64,000 nt of DNA from Guillardia theta CCMP2712 (lineage: Eukaryota > Protista > Cryptophyta): NCBI RefSeq assembly GCF_000315625.1, contig NW_005434656.1:820645-884644 (forward strand), written 5' to 3'. A model generated the notes under the pieces. The model was given only the letters and a program-made list of their open reading frames with translations, made no database searches and was not told the DNA's origin. This document shows positions 1 to 64,000 of this stretch, one piece after another (the stretch's first letter is position 1; every line of letters begins with the position of its first letter). The position numbers were made by a program, and so were the translations under genes.

Positions 1-1580
1 ATCGCTCGAGGATCCCAGGATGGCACCCCTGACATCTTCATGACCATTAGGGCAGTCTCTATGATGACAAGAAGGAACACTCTCACAAGGAGGGAAGAGC
101 GAGAAAATTTCCTCTGCAGAGTTTGTTCGGTCGATGCCTACCAAGTCTTTGCCCTGTAGCAGCTACAAGGGATAAGGTAGAATCGCAGAGATGATCTCGC
201 TCTTACATCCCCAAGTTGACGAGACATGTTGCCAGTGATGGTTGATGGCGGTTGACAGTCTGCCGCAATCACGCTAAAAACAGTTGAAATTACAATAAGA
301 ACACTTGTATGGTGAGATGGTATCGGCCATCCAACAACATCACGCGTAGATGAGATGAAAACATGGCAGTTACTGAAAAGTGTGGTTGAAAGACGAAAGC
401 AAAACTGTGGTTAAGGGCATGTATACAGTCATACGACATCACAACAACACAACCGGAGAAACTTTGTTGTGTTTGCATTGTGTTCAGATGGGACAAAGTT
501 ATTCAAAGCTTATCAACAGTACATGACAGTAGGCAATCAAAGGAATTCAATGATAGATTGTGAATTGTAACAGCAGAGAGTCTCGTACCCTTGTTCTGAC
601 CAGACGACAACATGCGAGGCAAAGCTCACAGCCTGTTTGAAGGCAACAAGCTGCCATGTCAGCCTCTCACGTTCTTCGTCTTCGAGTTGCTCGGATGTGA
701 AAGTTTGACGGGATCGGACAACTGCAATCCAACCTCACCAGTTAAAACAGAGGAAGAGAAGAGGAGAGGGGATGGAGATGGAGGAGAAGAAAAGAGAGAG
801 TATCGAAGACGGAGGAAGATATAGGAGAGCAGGGGAGGAGAGAGCAAGGAAGGGAGAAGGGCGAAGGGCGAGAAGGGGAAAGGGGATGGGAAACGAAGGA
901 AGAGAGGGAGGTACCTGTCCTTGACGACTCATCGTCGCTGTCACCCCCCTCCTGCAGCGTCTTGCGCAGGGTGAGCAAGGGACAATGGTGGGGTCATTAC
1001 CTTGTCAAGCAGAGATTGGATGAGGATGAAGAGTGCGGTGAACACGACGACGGCCTCGGAGGTTTGCTGCCATGCCCTTGTCACTTTGACAGCCGACAGC
1101 ATGTCCGCCATGTCGAACCTGGTTGATGGTAGGCTGATACCCTGGTAGGAGCACTCGGTTGCTGCCAGCAGAGTAAGAGGAGGAGGAGGAGGAGGAGGAG
1201 GGAGGGGAGGGGGAGGGGGGGAGGGGAAGGAGAGACTTCCAAGGCGTCTCACATGGCAAGCAAGGAGAACGCCAGCACGCTCACTGCCAGCTTCAGCTTA
1301 TACCCCTCGAGCCCTGGCACATAGAACCCCCCTCCCTGCAGGCTCTGTCATCCAGGGAGGACCCCTTCTCCCTGCTCACCTTCTCAAGTGCCTTCGATGG
1401 TCGCACGTAGAATCCCTTCCTCCCTCCCATGCGCGTCGCCTCCTCCTCTGCCGAGCCCTTCATCTTCAGGCAGAGCGCCGATGGCGCGGTCGGGTGATAT
1501 CGGGCGGCGGGGAAGGCGATGTTGGAGGAGGACAGGAGGCAAGGAGGAGGATGGAAGGCAGCGACCATGGTGGTTCTAGC
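1..1580 (-). CDS. CCB2-like (cofactor assembly of complex C, CCB2/CCB4 family) plastid-targeted protein; multi-exon, runs off the window start
   Basis: Manual splicing gives ...MVAAF(leader)...RPSKALEK|GGGFYVPGLEGYKLKLAVSVLAFSLLAI|NRVLLPGYQPTINQ|QTSEAVVVFTALFILIQSLLDK...|VVRSRQTFTSEQLEDEERERLTWQLVAFKQAVSFASHVVVW. This resembles the CCB2 pattern (IPG.., LLxxNH/R, QxRSE, ExLAW). The true start exon is not resolved. Confidence 0.6.
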
Positions 1581-2582
1581 CTACAGGAACAGTCAGAAAG
1601 AAACGAAGGGGGGAGGGATGGAGGGGAGTCAAGGGAAGGGCAGATTCTGCTTCCTCTGTCTTAGCTGCTGTACTCCTCGTCCCTCGTTTTCTCTCTTCGA
1701 TCCCTCGCTCCTGTCGCTCCTGTCGCTCCTGTCGCTCCTGTCGCTCCTCCCGCCTCTCCCTCCCTCCCTTCCCTTCCAGTGGCCCGGACATTTCTCTCTA
1801 CTAGGGTTTCACGATCAAGTTTTACTCAATTAATCTACAGGCCTGGAGCCCAGGAGGGAGAAGATCGGACTCCGGGACTACTAGCAGCACCGTGACAGTA
1901 TGCTTGTGATGCCGCAGTGCCGCCCGCGGCCCGGCCCGGGCCGGGCCGCTATCCGGCCACCGGGTCCGGGAGAACCAATCGGATCCGACTGAGAGCATTC
2001 AGACTTGTTGAGTGCTGGGATGATTTGGACGTTTGTCTGAACGCTGGGCACTGAGGGGGCCGAGCCTCGCCGGACCGTACGGTAGGGCGGGGCTGGCTTT
2101 GCCAACGGTGGAGCCTTACCGTGAGTATGATCATCGGATACCAATATAAGATTAAGTATAATGAACTCAGGAAGCCACGTCAGAAGTCACATATTCTTGC
2201 TTCACGATCGGGGTAGTAGGGGGGGGACATTGGCAAGTTGTGGGGAGCAGGTGAGAGCTGGAAAATTTGCACTGATCGGACAGTGAAAGACTCAGGGGGG
2301 TGATGGCTTTGTTTGTTGTGAACTCTATAAAGTGGGATAAGGAGGGAGCAATGAGAGAGGGAGAGGAAGGACATGGTGAAGCGGAAAGAGTTGTGGTGAG
2401 GAAGAGAGGGAGGGAGGGAGGGAGGGAGGGACTCGTGAGGGAGGGAGATGGGGGAGGGAGGTAGCGATAAGAAGGGAGGAGGCAGGCAAGCCTCCGGAGT
2501 GGTTAAGGGGAGCAAGGCAGATAAGGGGTTGGGAGGCAGGCATGCGAGGAGTTTTGATCATACATTTCTATTGAAAACATGT

Positions 2583-3700
2583 TCAGAGGACAGCAGCGGC
2601 GTTGGCGCGATGGAGGGCCCAGCCCACTGGCACTTCCCGCGTCCTGCGGTCGTTGAAGCACCAGCGCAGCAGGTTCTTCCCTCTTCCATCCAGCATGCCA
2701 GACAGGAAGAAGCAGTCTCCCGTCGACAGCAGCAGGTCCACCGTCCCGTTCACCTGGAGCAGCTCGCTGACGCTCCCCGACTTGAGGGAGTATACGACGC
2801 TCCTCTCCTCTACCACCACCACCGACGCCACCAGAAGTACGTTCCCCTGCACAGCAAGGGAGAACACGGAACCCTCCATCCCTGCCACGACTCTCCATCC
2901 TCCCCCGTCCCACCTTGCCAGCTTCGCCCGGGTCCCAACGTCCAGCAGCAGGTCTCCTCCCACATACAAGGAGCCGTCCGCTATCGCCAGCCCGCTCAGC
3001 ATCCCCTCCATCCTCCACCTGCTTCCCACCTCTCCCGCCAGCACCGACCAGCTGCTCTGATCCCACATGGCCACCCGCGCTGACTTGGCGCCTCCTGCCC
3101 CTCCGTCCACCAGCATGTTGCCGGCAACGAAGAGCTGCTGACCCCGCGCCGCTGCCAGCATGACGGAGCCGGAGACTGCTCCTCCTCCCACCGCCCTCCA
3201 CATGCTCCCATCCCACACAGCCACAGGGCCTGTCTTGGTGAGCGACCCGAGGCCGTTCCTAGCAGCGACGAAGGAGCCACCAGCCACCAGCTGCTCCTGG
3301 TAGCCGACAAGCACGTCCACCACCCCGTTCAAGCCGTAGGCGAGCGAGCGCGTGCTGGTGCCGTCCCAGGAGGCGACGTTGGCAACAAGCTCGCCGTTGA
3401 TGGCATCGAAGGAGCCGCCGAGGTAGAGGAGGCCGTGGAGGTAGACAATGGCGCGAACAGCCTGAAAGAGCGATGAGAGGTGCAAGAGAAGCGGGAGGGG
3501 GAGGAGACAGAGGAGAAGGAGGGGAAGGGAGGGAAGGAAAATGAGCGGAGAGGAGGAAGAGTAGAGCATGGGATTCAGCGGTACCTTGGAGATGTTCAGG
3601 TCGACGAGACTGCCGGTGCCTTCGCTGTAAAGCTCCGAACGGAACTGAGCGAGGAAACCCGCGTTGCCGTGCTGCCCGGCGAGGAAGAAGACGGAGAAGT
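2583..3700 (-). other. C-terminal beta-propeller (LYVGGxF / xWDGxxW repeats)
   Basis: LYLGGSF..VASWDG, LVAGGSF..AVWDGSMW, LFVAGN..AMWDQSSW, LYVGGD..ARWDGGGW. Confidence 0.7.
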
Positions 3701-6700
3701 CAAATGCATGCTGCTTGCTGCACCCGCGCGAGAGCTGCCCATCGCTGATGTTAACCAGCACGTCTGCCGACTCCTCCCCCGGAGGAGCAAGGCAAGTGAT
3801 CATGGTGTCCGACCTCACCTGCACCTCCGCGCAGGCTCCTCCTCCCACCGTCACTGACACGTTGCCATAGGAGGGAGCAGCGTAGCCCCTGCTGTACAGG
3901 GAGCCGAAGTACTCGCCGAGGACGGTGATGGTGTAGTTGCCCAGGGGCTGCCGAAGTTGGGGGAGACGGAGGAGATGCGGGGGAGGGGATAGACTTTGAG
4001 AGATGTCAGTATGATGCTCGACACGTTCTCCCCCCCGTTCTCCCTCCCCCCGTCATCCACGAGCACCATCGTCAGGGTCGCGGCCCCGTGCGCCGACGGC
4101 GCCAGCTCAAACTCGAGGGTGCCGGTGGAGGAGACGGTAGGAGGAGAGAGGAAGAAGCTCTCCGGTTGGACCGAGAGGAGGACAAAGGAGACTCGCTGGA
4201 TCGCGTCCTCGTACCTCGACCCTGCCGTCACGTCGAAGGCGAAATTGGGCACGGGCCCCGAGCTGCCTTGCAGAACTCCGTAGAAAGGCTGGAGGCTGAA
4301 GGAGGGAGGGCGGTTGACCGGGAGGATGTTGATGGAGAAGGCAGACGACTGCGAGCGGGTCCGTCCGCCCATGGAGATCGAGATGTTGACAAGGAACGAC
4401 AGGTTGGCGAATGTGCTGGGCTGCAGCTGGTAGCAGAGGGTCCCGTTGTCCAGCAGCTGGAGCGAGGAGAAGTAGTCTGCGGTAGCGAACATTCCCTCCT
4501 CGAGCAGGTGGTACTGGACGACCGTGGATCGCTCGTCGAGAGGAAGAGGGCTGTGCTCGACGAAGTCGGGGATGCAGGTTTGCGTGCTGGTCTTGACCTC
4601 CGTAATAGTGAGGAGGGGAGTCTTGAAGGAGAATGTCAGCGTCTCCGGCACCGCCGCTATGGTCAGGGTGAGGTTGACGTCGGTATTGTTGTATCCTCCC
4701 ATGCTCTCCCCGCCGTTGTCACTCAGTCGCACGGTGAGGAGGAAGACGCCATTCACGTTGCTGCTGGGGAGGAGCTGGAGGTCGACGCACGACCCGTTGA
4801 CTGTGACAAACAGGTGCTGGAACGCGACGCTGGGGGCCCAGGAGGAGCTCAAGGAGGAGATTGAGAGGATGGAGGCGCTCAGTGACTGGCCCTTCTCCTC
4901 CGCAGGGCCCGGAGCGAGGCCCTGGATGAAGCAGGGGGCTACGAGAGTCCCGGCGTCCTCCGTCCAGCTCAAGTCCTGCTGGACGAAGCTGAAGGTCGGA
5001 GGGAAGTTGATCCGCTCGGCGAAGACGCGCAAGGTGACGTTGCGAGAGGAAGCGAACTTGACACGACCGCTGAGGGGCGTCTGGGCGAGTCGGAGGAGGA
5101 TGTCGGCGGCTCCATGGCGGTACTTGGTGACGTTGATGGAGATGTAGGCCGACAAGCTCGAGCCGCTCATAGCGAAGAAGATGCGAGGAGGCTCAGCGAA
5201 AAAGGAGCCATCGGCTACCTGAATCGTCCAGACCAGCCCACTGCAGTTGCTCAAGGGTCTCATCGCTCCTGCCAAAGCTTGCACACAGCCCTGCTCCGCC
5301 CCTCCCGCGGAGATATCGGAGGCGAACATGAGGGTATGGAGCTGGTAGGGGTCAGCTGGGAAGGAAAGGTTGAAGAGGGTGAAAGTGATGACGTTGTTGC
5401 GGTAGGAGAAGGTGAAGTGCTTCTCCAGCTCGCTCTCTAGCTCAGTCCCAGCTGCCGATTGCCTCGTCTTGATCAGCTGGAGGTTGACGTTGACAAGCTG
5501 CGAAAGGTTGGAGATGTTGACCCTGAGGTCACCCGCCGCATCGATCTGCTCAGGGCAGAAGGGTCAAAAGAATACCAGGAGCGGAAGCAGAAGCATCGGA
5601 GCAGAGCAGGCGCATGAGGAGGAAGAAAAACACGAGGAGCAAGGACGAGCAGGAGGACGAGCAGGAGGAGGAAGTCAAAAGTCACCTGGAAGAGCCCGGA
5701 GACATCCTGACCATCTGAGGAAGCGGAGATGCGGTAGGAGAGCGTCTTGCAGGAGGAGAGATTTGCGGCGAGCGAGCTGAGCGTGCTCTCCTCCGCGATC
5801 GGAGACCGAGAGGGAGGAGAGCTCCCACAGAGCATCTCCGACTCTGGGACAGTCGAGTCAACCAGGAGGCGATCGGGAGAGGCAGCGAGCAAGCGGCTGC
5901 TGCCAGCAAGGCCGAGAAGGTTCTCATGGACGAGAGGAGGAGGGGAAGAGGAGGACTCTGCGATCATGGCGGTCCTCGCAATGCACACGTTCTCGTCCCC
6001 TGTGAAGTTAAAGACAACCACCTCCCTCCTCTCCGTGCTCAGCAACGCGACCGCCGTCTTGCTCACTGACACCATGCTGGTGATGCCCTGTAGCCCCTTG
6101 ACGATGTTGAAGCTCCAGTCAAGCGCGACCAGCCCGTCCTCCAAGGAGGAGAGGAGCAGCCAGCCCTTCCTGTCCATCGGCAGGAAGTCGAAGCTGAGCG
6201 CCCGGTCCATGTCGAGTTTGAGGGGCCGTGCAGTGAAGTCCTCGGCATGGTTGAAGAAGAAGCCACGGGCGTCGTAGTTATCTTCCTCCGAGACGATTGA
6301 GAAGTTCCCGAACACCTTGTCTTGGTGGTTGAACTGCAGGATGAGGACGAAACCTCTTCCTCCTCCGCACGATCCTGACCATGGGAGAGGCGAGAACGAA
6401 GAGAAGGCGACGGCGAGGTAGCTCTCGTAGTCAGCATTAAACTGGGAGATCGAGACAGCTCGGCGTTGTGCTGAGAAGATGCTAAGGAGCTGAAATTCCA
6501 GGAAGCTCCCTGCCTGCTCGTTCCACTTGTAGAGCACCGAATTGTCGATGCAGGAGCACGCCGGGCCCTCACAATCCGCCGACTTGGCCACTGAGAGGAA
6601 GTCGCCCTCGTTGGGGATGACGAAGACGTCCATGTCGAAGACGTTGGGAGCGGAGAGACACTGAACGAGCTGCAGGCTTCTGTCGTCCAGCATCATCTCG

Positions 6701-7194
6701 TACACGGCGACTGATCCCGGTGAAGTCTGGTTCGCCGTCGGGCAGTCGACGCTGGAGTAGAAGTTGGCGACGATCAGGTACAGCCTGTTACTGCTCAGTG
6801 ACTTCCACCACCTGCTCCTCAGAGCTCCGTTGGTCTGCAGCCTTGCAGACTCGAGGAATCGCTCGACCCTCGGGTCCCAGCTCAACACTCGGGAGGAGAC
6901 AACGGTCGACTCGCCATCCCAGAAGTTGGCGACTGCGAGGAGGAGGTTCGAGACCCCTTGGTCGTCCACGGAGATCAGGTCAAAGTCGTTGGAGTAGACG
7001 GTGTTCCTCCTGACGTCGAGGCTGACCACGTCGTTGACGAAGGGGGAGTGATGGAAGGCGAACGACTGGTTCTGAGCGTCCCACTTGTACACGTTGACGT
7101 AGTCGTGGCCGTTGTTGACGCCGTCAAGGGTGTTGGACACGATGAGGAGGAGGATCTCGCTGTAACAGACACGATCGTTAGAACCAGAAGATGT

Positions 7195-7236
<42 letters not shown>

Positions 7237-10200
7237 TCCATCATCACCACCGCCACCACACCGCCACAACAACAACCTCGACAGGACGAGAGAAGGACAA
7301 GAACAACAGACTCATTCAATCTCAGCACCTGTCAACTTGGTCCTTCATCAAGGCAAACTTGACACATGCCGCTGACGTGTCATACTTTGTGATCTGAATT
7401 AACGAGAAATTCCGATTGTTCTGATCCACCCGAAAGATTTTCACGAAACCCGTGGCAGCCGGGTCGACGCCACTCCCAGCAACTGCCACAAAAGTCCCGC
7501 TGGAGCAGCGAATATGAGCGCTGCTCCTCGCCGATAAGACGCGCTCCTCCGGCGGACTTTCGCCATCCATCCTGAAGATGGATGGGAGAGGGGAGCCGGG
7601 AGGAGGAGGAACAACGTAGTTGTTGGTCTGGATAAGCGACAGGAGTCCGTTCAAGGCTGTGAAACTTCCCAAGTCCCTCTCACCCTCCCGCATGCTGCAG
7701 ATGAAGCTTACACCAGCATCCCCGTACTTGAAGACGGCCAGCGACTGGTCGAACCATCCAGAGACGAAGACCAGGTTCCCCCCGCTCGCCATGGCCATCG
7801 CTCGCGCCCCCTTGAGCCCTGTGATTGTCCTGTCCTGCGACCACATGCCGTCCTGCAGCAGCTGCGCGAGCTCGATGTGGCCTGAGCTCTCGTTCCTGTC
7901 GAAGACGACAATCGCGTTGTCCACCCCGCTCGCAGCGATCAGCCGACGGCCATCGGGAGTGACGAGCACGTCGGAGACTCCTCGGAGCGGCGACCCGTCG
8001 CTTCCTTCACCGTGGACGTTGAGCACGGAAGGTTTGTTCACCGCCAGCTCCCTCGTCCACCCTGTGTTGAAGCTCGAGCTGGGCATGTAGATCAGCTCTC
8101 CGCTACCCTGGACGACCCGGAAGCAGGAGATTGAGCGGGACAGGCTGCTGGCAACATAGAGGAAGTGACTGTCGGGGCTGAACGCCAAGTGGAGGGGAGC
8201 CCGTAACCCGTGGACTAGTTCGCGGATGCCAACGAGCCAGGTGGACTTGATGACCTCTTGTGCTGGGGAGAGGTACCCTCCCAGGACTAGCAGGGGGGAC
8301 TTGACGTCTGGAGGAGACAAGAAGACGGAGGAGAGGGAGTTGCCCTGCAGCCTCTGCCCGTTCCCTGACGTCCGAGCTGGTCCAGCTGCGCTTGACGGGC
8401 CCACGAACCTGCCGTCGAAGAGACTGTAGAGGACGGAGCTGTCGGCCGCCTGGGAGACAACAAGGAAGGGCCTCTGGAAGGAGAAGTAACGTATCTTCGC
8501 AGCTCCCGATGTGCGGAGCTCCTGCACGAGGCTGAAGTCAAGGGCAGGACTCTGGTCAGAGCTCGAGAAGACGAGGGAGGGACTGGTAGCGTCATCACAA
8601 GCGAACGCCAGATAATGTTTGCCGTCGAAGTTGAAGTACTCCACGTCCGCCGCCCTCGTTGTCGCTACCTCGGCTCTGGTGGTCACAACCACCTTGCCCC
8701 CACTGCCCAGCCTCACGCCGTAGATGGCAGACGCTTGCGAGAAGGAGGAGAAGACAATGAAGGGAGTCCCTTGGTGGGTGAAGCTGGTCACGTCTGACGC
8801 CTGCTGGACGTCAAACTCCTGCATGCTCAAGCTCTCGAGCCGCTCAGACGTCAAGTTGTAGGCCATCGAGAAAGACGCTGCCAGCATCTGCGCCACAACA
8901 ATGAAGGTATCCGGAAGACCTTGGGAAGAGCTGGGGAAGCTGAGGAATGCGGCAGTCCGTGCTCCGTTGGTGTGGAAGGCGTCGAGCAAGCTGAGCTCTG
9001 CCGAGGAAGTATTGAGCTTCATCAGAACCGACATCGTACGGTACGTCAGCCCGTCGTCCTGGTTGGCGACCAGAAGGTGAGTCGAACCTTCCATCTGAAG
9101 GTAAGAAATGCTCCTTGCTCCCTTGACTGGATGCTGGATCGAGTGGGGCATCGAGGATGCGAGCTCGGGAAGGAAGAGATGCTCAGCAACGTGAGAGAGG
9201 TTGTTGAGGGACAGGAAGAAGTCGAAGCCGTCCTGGCTCTCGTTGTACATGAGGACCTTGGAGGTTGCGATGAGCCGTACGAAGGTCAACACGCCGGAGA
9301 GGCGGGCAGGCTTCAGGGCACAGGAGGGGGAAGACAGCCAGGACTGTTGGATGGCAGCAAACTCTGTCCGCTGCCATAGCGACCTCGACCTTGTCCCCGA
9401 TCGCTTCTTGACTGAGAAGATAGCCGCCCTTGCCGACCTGTTCCATGGCCCGAATGCACAGTTCAGCACGTCGGCATAACCGGTGTTGCACGTGCAGTTA
9501 CAGCCCAGGACAGCCTCAGCTGTCTGGACCTGCCCGTCAAGTGTGGTGAGGCTGCAGAGATGCCGCTCACCTGCACTGAACCTCCCGCGAACTGTCAGCT
9601 GGTCCTCTGCTGACCGTTCGTCAGGCAGGAAATACGAGGGGGAAGGCATGCCGGCCGCGTCCTCCACCCACACCCAGAACTCAGAGAGGTCGAGTGGGGA
9701 GGACTTGAGGGAGTCCTGTCTGATGGCGAACGTCTCCTGGACTTGCTGGAGGGACAGGGACTTGTCGAACATGAACACCTCCTTCATCGCTCCCACCAGC
9801 GGGCTGGACTGTCCGTTGAGCGGCGAGTGCGTCCCGATGGTAAGAGGAACCGCGGGGCAAGTAGCGCTGGTCGAGGGGGAGTAGAAGATGGGGCCACAGG
9901 AGGCGGAACGACAGGCCCCCATGGATCGAAGAAGCCTCCCGTCCAGGGAGAGGGACAGCGAGACTCCGTCATACGACCCTGAGAGGAAGTACCACTCTCC
10001 CAGCTGCAGCCCGGGCTCGATCATGTGTGACAGCACTACCATCCTCGGCCCGTACCCGCTCTCGTACACCGTGAGGTAGAAGTAGAGAGTGGTCGTCCTT
10101 GCCGCCTTGTCCATGCTGTAGGCGAGTAGCCAGCCTGACCTGTTACACTCCGTGCTGATCTCAGCGGCTCCTGCCAGGCCTCCAAACCCTACGTCATCGC

Positions 10201-13200
10201 TGGTGAATGCCACCCACATCGCCACAGTGATCTCGTTACTTGGAACTCGACCGTCCTTGACCTGCTGAACAGTCAGAAATCGCAGGAGCAGAGTGATGGA
10301 CAAGGACAGAGGAAGCGAGTGGAGGGGAGGGAAAATATGCGCCAAGGCAGTGCTACAGGGGATGAGGAGAGGAGCAAGAAGGGGAGAAGGGGATAATCAA
10401 GTTCACCGTCTGGGAAACGTCCTTGGTGACGACGAGCCCATCGTTGTAAACGCCATCAAACTGCAGCGCTTCTTGTCTCCCGTCGTTCATCATCAGAGCA
10501 CCGACCGGCAGCGGCTGCTCGAAGGAAGTCGGAGAGGAAGCAACATTACACTTCCTCGCCGTCAGGTAGGCAGGGCCCGACACTCCGCTGAGGTCTTGGA
10601 ACTTGGTGGGTGACAGGAGCTGAGTGCTGGACTCTGCAGTCGTACACTTGGACATGTCCGGATCAGTTGCAGAGGTCCCCTCGGCATGCTGAGAAGAGAA
10701 AACCCAGTGGCCTATCGAAGAACTCAGTCTGGCTGGAGCGACACGAGTAGGAATTTACCTGACAGGTTGCTGTACGTCGGGGCTGCGCACTGGACGGACG
10801 CGTCAACTTGGTGGAGGGCATCAAGGTACTGGCAGGCGGAGCTGCTTAAACTGATGGACGACTGGCAGCCGTTGGCGGAGAGGAGGAGGGTATCGCCAGA
10901 GCTTGTCGTGAGGGCCTCGAGGCCACAGTTCATCGTTACGTCCAGCTGGGATGGAGCTGCAAGGAGGGTGAGCGAGGGAGAGGGCAGGAGCTGAGAAGAG
11001 CCATTACCTCTGTTAGTCTCTTCTGGAGTTCCGCTGGAATGGAACCACAGGCGGTCCTCTGCGTCGACCTTGCGGTCTACGAATGAGAGCGACGAGTCTG
11101 GAAACACCTTTAGCTAATGCAATAAATCATCGTGCACAAGGCTCACCTGAGTTCACTCGCAGCACGGCGATGCTGTCTGTGCTCTCAGCGGCGTAGAGGA
11201 AGGGCCCGGTAGGATGCTGGTAGACGTCCCTGACGTAGTTGAGCTCCAGGTCGCTGAACCGCCGGTCCGAAAAGACGCTCACGTGCTGCAAGTTGTTCAA
11301 GTTGGCGGCCAAAGTGAAGTCGCTGCGGGTTTGAGGAGAAAAGCCTTCAACGGTGGTCTTGTTCCTGGCGAACTGCTTGACAAGCAGCACTTGCTCCTGC
11401 CCCTGCGTCGTGACCTCAACAGTGCTCGGGCTGTTGCTGTTCGCCTCGAGGCAGAAGTAGCCGTCAAGGTTGCTGGAGCACTGGAGGTCGGCGGTCTGCA
11501 CTGAAGGCTTTACAACCTCCATGCCAACGTCGATGAAGAAAGTTCCTGTCGCGTTCTTGCGCTGCGATATCAACCCTCCCCCGTCATCCGTGAGCATGAC
11601 GTACATCCATACCCGACCACTCGAGCCGGGGGTGAGCAGCAGGTGAATGGACCCGTCTGCCGTCATCCTGGGGAAGGAGGAGAAGAGCGAGGCGTCTGAC
11701 ACGTCCACCACCACGAACGACAGGGACTGCATCTGGCAGTCATGTGCCGTGTATGTACACCTCTCGTTCGCCGGGCCCGCCGACACGTCCCGCGCGACCT
11801 GTAGGCTGTGCCGAGTCGCCTGCCAGGCGCTGGAGAGGATGGAGGCCGAGTCGACGAGGCGGAAGCTAGGGGGATCGTTGACAGGGAGCACGTGCAGGAT
11901 AAGCACTTTGGCTTCAGAGGTGTCAAGACCTCCGCGCAGTGTTCCTCCGTCGTCTCTCAACCTGACGGTGACGTTGAGGTCGCCAAACATGTGCTGTTCG
12001 AGAGTGAAGTGAAGGACTCCGACCGGCGACATGGTCAGCGTCGTCCCAGGGACAAACAAGAAGTCTGAGTCATACTGCAGGAGGAACGTAAGCTTCTGAT
12101 CGAACTCTGTCGTGTCCGACATGCCATCTCTCGAGATGTTGGATGCAACCGACAGGTTCACGTATCCGCTGCCCTCGAGGCAAGAGACTTGGCTCAGCAG
12201 AGAGAAGGCAGGCGCATGGTTGATCCCGAGGATGGTGATGGAGATCTGCCGTCGTTCCGAGGCCAGCTGGGTCCCATCGAGTGCGTTTTGGTCCTTAAGA
12301 AAAACGTCAAATGCGATGCCCTGGCTGTCAGTGTAGAGGTCCTTGCTGAACGAAAACGTCAGCACGCCAGTCTGCGAGAGGGCAGGGGGCTGGCTGAACA
12401 AGACTCTAGTGGTCCCGATGTGTGCAGACGAGTTGGAGATGTCGGGCAGTGCCGGTTGACTCTCGATCGGGAAGAAAGGTGTCTGCATGGGAGCCAGAGA
12501 GAGCTCAAAGAATCCCTGTTGCTCCTCGCAGAAGGCTCCTGGCGCGCAGCCTGGGCCTTCAAATGGGCCATAGGAGATGTCAGTTGCGAAGGCTTGAAAC
12601 TCGCAAGCGATAGCGTCGAGGGTTTCGTGGCAGGAGCAGGTCAAGTTGTCATTGAGAGGGAAGGAGCACGTGGTAGTAGACTCCCACATTGTGATGTGAG
12701 GGGTGAGGAGAGCGAAGGACGGGGGGTTATTGACCGGCAAGACCTTCAGCCGGGCCTCTTGCCAGTAGTTGTTCATCCCGGGCCCGTCATCGGTGAGAGA
12801 GACGTTGAGCGTGAAGTCGCCGAAACGATTCTCGAACATGAAGAAGGAGAGGTAGGAGGTTCCGCGGTTGCAGTCCGAGGGGTCTTCGACTGGGAGGAAC
12901 TCCAGTGAGCCGATGCTCTCAACCATCCCATAGGTGCAGACGCTGGAGGAAGAGAAGGAGATCAGCTGCTCGCATTCGTCCTTCCCTCCCTTGGTGTAGT
13001 GCACGAAGTCTTCCAGCTGGACCCACTTGCTCGACGACGTCTCGTTCAAGACGATGAGGCAAGAGGACAAGTTGAAGACTGGCGGCAGGTTGATCGCCTC
13101 GACCTGAACTTGCAAGCGGTGTACCAACGATTCATTCCTCCCTCCGTTCTGCACTCCGCCGTCGTCGACAAGCTGGACGTCATAGCAGGACAGTCCATTG

Positions 13201-16200
13201 ACCTGGGGCTTGAGGGAGAACTGGAGGTCACCGGAGGGAGAGAGGGACAAGTCAAAGGCGCTCTCAAGGGTGGGGCCAGGGGAGCAGCTGACAAGTGAGA
13301 CGTGGAAGGTAACGCTCTGATACTGCTCGTTGGGCCCGGCACTCCAGGTGGCGAAGTCGGGGAGGTGGTAGCGTGACTCTGTAGAGTAGGGCTGGAGGGC
13401 CATGCGAGGATAGCAGTGCTGCGTGCTGTTGGGGCTCTCCGCAACGATCTCCACGTACTCGCTGACTGTCACCGTCAGCGTCGAGAAGTTGAAGGTTGGC
13501 GCGTTGTTGACTCCGAGGACGCGGATCAGGAAGTAGTGGGGGAGGGAAAGGTTGTGCCCTCCTTGAGCCGTTCCACCGTTGTCTTGCAGGTAGAGAGCAA
13601 AGCACACTGTCCCGTTGACGAAGGGGCGGGAGGTAAAAGTCAGGTTCCCGTCACTGGCTACCTGCGGGTAGCTGCCGATTTCGAACAGCTCCTGCCCGCT
13701 GGTCAGGTAATCTTGCTCGACGAGGCCGGAGCAGCGAGAGACGTTGGCTTCTACGAGTTGGAACGAGTAGACCTGCGACCTCTCATCGACCTGGCAGGAG
13801 TTGTCCCCGGAAGAAATGTTCTCAGCCAACAGCAAGGAGTGGAGTTGTGCTGCAGCATCCGCCTCGTGCACCTCAACTACCTCCTGCGCCAGCTCGAATG
13901 ATGGCCTGTTGTTCACGGGGAGTATCCTGAAACACAGTCGGTCAGCAGTGTGAGGGGTTGAGAAACTGGTTTGGAACGAGCACGGCAAGGGAAAGCGAGC
14001 AGCAGGGAACGAGGAGGGGATTTGAAGCAATGGCATACCTGATCTCTAGCGGGTGTACTCTTGAGGTGTTGCAGCCGCCATGGAGGGTTCCCCCGTCGTC
14101 TACCAGGGTCACGTTGTACGTCGCCACTCCGTTCCTGTACGGGGTTTGATGGAGGTGTAAAGTCCCATCGGCAGACATCCACATGGTCTGGTTGTATTGG
14201 CGGACGGAGCACACGAGCGATTGGGAGCAGGCGACACACTCAGCTCGGGCGAAGAGATCTTGACTTGCATCTGCTGGGACGATGACGAACGACAGAAGCT
14301 GAGAAGCCTCGTTGTACGGCGCGCCTTGATGGCCTGGCACTCCAGCTGATATGTTCACCGCCATGGTGAGCTCCAGGTCGGCCGGCGCGCTGGTTTCAGT
14401 GAGGTCGAGTAGCGGGAGGACGAGGTCGAACAGCGGGCAGTTGTTCACAGGTACAACAGTGACATTGAAGTCGATGCAAGTGGTGTTCTGGTACATCATG
14501 TCGTCTACTATGCACACCTTGAACAAGACAAGGCCGTTGAAGTATGGCTGCGTCTTGAGCTGAAGCTCGGCGCTCTTGCCGCTGATGACAAACGAGGCTG
14601 TCACCGCCTCCGCCTGGCTGACCTCGAACCTCAGGGTCCAGTTCTGTGTAACAAGCTCGTCGTAAGCATTTGCAGGCCCCGGAAGGATGTCATGAAGGAA
14701 GGCAGGGTACTGGTAGAGCTGATCGACATACATGCCCTCGTCTATGGTGATGAGACTGGTAGACAGCTGAAACGTCGGCGGGTCGTTGACAGGGTATACC
14801 ACTACCTCAAACGAGTGAACCTGCGAAAGATCGTGTCCGTTCAGAGCCACCCCGCCATTGTCCTGAGCGAAGATCTCAAAGTGCGCAACTCCGTTCATGT
14901 TCTGCGCCAGCTGGCAGCTCAGGTAGCCAGTGGAGTTGACCGTGACAGGCTGCTGGAAGAGAGCCGGGGAGCCCTGCGTCTGTGTGACGTTGAAGGTCAG
15001 CTGCTGCTCAGCCTCTTGGGGGATCCAGGGAGGCCCAGTGGAGATGTCACTGGCAAAGTCGTTGACGTGGCAGGCATGATCCTCGAGCAGCTCGTACTTG
15101 GACTGGACTGAGAAGGATGGAGGCTGGTTGACGTAATTGACAAGCACGTTGATCGCCTGCGACTGGGAGGTGTTGACTCCCTGCCGTAGCACTCCCCCGT
15201 CATCGACCAGGTGGACGTTGAGCACAGCGATTCCAATCCTGTTGATGTCCAACGTGAAGGACAAGTTGCCATCGGCAGTCAGGACCGGCGCGTTCAGCAG
15301 GACGGCACTGGAGTCTTCCGCGACCTCTACGATGAAAGTGACCGTCTGCCACAGCTCGTACGTGTCTCCAGGAGAGATGTCGTATGCGAAGTGAGGTATC
15401 AGCACCTGACCGTAGTTCTGAGGCAGGACGACGACGTGCGGGAGGGCAGACTCAGAGCACTCGCAGAGGTAGACGGACTGGCGCAGCGAGAGGTATGGAG
15501 CGTTGTTGACGTACAAGATCGTTATGGGTAGAACTGTCGTCACAGAGCTGTCTATTCCTCCGTTGGCCAGCCCCCCGTCATCCTGAAGGAAGTAGCTGAT
15601 TGAGATTTCCTCGTACATGTAGGGCTGTAAGGAAAAGGTCAGGCGCCCGGACGTGGAGATCTGAGGAGCCACGAGGAAGAAATCGCTGTAGGCAGTATCG
15701 ACGACAAAGGTGATGGATTGATAACCCTCGTTCTCCGGGCCCGGCGACGCGTTCTGGACTATGACCGAGTCGAACACCCCATGTTCGTCGATTGTCACTG
15801 AAGTTTGAAGCACCTCAAACGTTGGAGGGTCGTTGACTGGGATGACTTCAAGCATGGATGTGTACCACGTTGACAAGTCTCTGCCTTGATTCGCTGTCCC
15901 TCCGTTGTCCTGGAGCTGGACGCCCAAGGAGATCGGTCCGTTCTGATTCAGGATGGTCTGGATGGTGAGCAGGCCCGCGCTGCTGAGAGCGAGGTCGGCA
16001 ATGTCGGAGGGGGAAGGAGACAAGAGGAAGGTAAGCTCCTGGTACTGCTCGTTGGGAGGGCCGGCAGAGATGTTGTAAGCGAAACCTGAGATGTTCGTCT
16101 CCCCTGAATCTTCGAGGATCCGGTTGTATGGGAGGAGGGAGAAGGTGGGAGGGTCGTTGACGTACTGCACGTCCACCTCGAAGTACTTGGTGAGGGAGGG

Positions 16201-19200
16201 AACAAACCTGTTCAGGTCGTTCCGAGCGAAGGACACGGAAAACCTGAGCAGCCCGGAGCAAAAGGGGACGAGGGAGAGCTCGAGGGAGGCAACAGAGCAC
16301 TTCAGGAAGCAGTCTCTTGCAACGGCTGTCATGTTGTCAACGCAGTTCTGCTTGACTGAAGAACCTGGCGACGGGACGATGTCGACCAGAGAAATGTTGA
16401 ACTGGACCTGCTCCTCCCCGTCGGTGCTGATGGATGTGTCCATTGGGGCGCTGATGTTCTGAAAGAAGCTTTCAATCACGATCCGAGGCAGAGACACGTT
16501 GGTCTCGTTGAAAAGAAGAGTGTCGGACTGGACGTCAAAGTGCTCGCCGTGGCTGACCTTGTAGATCGATACGTCCTCGAGGACGAGCTTGGACGACACG
16601 TTCTTGGCCTCCAGGTTTCTGACCTGAGCGACGCTCCCCAGGATGGAAGGAGAGTAGACCCGAAGGAGGAGTGCCTTTCCTGCTGCACTTGCGTTGACAA
16701 GTTCCAGCTGCGTCAGACGCGGATCGATTCGAAGGTATTCCAGCAGGTCATAATCACCAAACTTGACAAGTGAGATCAGCGTGTAGCATTTGAGCACGTA
16801 CAAGCTGACGGTCTGTACCGCCGACTCGTTGCAGCCGGGTGGAGATGTCTTTCCATCATCTGTCAACAACACGGACATGTTCACAGCCCCCCCAACGTCA
16901 TTTGCTGCCTTGAACTGCAAAGTGCCATCACTTGCTATGGATGGGGGAGTGGAGAAGAACATCTCGACATCCATGTCCGCCCACCCGAGCGCTGAGTCCG
17001 TCTTGATCGACTCAAAGTTGACAAGGAAAGTCAAACTCTGAGTTAGCTCCACATTCACTCCCTCGAGGTTGACCGTGTACCCAGCGGAGACGTTGGGGAG
17101 GGCGGAAGAGAAGAGCGGGTGGTTCTGGAACACGAGGACAGAAGCCCCCCAGCAACCCTCCTGCCAGTCGGAGGGGGGAGGAGCAGGAGGGCAGAGCTCG
17201 AAGGAGGGCCGTTGGTTGATATGGGTGACTTGGAACGAAAACTCTCCGACAAAAGACTGAGACTGCTGGTCGTCGACGGTCAAGTTGAACTGAACCAGGC
17301 CGACCACTGCTGGCCGCACACAAACCACGAGGCTTTTGTTGGAGTTGTACCAGGTGATCTGCTGCTCTATTAGAGCGTTGAAGTCATGCGCGCTCGCTGC
17401 GCTCAACGTCGGCACGACCACTTGGTTCACCTCATCGCAGGATCTGTACATGGAGCCCGAGTAGTTGGAGACGACGTCGGGGATGTGGAAGCAGGTGGGA
17501 ACAGTGCTTTCGCAGCTCTCCTGAGGCAAGGCGACGAAGGGTTTCACAAGTTGGGCCGAAGGAGGGTCGTTAACCGGCAGCACGTGCACGGTAACGAGCC
17601 TGCGCGGAGAGGAGCCGTTGAGGCTGTCAAAGAGTGTCAGGTTCAGACTGACTAGCCCGTTGCCGTGCTCAGTGAATCGCAGGAATAAGGTGCCGCTCGC
17701 GTTGACCTGCGGGATGCCCACCAGGAGTGGGGAGGGGATACAGTCTCCTGTCTGTGTGGCCGTCGTTGGGTATTCCTTGTACCCCGTGATGAAGGAGACA
17801 GTTTGTGCTGACTCTGGCCAGTCTTCACCTTTCGGGCCGAAGACGGTCAGGTTGGGCCCGGACAGGATGTTGTCGGCGATGACTATCTCGCATGCCTCGT
17901 GGAAGCACTCTCCCTCCGCGAAGTCGAGGTGGCTTTTCAGCAGGTTAAAGGACGGGTTGGTGTTCTGGCTCGCTATGATCACAGTGACATTGTAGCGCTG
18001 CTGCTCGAAGACCTGGAAACCAAAGTCGTTGACCTTAAGAATCAGCTCAAACCTGGTCGTTCCAAACACTCCCGCCTTAGGCTCCAACACCAACACTCCA
18101 ACATCCTCAACGCTCGGGCAGGTGTACAGGTACTGCAGCGCATCCTCTGGGCAGGACGTCGAGTACTCGATGGTGCTGTAGACAGCAGGAAGGGCAAACA
18201 TGGGGACGATCGACTGGGTCTCGTAGCAGACTCGCACCCGCTCCTGCACCTCGTGCATGTTGAGAGTGATCCCGGAGGTCAGGTCAGTGTAGCTGCTCGC
18301 GCTCAAGATCTGGACCTGGAAGTTCTTGATGTCGCTATAGTCGACTCCTCCGAACTCCGTCCCTCCATCGTCCCTCAGCTGGACCTCGAGGGTCACGAGG
18401 CCGAACACGTTGGCTGGGATGGAGAAGCTGACGAGCCCAGAGGAGTCGATCGCAATGCTCGAGAAGATGTTCGCGGGAGTGGTCCGGACGTGGAACGTAA
18501 CATTCTGCGACCTCTCGTACTCAATCTCCGACCCGTCCTGTGCCCTTCCCTTGAAGATCTCAGTGGCGAACTGAAATGGCCCCCACTCCCTGTCTACGTG
18601 GCTGCCGTTGATAGTGAGGGAAGTGCCTCTGAAGGATGGGGGCCGATTGATCTGGATTACCTTCACCTCCCCCCTCCCACGTTGCCTGTTCGCCACTGAC
18701 ATGTAGATTGGACTCCACTCAGCACCGTCCACTGACTGCAGGAGGTCGACAGAGACGTTGACGGGCGAAAAGGCGTTCCAGGTCGTGGAGATCTCAGAGG
18801 AGAGGGCAGGGGCTACGCACACGACGGCAGTTGGATCTTTGGCTCCCACCGTCTCGATCTCCGAGGTGGCTCCAGTGGAGTAACGGCACTTGTACTGGCA
18901 CGGCTGGCAGAAGCCGAAGCCATGGATGGTGATGGTGGCAACTCGCAAGGTGGTCGGGGATACGTCCAGGCTCCCGATCCTGTCGACGAATCCGGGAGAC
19001 TGATCCGTCCATTCTGGGTAGTAGTGGAAAGGCAATCCTAACGCGTTGGAGTAGTTGCTGGGGTCGAGCTTCAGGTAGACAGGGGCAAAGCTGCGATCGA
19101 GAACGGTGAACGAGACTAGAGAGGTAACAAGAATGGAGGGAGAGGAGCATGTCAGTGTGGTTGTGTTGACGTACAGAGCTGCTGCCCTCTTGATGCCGAA

Positions 19201-22200
19201 CTTGCACGAGTAGCTAAAATTCTGACGAAAGCCGTTGCCAGTCACAGTCACAAGGTCGCCTCCACGGGCAGATCCATTGGAGGGAGAGACTTGCGAGAAG
19301 ATCTCGAGGATGGCGAAGGAGTTGAAGTGAGAGCTGTCCTGCACCAGGGAGAAGTTCCCTTCATAGAGCTTCACCGGCGACGGGTCGATCGCACTCCCGA
19401 CCCAGCCCAGCGGCGTGAAGCACAGCAGGACGGTATAGGAGACAACCTCAGCCGGGAATTGATACCCCGCGATCTCGCAGATGTACGAAGTGTTCTGAAA
19501 CCCAGCTCCCCTTACTGTGATCACTTGACCGCCGTCGGCAAAGATCGTCTTGGGGCCCGAGAGGGAAGAGTTCCACACGGTTAGGAAGGAGACGCTGCAG
19601 CACCTGCTGAGGTCCAGCAAGCAGAAGTCAAACACTAGGATCGTTCCTTTCTGTGTTAAAGAAAACTCAACAAGCCCTGACGAGTAGGATAGCCCCCACG
19701 GCGGAGTCAGGCAGCTCAGCGACGTCGAGTTCCTCGCATGCGCCTCCGTGCACATCCTCTCCTCCCCCCGGCTGAAGCAGCACTCGTACCCCTGAGAGAT
19801 GTAGTCCAGCCCGAAGCCCCTCACCAGGATCTCCGTCTCTCCGCTCGCTGGCCCGGTGACGCACCCGCTCTCGCTGCCTACCAGGCTGTCCCAACCCTGC
19901 GTGAAGTCGAACGTCCTCGCTGACTCGTTGGTCCCCTCGTACGTGATCGCCTCTACGCCCTCGCTTCCGTTGACCCTGAGGATGATGGAGAAGTTCACCG
20001 CCTGGTAGTTGTACAGCCATTGCGGACTCGTGCAGTACATCCGGTCATACATGCCTTCCACCAGCGTCGCCTCTACCTCAAGTGGTCCGAACACACACCG
20101 GTACCCCTTGAGCATGTAGTCGAAGCCCACTCCAAGCACCTCGATTCTCAGCCCGCCTGCTGCTGGGGCTGCCGATGCGTTCCTGCTCAGCCAGTGCGCG
20201 GAGAAGTAGAAGCTGCTGTCCCCAAGCACCGTCACGGCTTGTGACGCGCACGAGTAGTTTGCCGGCACCTTCACCCGCACGCTCATCGTCAAGCTCCGCG
20301 CCTCAAGCAGCCACGCCGGGCTGATGCAGACAAGCTTCGTCGTCGACTCCGGCAGCACAGCCTCTGATGCCGCGATCCCTCCGAAGTCGCACACGTACTC
20401 CTCCTCCAGCCTGAAGCCGGACCCCGCTACCTCCAGCGCTACTCCCCCCGACGAGGTCGACGTGGTGGGGCTCACGCTCGCAAACACGTCCATGAACTGA
20501 TACAGGCAGCCCGAGCTGTTGCCTTCCCGGCAGAAGATGGTGATGTTCTCCTCGCCCTTGGCTTGTCTCAGGCTTACCACGCACTCAACAAGCCCTGACG
20601 AGTAGGATAGCCCCCACGGCGGAGTCAGGCAGCTCAGCGACGTCGAGTTCCTCGCATGCGCCTCCGTGCACATCCTCTCCTCCCCCCGGCTGAAGCAGCA
20701 CTCGTACCCCTGAGAGATGTAGTCCAGCCCGAAGCCCCTCACCAGGATCTCCGTCTCTCCGCTCGCTGGCCCGGTGACGCACCCGCTCTCGCTGCCTACC
20801 AGGCTGTCCCAACCCTGCGTGAAGTCGAACGTCCTCGCTGACTCGTTGGTCCCCTCGTACGTGATCGCCTCTACGCCCTCGCTTCCGTTGACCCTGAGGA
20901 TGATGGAGAAGTTCACCGCCTGGTAGTTGTACAGCCATGGCGGACTCGTGCAGTACATCCGGTCATACATGCCCTCCACCAGCGTCGCCTCTACCTCAAG
21001 TGGTCCGAACACACACCGGTACCCCTTGAGCATGTAGTCGAAGCCCACTCCAAGCACCTCGATTCTCAGCCCGCCTGCTGCTGGGGCTGCCGATGCGTTC
21101 CTGCTCAGCCAGTGCGCGGAGAAGTAGAAGCTGCTGTCCCCAAGCACCGTCACGGCTTGTGACGCGCACGAGTAGTTTGCCGGCACCTTCACCCGCACGC
21201 TCATCGTCAAGCTCGCGCTCAGCAGCCACGCCGGCTGATGCAGACAGCTTCGTCGTCGACTCCGGCAGCACAGCCTCTGANNNNNNNNNNNNNNNNNNNN
21301 NNNNNNNNNNNNNNNNNNNNNNNNNNNNNNNNNNNNNNNNNNNNNNNNNNNNNNNNNNNNNNNNNNNNNNNNNNNNNNNNACGAGGTCGACGTGGTGGGG
21401 CTCACGCTCGCAAACACGTCCATGAACTGATACAGGCAGCCCGAGCTGTTGCCTTCCCGGCAGAAGATGGTGATGTTCTCCTCGCCCTTGGCTTGTCTCA
21501 GGCTTACCACGCATGGGCCTGGCAGAGCTCCGTAGCGAGACCCCCAGGGCGGAGTCAGGCAGCTCAGCGACGTCGAGTTCCTCGCATGCGCCTCCGTGCA
21601 CATCCTCTCCTCCCCCCGGCTGAAGCAGCACTCGTACCCCTGAGAGATGTAGTCCAGCCCGAAGCCCCTCACCAGGATCTCCGTCTCTCCGCTCGCTGGC
21701 CCGGTGACGCACCCGCTCTCGCTGCCTACCAGGCTGTCCCAACCCTGCGTGAAGTCGAACGTCCTCGCTGACTCGTTGGTCCCCTCGTACGTGATCGCCT
21801 CTACGCCCTCGCTTCCGTTGACCCTGAGGATGATGGAGAAGTTCACCGCCTGGTAGTTGTACAGCCATGGCGGACTCGTGCAGTACATCCGGTCATACAT
21901 GCCCTCCACCAGCGTCGCCTCTACCTCAAGTGGTCCGAACACACACCGGTACCCCTTGAGCATGTAGTCGAAGCCCACTCCAAGCACCTCGATTCTCAGC
22001 CCGCCTGCTGCTGGGGCTGCCGATGCGTTCCTGCTCAGCCAGTGCGCGGAGAAGTAGAAGCTGCTGTCCCCAAGCACCGTCACGGCTTGTGACGCGCACG
22101 AGTAGTTTGCCGGCACCTTCACCCGCACGCTCATCGTCAAGCTCCGCGCCTCAAGCAGCCACGCCGGGCTGATGCAGACAAGCTTCGTCGTCGACTCCGG

Positions 22201-25200
22201 CAGCACAGCCTCTGATGCCGCGATCCCTCCGAAGTCGCACACGTACTCCTCCTCCAGCCTGAAGNNNNNNNNNNNNNNNNNNNNNNNNNNNNNNNNNNNN
22301 NNNNNNNNNNNNNNNNNNNNNNNNNNNNNNNNNNNNNNNNNNNNNNNNNNNNNNNNNNNNNNNNCGAGGTCGACGTGGTGGGGCTCACGCTCGCAAACAC
22401 GTCCATGAACTGATACAGGCAGCCCGAGCTGTTGCCTTCCCGGCAGAAGATGGTGATGTTCTCCTCGCCCTTGGCTTGTCTCAGGCTTACCACGCATGGG
22501 CCTGGCAGAGCTCCGTAGCGAGACCCCCAGGGCGGAGTCAGGCAGCTCAGCGACGTCGAGTTCCTCGCATNNNNNNNNNNNNNNNNNNNNNNNNNNNNNN
22601 NNNNNNNNNNNNNNNNNNNNNNNNNNNNNNNNNNNNNNNNNNNNNNNNNNNNNNNNNNNNNNNNNNNNNNNNNNNNNNNNNNNNNNNNNNNNNNNNNNNN
22701 NNNNNNNNNNNNNNNNNNNNNNNNNNNNNNNNNNNNNNNNNNNNNNNNNNNNNNNNNNNNNNNNNNNNNNNNNNNNNNNNNNNNNNCGCCCTCGTTAACA
22801 CCAAGACCCTGAGGATGATGGAGAAGTTCACCGCCTGGTAGTTGTACAGCCATGGCGGACTCGTGCAGTACATCCGGTCATACATGCCCTCCACCAGCGT
22901 CGCCTCTACCTCAAGTGGTCCGAACACACACCGGTACCCCTTGAGCATGTAGTCGAAGCCCACTCCAAGCACCTCGATTCTCAGCCCGCCTGCTGCTGGG
23001 GCTGCCGATGCGTTCCTGCTCAGCCAGTGCGCGGAGAAGTAGAAGCTGCTGTCCCCAAGCACCGTCACGGCTTGTGACGCGCACGAGTAGTTTGCCGGCA
23101 CCTTCACCCGCACGCTCATCGTCAAGCTCCGCGCCTCAAGCAGCCACGCCGGGCTGATGCAGACAAGCTTCGTCGTCGACTCCGGCAGCACAGCCTCTGA
23201 TGCCGCGATCCCTCCGAAGTCGCACACGTACTCCTCCTCCAGCCTGAAGCCGGACCCCGCTACCTCCAGCGCTACTCCCCCCGACGAGGTCGACGTGGTG
23301 GGGCTCACGCTCGCAAACACGTCCATGAACTGATACAGGCAGCCCGAGCTGTTGCCTTCCCGGCAGAAGATGGTGATGTTCTCCTCGCCCTTGGCTTGCC
23401 TCAGGCTTACCACGCATGGGCCTGGCAGAGCTCCGTAGCGAGACCCCCAGGGCGGAGTCAGGCAGCTCAGCGACGTCGAGTTCCTCGCATGCGCCTCCGT
23501 GCACATCCTCTCCTCCCCCCGGCTGAAGCAGCACTCGTACCCCTGAGAGATGTAGTCCAGCCCGAAGCCCCTCACCAGGATCTCCGACCCTCCGCTCGCT
23601 GGCCCGGTGACGCACCCGCTCTCGCTGCCTACCAGGCTGTCCCAACCCTGCGTTAGCAGCAGGATCCTGTCCGTCTGGTTGGCTGGCCCTAACAGCAGCT
23701 GGACAGTTCCTGGGGTTTCTTCTGCTTCGACCGAGACGTTGACATAGCCGTAGGGGAACAGCCAAGGCAGGAGGAAGAACTTCAAACTCCTTGAGCTGGT
23801 CAGGGAGACGTTGGCTGCGAGGCGAAGTTCGCCTCGTTCATCCCTCAGCACGAGCGAGTAACTGATGGAAGGGAGGAAGCCGTAGCCTTGAACCTCCAGC
23901 AGGTCCCCACCTCTCGCTGGGGTCACGGTGGGTCGGATCAGCTTCCACTCATGGAACAAAAAGATCTCGACGTGTTTGATGCTCACGTTGCAGAGTGAAG
24001 GCAACTCGTTCTGCCCCACGTAGGCCGAGTAGTTGGCATGGCCTAAAACCGGGTACCTTTGACCACTGACGTTTTGCCATAGTGAGACATTTACAAAATC
24101 CTGATGGTAAGGCCATGACGCAACCTCGCACGCAATCAATGTCGAGTCGACGACTCTTGCCCCGAGGGAGTACATGAAGCCGTAGCTGCTCGTGAAGACA
24201 CAGAAGAAAGTCGCTCGGTCACTGAAGCCCTGTCCCTCTACCATCACCTCCCAGCCCCCGCCAGCCGGCCCCGAGGTCGTGCTGGGGGAGATCGAGGCCC
24301 AGTCCGTGTAGAAGTAGACGTCGCAGTCAGAGCCGCACTGAGTTTGGTACACGCTCTGGTAGGAGATCTCCCAGTCAGACTGATAGGCAACCACTCGCAC
24401 AGGCTCATCAGGAGGGTCCGAGCAGGTCAGGGCCTCGACCCACGAGCCTCCGAACCTGCTCCCCCAACTCGTCGTGTGGGAGCAACGAAGTTTGACGTCA
24501 CTGACGGCAGAGCAGCCCACTGTGAGGTTCTGACTACCCCGAACAAGGAGCACGTGGTACGAGGAGTTGAAATCGAAGCCTGACCCGGCCAGCTCCAGCA
24601 CAATCCCTGAAGAGGCCGGAAGGGTATGGGTAAAGGAGGGATCGATTCCGCGGAAGGATTCGACGAGCTCCAAGGCAAGGGAACCCCCGACACTGTAAGT
24701 GACGTTGGTCAACCCGGCCACAGTCAGTTGTACTACCCCAGCTGCCTGTCGCCAGACTGGAATGGTGCAAGATGCGAAGGATGTGTTAATGAGTGTCAGC
24801 GGAGTTGTCAGTTGATACCCCTTCCTCGTGAACACGCACTCGTACTCGCCGTGGATGTCAAACCAGGAGGCCTCGAGCAAGACTGAATTGTTTCCTCCTA
24901 GCAAGACACTGGTCGGTTCTACTTTGACCAGGTTTGACGATGACTCGAATGGCAGGACATGAAAAATAAACGGAAGCTGATCAAAAGCAACAGGAACTTT
25001 CTCGTAGAACTTGACAGCAAGACTCTCGTAGCTCCCTTCCATCCCTGCTTTTGATCCCCAGTATCCCTGCTCGATGATGTTGATGTTCGAGAGGTTCGTG
25101 ACGTCGAGAAGAAAGAATTCTTCTCTGACTCTTACTATGTCTGTCTTCACCACAGCTTCTAGCAAAGTCTCTGACACGTTCCCTCCACCTCCGGCAAGAA

Positions 25201-28200
25201 GGAGCGCGAAGTTGTCAAAGTGCGAAACAGACTTGTACAAGGTCACGTTGACGAACCACTCGTCCCGTGAGGCGTAAAACTTCAGCCCCGTGCTATCCTC
25301 CAGCACGCTCTGAGCTCCACGCGTCTTTGCCCAGAAGGATAGGTTCCCGAGGGGCGTCGGGCAAGTCAGCTGGTCTGCTCGAGGGCCGACGGAGGCCTCC
25401 GACCAGGACGAGAAGCTCTGGGAGGAGAAGACGCAGACGTAAGATTCTCTGACGTCAAACCCGCCTCCAGCGAAAGAGAGCGTCGTGTTCCCTCCTGCTG
25501 GCCCCCTGCCCTCCCCCTCGAAGCTGCTGATGGCCTCTAGAAAGTCGAAGGTGACCATATGCTTGGCGTCCACCAGGTTCACAAACGAAGTGGAGCAGCT
25601 AGGGTACAGGCAGACAGAGCAGTTGGACTGGAAGCACCGGGTGCCGTCGGGGTTGCCCGTCTCGAAATCGACCTGAGAACCGTTGAAGGTCCAGGGAACC
25701 CTCGAGCCATCCCGCCTCATCAGGGTCAGGTTGGAAGTCGCCGCGCGGAAGAGCCAGACCGGCGACTTGCAGCTGAGGGTCTGGTCGGAGAGGACGAGAA
25801 CTTCGCTGGTGCTCCACATGTCAGGGCTGCTGTAGAAGAGGCAGTAGAAGCCCATCAAGTAGTCCGTGCGGTTGTCATGGGTGAACCCGAAGCCCTGGAG
25901 CTCGAGGTCGACGGGAAGGAAAGCGTAAGACGAGGTGCTGCCGCTGAAGTTGGTGATCGCTGCTGAGATCCGGAAGGAACGGGTGGAGAAGCCCCTCTCG
26001 AGCTGGGCGAAGCCGACGGTGCCCATGGTGTCCTCGTTGTAGATGACAAGCTCCGTCAAAGTCTCGGAGAAGTTCCAGGCCGGGACGACGCAAAGGAGGG
26101 GCTGGGAGGAGGTCAAGTGGTATTGAGACGTGGCGAAGCTCTTGATCGGCTGAGACCTCTGGGTCACCTGGTCGAGGTAGACGGACTTGAACTGGCAGCT
26201 ATACCAGTCCCCCTCCACCATCTCGTTGGTGTAATGGATGGCCCCGGCGAGGAAACGAGGGTCGTTGTCAGGGACGAGGAGGGAGACTAGGTGGACAGGG
26301 TAAGAGCTCTCGATGTTGCCGAACGTGAGGGTCCCGCTCGTCAGCTCGACAAACGCGTCCGAGAACTTGGGGCACTGGCCGCGTTTGCACTCACTGTCGT
26401 ACGACAGGATGTCAGCGTACAGGATCTCCCCTTGGCAGAGCACGAGGAACTGTCGCTCCTCGTTGGCGGCGATGGGGAACGGGTCGACAGAGAGGAGCGG
26501 CGAGTCTTGGCTGACGTTTGTGGCAGCGTCCGATATCGACCTCCAGCAGACGGAACAGTTGCTCTCGCTCTCCAGGAAGTTCATAGCGTCGCTGCAGGCA
26601 CAAGGTTCCAGCACGAAGGGGACGCAACTCACCTCTAGTCCAGCTGGGGTCCTCATCTCAATGGCCGTGAAGTTCACCGGGTGCTGAGCCCTCAGCTTAA
26701 AGGTGATCCCCGCAAATTGCGAGCTGGGAATCGGGTTGGCCGTGCTGGGGCTGGCGGAGCGAAAGTTCGTCTCGTTGGCCTGCCCGAACCCTGGGATGCT
26801 GGCGGGCCGGGAGAGGTAGGTGTTGTTGAGGCCCGAGGCCAGGAGCTGCATGAGCTCACCCCCTCTGACCGAGGCCTGAGTGAAAGAGAGGTACTCGAAG
26901 GAGGGGAGCACCGCAATGTGGTAGAGCGCGCGAGAGAAGACGAGGACGTTCACGACAGAGGCTGCGGGGTAGGAAGCGAGGACCGAGTTGAGGTAGCCCC
27001 GCTGCACGACGAACGTCCCATCCCCGTTCACCCTCTGCACCTGCAGGAGCTCCTTGTCCAACAACAGCATCCTCCCCACAAAGAGATACTGGTCCATCCT
27101 GGCGTCCGGGCTGATCTTGATCGCACTGTCCAGCACGGAGAGGTCACTCTGGAGCGTGAAGGTGACGTTGAGTTTCAGGAAGAAGCTCACTCCCTCTGCC
27201 GGGACCTCCCACAGCCCCTTAGTGTTGCACTCCATCCATGAAAAGTTGCCGGGCCGTCCCTGGACCTCTTGCGTGCGGACTGAGACGCGGCCAGGGCTCA
27301 CTGGAGTCAGGAAGTGCCCCAGGTACTCGCCAAGGAATCCGAACCCGAAGATGGGCAGGAGGAGGCCGGAGAGAGGAGCGTTTGTTTCGGGGAGCGACAC
27401 GACCTCTGCCATGAACTTCACAAGAGGGTCGACAAGGGGACTTGCGAGCTGAAAACCGTCGGAGACGATCTCGAGAAAGACATCGTCCTCGTAGAAGGGC
27501 CAGGCTGACGTCTCCACCTCGAGGCTCTGGCATGAGGCCACGAGCACCAGCGGGCTAGGGGAGGAGAGTGAGGAGTTGGTGCGGCTCCTGAAACGAGCCA
27601 CGTACTGCATCCTGCTGTTGAAGCCTACCCCCTCCACCACAAACGAGGACCCGCCTCCTGCCGGCATCCAGTACCCTCCTGTCCAAGGGAAGATAAGGTT
27701 TAGCCCGTAATCTTGAGAGGGAATGTTCATGGAGGTCCAGGTAGCGATGTAGCGGAACTGGAGGATGGGATGAAGTCCAGGGTGAGCCAGGGACCCACCC
27801 TTCTCCTGATCCACGAGAGCGCAGGACAGCGAGGGGTCACAGGCATACAGCTGCACCTGAACAAGTCCCTCCATTCCCGAGTAGGGCGGAACTTGTATGA
27901 GAATCTGGTCGACTGTTCCCCAGATGGAGGAGGAGGAGTGAGCGGCAGAGACGGCCCGAGCCACGGATCCGTCGCAATTGACCCCCTCGAGATGTGCGTA
28001 GTATCGAGCAGAGGAGTCGAAGCCAGCAAGTGAGAATCGGATCCACCCGTCTGCGGTGGAGGAGCTGCCGTCGGACAGGACGACGCCCGTCTGGATCGTC
28101 TCGAACCACCATGAGGACAGAAAGTTCACGACCCTCGCTCCTTGGATGCCATCGAACCGCACGAGCTCGTCCTGCTGCGCTCCTCCTCGCATCCTTGACA

Positions 28201-31200
28201 CCGTGACGTACGCGGAGCCAGGGTCTCCTTGCCAGAAGGGAACGACACAGAGCAGCATCTTGCGAGTTATAAAGACTGCGTTATCGATCGACCTCTGGGT
28301 GTACGACCCTGAGGAGGAAGTGAAATGGCACTGGTAGGTGGCAGAAGGGTCGAAGCCCCTGCCATTGACATAGACGAACGTCCCGCCGGAGGCGTGGAGG
28401 TCGCATGCCGTCACTTGCAGAGTTTCGTCGCACGTGATGCCGGTCCAGACCTCTGAGATGTTGAAGCTGTCGATGCTTGTGGTCCCCCAGGTGACTTGCT
28501 GATCGTTCTCTACCAGCTGCACCTTGTAAGTCGACGAGATGTAGTCCGGGATGGGCGAGAAGGAGCACTTGACTTGCTCGGGGCTAACGACGACGATGCT
28601 GGAAGTGGAGAAGAGGTCCTGGCCGTTGATCATGCGACAGAGCTGCGCGCCTGTCGAGATCCCCAGCCCTTGAATGAAGAACTCCAGACGGCCCTGCCAG
28701 ACATCCAACGTGACGTTGGACACGCTCGTCACCACAGGATACAGCTGCACATTCAGGTCGGAGGCACCAACGGCCGAGCCCGAGCTGTTGAGGGCAGGGA
28801 TGACCTCGTCGTTGTGAACGAGCTCTACACGAAATGTGTCCGCAGCGAACTGACACCTTGGAACAACGATGTAAGCTCTGCCTGTGATGGGCGATAGCTG
28901 GACGGGGGAAGTGAAGACAACCCCGCCAGAACTCAGCATACGGAAGCGGCAGACATAGCTCTCGTTCTGCAGCAGCCCGTAGGTAATGAGATGAAGTACC
29001 TTGTCTCCCAGGCAAGGGAGACTATCTCTGCTGCAGTTGAGCAAGTTGGTAGGGTTGGAACAAGAGTCGAACCCGGACCAAGTGGCGTTGTACCTCATCT
29101 GCAGTGTCCTCGTGGCATACCCCGACTGGAGTGTCACGCGGACAGCAGCCAGCGGAGACAAGACGGTGCTATTCCTTACAGGAGCTTCGCACGAGATTGC
29201 CGTCGTTGACAAGAAGCTGGCAGGCGTGCGCAGGTGCTCTGACTCGATGTCGAACGCGCATGACATGTTGGCGGATGTTGATGGCAGAAACCCGGACCCC
29301 CTGACAGTGATGGTGCTAGAGCCGCTGAAGGCAAGAACGGTCGGAGGCACGACCCTCCTGATCTGAGGGAGAAAGCTGAGAGTCGTTTCATAAGAGGCGT
29401 AAGAGACGGGGGTCAGGCTGTTGGCCTCCAGCAGCAGCAGCTGGGCTGGACCTTCATATGGCCAGATCGGAGCATAACAGCGGAGCTGCTGATTAAACTG
29501 CGGTGCGACACGGGCAGCGCAGCTCAAGTCCTTGCAGGGAGCGAGGCAAAGCTGGTCAGTCCGATAGGAGGAGGCGCAGGCATCGGTATAGACAAAGTTG
29601 GTCGTGTTCTGAGGATCGACGAACTTACAGATGTACGAGTTCACGTTGCACAGATAGTCGTTGGAGGCAAAACAAAAGTTGTCTCCATTCACCGTGATGG
29701 TCCCTCCATCCGCTGGCACCAGACCTGGCCCAATTGTCGAGATTCCTGCCTGAGTGAAACGGATGGTCGGCTTGGGGCCCTGGGATATGCTGTAGCTGCC
29801 GCCGCGAACGATGTCAAGGACAGTGTCGTGGGAAGCCTGTGAAGATGGGAAGAAGATCCAAACGGGAGTGACGCACTCTAGGAAGGAGCTGTTGATTACT
29901 TGAGCGTTCGGCGAGTCTGCCTGCATCGTGCTGGACGTCTTGGAGGTGAAACGACACCTGTAGGGCAGGGCGGGATCGGTGGAGAAACCCTGGCCGTGTA
30001 CATGGATGACAGCACCTCCACGAGCAAAGGAGAAGAAGAGGAGCTCTTGATTGAAAGAGTTCAACGTCGATGTGGCGTAGAACCAGACGCTGAGAAACTC
30101 GAACCTCAACTGACCGCTGCCGCCCCAGTCCACCCTGCTTCTGTTCTCCCGTGCAAGGGTGAAGTTGCAGATCACTTGAGCCGGTACACTGCTGGCGTTG
30201 CAAGTGATCTCGTTCTTGCTGATCCTCTTGGTTGGGGTGTCGTAAATGGCAGAACTCGGACAGCTCCACAGACATACGAAGGAGGGCAGAAACGCGCTCC
30301 CAAGGACCTGCAGCGATTCGCCGCCAAGGAAAGGAGCAATTGCTGGCGTGAAGGTAAGGAAATATGCCAACACCGAGACAACTCTGTCCTGCCCGTACCA
30401 ACCAACAACTGACCCGTTCACCAGCAGCATTGCACTCGTTTCACATTCCACAGAGTCCCACGGCTTCATCGGACAACGCAATTCTGTATTGGACTGAAGG
30501 GAACAAGGAACCTTGTACAGATATTCAGCATCATCTTGACACTGGAGTATCAACTCGAACTTCGCGCCCGCTGGAGGGTTGAGCCCCTCGCCACCGATTG
30601 TCAAGGTATCAGACCCAGCTGAGCTGACCTTGGATGGAGAAATCGAGTTCCATCCAGATCGGAGATATTCAAAAGAATAATTACAATATGAGATTGCAGC
30701 TTGGTTGTACGTTGCCCGTAGAATCCCGACTCCAGATGCGAATGGGACAGTAGGCGACTGACACGTCACAGATGTATGATCCAAGAAAGAGGCTGTGACA
30801 TTGATTTGGAAATCTTGAATCGAGAAAGAGCATTTTACGGTCGTATCAAACCTATGCCCATGTAAAGTGATGGTTGACCCTCCGATTGCGAGGCTTTTGC
30901 TGGGCTCAACAGACGTGCAGAAAGATTGGTAGATAAAGAATAAAGGCTTTAGAGACATGACATTGATGTCTCCATTCTTAAGTGAAACTTGAGTGGAGCA
31001 ATAGCTGGTCTCCCATGGAGGAAGCTTGAACGCAAGGGCGGAAGGGTTGACAAAGGTCCCGTACTCTGATGCTATCTCTGTACTTTGGCTTGAGCATATG
31101 AATGTACATCGATACCGCCCAGAGACCGAGAATCCAGCGCCGTGTACGGTGATCATGTCAGATACGTCGGTAACTTCAACAGGGGACAACTCTTTGACAC

Positions 31201-32101
31201 TCTCTGTTGCAATTAGCATGTCAGAACCATAGTAGAGGTTGGTGTGGAAACAAGAAAAAATCAAGCTCACCATAGAAGAGGATTTCAAACACTCCCCCGC
31301 GCTTGTAAAGGAGGTCCTGTCCGATCAAAACGTCGAGAACGACAACTTCTGCTGAATGATTCCAGAAAGGAGCTTGGCAAACCATGCTGTTGAGTGTTAT
31401 GTTGCGAGCGGGCTTCTGGATAGAAACATCTGCTCCAGTAAATCTACAGAGAAGTCAAGTCGAGACAAGACGTGCATGGGTATGGTTTACTTGCAGGAGT
31501 ATTGCTGTTGCGGATTGAAACCAAACCCATGTACCAACAGATCGCTTTCAGAAGCAGCAGCTACCTCCTTGTCATCAGCCTTGGTCCATCCACCTGCGTG
31601 CAAGACTTAGTAAATCAAGTGATGCCAAACATGTCAGACATGGCACACCAGAAAAATTAAACTGCAAGAGTGTGCTGTTACTAGCAACTTTCATTGGTCC
31701 CTCGTACAGAAGAAATGCTGTGTTGTATGCCGGAAAATTCCACTGGGTCACCGTGCACAGTATTTTGCTCGTACTCGAGATGTCGGCGGGTACAGTCAAG
31801 TGACAATTATTAGATTCCAAGGAAGCTTTCCACAAGTAGTCAACAGCTGTAGTGTAGTTGCAAACGAAAGCGCAGGAATACTCATATCTGTCGTTGAACC
31901 CTCTCCCTGTCACTGTGACTTGCACTGACTGGTCGGCGGGACTTGTCTGCGGAGATATAGAGTAGACCATTCCTGCATTGAACGATGAGGGGAGGGAAGA
32001 CAAGAATAGAATCAAAGTAGCTACTGACCTCGGGCTGACATAAAGGACGTGAAGAACAGGAGACTTGCAAGGACGAGGCTGCGGTTAGAATTTTGCTTCA
32101 T
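2583..32101 (-). CDS. Giant secreted multidomain adhesin-like protein (~9,000-9,500 aa): IPT/TIG array, cadherin-like repeats, LamG, EAR/EPTP, beta-propellers
   Basis: ATG at 32101 begins MKQNSNRSLVLASLLFFTSFMSAR|G (signal peptide; intron 31973-32028). The ORFs 31575-32015, 22547-31288, 13942-22497, 11127-14036, 10724-11107, 10353-10655, 7322-10345, 5473-7275, 3851-5329 and 2583-3860 lie on one strand and are joined by GT-AG introns (e.g. 13927-14038 LEIR|ILPVNNRPSF), N gaps and one apparent frameshift near 3945. Stop at 2583. Confidence 0.85.
3990..5560 (-). other. Second short cadherin-like repeat block (about 4 repeats)
   Basis: INFPPTF, LSDNGGESMGG, PVNRPPSF, LVDDGGRENGG. Confidence 0.75.
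6110..9150 (-). other. EAR/EPTP-like repeats flanking a lactonase-type 7-bladed propeller segment (about 7700-8220)
   Basis: HLLVANQDDG, YLAFA, LLLAVANFWDG, YLIVANFY, SVLYKWN..F..FQ (EAR-like); HLAFSPDSHFLYVAS, VTPDGRRLIAASGVDNAIVVFDRNESSG (lactonase-like). Confidence 0.7.
7195..7270. repeat. (CAT)n microsatellite inside an intron of the giant gene
   Basis: Direct tandem atc repeats; the poly-D/poly-H ORFs here are intronic artefacts. Confidence 0.85.
9700..10460 (-). other. LamG / concanavalin A-like domain in the giant protein
   Basis: ALQFDG...ITVAMWV...WYFLSGSYDG..LSLDG...LTIG...GAMKEVFMFDKSLS. Confidence 0.75.
11530..18660 (-). other. Array of about 16 bacterial-type cadherin-like/Ig-like repeats
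   Basis: Repeated (P/Y)VN(D/N)xPxF ... IS.GP.NE..Q.LTF ... G.L.F ... L.D(D/N)GG..xGG consensus. Confidence 0.8.
18660..31972 (-). other. IPT/TIG domain array of the giant protein (about 35-40 domains, estimated from length)
   Basis: Recurrent SxSPxxG...GG..(I/V)xVxGxGF....YxCxF....LxCx(T/S)P.W pattern. Confidence 0.8.
19667..23651 (-). repeat. Coding tandem repeat with a 918-bp (306-aa, three IPT domain) unit; at least 4 near-identical copies, interrupted by 3 assembly gaps
   Basis: Identical shadow ORFs at 19667-20020 and 20585-20938 are offset by 918. The peptide QGWDSLVGSESGCVTGPASG recurs. N runs at 21281-21380, 22265-22364 and 22571-22786. Confidence 0.92.
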
Positions 32102-35100
32102 GGCTAGAGGGGAGAGAAGTATGCTTGTATAGACGAGATGAGAGTTCTTGTTGCTATGTACAGACTAGGAGATCGAAACTGTCAGGAAGCGAGAGTCGGT
32201 GAGTCGCTGGTCGCAGAGGGAAGGATCTATCGGACTGCAGACAGTTCGAAAGCAGGAGAGACAACAGCTGGGCAGCGCGGGCAGGAGCGAGAGAGCATGG
32301 TGAAGTGAAAGCAGAAGCAGGAAAGGGATTAGCGATCTAGGCAGCGGCCTGCAGCGCCCCCCCCATATGCTCCGCCATGGCGCCTGCACCGAACAGCCGA
32401 CTGTGTGAAACCCTGTGAAACGTCAAAGCCCTCATCCCTCCATTGACCTGAACTAGTCACTCCGAGTCGGAGTCACAATTCCGGGCCGGGGCCGGGAGTC
32501 ACCCCGGGCCGGAGTCCCGGGCCCCCGGACGGCGGTTGACTCCGCCTCCGCAGGGGATGATGCGTTGCACTTTCGTCCTTTGCTGCCATCATCGCCGCCT
32601 CCGCTGCCGGGCGACTCGAGCGACTCAGGCCTCCTGCGGCCAAACAGTCACATATGCAGTGCGGCATCATGGCAGCGCAGCCTCCGAGCGCAGTCACCGC
32701 GGCGGCCACATACGAAGATCAATCAAACAAATTGTGGCCACCGTGGCATGGGCCACCGTGACTCAGTGCCCCAGGGCGACTCGGACTCCGTCGGAGAGAG
32801 CCTGATTGAAGACAAAAACTGTCTTGTTACAACTATACTGCTGATAACGGTCGCCGGATATGTCGATATGGACGGTGTCTGCACTGCGCGGCACTGGCTG
32901 TTTCAACTCTCAAACACAGTACAAGTCTAACAAACTTGTGCTCCGTCGGTTATGAGCCTCGTTTACATGATCGTTTTTCTGTGGGTATTGTTTCGCCAGG
33001 CAGAACGTTTCCCAACATGGCCCTGAAGATCATCATGTAGGGGACTTTGAACTTCCACAACTGACTCAGTGATGGCTACTGGCGGCGGATGGCATGGGTT
33101 AATCCTGGACTTCAGCATGGCCACATGTTTTTGACAATGAATACCGGACCTCGCTCGGAGCAACTTGTGACTGCAAGCGGCAGCACAGCGGAAGATCCGA
33201 GGGCCGGGCCGCATCGTAATGCATATGCTCAGCACGTCCCGCCAAAGGCCTTTCTTCCGAGCCCATCATCGCCAGCACTGATGGCCTCTTGCAGGACGAT
33301 GATGCGTTGCGCTTTCTGTGGTGGCTGGCGGATCATCGGCGCTCGGCGAACAAGGAAACGGCAGCGCTGGATGGTCTCTCGGCCTCGCAAGACGTCTCAG
33401 GTGATCCGACTTGCAAACGCATCCGGGTCACCGGGTCCAGGATCTTTAACGGTCAGCTCAAGGCCTCCCTGTCCTCCGATCAGTGCGACATCGCTGGCAT
33501 GCGGCCGCGCGGGGGACTTGTCCTGCGCGCCGTTTAGTGAAGGTATCAGTTAAGTTTGGGGGACAGCAGTTGGCAGGATTGGGTTTGGTTCTCGCTGTCT
33601 CAGTTTGCTCTTCTCGCCGTTTGGCCTGTGCGACAGTGTCAGGGTCAAGCCTCCTCGACTCTCCTGATTGTCCTCGTACTGATTTTTAACTTAACTTTGA
33701 GTAAAGTTTCGCCATCACTCAGCCCCGGGCCCCCGGCCGCGGCGTTCGGACTCACCGGGCCGGGGCCCGGCCCCCGTCCGCCGCCGCACATCAGAGGCCC
33801 GGGCTGAGTGATTCAATGACTCGATGACTAGACGTTGATAAGATAACGGTTTGAATCGCTTTCTACTATTTCCGTTGCAGGCCGTTTGGATAGGATGGGC
33901 AATGGGCATTTCGGAAAATTAAACCCCCCCCCAAGCGACTACCCACCCACCCACCCCCCCCCCCCCCACCCCCCCCCCCACCCCCTCCCCCCCTTTTCCT
34001 GTCCCGGCCACCCTTTGCTTCGAGTTGAACCCCCTCGACACAATCGGAATGTCAACCAATCACAAGGGGTCCATTATTGATGATCTAGCAGCGGATATAG
34101 TTAACAGTTTGGGAAAGGGAGGGTGGGGGTTCGCAATGGCAGCATGAAGTACTAACTTAGTGAATCGAGGGGGTGGTGGTGGTCTGAAAGTTGATAATGG
34201 GGTGGGTGGACTGGTTCTCAGTGTTTGGGTCGGATAACGACAAATACAACCACCGTATCTAAAACAGACTTATTGTTGAACCAGGTGGGGGTAGTAACCC
34301 CTACCCTCTTAAACGAAGGTGTCAAGACCCGGTTGGTGGCCACCCCGCAAAGGATCTCACCATCAAGTGATGCCTGAACAAATTGTCAGCCTCGCCGTGA
34401 TCGGTGGAGGGTGGGGTGGGTGAAACTCCTGGAAGGGACAAGTGAAAATATTCCCATCTACGGAATCGGAAAGAACCCCTATACCCGCAATTTGCATGAT
34501 TTAGAAAGCTGAACTACATAGGTGGGTGGTCATGATTCTGAAAAAGCCGAAATATTCCTTGATTCCCTAAAGCGGATTCGCAATTGGGTGATTTGAGGGT
34601 ACTAATTCTGTCGAGGGGGTACACAGTCATGGTCAATTTCACTACCCCCCTCATTCCGACAATATACGGGGTGCTAGGAGAACCTGGTCGAACTTCAGTT
34701 TGGAAGTTGGGGTACTATCTCCAAGGGTGGGGTGATCGAAACGTGGGGGTCATGTCAGTCGTAGGGGGTAGGGGTAGTAAGGAGCGTTGGAAGAGGGGGA
34801 ACAAGCAGTTGCAAACAGACAACCTGAAGGAGAGGAAGGAGGAAGAGAGAAAGATCGAGTTGAAGAAGCAGAGCAAGTAGTTGTTGTAGTAGCAGCAGCA
34901 AGCAGAGGAAGGAGCTGAACTCATCGTTAGTTGGTCGTTGTAGTGCGAGATATTGGGAAGCGAGCGGAACAACCAGCTGCGCAAGGTTAGATTATTACCC
35001 CTGCAGTCAACTACCTGTTCAATCAAGGGCATCAGGTATTCAATCACTTCTTCTCGATCAGGGCGTAAGGTGGAAGGCTTCAGTGATATGATGTATGCTA

Positions 35101-35198
35101 CTTTGTACTAGACATCGTTCCAGTACTCCATAAGCTTTCAGATCCAAGTGCATTTAACTCCTCGAGTCACTCGAGGCTCAACCGACATAAACTACAAG

Positions 35199-36332
35199 AT
35201 GGAAGCGCTTTCTCTTTCAGTCTCGCCACTGTCCCGCATTGCTTCGGCAGATGGCCACATCTCATCCCGACCTGAAATGCCTGCCGAAAGACTGGATTTG
35301 AGCGATCATGACTTGGAGGATTGGGAAGACAACATCCTTTCGGACGACTCCGATACCTCTCTGCTTCCCAAGTTCGCCGATTCTTTCAGAAGAAAGCTCG
35401 GCACATACACTTGCAGGGCCAACACCCCAAAGCTGTGGACAGCAAAGACCCAGCTTGATTTCCAGCATCAGGACGTTGAATCCGGTGTGCAGGAGTCGAG
35501 CGCGCGCTTCTCCGAGACATCGCCGACTGAGATGAGCTGTCGGTCTACTCCAAGGAAGGACGACAGCGAGCTCGACCCCCTCATCAAGCAGTGCGCCTCA
35601 ATACCCACCCTGGATGAAGTGTTGGAGGAGGAGGAGTTGGAACTCCTACGGGAGCAGCAGGAAATGATGAACAAGGAGGTTCAGATCATGGCTGAACTTC
35701 AGCTGGCTCAGGAGAGGCAGGAGGAGCATCGCAGGAGGATGGAGGAGGAGCAGATGGCCTTGATGCGTGCGGAGCAAGTCGCCATGATCAACTTCCTGAA
35801 GCTTCAGACCGTGAAGGGCAAAGCGCAGAACGCTCGGCCGACCACTGCTCCTGCCAAGTCCCGGACTGTGGTGCAGGTGGACCAGGGGAAGGCAGGGGAT
35901 AGCCAACTACATCCAGGGCATCGCACAGGCCCCGTGGAGGAGCAGAAGGTTACTCAGAACCGTCCTCAGACCGCGATGGCAAGAAGACCTGACACCTCGC
36001 ACAACGAGCACCTCCCAGTCACTGGCAGGGTGAGGCCCCAGACTGCTGGGGTCAGACCGCAAACTGCTCTCGTGACGACCGAGCATGCTGAGAGCAGTCC
36101 GCAGCAGCCGGAATTGGCGAAGAAGGAGCTGGCGAGGAGGAGGCCGTATACGGCCGGAGCCTCGAGAGACCAGTCCAAGACGCGCTCGACTTTTAGCCTG
36201 CTCAACCCGTTTCGCGCGCTGAAGAGGAAATTTTCCATTCACCCCATGTGGGCCAGGCCCAGGGCGGGAGTGAGAATCAACTGGTGGAGCAGATCTCGTC
36301 ATCTTTCAGATCATCCGCCAAGTACGATGTGA
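35199..36332 (+). CDS. Intronless uncharacterised coiled-coil protein with RPxT(A/S) repeats
   Basis: Long ORF from ATG 35199. E/Q/M-rich coiled coil followed by RPTTA, RPQTA (x3), RPDTS and RPYTA. Confidence 0.65.
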   Translation: MEALSLSVSPLSRIASADGHISSRPEMPAERLDLSDHDLEDWEDNILSDDSDTSLLPKFADSFRRKLGTYTCRANTPKLWTAKTQLDFQHQDVESGVQESSARFSETSPTEMSCRSTPRKDDSELDPLIKQCASIPTLDEVLEEEELELLREQQEMMNKEVQIMAELQLAQERQEEHRRRMEEEQMALMRAEQVAMINFLKLQTVKGKAQNARPTTAPAKSRTVVQVDQGKAGDSQLHPGHRTGPVEEQKVTQNRPQTAMARRPDTSHNEHLPVTGRVRPQTAGVRPQTALVTTEHAESSPQQPELAKKELARRRPYTAGASRDQSKTRSTFSLLNPFRALKRKFSIHPMWARPRAGVRINWWSRSRHLSDHPPSTM

Positions 36333-36420
36333 GATAGTTTTCCATGTGGAACAGCCACATGTGTTTATTTCTGTTTTTCATTCAAAGTTTACATTAGGCA
36401 AGGTTTATGTAGGGAAAATT

Positions 36421-36504
36421 GCGAATGAATGTGATATTGGAATCTTGTTGCGAATGAATGTGATATTGCAATCTTGTTGCGAATGAATGTGATATTGCAA
36501 TCTT
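36421..36504. repeat. 29-bp tandem repeat, about 3 copies
   Basis: gcgaatgaatgtgatattg(g/c)aatcttgtt repeated. Confidence 0.85.
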
Positions 36505-36788
36505 GGACTGGCACCCGGCCTTTCACAGGAGGTGAAGCTTGCTCTGCTTGCTCGTAAGGCAGATCTGAACAGAAGCAAAAGTTTCACCTGCACGGCTTTA
36601 ATCTCGTTCCTCTCCAGGCTCTGACCGGGGACCGAGACGACCTTCCAGTGTGTCAGTCGAAGTGATGGTGATGGTGATGGTGATGGTTATGATGGTAATG
36701 TTTGTGTGGTTGTTGTTGTTGATGATGGTGGTGGTGATGATGATGTAGAAGAAGATGATGATGGAGTTGTTGAAGATGTCCACAGGGC

Positions 36789-37943
36789 TCACATTGAGCT
36801 TAAAGTTTGACGCGAGCCCATCTTCCTGGCAAGCTCCCTGTCCTTCCCGACGACCTGGTGGGTGAGTGGGACCACAAGGTCCACCTCCTCCTCCTCATAC
36901 AGCCTCTTCAGCAGCCTCTCCGCCACCTCCTCAACCGGCTCAATGCTCGCGTTGTTGAACGCCCCGGGTCGGTACAGCGCCTTGTCCTCCGTGAGGAGCC
37001 CCAGGAACGCTATCCTCCTCCTCTTACCCCCGCTCTCCACCTCAATGATCTCGAACTCGCTGGTTCTGTCCGCCCCCTTCCCCAGTTGGATGTCCGTCAT
37101 GTTCGAGTTGACCCAACGGAAGGAAGACTGCAGTATCCGGCTGATCAGCTCTGGGTGGGGGACGTCCGTCTCGTGGTTCCCGAAGCACACTAGCTCCACC
37201 CCGCAAGCGTTCAGACACTCCACCATCCCCATCCCGTTGTCCAGGGATGACAGCAGCGAAGGCGCCAGGAAGTCTCCGGGGAGCACGAAGATCGTCCTCG
37301 CCCCGTGCTGCTTCGCCTTCACTGCCGTCGCCAGGTGGGGCAAGTTGTCGAGCTCGTACACGTCGTTGACCGACAAGATTCTCACCAACATCGGCTCGTG
37401 AAGGTGCTGCCACTGCTGATGCTCCTCCTCCTGCCGTCTCAGCTCCTCCTCCTCCGCCTGCCTCACGTAATCCTGCATCGTCATCTCCTCCTCGTTCGGT
37501 GGCTCTGCACCTCGCTCCCCCTCCGCCTTGACTTCTGCTCCCGCGCTCCCTTCCTTCACATGCTGGTTCTCGCTGGCACTCATCCCCTGCTCAATAACGG
37601 CAGGATCGACGCCAAAGGAGGGGACGCGAGCCAAGAACGCTTCCTCCCTCTCCTTCTCGAACTGCTTCATAAGTTCTGCATGCTCGTCCACAACAGGACC
37701 CTCCTGCTCTCCTGGTCCACTCTCCTCCTCAGCGAACGCCTCTTGCCGCTGGGCCTCGAACATCTTGAGCAAGTCATCGGCTGTCTGCTCAGTCGTGTGC
37801 TCAGTTTCCTCCGGCTTACGCGGAGTTTTCTTCTCCTCCTTCTGCTTCTTCTGCTCCTGCCGTTCGTTCTGACCTTTTCCTCCTGCCTCCTGCTGCTTGT
37901 GATCTGTAGCAACAGATTCGGGCTTGGAGGAGCCACAGCCCAT
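36789..37943 (-). CDS. 5'-nucleotidase-like metallophosphoesterase with an N-terminal myristoyl/palmitoyl motif; apparently C-terminally truncated
   Basis: Begins MGCGSSK. Motifs NDVYEL, GDFLAPS, FGNHETD, NSN, LGLLT and LTHQ are present; no GGHDH motif is visible. Confidence 0.75.
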   Translation of the reverse strand: MGCGSSKPESVATDHKQQEAGGKGQNERQEQKKQKEEKKTPRKPEETEHTTEQTADDLLKMFEAQRQEAFAEEESGPGEQEGPVVDEHAELMKQFEKEREEAFLARVPSFGVDPAVIEQGMSASENQHVKEGSAGAEVKAEGERGAEPPNEEEMTMQDYVRQAEEEELRRQEEEHQQWQHLHEPMLVRILSVNDVYELDNLPHLATAVKAKQHGARTIFVLPGDFLAPSLLSSLDNGMGMVECLNACGVELVCFGNHETDVPHPELISRILQSSFRWVNSNMTDIQLGKGADRTSEFEIIEVESGGKRRRIAFLGLLTEDKALYRPGAFNNASIEPVEEVAERLLKRLYEEEEVDLVVPLTHQVVGKDRELARKMGSRQTLSSM

Positions 37944-39601
37944 CTCGAGTATGCTCCTCCTGCCACAGGAAGCGTCAGCTGGCTGAGAGCAGAGTTCGAG
38001 TCACGATGTGCGACTAGGTGCAACAATGCAAGGGGAGGCTAAATGAAAAGCAGAAGCGGAGTGTAAGAAGAGAGATCATTGCAGAAAGAAGAGAAAAACT
38101 GGACATTTCAAAACAGAGATCTGATCTCCTGAATCCAACAAAGATCTCCTAGCAATGCTTCATGCAAAACCTCCCTCGCTCCTCTGCACTGTTATTAATC
38201 CCTTCCGCAAGCAAGCGGAGCACCATATTTTTTTTGGCCTCTCATTATTCCATGGATGCTATGAAAAAGAAACACCATGATATCGATCAAATCAAGTCTG
38301 AAGCCTCCTCTCCTCTCCTCTCCTCTCCTCTCTTTTGTCGTCGATGCTTCATCCTGGGTCCATTTATAACATCTGTAACCTCTTCCGCATAATTGCTCCA
38401 CCCCCGTCAACTACTCCCAATCTTTGCTCTTTCTGTCCTCCCTTCATACTTTCTCAACTCCCTCTGTCTTCTTCCATCTCCTCTCCTCCTCTCCTCCTGC
38501 CCTTCCTCCTCTATCTCCGTCCTGAATAGTCCGCATGTCCCTCAACCGTCGGCCAGGTAGTTGCTTCTTCGATAATAGCTGTTTTCAGCCTTTCGTGTGT
38601 ACCAAAGAGTTACCTCCATCCACCCCTACCCCCTCATTATCTGCGCGTTTTCGAGGTATACACCCCTATTTAAAATGTTTTAATATGTTCTAAAACATAT
38701 TTTACCGCCGGGGCCGGGCGACCGGGGTGGCCGCTGCGCCGGAGTACTCGTGAACTCACGAGTCAGTTACTGTGCCACCCGGGCCGGGCGGAACTTGAAG
38801 GCCGCCCGGGCCGGGCCGGCCCCTCAGACTACGGTGACTCGATCGGACTCTTCGAACTGAACTTCATATGGTATTCGTGGACTTCACAGTTGGGAGCCTG
38901 CCACCGCCGGGCCCGGCCCCCGGCGGCCGGCACCGGGCCGGGGACCGCCGAGGGCCCGGCGGCCGGGCCCTCGGAGTCCCCGGCCGCTTGAAGATCAACC
39001 CGCCGGATCATCCGGAGTCCGCGGGGGCCGGGGGCAGTGAACCTTCAAGTTTACTCAAGTTGAAACTGATCCTACTCTTTTATGAGCCCGCCTCAGGGCA
39101 GATGTCTTGATGTTTTTAAAACTACTTTTTGTTGTCATTTTTGGAAGCACCACGGTGCCTTCGTTGCCAGCCGTACCCCCCTTGGGACTACAACAGGTCC
39201 CTCAACAAGTACCCCCTACTGTAACCAATAAAAAGAGACGAAAGGGTGGGTAGTACCACCACCACTCGATGTTAATTTCTTTCAAGGGTGTTTGTGTTAT
39301 AGAAAAACGAGTTTTATTGTGACAAAACGTTTCGTTAATACATCGTTTCGATTGATAATTAAATTTTAATTTGAGCCCCACCCCTACTTGTTGTATCCAC
39401 CCGCCTGGAATCTGGAAATGATCACAAGCACCTCCTACCCCACATTATCCCTTTTACTACCCCATTATTCCCCACAAAAGTGATTATTTGAACACCCCAC
39501 CCATCTACTGATTGTGTGATATTTTGAGTACCCCACCCATTCTGGGTCATCAGTCTCCTATATTATCCCCTGGTGTAAGAGGAGACCGTACTCAGCCAGC
39601 C

Positions 39602-40864
39602 ATGAACAAGGTAAGCTACGATGCGCGATGGAGAAAGAGGAAGACCATGAGAGAAATGAAGCTCAAGGGGGAGAGAATAGAGTGATGCAAGGCGGTAGTC
39701 CATCAGTCTGAGCCATGGTGTGGAGAAGAGGTGTTGGATGGGGTTTTGTGTTTTGTGACAAATATGCATATTCGTTCCTTCGCCAAAGATTGCGTGCCAC
39801 TGACCGTTCTTGTGCAGGCTGTACTCTTCCTCGTCTTTTGTGCTGTCGTCCATTCCTCCCTAGCATTGGGAGAGGACGATCACGACTACCACGATCACAA
39901 CACCCCTGGTGCTGATCCTGGACCCGGACCTCGACCTGGACCGGGTCCTCGACCTGGACCTGGACCTCACCCAGGACCTGGGCCTCACCCTGGACCCGGA
40001 CCCGATCCCCACGACCCGAAGATGGTTTGCAGCCATGACTTCATGCGGTTCTGCGCCTTCAGGGTGCCGGACATGGATAACTTCGAGCAGATCATCCAGT
40101 GCATGCAGAGCCACTCGGCGGACTTGGTCCCCGAGTGCAGGGCAATCGTGCAGAACATCTCCGACGACATTGCAGCGTTCCACACCGCCTGCGATACCGA
40201 CATGCAGGCCAAGTGCCCCGACGCCATCGGCCAGCCCATGAAGACCCACGAGTGCATCATCGTCAACCTGGCCGACCTCTCGCACGGCTGCCTCGCAGAG
40301 ATCTCTACCATCGCTCAGAAGATGGAGAAGCACGCGGGCCCACACGGCCCTCCTCCCCGGGGAGTCATGGATGCCTACCCTGGCCTCTTCGGGCAGTTCC
40401 AGGCCGGTGGCGAGCCGCATCAGGGCACGATGTTCATGAACAATGACGAGGATCGCCAAGGGTGAGGGACGGGCAGTGCTGGCCCCCAGTGAGCTCACGT
40501 TGGACCTGCAGGAAGCACCATGGATTCATCGGCAGTTTCATGTTCGGAGCTGTCGTAAGCGCCCTGGTGAGTTCTGGTCAAAGAGACCGCTGGGATTGTG
40601 ATGGAGTTTGTGCAGGTGGTTGGCAGCGTCCTCTTTGTCAAGAAGGTGATGAAGAAGAGGCGCGGTTGCTGCCGCCATGGCTGCAAACCAGCTCTCCAGC
40701 ATCCTCCCTTCCCCGGAGTCTGGATGGAGGGACATCAGCCTGTCGGTGCTCCGATTCTTGCGCAGACTGCGGACAAGGTGAGAGGAGCTTGTTCTGTCAG
40801 GCCATGAGTCGCTGACCAGACTTGATGGCAACAGAATGCCGACTCTTACCACCAGTTTGCTTAA
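39602..40864 (+). CDS. Type I membrane protein with a Pro-Gly repeat and two Cys-rich (GLG1/Cys_rich_FGFR-like) repeats
   Basis: MNK|AVLFLVFCAVVHSSLALG (intron 39611-39817), (PG)n, CxxDxxxFC...IxCx..H..xL...C twice, TM FIGSFMFGAV|VVGSVLFV followed by KKVMKKRR, probable end NADSYHQFA*. Confidence 0.7.
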
Positions 40865-40938
40865 GAGGAGTCTGAACGTCATGTCGTGAAGAGGTTTTCT
40901 TGAAATTTTGTGTTGCAACAAAGAAAGCTGTAATTTAG

Positions 40939-42627
40939 TTATCTCCTTGTTTTATTCTTGCCATTGAAATAAGCTTTGTCCATCAACATCTGCATTTGCT
41001 GCGAACCTGTCATCGCACAGAGCTGCCTCATCCTCCCAACGCACCTGCAGGTCGCGCTGGGGACAGGGCTTCACCTCTCCAGCCTGGAGCATTCCGAGAC
41101 GGAACATGCCGTACCTGCGACCTGTCAGAGGGCAACCCGCGCTTGCTCGCCTCCCTCACTTGACGCGTATCAGGCGCGTCACTTCCCATCCAAAGGACTC
41201 GATGACCCTCCTGATCTGTTGCCGCACAAGGTCACGGAAAGAAGAGGGTCCAAGGAGGCGGGTATGACCTCGCGGTTTTTCCCTTCCCTGAGTACCATGG
41301 CGATCCAACGGTTCGACTGGTTCTTCGGCTCTGGAGGAAGGGAGCGGAAGGAAGAGCAATCATCAGGTCAAGGCCCTCCTCCCTCCTCCCTCCTCCCTCC
41401 TCCCTCCTCCCTCCTCCTTCCGCCTCCTGGGAGGATCGAGAAGAATGCAGTTGCTCCATACCTCTGTCTTCAAACCTCGGGTCGTCGAACCTCGCATCGA
41501 TCCCCTTGTACTGGACCCCAGCAACCGACAGTCCCCTGGCGCACGCGTGAGGGAGGGAGTCAACACTGTCGCGCCACCTGGCTAGCTGTTCCAGCTGCTG
41601 GTCGGACACCCTGGGTCCATGCACGCGAACGCGGTACTCCCTCTCAATGTTGTTTGCCTGGCAGAGGCTCCTCAGTGCCACATCGCGTTCTCCCCCGTCG
41701 GACTGACCGGCAGCTCCAGGAAGCGTTTGATCTCTCCGTCGTTGGTGAGCACGAGCAAGCCTTCTGTGGAGAAGTCTAGCCTGACGCTGAGCATGAGAAC
41801 TACCGCAGGAGCCTCGCACGATGCTGCTACCTCCCCACAGGGCTAATGTTCTGCCAGAACTCGTCTTGGGGAAGCAGGTCATAGATTGTCGGGCGGGACT
41901 AGAAGGAGTAAGAGGAAGGAAGTCGTGCTGCAGGTCCGTCTTACCAACGGGTCGGATTTCGTCGTCAAGTAGCCTTTGGGCTTGTGGAACAGGACTGAGA
42001 GGACGGGAAGCAGTAAGGGCGCCAATACTTCAAGGCAGCAGACCCACTGATCTGAGGAGGAGTGTGGGGGTCAATCTCCTTTCCATAAACCTTCACCACA
42101 TCTGAACTGCAACGTCACTCTCTTGCAAATGGACATCAGAGCAGCGGACCTGTCACGCTCAACCATGTGCTGCAAGAAGTGACGACGTTCCCGTTGACCT
42201 CCACGTCTCCTGCCTTGATGATGTTGATGGCTTCACGCCTCGAGCAGAGACCACTCCTCGCGATTGCCTGCAAACAGAGGTTGGGAGGGTTGGAAGGGTT
42301 GGGGGGAGAGCGCGATCAGGGGAAGAGAGAAGTTGAGGCCACTCTATGCTCATCATTTTTACCTTTGCGAGGATGGGTCCAGCCCTCTCCTCCTCTTGCA
42401 TGTCTGAAAAGGAGCGAGAAAAGGTTTGCTAGGAAGATTTTTCAACCACATCGAAGGCGAGCAGCAGAGCTCACCGTCATGCCTGAGCTCCTCATGTTGC
42501 AAGGAAGACGGTTGATCCCCCCTAACCATCTCCATCCTCTTGCCGCTCCTCCTCCTCCTCCTCCTCCTCCTCCTCCTCCTCCTCCTCCTCTTGCCAACAT
42601 CCCGAGCATGCACCGCAATGCTGCCAT
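40939..42627 (-). CDS. RluB/RsuA-family pseudouridine synthase with S4 domain, probably organellar; multi-exon
   Basis: AIARSGLCSRREA..IKAGDVEVNG (S4), RLDFSTEGLLVLTNDG, EREYRVRVHG, LREGKNRE, IRRV...VTRLIRV. Confidence 0.85.
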
Positions 42628-42839
42628 GTTGCCTGGAACGTGAGGTCAGTACGTGCAGGAATACCTGCCTATGAACAGGAGTATTCAACGTTGCTGTCTT
42701 TGTTAAAATTTTTGAGGCGGACTCGTATTGCTACTACTTGAGTAATAACCCTTGTTTGTGCTAGCCATTACGATTTCATGGAGGAAAGGGAGGGAGGGAG
42801 GGAGGAAGCAAGTGAGATGGGGAGGGATATAAGGAGAAG

Positions 42840-43595
42840 ATGAAGCGACTTAGCATGATGCGATACTGGAAAGCTGGTCCGTCCTGTCTCAGATCATCTT
42901 GCAGCTTCCTCTGGCACAAACTATCTCGCTCCTCTTGCTTGCCCGCTCAACCACCCACCAAGCTATGCCTCTCCCAGCCGTCGACACGCTCCCCCATGAT
43001 GATCAGATGGGACTATGCCCATCCTGCCACACGAGATACCACACGACGATCGTTCTGCGAGCAGCAGCGACAGGCTGACTTGCACATAGATTGTATCGCC
43101 ACCCCCAACCCAGATGCACTGAAGTTTGACGTGGGTCATGATGTAACGGGGAGCCTTCAGTCCTTGTCGATCAGCCATGGAGATCTGCACATGTTCCAAC
43201 AAGACCAGCATCTAGCCCACATAGCAACCCAGTTGTTTGCCGTCAAAGGAGTGCGCACCCTTCTGTTCGGCCCAGACTTCATCACGGTGAGGAGCCGGGA
43301 ACGAGATTGCCTGCCCCGTCACGATGTTCTCTTGCCAGGTTGTCAAAGACCCCGAAACGGAATGGGCGGAGACGGAAGAGCTGCTGATGCAGGTCCCTGC
43401 CCCTCCTGCTGGCTGGGTTCTCCTGACGTCAGCAAGCAGATCTTGCAGGAGGAGCTCAATGCGGCCAGACAAGATTGCCGTCCTCTAGCTAAAATCTCTC
43501 AGGAGAGCATCAACCAACTGATAGCGAGCAAGTTTGATCAGAGCCAAGTGCGTGCTGTAACTCCCTCTCCTCTTCTTCTCCTTCTCCGTCTTGTC

Positions 43596-43651
<56 letters not shown>

Positions 43652-44082
43652 CTTCTCCTCGCCCCCCAAATTTCAGGCCGGAGTCGTTGAGAAGATCCTG
43701 GAGCTCCTTGAGGAGAAGGTGGCGCCGCACGTCAGGGCCGACGGTGGAGATGTACAGGTGCAGCCAAGGCCTTGCTGACCTGCTCGCTCCTCCTCCTCTT
43801 GTGGTCTGACTGCCGCCGCAGTTTCGGGGCTTCAAGGATGGAGTTGTGTGGCTGTCGCTGGTTGGAGCCTGTACCTCTTGCTCGTCTTCTACCGTCACAG
43901 TCAGATTCATGGTTAGAGGAGGTGGTCACCGTAATCTGCATGCTAACATGATCGTTAGATCCGCAACCTTCTTATGCACTACATGGATGAAGTACGCTGT
44001 CAGACATGGAGGTTGGCTGGTAACAGATATGCAGGTGAAAGACGTAAAGGCGATAGAGCAAGGTGAACAAATCCCCTCCTAG
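42840..44082 (+). CDS. NFU1: Mitochondrial NFU1 Fe-S cluster scaffold; multi-exon
   Basis: TPNPDALKF, LFAVKGV..LLFGPDFITV, VAPHVRADGGDV, LVGACTSCSSS (CxxC). Confidence 0.9.
43600..43648. repeat. (CT)n microsatellite in an NFU1 intron
   Basis: Direct observation. Confidence 0.9.
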
Positions 44083-44194
44083 ACGTTGCGAAAGAGTCGT
44101 TTAAGTCTGCAGACACTGACATAGAAAAGAATGTTCGAGCAAATGAGCTCGTTAAGTCCAACACTAGATGTTAACTTGAGATAATTCTACACGT

Positions 44195-46698
44195 TCATAT
44201 ACAAATCCGCTGTCCATTGCCAGCTGCACCAACATGATCAGCCGCCTGACCTTCAGCCTCCCCTCCCCTCACCTATGACACTCTGCCAGTTGGGAACCAC
44301 GCAGATGGTGGAGCCAACGGGCAAGCTGTTGATGTCCTTGAGGCCTGTCACAGAATCAGGTCCGACGCCTCGGGCTTCCGGTCTCTCCCTCCACCTGGGT
44401 TGAGCCGCAAGATGTCATCGACTGTCATCCCGAACCTCCGCGATACTGCGAGGGAATTTTCTCCCTGCCATGCCGTGGGTAAGACCAGCCAAGTGAAGGA
44501 AGTCCAGCTACCTGGACGATGTAGTAGGGATGCGCGTAGTAGCGAGGAACGAGCGTCTGCTTGAAGTCTGGATTGATCGTCTGAGGATTTTGCAATGTCC
44601 CTGAACAAGAGAGTAAGAAAGCGGCCTTCGGAGCGATGGGCGAGGAAACAAGTAACCGTCACGTAACAGCAAGGGAGAAGGCAGCAAGGCAAGAGCGAGT
44701 AGGGAAGGTGAGCAGGGATGAGAGCAAACTAACCCTGATTGAGAGACCAAATGGTAATCCAATCGGACCTGACAAGCAGCATGAGTCCAGCGACGGCACA
44801 TGAGCTTCTTTACTTGTAGCTTGAGGCGACCGAGTACAGGCTGTCGTGCAACTGGAGGAGGCGCCTGCACGGGGTGGCAGGAAGCAAGTGCCCGACAAGC
44901 TGTCCATTATCGTCACAAAAGTGCGAGGACAGGTACAGGGATAGACCTGGCTCGTACACCCGGTTGCACTGGTTTTGACAACCTGAGCAAACCATCACAC
45001 CGACCAAACAAGAATGTCGACAGAAATCACCACAGTGCTGTTCAAGAAAGGCCCTGCAGAGTTGTACAGCACGTGATAAACCTTATTCATGCTCGAATCA
45101 TACTTTTCAAAAAGATCAGCGTTGCAAGAGGCGAGCATAGCTTGTGGGTACATTAATTTCAGCTGGGTATGTGTGTTTCTCATCTACAGAGCATGGCGTA
45201 ACCCCATCAGCCTGAAACACAAAACCACTGAGAAAGAATCTGACTGACGGTCTGAAACCAACCTTGAGCCCCGAGAAGGAGCCGCTGACGCAGCTCGAGT
45301 ATTGCTGAGTCTGTAGTGTGGCTAGACGAACGCTCGTCGTGGATGTCACTTCCACCGAGACTGAGAGGATCATGGATAGCAACGTTCAGCTCAATCGTCT
45401 GCGCCGTCATCACCATCACCTGGAGTTGGGATGCTCCTTGAAGGGTCTCGAGGAAGTTGTACGAGAGTGGCTGATAACTTCTCATCCGCTGCCCCGCTCG
45501 TCAAGCGCGTGAACCATCAAGACGGTACACACCACTTAGCAGAACATTCGCAAACGCGTAAGGATGAAGGTTGCTCGCTGCGCCTGCCATCTCAGAGTGA
45601 ATGTCCCCTTTTCGTCATGTCATGATGCAGCACAAGCTGTCGCCGAGTTCAGTTCTGCTTCTAGGCAGGTGACAACTTGAAGCTGTTGTTGCAGCAGCAT
45701 CAGGATCAGCACGCAGGTATCGCATGTAAGGATCTCACCTGCCCTCTTAGCTCTCCCGTTGGAACGCGATCAGTCGGCACGTTAACATAGGCAAGCCCGT
45801 TACGCAGAGCATCCATAAGCTGCGAGAGTCTCATCTCACATAGAGAGATTTCAGTTTGATCGGACCTTGGGAAGATCAGCTGGTTTGATCCTAGAGCTAC
45901 TGCTCCATAGACTGCATTTCGACAACTTCAAACGCAGTCGAGGAGCAGGAGGAGAGAGGGAGGGAGGGAGGGAGGGAGGGAGGGAGGGAGACCTCTGATC
46001 CAGAGACAAACTGGGAACACTCAATGTAGCAAGAGGAGCGACACCAGCTGCAGCCTTTCCAGAGGTCAACCGAACTTGAAAATTCTGCAAATGCCCCAGA
46101 GCACCTCTTGTGTTGCGTCGTACGGCCCATAGATGGCCGGAGGCAGGAACAGAGGAATGGCTGCCGAGTCGGGTGTGGCTGGAGACAAGAAAGATGAGGA
46201 GGAGGACGGGGAATACAAGTCAGACCTTGAACTTGGAGCGTGACCTCCAGGTAGGTTCCATCAGGCGACAGGGCGACTGTGGCGAATCCCTGTTGGTTCA
46301 AGTCAAGACTGGAGGAAGACGCGAGGAGGAGCAGACGGATGATGTAACACACCTTGAGGTTGTTGCAAGGCACTCCTGCACAATAAACTGGATGGATCTA
46401 CAACAGAAGTTAACCTGTCATCTCCTACTCTTCTTGCTATGACACGGTGAAAAGTAATGGGAGCCAATGGAAAAGACAACAAATGCACTCGAAACGACAT
46501 GCACCGAAGGAAGACAGACGGGAATAAAAACAACAAGAAAGAGACTAGGAATAGTCATCCTTGAGCCTGTTTAGCAATGGCATCCGGCATTACCTCGTTG
46601 GAAGCGTCTAGCCATGCGGCATACGTTGGACAAGATGCATGAACCGCGGGGGGAATCAGGAGAGCTGAAAGACTTGTGAGCCCAGAAAATATTGACAT
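44195..46698 (-). CDS. Secreted CHRD-domain + LysM-domain protein; multi-exon
   Basis: Signal peptide MSIFSGLTSLSALLIPPAVHA; YAAWLDASNE..GFATVALSPDGTYLEVTLQVQGLT...LRNGLAYVNVPTDRVPTGELRGQ (CHRD); GENSLAVSRRFGMTVDDILRLNP|GLKDINSLPVGSTICV (LysM); a second LysM-like start HDSLYSVASSY. Confidence 0.75.
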
Positions 46699-47525
46699 GT
46701 AGACGATAAGAGTACCAGCTAGAATCAATGGGATGATCTGTATAGGATGGCCCTGTGGAAAAATCAGATGAGCTTCATGGAGTATCCAGTACCACGAAAC
46801 CAAACACAATCAAAGAGAAAGGAGCTTTGATACCAAACAAACACCAATTTGTAAGACTTGTTGAATATCGCAAAGAGAGTATCATTTCAGATCAACTTAT
46901 ATCTTCTTCGTGCTCGCATTATCAATCGCGTTCATACCTCCTGCCGCATGGCGGCGAAAAGCCGAAAGGGATCTGGTATATCAAAGCGGGCCCTGTCAAG
47001 TAATATAATTACAATTACAGTAAAAGAGATTTCAAATGTACCTCAAGAATTATTTGACGATAATCAAATTGATGTGGTAAACAACCCCTTACCTAAAATG
47101 CCATGCGGATATCCAACCGGTGAAATAACCGTCTCTTAACCGCTATTGATATTCTTCTCAACGGCTTATAACGACTCAATCTGACCGTTGTATGTCGGTT
47201 GCATGCCTATCGGACTCGGACTCGGACTGTCCAGGCTGGGCGCGGCAGTCGGCCAGCCCCGGCGGGGCCCGACGGTCGTAACGGCCGGCGGACCTCCTCG
47301 GCGCCTCATTGCAGAAATGGGGGAAGAAGTGAAAGGAGAAGCTGCAGGAAGAAGTGAAAGTAGAAGCAGGCATGTTCAAACTAAGGGTTCCGAGTTCTGA
47401 GGCAGTGCCGTCTGCCAGTGATCGGACATACGTCCGACTCGGCACATGCTCATCAAGTCATGAGGATTGACATGGCATCATACTTCACCCTTGTTCCTCC
47501 TTGTTACACTGACGGATGATCTGAA

Positions 47526-49040
47526 ATGACAGTCAGGAGCAACCATTCAGCTGCCCTGGCAAATATGAGCGAGCGAACAATGCGTTCAACTCAAATCTTT
47601 GCACTGGCAGACCCCAAAGATGCAACAGAGGTCAGTAAACTTACAAACCAACTGATGTTCATGATTATTCTGTCTTACGATGTACCATCTGGACAGACTC
47701 GAAGAGCAAGAAAGGCTGTTGACTCCCCATCCCTCAAGGCGCACATGGATGTAATCAAGAATGCACTTGTACCAAGAGCTGAAATTGACTCCGCATGCGT
47801 CAGGTCTCTATGATGCAAAGTGACTCCGAAGACAACTTTCATGGGAGAAAGTGGAAGAAGGCAGACTTTGACTGCTGTCTTGTGCCACTCATTCACTGAC
47901 ATGCGATCTGTCCAGGTCATCAAGCCTAGCGATCAAACCGCCCCTGGTCGCCTTCAATCGGAGATGGACCAAGTGGTATCGTCAGTGCTTCCATGAGGCT
48001 TCGCGATTGTCCTCCATTCTCACTCCTCTCCTAGTTTACCAAATCCTTCGCTAGAATCGGCGTGCAAGATCGTCCAAGAGAAGTGAGACAGGTTTCTTGC
48101 TGCATCCATCCTGACTGACCATCTCCCCTCACCAAGGATTTCTTTGGACCCTCCACGGTCCTTGAGAAGTCGAGCATGAAGCGGCCCAGCAGCTCGCAAT
48201 CGCAGCGATCCAAGGCAAGGTTGGACTTCGAGAAGCAGTCGACGATGTTCAGAGAGGAGAACGGGGTGAACGGGATCCTAGCCGGCAAGTGGCTGAAGGA
48301 TATGATCGTCTGACCCTCTGAACGGTGCGTGATGTTGACAGGTGCGGGAGCCTGTGAGATCCCGTGGAAGAGCAAGCGACACGTGGCCCAGACGTCCTCT
48401 CAGAGCGCGTTGGACTCGCATGTGCAACTGGATCACCCCGATCACGGAGGATCTCGACCCATCCAGCTGGACAAGTACAATTCCTAGAGGTCCTGACGTG
48501 TCAATTGATCCATCCATTCTCTCAGGAAACAACAAGATGTCAATATCTGCCATGGCTCACCAGACAAAGACAAGAAGGAGATAACGTAAGAACTGAACCC
48601 CCCAATATTGGAATCTATCGGGCTGTTTATTGCTGTGTCTCGTCTCCAAAGTTCTAATATCCATTGCAGGCCAAAATCGATGGAAGAACTTCATCCTACG
48701 ACGAACTCAACGCCGAATAACTTTGTGCGGCAAGCTGAGACGATGGAACAAGTCAGTCAATCAAAACCTTCATCGTCGCAGTAAGCACCTGCATGCACAA
48801 GTTTGTTCCCACTCACTGACCATCCAAACAGCGAAGGACGAGAGATCGACATCAAGCAGATAACGAGAGAGAGCAATGGGGAGAGAAGGAAGGACCTGCA
48901 GCAAGGAACCAGGCAGACTCAACTTTCTGCTAACCCGTGAGCAGCTGCTGTTGAGCCGGCAGCCCGTCTGCTTTATTTCTGGACCAACTGAGTTGATTCT
49001 AGATACGCTTCGTCTCCACGATCAGATGTGTCAGCGCGCT
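47526..49040 (+). CDS. Possible multi-exon hypothetical protein
   Basis: A series of short open segments bounded by GT..AG intron-like spacers; no recognisable motif. Confidence 0.3.
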
Positions 49041-50837
49041 CGCAGCCTTCTCGATCGTCGTCTGCGGCAAAGAGCACTCAAGTCACGTCGTGGGTTAAGG
49101 AGGACTCCTGGTTATCTCAGCGGTATGGGAGAAAACGTTTCGACAGACCGAGGTATCTGCACCCTCGCTTTCTTGTCTTGCTTCGCCGCGCCCGGGGCTC
49201 TGCACCACGGGTGACTGCCGGGTGTTCACTGAGTGCCGCAATGACTTCACTGTTTCATATCACGTAACTTGAACTGTTCGAGCAGGACCGCACAGTTGCC
49301 CCTTGGTGCGGCCTCAGCGCCGTTTGGGATCAGCCTGGATTGACCGGCCACTTCAAGTTCTCAGGCGCGATCGTAGCCTTAGTGCCTCGGACTCGTAACA
49401 CATGATAAGTTCCGAAACTTTCCGATCGACCATGCCAGTTTCAAGTGTCATTATGCCAGGACTCGAGTCCTGATAAGCTTGGCACATTGAAGGGCCTGCG
49501 GCCGCTGAGGCTCGGACACGCGGCAAACTTCGGAGTTCCAGGCAGTGTGAACGGCGTCCAGTCAGCGGCCGGTAGCCTGGCGGCCTTCCGTTCCGGGTCA
49601 ACTTTATCGGGGGGACCGTGTGGACTCGAGTCGAGCGGCCGACTCGGCGAGTCACGGCACGGTCACCGGGTGCGCAACGGCCGGGGCCGGCCAGCCTGGC
49701 AGCCCGGCTACTACGGTACGGTATCAGTACAGTACGAGGACAATCAGCCTGAGGGTAGAGCTGGCTTGACCGGCCCTGACACTGTCGCACACGGCGGCGA
49801 GAAGAGAAAAGACAGCCCGGCGCAGTCACTGTCCGATCGTACGGTCCGGGCTGTGACGGTGCCGGTGCCATGTATAGTACGGTCAGAGTCAACTTGCAGG
49901 GGGCCTTCCGAGTTCGCCTCGGAGTCACTTGTCAGACGGTCCGATCAAGAGCCGCTATGCCCCTTGCCACGCAAGCAACTCAGCCCATGAGTACCACTAC
50001 CCTCTCTTTGGATCCTTCTCTTATGTTGCACCGGTGGTTTTGACTTAGATCTGATGGGTATCCCATCGACGATGGAGGTTCAGTAGGGTGGTAGTAGTCT
50101 TGTACGACCCTACCTCTAATGCCTGATCGCTCCTCTTTCCTGCTGAAGGGGAGAGAGGATGCGGGAGTCGTGCGAGCATGTTGCAAGATAGATAGATAGA
50201 TAGATAGATAGAGGAGCGAAGCAAAGCGATGGAGGATAGAAGAGAAGATATGCATAGTGTGAGAGAGCAGAGGGGTTCGAAAAGACAAGAGGGATGAAGA
50301 AAAGATGGAAAAGAGCAGCGAGATGCTGGGCGCGAAATTAGCACTCTGTTGCAAAGAAGCAAATGAGCGAAATACCGGCAATCAAAACGATTGAAAAACG
50401 TCACGAAATGGCGAAAGACTTTGAGCGTGGGGGATGAGCAAGCTCCTTAAATCTGAAGAGCAGAGCTTGTCCGCTGCTAGTTTGCTGAAATATTGTGAGA
50501 ACAAAGGATCACTCTGCGACCCTCAGTCGCACTTTATTCTTATGCTCTGTATTTGCTGCTCGGGTCAATTCTGTCTGTTCGTTTTTAGCTTTACTGTGGA
50601 GATGGCGCGTCAACCATACTGTGGTTTTAAATGCAGAACATACTTTTGATGAACGTTTCCTGTAGTTGATCATTGTGAAGCAGCTACCGTGTTGTTGTGT
50701 TTTTCAGGGAAAATGGGCGAAGAGCAAGCTGTCTTTATTTCTTCCCTGTGTTCCCCCTTCTAACCATCTCTCTGAGGACTCCCAAACTTTTGATGCTACT
50801 CAAGAATACATATCAATGTGCTGACGGATTTGTGTAG

Positions 50838-51648
50838 ATGCCTCGTGAAAGGACCTTTATTATGATCAAGCCTGATGGCGTGCAAAGGGGACTTGTTGCT
50901 AAGATCATCGAGAGGTTTGAGCAGAAGGGCTTCAAGCTGGTGGGTCAGCTTTGTTTAACATAATTTTTTATTGTGCAAGATTTGACGAAAAGGTCAAAAG
51001 GTTGGTTTGAAGTTTATGCAAGCGTCTGAGGATCTGCTGAAGGAGCACTATGCCGACCTTTCTTCCAAGCCTTTCTTCGCTGTAAGCTACTTTTGAGGGA
51101 TGAAATGCGACCGGTTCTGAGGTAAACTCAAGGGTTTGGTGGAGTACATGAAGTCTGGCCCTGTTGTTCCCATGGTGAGTACGGCAATGTCATTTCTTAA
51201 CATCAGCGGACAAATGCCGTGATAGAGCAGGGCAGCTTACATTGTCAATATCTGAAATTATGTGTAGGTTTGGGAGGGGGATGGTGTGGTGAAGGCTGGA
51301 CGCACCCTGTTGGGAGCCACCAAGTATTTTGATTAGCTATCAGTGGTTCTCGAAGTTGACAACGAGATTCGCAGACCATCTGAGTCCGCCCCTGGCTCCA
51401 TCCGTGGAGATTTCTGCATTGACGTTGGTCGAAACATCTGTGAGGATTTAGATTTGATAGAGTATTTTCTGAGTCTCCTTCCAGGCCACGGATCTGATGC
51501 TGTGGAATCAGCGAACAAGGAGATTGCTCTTTGGTTCAAGCCTGAGGTAGTTTTCTGAATCTCTGCACACTGTCTCGATTCATGGTTTTCTTTCCAGGAG
51601 CTTGTTGATTGGAAGTCTCACTCGGAGTCATGGGTCTATGAGAAGTGA
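50838..51648 (+). CDS. NDK: Nucleoside diphosphate kinase (group I), 7 exons
   Basis: [20 protein letters not shown]...[11 protein letters not shown]...SGPVVPM|VWEG...[17 protein letters not shown]|[20 protein letters not shown]. Confidence 0.96.
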
Positions 51649-51954
51649 ACTGATGACCATCATGTAGAGCAACGGATGTTCAGTACAGCTGTTGTAATCG
51701 ATGCTTTCATTCTCATTTTTATAGAGGTTTCTACTACCACAACTGCAACTCCACCATCAAGCTCAACACCATTCCTATATCTCCGTTTTCATATTCATCG
51801 GGGGGTATTCAAATCCAATCAGAATCCAATCGGAAGTGGAATGGTACAAGTTTTCACCTCAAGTCTGTTCCTAACACTTTCAGCAACATTTGGGTATTTA
51901 TTGATTTAAAATACATGGTGTGACAACCAGGCTTGATGTAACATGCACACAGCA

Positions 51955-52266
51955 TCACCCTGACAAACTGGTTTGACTGCTCGACCTGCTAAGGCTTCTC
52001 CTATCATACAACGAAGGAAGCTTGACATCCTTCCTTGGTAACAACCCATCTGAATGTTCGACGATAAGTTCTTCAATCAAGTTTATGGAGTTCCATAAAC
52101 TTGCAAGTTGCTTGCGTTTGGAAGGTCTGATTCGTTTCCAAGTGTCCATCCTCAGTCCAAAAGGGAGCTCTGATTCCGGTTCCGATTCTGCTTCTTGCTC
52201 ATCACGTTTCTCTGAAGGCTGTATCGAAGCGTCGAAGCTGTCTGATCTCGGCATGTGTGAGCACAT
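51955..52266 (-). CDS. Small intronless protein, PFG...W...NSI..LPSLY family, copy 1
   Basis: Shares a conserved block with 53079-53372 and 54588-54899. Confidence 0.7.
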   Translation of the reverse strand: MCSHMPRSDSFDASIQPSEKRDEQEAESEPESELPFGLRMDTWKRIRPSKRKQLASLWNSINLIEELIVEHSDGLLPRKDVKLPSLYDRRSLSRSSSQTSLSG

Positions 52267-53078
52267 TGATTCGTGCTGAATGTTATACTTGTTCGAAGCT
52301 GTTACCCTCCAGAGCTGTCAATCGGGTATATATCGTGCTTGGTATAGGCGACCTTCTCCGTTCGACGATGGGATGCGCCCCACCCCCACCCATGTCTCGA
52401 AGAACCCTTACAGGCACGTACCCACCCCACAGTATTCGACGAACTACCCGGTACTATCCTCCTCATGCTATTCATGTCAAGTACCCCTACCCACCCGTGC
52501 TCGAATAGGTCATTCATCCTCGTGACAGTATCTATTGATAGCAACGTTTCGCATCTCAGCAGGAACATTGTGGCGAAACGGTGTCTTTTTCTTGAAGAAG
52601 TCGGGGCCCAAAAATCCAAGTAAACCTCCTTCACCAAGACGGTAGAGGGGGACATCCGAGGGGAGCTCGGAACTCGACCATGACTGATCTCTGACGGTCC
52701 AGCGCGTTCCAGCCCGGTCACGCGCAGGCTACGGCCTTGGGACCGCCTGGTCTGCCGCGTGTCATCAGATATCCTCAGCGTGACCGGATACTCGCTCGAG
52801 GGCTCTCGAAACGACATCCCAACGACGATGGTCACACGTGCACCGGGGTATGTATCCAGGTGACGCATGTAGTAAAGAAAACGTTCACGCGACCATGGGC
52901 GCGTGTCTCGTGATCAGGGTTGGCCGGCCCCTTGTCGGCCTCATGCTCCGAAGAAGTTTGAAAAATTCATTTTTGGAAAACTTAGAAGAACTGAAAAGAC
53001 GTGTTATCAGCTTTACCTGGGTCTGCCCTGTATAAAGTAGACTTGCGAAGGTCTGCGGACCATAACAACGAACCGACC

Positions 53079-53372
53079 ATGCACTGCCACGCGGGAAACA
53101 GCAGCTCTGTAGAGAGCAACAGGAAGATTGAAGCATCATATGTCGACCACCCTTCACAAGCCTCCGCGGTTTTTCCTTTCGGGTTGACAGAACAGAAATG
53201 GAACAGCCTTTCACCCGAAAAGCGCTGGAAACTGAAGTGTCTGTCGAACTCTATCGCCTTGGTTGAAGAAAGAATCGCGAACAAGGGACATGGCAACAAC
53301 ATCATTACAGAGGCTGCTCTCCCATCCTTGTACACAAGATATAGAGGTTCACAGAGAAAATCATGCAACTAA
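53079..53372 (+). CDS. Small intronless protein, PFG...W...NSI..LPSLY family, copy 2
   Basis: FPFGLTEQKWNSLSPEKRWKLKCLSNSIALVEERI...LPSLYTR. Confidence 0.7.
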   Translation: MHCHAGNSSSVESNRKIEASYVDHPSQASAVFPFGLTEQKWNSLSPEKRWKLKCLSNSIALVEERIANKGHGNNIITEAALPSLYTRYRGSQRKSCN

Positions 53373-54587
53373 GTTGGCATGCGTGTTATGATAGTCATGT
53401 TTTGTAAATATTTATGTTTGAAATAAATCTTTGTGCTAATGGTTGTTGCATTGAGAATGCCAAGGGTTCACACAACCCTGTAGTCTAGTCATTCGCGTCT
53501 TGCCTTCACTTGCCGACTCTTGTTCGTTGTAAGTTGTGTCGATAAAAAAGGATCATTCACCCCCTATCCCGCAATAACGAAATTTTGAAGTTACGTGCCG
53601 GAATTCTATCGGACGAGGAAAATCTTAGCCCGAAGGAGGTTCAATGCTTCCCATACATCTTTTCGGTGTGGTAAATTTTCCTGCAGTCGAATCTCTTTCT
53701 TGAAAACATTGATTTCTCACTGAGCTCTGGCAAAACAAGCTCAAATCAGACCAGACTGACTCAAGGCAAGAGTCAGCACTCGTGGATGGGCTAAGTGATG
53801 ATCTCATTATCGACATAGTCAGACAAGTGGACTCTCAAACGACTGAAAGCATTCAACGGCTAGATGTGCTCAGGAGGAAACCCAGGGGGCCGAATGAGTT
53901 ACAACCCCAGTTCTTTTCATGAGCATATGTAAGAATCAGGCTCCTCAGCTTGCAGGGTCTGTTCTGGTCTGTTCTGATTTTGTGGTTTGGAAGGCTTGTC
54001 TATTGTCGCTAGTAAAGTATCCATTATTGTTCTTTACCTTGAGGGGTGGTCCAGCGGAGGCGCCTTGAGTTTGAGTCATTCGTTTGGACGTCTTCAACCC
54101 GCAAAGCTACGGGTTATGATATTATGATGTAAGAAGAAGAAAAGAAATTCTTGATCAATCATGATTACGACAAAGCTTGCAAGAGTTGGTGCTCTTTGTG
54201 TGTGATGGTGATGTCTTGTTGATGTTTGAGGCCATGAAAGCGTAATTGGAGGGTCAAGTATTGGCAGAAAACACCAACCTTACGAAAGCTTGTTGTTTGG
54301 GTTCGATCAGTTGGTCGTAATGAAACTCTTTGTTTTGGAAATTGTCGGAGCTCTGACATTACATTAATTCTCATTTCCGCAAGCGACCAGCCTCCGTTGC
54401 ATCAGAACTCTGACAGACACATGTTGACGAATCAATGAGGCACCAGTGCCTCGAATCCATACTCCTGTTTCAAGGAAATCTGGAGAAGAAAAGGGTGTTG
54501 TTGAAACTTGAGAATTCCAATCGAAAAACTTTATTATTATGTACAAATAGAACGTGGACGCACGCATATACCTTCAGTGAACTCAAT

Positions 54588-54899
54588 CTACAAATGTTCT
54601 CGACTACTGCTGCGGCTCATGCTTTTCCTATCATAAAGAGAAGGTAATTTCACGTTCTTCCGGTCTGCAGCACCATGTTGAACTTCAGCCGAAATGAGAT
54701 CTTCCACAAGGCGGATGGAGTTCCACAAGCTCTCCAACTGCCTTCTCCTCAAGGGCTTCAGCTTGTTCCATTCTGCTGTGCTGATTCCGAATGGACAAGC
54801 GAAGGTCTCGCAATCTTCTTCTTCGTCGAGGCTGAAATCTCTTTCTGCCGGTTTGATTTCATGGTTAGCTGTCACATCTTCGTGGAACATGTTGATCAT
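54588..54899 (-). CDS. Small intronless protein, PFG...W...NSI..LPSLY family, copy 3
   Basis: CPFGISTAEWNKLKPLRRRQLESLWNSIRLVEDLI...VKLPSLYDRKSMSRSSS. Confidence 0.7.
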   Translation of the reverse strand: MINMFHEDVTANHEIKPAERDFSLDEEEDCETFACPFGISTAEWNKLKPLRRRQLESLWNSIRLVEDLISAEVQHGAADRKNVKLPSLYDRKSMSRSSSREHL

Positions 54900-57279
54900 G
54901 GCTGCGTAGGTGTGGAAGGGATCTTGACAAACCTTGCTCACCGTCCAAACTCATATTTTGCCTCCCCCTCACTGGAACTGATCGGTTCGTATCTCAGCCC
55001 TCGAAAACACGTTATTTCATAGCACAATTGGATATGTCACGCGGATGCTTACCGATGTCACATGGCTGGAGCCCTTTTCGAGCGCCAAGAAGGTGAACCC
55101 GTTGATTGTTGTGACGAAACGATTCTTTATCACGTCGTTTCGACCTGGTACTAATGGATCTTTCCCGCCAAAACGTCAGACCGCACCACATACCTCCGAG
55201 GCGGACTTCTCTGTGCCGGCCCGAAACTTCTGCCCTTCGGAAGTGGAGCCGCCAAGGGGCCCCGGGCTCGGGCGCGGGAACAATGAGGGAACAATGAGAC
55301 GGCCCCCCGCATCCCATCGGTCGACTGGAGGGTCTGAGGGGGCCGATCCGACTGCCGCGCGGTCAAACTGGCCTCCTCTTCTCTAGAGTCACGGTACCCT
55401 ATGATCGTTCAACCTTGAAGTCACGATAGTGTACTGAATGATGGCTGATCGGATTCAGGTGACTCGTGACCCATCAGTGCTAGTCACGCAGGGAATCAGG
55501 ATCGGACCGGGGCTCAGCAGCACTGGGCACTGACTCGGAGACTGCACACTGAGAGACTCATGAGCATCATGGCCACTGCGCGGCACATCGGATCGGCCGG
55601 AGCTGGAAGGGCCTCCCGCCGGGGTCCGTCGGACCGTTGGTGGCCCCGCCGAGTGGGTGGGCCGGCCGGGCGCCGCCGTACTAAGCCCAGGCTGTACGGC
55701 CGCGAGGGTCACGTAGTACCCAGTTAGATCAGAGACTCAGGCTCGCCGCGCCGCAGTGTCCATCCGTCGCAGAACTTCACTCCCGAAGCCGCTAGAAGGT
55801 TGCTCAGTAACTTCAGTAACTTTCAGCGTATGAAGTCAATCAGTCGGCCCCAGTGTGGCAGTCGTCGGATGGGCCCATTACTTTGGGTAAACCGCACAGT
55901 ACGGCTTCTACAGTTCGATTTAACTACGCAAGCAGCTCGAAGTGTGCATCGCAATGACAACTTAGCATCCTCAACATTGCGTCACACATCATGAATCCTG
56001 GACAGTGTTCTTCAATTCATTGCAACGAGCTAATTGGCAAGTTAGAGGACGTCGAGCTTACCACCTCACCATGTACAAAGCACGGGGAGCTACCATCATC
56101 TGCAAGACAGGGCTCACAGGGTGTAAATAAAATCAAACAGATGTCAGCACCCTTCCATGGGAGCGCACAGCGTCCTCCTCAGAATCGCATCCATCAAAGC
56201 TGATCCCCATGGTCTGCAACCAACAGGCGATCAGTCCTCACATCTTCCGGCACAAGTCATACTGACCGATTCAGTGTCAGGAGGGTTCCAAACCTGCCAT
56301 CGGAAACTCAGATGAGGAAGAACCAAGAAATTCTGCTCACGTCGCCAGAGGCCGTGTTGTCAGGCATGTCAAGGAAGGGGCCCATCTGGGGCTCGCCGTT
56401 CCCCTTGAAGAAGGATACGTCTGGATGCAGGTAGTACAGAATTCTCTGAGGGAGGACCTTGAAGAACTGCAACAGCCGTCAACCTCTTGGTCACAAAGGA
56501 TGAGATGTCGTGGCCATCAGGTGGCAATGAGTTCCAAACAGATAAACAGCAAACATCGAGAGTGACATGAAACATGCTCAAAGAAATCAGGGTGTGGGTT
56601 TCATGTTTCGGAGAAGATAGGGAGGTGGGAAAGCACTTGAATGAGAGATCATGAAGAAGCCAGGATAGACACATCTATTTCTGCACAAAACCAAACAAAA
56701 ACTGAACTGATAAGGACTCGAACTGAACTTGAAAAGGACTCGTTCAGTTTTCAATAATCAAAGCAAGGAATAAGATCTGAAGAAAACTCACGAAATGATT
56801 GCAGCATATCAATCAATAAAGGCCGACAAACAAACAGAACAATTCAAAGATTTCGCTTGAACCAAAAACCAAACGACAAACAAAAATCCCAATACTGAGT
56901 AGAGCCCATTATACGAGTCAACAATCGCCCCATTCCTCATTGTTCATCATATTCATTTCGCATTTGTATAGTCACAACGTCAGCGTCAGCAGCTCCCTGC
57001 TACTTCTAGATGCTGCCCCCGTCGCTTCATTCTCACCATGTCGCCAAGTGTCGTGTGAACTACCCCACCGGTCTATGAGCACCGGAAGGGGGACAGGGGG
57101 GGGTGGGGGTAGGTGCAATTCTCTAGATTATTTTCAGTTCTCAGTAATTTGTCCCTGGCCCGGACATGCCCGGACAAGCACCCGGGGGCCTGACCGGCCC
57201 GGCGCACCGCAACACTACTGACAGGTTTCGTGCGGCGGGCTCAGTCCTTGCGCCGTGTTACAAAGGGGAACGCGTGGCT

Positions 57280-58809
57280 ATGGCGAACAGGTCGAGGAGT
57301 GAGGAGAAGGGGAGGGAGAAGGGGAGGGGGACAACAAGCAGGTCGAAGGTGCTGCTTCTGACCATGATCTCGATGAGCCTGCTCGACTGGTGCAGTTGCT
57401 TCATGCTTTCTCCTTCCCAGAGCTCGTTCTTGTCTAAGGCCTGCAGTCCTTCCAAGGTTGCAGGCTCCCCATCCTTCCAACCTTCCAACGCGCGAAAGTT
57501 TGTCAGGACAGCGAACCCTCGACCGATGTCTTTGAAAATGAGAGAAGAGGAGGGAAAGAGGGACAACGCGATTGATCGCCGAGATGTCGCCAGACTCGTT
57601 AGTGGGGCCGTCGGATTGACTGCTTTTCAGCTCTTCGGGTGTGTTGATGTTTGTTGTCTCAATGATGTGTCAACTGACAGTCAGACAAGAAGCAAACCAG
57701 CAGATGCATTCACAATGAAGGCAGTGATGAAAGTCTGGAATGATCCTTCCATCTTCATCAAGGTCTTGGATCCCAAGGTGGAGGACGAGGCACTCAGCAG
57801 GTGGGCAAGGATTTGTTGGAACAAGATTCAGCAGCTGAGTTGAATCCTTCTACAGGTACAGGAGATCGTTGAGATCCGTGTCTTCTCTCACTAAAGCAGA
57901 AGCGGTCATGCTCCATCTCTCGCTAGCTCCCCTCTCTCTAGAATCCTGACGGGATTTCTTCTCACAGGCTGCGTACACGGTTGAGTTTGACGAGTTCGTG
58001 GAGGCTGTGTCGAAGGTTCCGACTTGACAGTGCTGCCTGCAAGCTCATTGATTTCCTGCTGCTCCTGCCCTCAGGTGAAGAAAGTGAAGATCGGAGATCA
58101 GATCGTCGAGAACCCAACGGAAGAGCAGCTGTTGAAGGTGAGCCTGCTTCGTCTGAGGTTTCGACCCCTTGAATGTTCCCGCCCTGTCGGGTCTCTGCAG
58201 GCCTGGAAGGAGGAGGAGATCAGACGGGCTAAGGAGAGAGAAGAGAAAGGGGACGAGCCGTTGACCAGGCCTGTGAGACTCAAGGAGGAGCAGTCGGACA
58301 AACTGCAGACTTACTTCCTCCCTCCTGTTGTCACCAAAGACTCGACTGCACAGGTCCATGGCCTTGTTGGGCGCTAATGTTGGCTGATGACATCGTCGTC
58401 AGACCATCGCTCTCGGCAAGCACCTGCAGTCTGTTGGAGCTGTGATGTACGGTGCCTACTGGTGCTCTCACTGCTACAACCAGAAGCAGGTGAGAGAGAG
58501 GAGGCGTGTCGTTGATACTGTTGTTGTTCTGTGACATGTTCTGGGGTAGCTTCTTGGAAGGCAAGTCGCAGATGAGACGTTGAAGTATGTTGAGTGCGAC
58601 AAGAAGGGTGCTTACAGCAAGCGCGACATGTGCAAGGAGAAGAAGGTGAGAAACGCATGAACGGGTAAGGGAGGGGGGGCGGGGGTCTGACCTGGGGACA
58701 GGTTCCGGGGTTCCCAACGTGGGAGATCAATGGCGAGCTGTTCCCTGGTGAGAAGAGCCTGGAGGAGCTGGCGAAAATCTCCGGGTTCGATCTTTCCTCG
58801 GTGAAGTGA
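57280..58809 (+). CDS. Thylakoid-lumen-targeted LTO1/SynDsbAB-type thioredoxin-like protein without a VKOR domain; multi-exon
   Basis: Hydrophobic signal ending CSC-F, Ser-rich transit, twin-Arg RRDVARLVSGAVGLTAF..PADA. Spliced C-terminus TIALGKHLQSVGAVMYGAYWCSHCYNQKQ|LLG..YVECD..C..|VPGFPTWEINGELFPGEKSLEELAKISG*. Confidence 0.85.
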
Positions 58810-59117
58810 GGAGAGGAGGGAGATGGTGGAACAGGAGGGAAGGGGATGGGATGGGAAAGGAGCTGGAGTGATTGAGAACTGCATTCTTGTTTTCACCAAG
58901 AAGAGATAGTGTTGTTTCAGTTGGTCCCTTCCTCCTGTGTTCCTCCCCTTCAAAGGGCGTCCAGTGCTTGACTGTTAAGATGCTAATCTGCAAACCGCCT
59001 GCTCCTCAGCAGTCTTGTTGTTCACCTCGAGTACTTCTCATGAAACGTAAGGAACGTTTCGCCCGGCAGCCTGACAGTGGGTGTATCAAGAGTTTGCTCA
59101 CAACCAACGATGGGGCG

Positions 59118-59515
59118 TCACCCGTACAGCGACTGAGCGTTCTTGACCAGCAGCTCAACTCGATCGTATTGATGGACTAGAGCAACAACGTTTCCATCGC
59201 ACTGGTTCATCCCGTCACTCGAGACCCTCCCGATGCAGCAGCTTCACCTTGTCTCCTTCCAGTTCCCCGCAGCCAGTTAAGACTTCCCCGTCCTGCATCG
59301 TCCAGCAGTCACGGCGGGCAAGTTAGTAAGCGTGTTTGCCCTCCTCCTCCCTTTCCTCGTTTGTGTAAATCTTCTTCATTGTCCCTACGGTAGCTAGCAA
59401 GCTCGTCTCCGCATCATAGCTCGTCACTTCCATCACCTGTGAAATGTCATCATGAGCTTGTTGAGCAGCGTCTCCGGCAATATCATCGTCATCTTCATTG
59501 TTATCATCATCATCA

Positions 59516-59549
<34 letters not shown>

Positions 59550-59588
59550 CATCACGACCACCATTACGACCACCATTACGACCACGAC

Positions 59589-59660
<72 letters not shown>

Positions 59661-61283
59661 CATCTTTCTCATACCTTCTCCAGGTCTCCAGTCCACAACA
59701 TCTTGTTGTGCATCCCCTGATCATTGCACCAAGCTTTCCATCTCTTTGCTTCTCGTCATGCTACAGCCTCAAAACTAAAAAGGCGCTCACTGCTCCATCG
59801 AAAGTCGTTATTCTCCCCTCGAATCGTTTTCCCAAATCTTCTTTCACCTCTCGCACCTGCAGCAGCAATCTTCAACTCAAATTGTCATCAAAATAAACAT
59901 CATCATCAACATCATCTCTATCAGCGTCATTATTATTATCATCTACATTGTCTCCATTATCAAGATCATCGGCATCATCGTTTTGTCACCGTCCGTGCAG
60001 CTTCTTCTTCCATCATCGTGCAATATGTCAAGATCGCTTCTTGTGTCCCGATCACAGTTCCAGCGCACGACCTACTACTTCCCGCAATGGCCGGAAGCAC
60101 CTTAGAGAAGAAACAAGTCAATGTGAAGAGCGGGGAAAGATTGTGAGCTCACCTTGTCGGCATCATAGTCGGGACATTCAGACGTCAACCAGCTGAAAGA
60201 GGAGAAACGTGAGGAGACAACAAGAATGGCAAGCGTCTTAGGATGATCTGACATGTCTGCAAGGGTTGACCTGACATGATTGCAAGGTTTGAAGTGAAAT
60301 CATCTTACCCAACATGGATGGGACAGGCTCCTATCGTCAAGTGCGCCGGCTCGAGCGCAACCCCGATGCCTCGTTGGACTTTCTAGGAGGGAGAAGTTTG
60401 AAAGGACGGGGAGAGATGGCAAACAACTTACGAGGTACAAGAAGGGGTCTCTTTGAAAGAGAACATCTCTGATGTCGCAGAGGAGAACCTTTGCGGGCAC
60501 ATGTCAAGGAGGCGGAGCAATAAAGTTGCAAGGATTGAGAAGTCATGAAAGTTACGGAGCGCGCAAGAAACGAACAATCTGATAGACAACCTGATCGAAC
60601 TTGGTCGTCGACTTCTCCAGATATTCTCTAAAGAGGGTGAAACGATGAAGGTTCATCGGCCCTCTCTTAAGAGCAGAGTCACCCAGAAACAAAATTTCGC
60701 AAACAACATCATTAAAGACAACACGACAACACGACAATATCATCAAGGCATGCAAGAGGCATCGTTATGCACGACAACAAGACAATATCATCAAGGCATG
60801 CAAGAGGCATCGTTATGCACGACAACAAGACAAGCAAGATGTCGGCATGAAAGATAGCAAGACCACAACACAGCGTCAGGACACATCAAGATCCTCTCTA
60901 CCTCCGCGGACATCGACTTGTCGTCATATTCCACGATCTCGGCATCGAACACGTCCGCCACTTCTTGCAGATCGGCCCTCCCCCTCTCCGCGCTCATGAT
61001 AACAACCTGCCTCCTCCTCGCGTCAGACGCTCCTCATCGCGGCAAGTTTCACCTGCGCCATGCACCCCGTGCTCCTTAGAGACGCTAGGAACACCCGAAC
61101 CTCATAGGGCAGAAGGCCCTTCTGCGTGCCGAGGATAACGTTTCTCTGCCCTTCCTCAAGGGAGGAGGAGGAGGAGGAGGAGGAGGAGGAGGAGGAGGAG
61201 GAGGAGGAGGAGGAGGAGGAGGAGGTGTGGTGGTGGTGGTTGGAGGAGGAGGAGGAAGACACGTGTCCCAGGAGGAGAAGCAT
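59118..61283 (-). CDS. Putative GT-A-like glycosyltransferase (DxRDVxFQxDPF / DQGxHN / HQYDR family); multi-exon
   Basis: Exonic motifs VRVFLASLRSTG, LHRFTLFREYL, VLLCDIRDVLFQRDPF, AGTVIGT, NDQGMHN and LVHQYDR. The start is uncertain because it is adjacent to a gap. Confidence 0.7.
59500..59665. repeat. Compound (ATC)/(GTC) microsatellite, intronic
   Basis: Direct observation. Confidence 0.85.
60723..60833. repeat. 48-bp tandem duplication (about 2.3 copies), probably intronic
   Basis: acgacaac(a)gacaatatcatcaaggcatgcaagaggcatcgttatgc repeated. Confidence 0.85.
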
Positions 61284-61464
61284 GATAATTTAGTCCTGGA
61301 ACAGTCTATCCATCTTTGACCGTCTTGCTCCTGCTCGCTGGCTGGCTATCACACACCTCCCTGGNNNNNNNNNNNNNNNNNNNNNNNNNNNNNNNNNNNN
61401 NNNNNNNNNNNNNNNNNNNNNNNNNNNNNNNNNNNNNNNNNNNNNNNNNNNNNNNNNNNNNNNN

Positions 61465-63769
61465 CCCCCCTCCCCCTCCCCCGTTCCTCCATGTCTCCGT
61501 CGCTCTCTCTCACTCGTTGATTTCTGTCTGGCTCATTTCTGGCTCTAGGCGCTCGACCTCCACCTCCACCAAGAGAAGAGCGTACAAGGAGGCGCGGAGA
61601 GCGGTTCTCTATGCTGCCATGCTCATCGCCATCCTCTCTTTCTCCTACCTCTACCTTGTCAACAAGACCAAGTCGCACGGCTCCAGACACTCTCCCAAGG
61701 CTCAGGGGCGCACACAAGGCAAGCCAGAAGGCAGCAGCGATCCTTTCAGAAGCTGCAGGGCCCTCTACGGCGAGCTGGTCGGGAGTCCCGGCACGCCGCA
61801 GTATCATGCAAGCTTTGCCAGCTCAATGTCTCAGGTGACGAGCTGCCGAGTGTACGAGGACAGTGACGAGCAGGGTCAAGGTGTTTCGAGGCCCCGTCCA
61901 TGCTCTGCTGGAACAGTCAATGAGCGAGAGGGAGGGGGTGGAGGACCAAGACGAGGAGGATGCGGATGAGGAGAGTGGCGCAGGAAACATCCTGATACAA
62001 GTCGACTCACTCTTGCGCAAGTCTGTGCTGCTGGCAGTCTGGGAGAAGTTGAGCATCCTTGCGTCTTCCAGTGGGAGAAAGCAGGGCGAGCATGGGAGGA
62101 TAACGACACAGGAAGCGCTTCGTCTGCAGTCAGATATCTCACCCTTCAACGTCCCCCTCCTCTTCCCTTCTTTTTTTGCTCCGCTCTCCTCCTCCCACAA
62201 TACTTTCCTTCTTTCCCTTCCCTCCTCCGACCTCCTCTCCTCCGCCCTCCTCTCCTCCGCCCTCCTCTCCTCCGCCCTCCTCTCCTCCGCCCTCCTCTCC
62301 TCCGCCCTCGTGTCCTCCGCCCTCCTGTCCTCCCAGCTCCTGTCCTCCCTCCATTCTGCGTCATCCTATCGGTCGTGGCGGGACAGGTCCTCGCTTGTTG
62401 ATTCGTCAACTGGCTTGGGTTTTCGCTGGAGTGTGCTACATTGGATTCAACTTGGGGCATTCTGCCTGTGCTGTAATGCTCCTCCCTTGTCAAGTCGACG
62501 CTCTCTGATGTTTCCCTGGAGATACTTTTGGGAGCTTCGCATGTCAGCCTCTTGTCTGTGGTCGGTCTTTTGTCTTGTCTGTGTTGAACCTCAAAAGCGT
62601 TGAAGGAGATCAGCGAGGAGTGCTGGGTGGCGACTGCGGAGAAAGTGATGCAGCGACGTCTTTCCCTCTCCTGCTTCTGTTCCACCTCCACCAACTCCAC
62701 CACCTCCTCCTCCACCACCACCACCTCCTCCACCTCCTCCACCACTCGGTGACCTCCTCCTCCACCACCATCACCACCTTTTCTTGCTTCTTCACCTGCT
62801 CCTCCCATTCTCACTTTGTGCTCCCCCCCCTAATGTTTCTCCTCCTCCTGCTTCTCCAGCTAGAGCTTCTCATGCTTCTCCTTTTCGTCCTCTCCTTCCT
62901 GTCCCCTCTTCCTTACAAGCATCGGCAGGCTGTCCGAGCATTGTTCCATGACAGGTGATGACCATGCCTTTCCCCTCCTCTCCTCCATCTTGTTCATCCC
63001 CTCTGGGAGCAGGTTCCAGCTTCACTACGGAGATTCCTTGAAGATCCTCCCTGAGCTGACCAGGACTGATTCGCTCAGCTGCAACCTGTCTGAGTCCTCC
63101 CTGCTTGCTCCACTCTCACACCCTCTTGCTTGCTCTCAGGTTCAGAGTCGACGGCGACCACAAGCCTCCTGCTCCTGCCCTTGACCTCCGCAACGCTCTC
63201 ACGTCTCGCTCACGCCTCCCGCTGCAGACCTCACGCTCCCACGCAGGGCTCTTAGCGGACCTTCTCTCCTCTGGATGGACGACGTGGGATGTCCTGGCTG
63301 GAACTGTGTGGAGCCAACAAGCACTTGGCGCCGTGCGGTCGAGGAGGGGCAGGTGATGTCCATGGGATGGTGGGAAACACAAGTGAGGGAAGAGGCAGGT
63401 CGAACAGATCGAGTGCCAGGTCGAGGATGAGACGCACGGCTACTGTGTCGGCAGAGCAACAGGTTGGGGAAGGGCGAGCTAGCAGAGCAGAGATATGCTC
63501 GGGGGAGGGAGCAGGGGGCGGGGAGGAATGGAGAGGGCATCTGGAAAGAATCAGCATATTCATGGTAAGATGACACATTGAAAGAGAGCCATCTGTCGCT
63601 CCCACTGTTGTCCGTCCTCCTGTACAATCCGCACGACCCAGAAGCTAGCTCAAGAAGCCGCAGCAACGATCCTCCAATGGTGTCAAGTTGCACTGGTCCC
63701 TCAAGGCCAGCATTTCCCTCTGCCCTCGTTGACTACAAAATTTCCCTTGACTCTCTGCCCGTCTCGTAA
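61465..63769 (+). CDS. Type II membrane class I SAM methyltransferase-like protein (Methyltransf_24-like); start probably in or near the gap
   Basis: TM AVLYAAMLIAILSFSYLYLV; exonic VCYIGFNLGHSA, FQLHYGDSLKILPEL, SCNL..FRVDGDH...DLRNA, WMDDV. Confidence 0.6.
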
Positions 63770-63792
63770 CCCCTGCAAAGTTGAGAGGATGC

Positions 63793-64000
63793 TCATGAAG
63801 ACTTGATCTTCTTAGCCTTACAGGAAGTGTCAGCAACCGGTGGGGCCCAACGGCTGGTTGTACCTCCTCCTTAGCGTGTCCCTGCGCGAGGTTGTTGATA
63901 ACGTCCATCACCTGGCGGGCCCGGTAAGTCTTCAGGAGGAGGAGGAGGAGGAGGAGAGAAAATCTCACGAAGTAGAGAATGAGGCCGGTGACAAAGTAGT
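63793..64000 (-). CDS. 3' end of an unidentified gene
   Basis: QVMDVINNLAQGHAKEE|AKKIKSS* via a plausible GT-AG intron. Confidence 0.35.

What the first reader, a model, noticed from the sequence alone, without database searches (positions are those of the whole stretch)
2583..32101. A single ~29.5-kb gene encoding a ~1-MDa secreted mosaic protein (IPT array - cadherin-like array - LamG - EAR/propellers)
Seen: about ten same-strand ORFs join through canonical short introns into one reading, from a clean signal-peptide exon (ATG 32101) to a stop at 2583. Known: IPT/TIG arrays occur in fibrocystin/plexins, LamG plus EAR repeats in ADGRV1/TSPEAR, and DDGG cadherin-like repeats in giant bacterial adhesins. 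I know of no described protein combining all of these. The C-terminus (…HRANAAAVL*) has no TM helix. Inference: a giant secreted rod with lectin/propeller heads that could serve as a cell-coat (periplast) fibril, adhesion or prey-capture, or extrusome component. Automated annotation would probably fragment it.
Basis: partly seen in the sequence, partly recalled or inferred. Interest (0 to 1): 0.9.

Follow-up and report, generated by a model that had tools for sequence, protein, structure and literature searches.

The report
Giant secreted adhesin-like gene, cryptophyte
A 29.5-kb stretch of this alga's nuclear DNA is almost certainly one gene for a secreted protein of about 1 MDa, a long rod of about 65 Ig-like and cadherin-like domains with lectin and propeller heads. 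It belongs to an undescribed family that also occurs in other cryptophytes and in uncultured plankton.

Summary
The observation largely holds. On the minus strand, 2583-32101 reads as one gene: a signal-peptide exon, 13 GT-AG introns of 47-188 nt, and about 9,360 assembled codons (about 1.02 MDa).

The domain order is:
- signal peptide
- about 40 IPT/TIG domains
- about 22 cadherin-like repeats
- LamG
- an EPTP/EAR propeller
- a lactonase-type propeller
- a second EPTP-like propeller
- about 4 cadherin-like repeats
- one TIG domain
- a Rax2-like propeller

There is no transmembrane helix.

- The ORF change at 3940-3947 is a 1-nt frameshift inside conserved coding sequence, not an intron.
- Some introns are hidden inside the long ORFs.
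- The three gaps lie in a 918-nt tandem unit (three TIG domains, 97-100% identical copies). The flanks are colinear and come into frame if the array is regular. The copy number is unresolved.

The single-gene reading rests on three things:
- One uninterrupted 7,734-codon ORF on a metagenome scaffold is colinear with all the main ORFs.
- Two Rhodomonas salina transcriptome proteins bridge the middle junctions.
- At least three colinear paralogues lie in the same genome. This scan noted one on other DNA (s1-448924).

RNA evidence is nearly nil: six reads and no splice joints. The function, a calcium-stiffened extracellular fibril with binding heads, is inferred. It is a new architecture built from known domains.

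The parts
32029..32101 (-). Exon 1: start codon and signal peptide (24 codons plus 1 base), followed by a GTCAGT donor
31271..31972 (-). Exons 2-4 (31972-31649, 31593-31491, 31443-31271): the first IPT/TIG domains, separated by GT-AG introns of 55 and 47 nt
   Evidence: Pfam TIG 27.5 bits; chain open; self-HMM hits
22787..31203 (-). Exon 5: 2,805 open codons of IPT/TIG array, running into gap 1
   Evidence: Pfam TIG 142.8 bits, plus TIG_2 and TIG_plexin; 17 TIG cores found by self-HMM
19665..23653 (-). Near-identical tandem array. The unit is 918 nt (306 codons, three TIG domains), with about 4.3 assembled copies at 97-100% identity. It contains all three assembly gaps (21281-21380, 22265-22364, 22571-22786).
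18729..21279 (-). TIG part (about 850 codons) of the 2,413-codon exon 21279-14039. The switch from TIG to cadherin-like repeats lies inside this single open exon.
14039..18660 (-). Cadherin-like repeat array, part 1 (10 repeats detected, about 14 expected from the spacing)
11147..13926 (-). Exon with cadherin-like array, part 2 (6 repeats detected, about 8 expected), after the 112-nt intron 14038-13927
10407..11097 (-). Three small exons (11097-11008, 10956-10759, 10711-10407). The last is a conserved linker module that runs into the start of LamG. Introns are 49, 51, 47 and 145 nt.
   Evidence: The 10356-10754 ORF is homologous to Rhodomonas proteins P0014 and P0017 and to L009.
9737..10261 (-). 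LamG / concanavalin-A-like lectin domain
   Evidence: Pfam Laminin_G_3 35 bits, cut-off 27.6; profile hit to pappalysin LamG 7.7e-11; AF2 pLDDT 85-94
8192..9124 (-). EPTP/EAR beta-propeller, preceded by one TIG-like sandwich at about 9360-9600
   Evidence: Pfam EPTP 38 bits, cut-off 21; profile hit to the LGI1 EPTP domain 6.8e-12; AF2 pLDDT 80-89
7329..8191 (-). Second propeller of the same exon, of the lactonase (6-phosphogluconolactonase) 7-blade type
   Evidence: Pfam Lactonase 40.2 bits, cut-off 21.7; PDB profile hits 5e-13; bacterial propeller-repeat proteins match the blades only
5686..7276 (-). Exon with a poly-Asp linker (an ATG/GAT microsatellite at about 7200-7260), then a second EPTP-like propeller
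   Evidence: 5 of 6 homologous segments hit Pfam EPTP (best 1.8e-11); the window's own copy scores 14.3 bits, below the cut-off; Atlas lead
3945..5497 (-). Exon with about 4 more cadherin-like repeats (two detected at 4694-5020 and 4031-4327) and the first strand of the last TIG domain
3940..3947 (-). One-base frameshift in the assembled sequence, inside conserved coding sequence (no intron)
3585..3944 (-). Last IPT/TIG domain
   Evidence: Pfam TIG 26.9 bits
3462..3584 (-). In-frame 123-nt GT-AG intron hidden inside the ORF. It is CT-rich and absent from the homologues.
2583..3461 (-). Last exon: C-terminal Rax2-like beta-propeller, with the stop codon at 2583-2585
   Evidence: 33% identity to P0026. 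Homologues hit Pfam Rax2 at 50 bits, cut-off 28.8, while the window's own copy is below threshold.

Best explanation
It encodes a secreted, non-membrane protein of about 9,400-9,500 residues (about 1 MDa).

Shown here:
- The gene has a signal peptide and about 40 IPT/TIG domains.
- About 22 cadherin-like repeats follow. These are distant relatives of the bacterial tandem-95 / Big_9 repeats.
- Next comes a head made of a LamG lectin fold, an EPTP/EAR propeller and a lactonase-type propeller.
- The tail holds a second EPTP-like propeller, about 4 more cadherin-like repeats, one TIG domain and a Rax2-like propeller.
- This order is conserved in paralogues and in other protists.

Inferred:
- The Ig-like and cadherin-like domains form an extended rod a few hundred nanometres long, probably stiffened by calcium.
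- The lectin and propeller modules are the binding ends.
- The protein would then work as an extracellular fibril or link on the cell surface (coat, adhesion, or cell-cell or cell-particle contact), by analogy with the fibrous ectodomain of ADGRV1.
For: One gene:
- The exon chains stay open through 13 GT-AG introns.
- The switch from TIG to cadherin-like repeats lies inside one 2,413-codon exon.
- Locus L009, a metagenome scaffold, has a single 7,734-codon ORF colinear with every main ORF of the gene: 22787-31324, 21382-22263, 13945-21279, 11130-14045, 10356-10754, 7325-10396, 5476-7311 and 2586-4052. ORF 3854-5563 matched only the repeat arrays of L009 there; its own place between 5476-7311 and 2586-4052 is shown by P0077, the called 4,402-aa part of that ORF.
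- Rhodomonas salina transcriptome proteins P0014 and P0017 bridge ORFs 11130-14045, 10356-10754 and 7325-10396. P0017 continues into ORF 5476-7311.
- P0026 and P0151 bridge ORFs 7325-10396, 5476-7311, 3854-5563 and 2586-4052.
- Paralogues on contigs 24, 7 and 72 (C24, C7, C72) keep the same order.
- The gap flanks are colinear in a 918-nt repeat and are in frame if the array is regular.

Domains.

Secreted:
- The N-terminus is a signal peptide.
- The only hydrophobic stretches are translated CT-rich introns.
- There are 175 NxS/T sites and 235 Cys.

RNA: six RNA reads fall in exons, five of them with the orientation expected for a minus-strand RNA.
Against: - No splice junction was seen in RNA. 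Only 6 reads were laid, about 6% of one run was read, and no joints were reported.
- The assembled sequence has a 1-nt frameshift at 3940-3947. If it is real, the product ends at 3854 and lacks the last TIG domain and the Rax2-like propeller.
- The three gaps make the copy number of the 306-codon unit, and strictly also continuity, unproven.
- Other in-frame introns may hide in the large exons.
- The cadherin-like repeats fall below the Pfam and NCBIfam cut-offs, and the fold matches are only Z 5-6.
- Calcium binding, rod shape, location and ligands are all inference.
Confidence: 0.6

Rival explanations
1. The interval holds two or more separate genes, for example a TIG-array gene and a cadherin-like/LamG/EPTP gene. 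In this reading they only look continuous because of same-strand ORFs and the assembly gaps.
For: - Three gaps of unknown true length interrupt the array.
- No RNA joint was observed.
- Prokaryote-style gene callers split the homologous loci L010, L012 and L013 into several ORFs.
Against: - The TIG-to-cadherin switch lies inside one exon.
- L009 carries the whole order in one ORF.
- Rhodomonas transcripts bridge the middle junctions.
- All gap flanks belong to the same 918-nt unit, in the same orientation and register.
- There is only one signal peptide and one stop, and no TIG or cadherin-like hits outside the interval.
Confidence: 0.07
2. The locus is a decaying or C-terminally truncated copy. 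In this reading the frameshift at 3940-3947 is real, and the product stops at 3854 without the last TIG domain and the Rax2-like propeller. Expression is close to nil.
For: - There is a frameshift inside conserved coding sequence.
- Only six RNA reads were laid on 6 kb.
- Intact paralogues exist that could cover the function.
Against: - More than 9,300 codons are otherwise open, including exons of 2,805 and 2,413 codons.
- The sequence after the shift is still open and 33% identical to homologues over 391 residues, which points to a recent change or a base-calling error in the C-run or G-run.
- About 6% of the one RNA run was read.
Confidence: 0.15
3. The gene structure is the same but the role is different. 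It could be a sexual or gamete agglutinin, a component of flagellar hairs or scales, or cargo of the ejectisome or secretory vesicles, rather than a general surface fibril or adhesin.
For: Nothing here tells these roles apart. All of them fit a secreted rod with terminal binding domains and low expression in a vegetative culture.
Against: - No domain specific to any of these structures was found.
- From my own knowledge, not tested here: ejectisome ribbons are built of Reb-like proteins.
- The family is multi-copy and present in diverse plankton. That fits a general surface role at least as well.
Confidence: 0.25

Closest known systems
ADGRV1 (VLGR1) ectodomain and TSPEAR (animals)
   Same: - It pairs a LamG-type lectin fold with an EPTP/EAR seven-blade propeller (Pfam thresholds met; LGI1 EPTP profile hit 6.8e-12).
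- As in ADGRV1, these are embedded in long arrays of small beta-sandwich repeats of a calcium-binding type.
- It is very large and extracellular.
   Different: - The arrays are TIG and cadherin-like, not Calx-beta.
- No transmembrane helix was detected, so there is no 7TM region. No Pfam search reported a GAIN or thrombospondin-N domain.
- It has extra propellers (lactonase-type, a second EPTP-like one, Rax2-like).
- Sequence similarity is limited to the domain-family level.
Bacterial tandem-95 / Big_9 / Cadherin_5 giant surface proteins ('VCBS repeat', 'Ig-like domain-containing')
   Same: - The cadherin-like array aligns over about 90% of 791 residues at about 30% identity with such proteins of 2,000-4,200 aa.
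- It has the same repeat length of about 100-110 residues and the same N-terminal xNDxP and C-terminal DDGG-type motifs.
   Different: - The window's repeats fall below the curated cut-offs (Big_9 19.4 bits against 23.6; tand_rpt_95 53.8 against 90).
- The gene has spliceosomal introns and a eukaryotic signal peptide.
- It is fused to TIG, LamG, EPTP and Rax2-like modules, a combination not seen in the listed bacterial hits.
Fibrocystin / PKHD1L1 and plexin-type IPT/TIG proteins
   Same: It has long tandem IPT/TIG arrays in an extracellular protein (Pfam TIG, TIG_2, TIG_plexin).
   Different: - No G8, PbH1, PA14, Sema or PSI domains were reported.
- There is no transmembrane segment.
- The TIG array here is far longer (about 40 domains).
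Classical cadherins, protocadherins and CDH23/PCDH15
   Same: - A profile of 45 repeats hits C-cadherin EC4 over the full repeat (E 1.3e-4) and protocadherin gamma-A9.
- The AF2 model (pLDDT 90.9) is a seven-strand sandwich whose best structural matches are mostly cadherin EC domains (Z 5.0-5.5).
   Different: - The matches are weak, and Pfam Cadherin (PF00028) is not hit.
- There is no transmembrane or cytoplasmic region.
- Calcium-site residues are only partly recognisable.
Unnamed homologues: Rhodomonas salina EukProt proteins (P0014, P0017), metagenome proteins P0077/L009, P0151, P0026, P0183 (a TARA sample), P0142 and P0013, and paralogues in this genome on C24, C7 and C72
   Same: They show the same colinear module order at 23-33% identity. 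These are true family members.
   Different: - None is characterised or named ('hypothetical protein').
- Some are intronless single ORFs.
- Some carry extra CUB or EGF domains.

Membership tests
IPT/TIG domain proteins (Pfam PF01833) | Match to the TIG model above the gathering score | tested here: met
   142.8 and 138.9 bits against a cut-off of 20.9 in the two large ORFs. Also 27.5, 35.2 and 26.9 bits in ORFs 31578-32084, 21382-22263 and 2586-4052.
Laminin G / ConA-like lectin (Pfam PF13385) | Match above the gathering score, plus the fold | tested here: met
   35.0 bits against a cut-off of 27.6. Profile hit to pappalysin LamG 7.7e-11. The AF2 beta-sandwich has pLDDT 85-94.
EPTP/EAR repeat propeller (Pfam PF03736; LGI1, TSPEAR, ADGRV1) | Match to the EPTP repeat above the gathering score, and similarity to a solved EPTP propeller | tested here: met
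   38.0 bits against a cut-off of 21. The LGI1 EPTP domain matches at 6.8e-12 over about 175 profile positions. The second EPTP-like region (5686-7276) is itself below threshold at 14.3 bits, but 5 of 6 homologous segments match.
ADGRV1 / adhesion GPCR | GAIN domain and seven transmembrane helices; Calx-beta repeats | tested here: not met
   No Pfam hit to Calx-beta, GAIN or 7TM. No transmembrane-grade hydrophobic stretch apart from translated introns.
Bacterial tandem-95 repeat (NCBIfam NF012211) / Big_9 (PF17963) | Score above the curated cut-off | tested here: not met
   tand_rpt_95 scores 53.8 and 33.9 bits against a cut-off of 90. Big_9 scores 19.4 and 18.4 bits against 23.6. Even so there is clear distant homology: about 30% identity to many such proteins.
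Cadherin superfamily (EC-domain fold) | EC-type seven-strand sandwich with calcium-binding linker motifs | tested here: inconclusive
   Profile hit to C-cadherin EC4 at 1.3e-4. VIA Z is 5.0-5.5 to many EC domains, but also 6.0 to a sialidase Ig-like domain. The Foldseek E-value is no better than 0.37. N5, P8, E43 and D94 are conserved in more than 90% of repeats. Calcium binding was not tested.
Rax2 C-terminal beta-propeller (Pfam PF12768) | Match above the gathering score | tested here: inconclusive
   The window's own C-terminus has no hit. The homologous C-termini of P0026, P0151 and P0077 score 50.6, 51.0 and 29.0 bits against a cut-off of 28.8. The window is 33% identical to P0026 over that region.
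Fibrocystin / PKHD1 family | G8 and PbH1 (parallel beta-helix) domains and a C-terminal transmembrane helix, in addition to TIG arrays | tested here: not met
   None of these was reported by Pfam. No transmembrane helix.
Secreted protein (classical secretory pathway) | N-terminal signal peptide; no membrane anchor | tested here: inconclusive
   The n/h/c-region pattern was read by eye, and a TIG domain starts directly after it. No signal-peptide predictor was available. The C-terminus is not hydrophobic. Secretion itself cannot be tested here.

The most novel reading that the evidence does not exclude
The LamG-plus-EAR/EPTP binding module set in calcium-binding repeat arrays, known from animal ADGRV1 and TSPEAR, may be part of an ancient family of extracellular megadalton fibrils in cryptophytes and other plankton, so far unrecognised. 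These proteins, with 4 or more paralogues per genome, would form the fibrous surface coat or links of the cell. The 918-nt near-identical TIG units would let fibril length vary quickly between strains.
Probability: 0.25. Interest if true: 0.7.

Novelty: new variant of a known kind. Interest (0 to 1): 0.55.

Why it matters
If the model is right, this is among the largest proteins encoded by a model cryptophyte. It would be the type member of an undescribed, multi-copy family of secreted fibrous proteins shared with Rhodomonas and with uncultured marine and freshwater plankton.

It would give a concrete molecular candidate for the fibrous surface material of cryptophyte cells. It would also place EPTP/EAR and LamG modules, usually discussed as animal adhesion and neuronal domains, in a far wider evolutionary setting.

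It is also a practical warning. On the related metagenome contigs, prokaryote-style gene callers split these genes into several ORFs. Short- or medium-read assemblies cannot count the near-identical 918-nt units.

Tried and rejected
- **Word-index search:** The search for homologous proteins with the 1,024-aa LamG/EPTP ORF found nothing. This was a limit of query length and word index, not absence. The exhaustive search then found 2,780 hits.
- **Top exhaustive hits:** P0001-P0012 turned out to be bacterial propeller-repeat proteins (Lactonase, DUF11, SdrD_B, GH10) that match the blades only. I rejected them as orthologues.
- **Tandem Repeats Finder:** it reported no array at score 200 or above and period 500 or less. 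The real unit is 918 nt and was found by blastn.
- **Reads:**
  - Runs X1-X3 are low-depth genomic contigs that run through introns.
  - The RNA run gave 6 reads and no joints.
  - So splice sites rest on sequence and homology only.
  - Neither the frameshift site nor the gaps were in the one stretch I could lay.
- **A 47-nt intron at 3994-3948:** I considered this GT-AG candidate as the link between ORFs 3854-5563 and 2586-4052. I rejected it because the 'intron' translates into the conserved first strand of the TIG domain.
- **P0151:** its length (3,705 aa) equals that of the ORF on C24, but it is only 25-28% identical to it, so it is not that paralogue.
- **Repeat and head searches:**
  - A profile of only the window's own 18 repeats gave no PDB hit.
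  - Foldseek on the repeat model was weak.
  - Foldseek on the 977-aa head model gave only generic lectin-plus-propeller and double-propeller matches.
- **Literature:** four searches found no description of the family.
- Everything was done exon by exon, by reference.
Full report
**What is in the sequence.**
- On the minus strand, long stop-free frames follow each other from 32084 down to 2586. They are 31578-32084, 22550-31324, 13945-22794 (across three N runs), 11130-14045, 10727-11113, 10356-10754, 7325-10396, 5476-7311, 3854-5563 and 2586-4052.
- An ATG at 32101 opens 24 codons with a basic start, a 14-residue hydrophobic core and a small-residue end. A GTCAGT donor follows.
- HMMs built from the gene's own TIG and cadherin-like repeats hit only these minus-strand ORFs in the whole 64-kb window. 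The outer limits 2583 and 32101 are therefore reasonable.
- The genome has 87,145,349 bases in 669 contigs. That equals the 87.2 Mb given for the Guillardia theta nucleus (PMC4007541).
- The nearest named relatives of the protein are from the cryptophyte Rhodomonas salina.

**Gene model.** I checked reading-frame continuity exon by exon, by arithmetic on coordinates.
- The 5' part is open from the ATG to the first gap, 3,030 codons. Its exons are 32101-32029, 31972-31649, 31593-31491, 31443-31271 and 31203-22787.
- The 3' part is open from 21279 to 3854. Its exons are 21279-14039, 13926-11147, 11097-11008, 10956-10759, 10711-10407, 10261-7329, 7276-5686 and 5497 onward.
- All these introns are GT-AG, 47-188 nt long and CT-rich.
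- A further 123-nt intron (3584-3462) is in frame and hidden inside the last ORF. Its translation is a Leu/Pro/Ser-rich stretch that the homologues lack.
- The intron after 7276-5686 could instead be 5575-5523. Both versions keep the frame.
- In total there are about 9,358 codons in assembled exons, about 1,016 kDa, 175 NxS/T sites and 235 Cys. Of the 29,519 bases, 28,103 are coding.
- Other in-frame introns inside the big exons cannot be excluded.

**The junction that is not an intron.**
- ORF 3854-5563 and ORF 2586-4052 overlap by about 200 nt.
- The upstream frame still encodes the conserved first strand of a TIG domain down to about 3944. The downstream frame encodes the conserved continuation from 3944 on.
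- The metagenome homologue P0026 and the paralogue on contig 24 of the same genome (C24, one 3,705-codon ORF) read through this point without a gap.
- So the assembly carries a one-base frameshift within the C-run/G-run at 3940-3947.
- I could not tell a base-calling error from a real mutation. My single read-laying run covered 5420-11400.

**The gaps.**
- The DNA from about 19,665 to 23,653 is a tandem array of a 918-nt unit (306 codons, three TIG domains). Its copies are 97-100% identical.
- All three gaps lie inside it.
- The two short pieces between gaps are 100% identical to neighbouring units.
- The flanks of each gap are in the same orientation and register.
- Compared with a regular 918-nt spacing, the nominal gap lengths are too long by 2, 65 and 12 nt.
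- Correcting by these amounts puts each pair of flanks into the same reading frame (my arithmetic).
- Continuity in frame is therefore the simplest reading. It is not proven, and whole units (each in frame) may be missing or may have been placed twice.

**Is it one gene?** The strongest evidence is comparative.
- The exhaustive protein search with the LamG/EPTP ORF gave a set of colinear full-length matches, besides many blade-only hits to bacterial propeller proteins.
- Two of these are R. salina transcriptome proteins. P0014 (2,501 aa) and P0017 (2,229 aa) run from cadherin-like repeats through the small linker ORF into the LamG/EPTP exon. P0017 continues into the next exon.
- Metagenome proteins P0026 and P0151 link ORFs 7325-10396, 5476-7311, 3854-5563 and 2586-4052.
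- The scaffold carrying P0077 (locus L009) has one uninterrupted ORF of 7,734 codons, cut by the contig end. It aligns in order with the TIG array, the 918-nt-unit region, the TIG-to-cadherin exon, the cadherin array, the linker, the LamG/EPTP exon and the ORFs 5476-7311 and 2586-4052. ORF 3854-5563 matched only its repeat arrays in that comparison; P0077, the called part of this ORF, places 3854-5563 between the last two.
- Other contigs show the same string of same-strand ORFs: a TARA ocean sample, JGI samples and one further ENA sample.
- Within this genome, C24 (about 574.0-599.6 kb), C7 (about 249.5-263.5 kb) and C72 (about 295.5-313.6 kb) carry paralogues at about 25% identity with the same order. 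C23 carries a partial one.
- In the window itself, the change from TIG domains to cadherin-like repeats happens inside one 2,413-codon exon.

**RNA evidence is nearly absent.**
- The holders X1-X3 are low-depth genomic contigs that run through the introns.
- The one RNA run gave six reads, all in exons. Five had the orientation expected for a minus-strand transcript. None crossed a junction.

**Domains.**
- Pfam gathering scores are met for TIG, Laminin_G_3, EPTP and the lactonase-type propeller.
- A 12-sequence profile of the head exon hits three kinds of solved structure: the LGI1 EPTP domain (6.8e-12), 6-phosphogluconolactonase-type propellers (5e-13) and the pappalysin LamG domain (7.7e-11).
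- The AF2 model of this exon has mean pLDDT 70. It shows a confident lectin sandwich, a small sandwich and two propellers. Its Foldseek matches are generic.
- The next exon is EPTP-like by transitivity: 5 of 6 homologous segments hit EPTP, the window's own copy scores 14.3 bits, and the Atlas gives an EPTP lead.
- The C-terminal propeller is Rax2-like by transitivity.
- The cadherin-like repeat is about 100-130 aa. It starts with xNDxP and ends with DDGG. Eighteen copies were detected and about 26 are expected.
  - It is below the Pfam Big_9 and NCBIfam tandem-95 cut-offs.
  - It aligns at about 30% identity with many giant bacterial tandem-95 / Big_9 / Cadherin_5 proteins.
  - As a 45-repeat profile it hits C-cadherin EC4 at 1.3e-4.
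  - It folds with pLDDT 90.9 into a seven-strand sandwich whose best matches are mostly cadherin EC domains at Z 5-5.5.
  - 'Cadherin-like' is fair. Membership of any curated family is not shown.

**How it probably works (inference).**
- About 65 tandem sandwich domains of about 4-4.5 nm each would give a rod of a few hundred nanometres.
- The conserved acidic motifs at the repeat borders suggest calcium stiffening, as in cadherins.
- The lectin fold and the four propellers are the likely binding parts.
- With a signal peptide, no membrane anchor, many Cys and many N-glycosylation sites, the best reading is an extracellular fibril or link of the cell surface.
- I put about 0.85 on 'one gene for a secreted giant of this architecture'. 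I put about 0.45 on the surface-fibril or adhesion role.
- Surface coat, mating agglutinin, flagellar appendage and secretory cargo cannot be told apart here.

**Comparison and novelty.**
- The closest functional analogue is the ADGRV1 ectodomain (repeat arrays plus LamG plus EAR), together with TSPEAR. This protein has neither Calx-beta repeats nor transmembrane helices, and no GAIN domain was reported, so it is not a member of that family.
- It is also not a fibrocystin (no G8 or PbH1) and not a classical cadherin.
- The real relatives are unnamed hypothetical proteins.
- Four literature searches found nothing on this architecture. The library does not cover subscription journals.
- I rate it a new variant of a known kind: a new, conserved domain architecture made of known extracellular modules.

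**Limits.**
All searches were exon by exon, by reference.

Noticed in passing
window 19665-23653: A 918-nt tandem unit (three TIG domains) has copies 97-100% identical at the DNA level, far more alike than the rest of the TIG array (about 25% at protein level). This suggests recent amplification or concerted evolution, and likely length variation between strains.
   Followed up: partly
window about 7200-7260 (minus strand): An ATG/GAT trinucleotide microsatellite lies at the start of exon 7276-5686. It is read as a poly-Asp run between the two propeller regions and could be a variable acidic linker.
   Followed up: no
window 10388 and 6107: Low-depth genomic contigs of runs X1 and X3 differ from the assembly by single-base indels: an extra G after 10388, which is inside an intron, and one base missing at 6107, which is coding (depth 2.4). 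These are probably read errors. They do show that single-base indel differences exist between these low-depth data sets and the assembly.
   Followed up: no
G000 C24 about 574.0-599.6 kb (+), C7 about 249.5-263.5 kb (+), C72 about 295.5-313.6 kb (-), C23 about 481.9-487.9 kb (+): Paralogous giant genes with the same module order at about 25% identity. The C24 copy includes a single 3,705-codon ORF and C72 one of 6,055 codons.
   Followed up: partly
L009 1-24568: The metagenome homologue is one ORF of at least 7,734 codons without introns. GC falls from 63% at its 5' end to about 39-45% further on, an unusual gradient within a single ORF. The organism is unknown.
   Followed up: no
L010 / L011 and L012: Homologous loci in uncultured plankton carry extra modules (CUB in the N-terminal ORF, EGF/teneurin-type EGF in the C-terminal ORF). 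In L010 and L011 they sit next to a Glyco_transf_90 gene and a thioredoxin gene.
   Followed up: no
window 42840-43778 (+): An ORF with an Nfu/NifU N-terminal domain (40 bits). The other large ORFs tested between 35 and 58 kb have no Pfam match.
   Followed up: no
window 61365-61464: A fourth assembly gap of 100 N, outside the finding.
   Followed up: no
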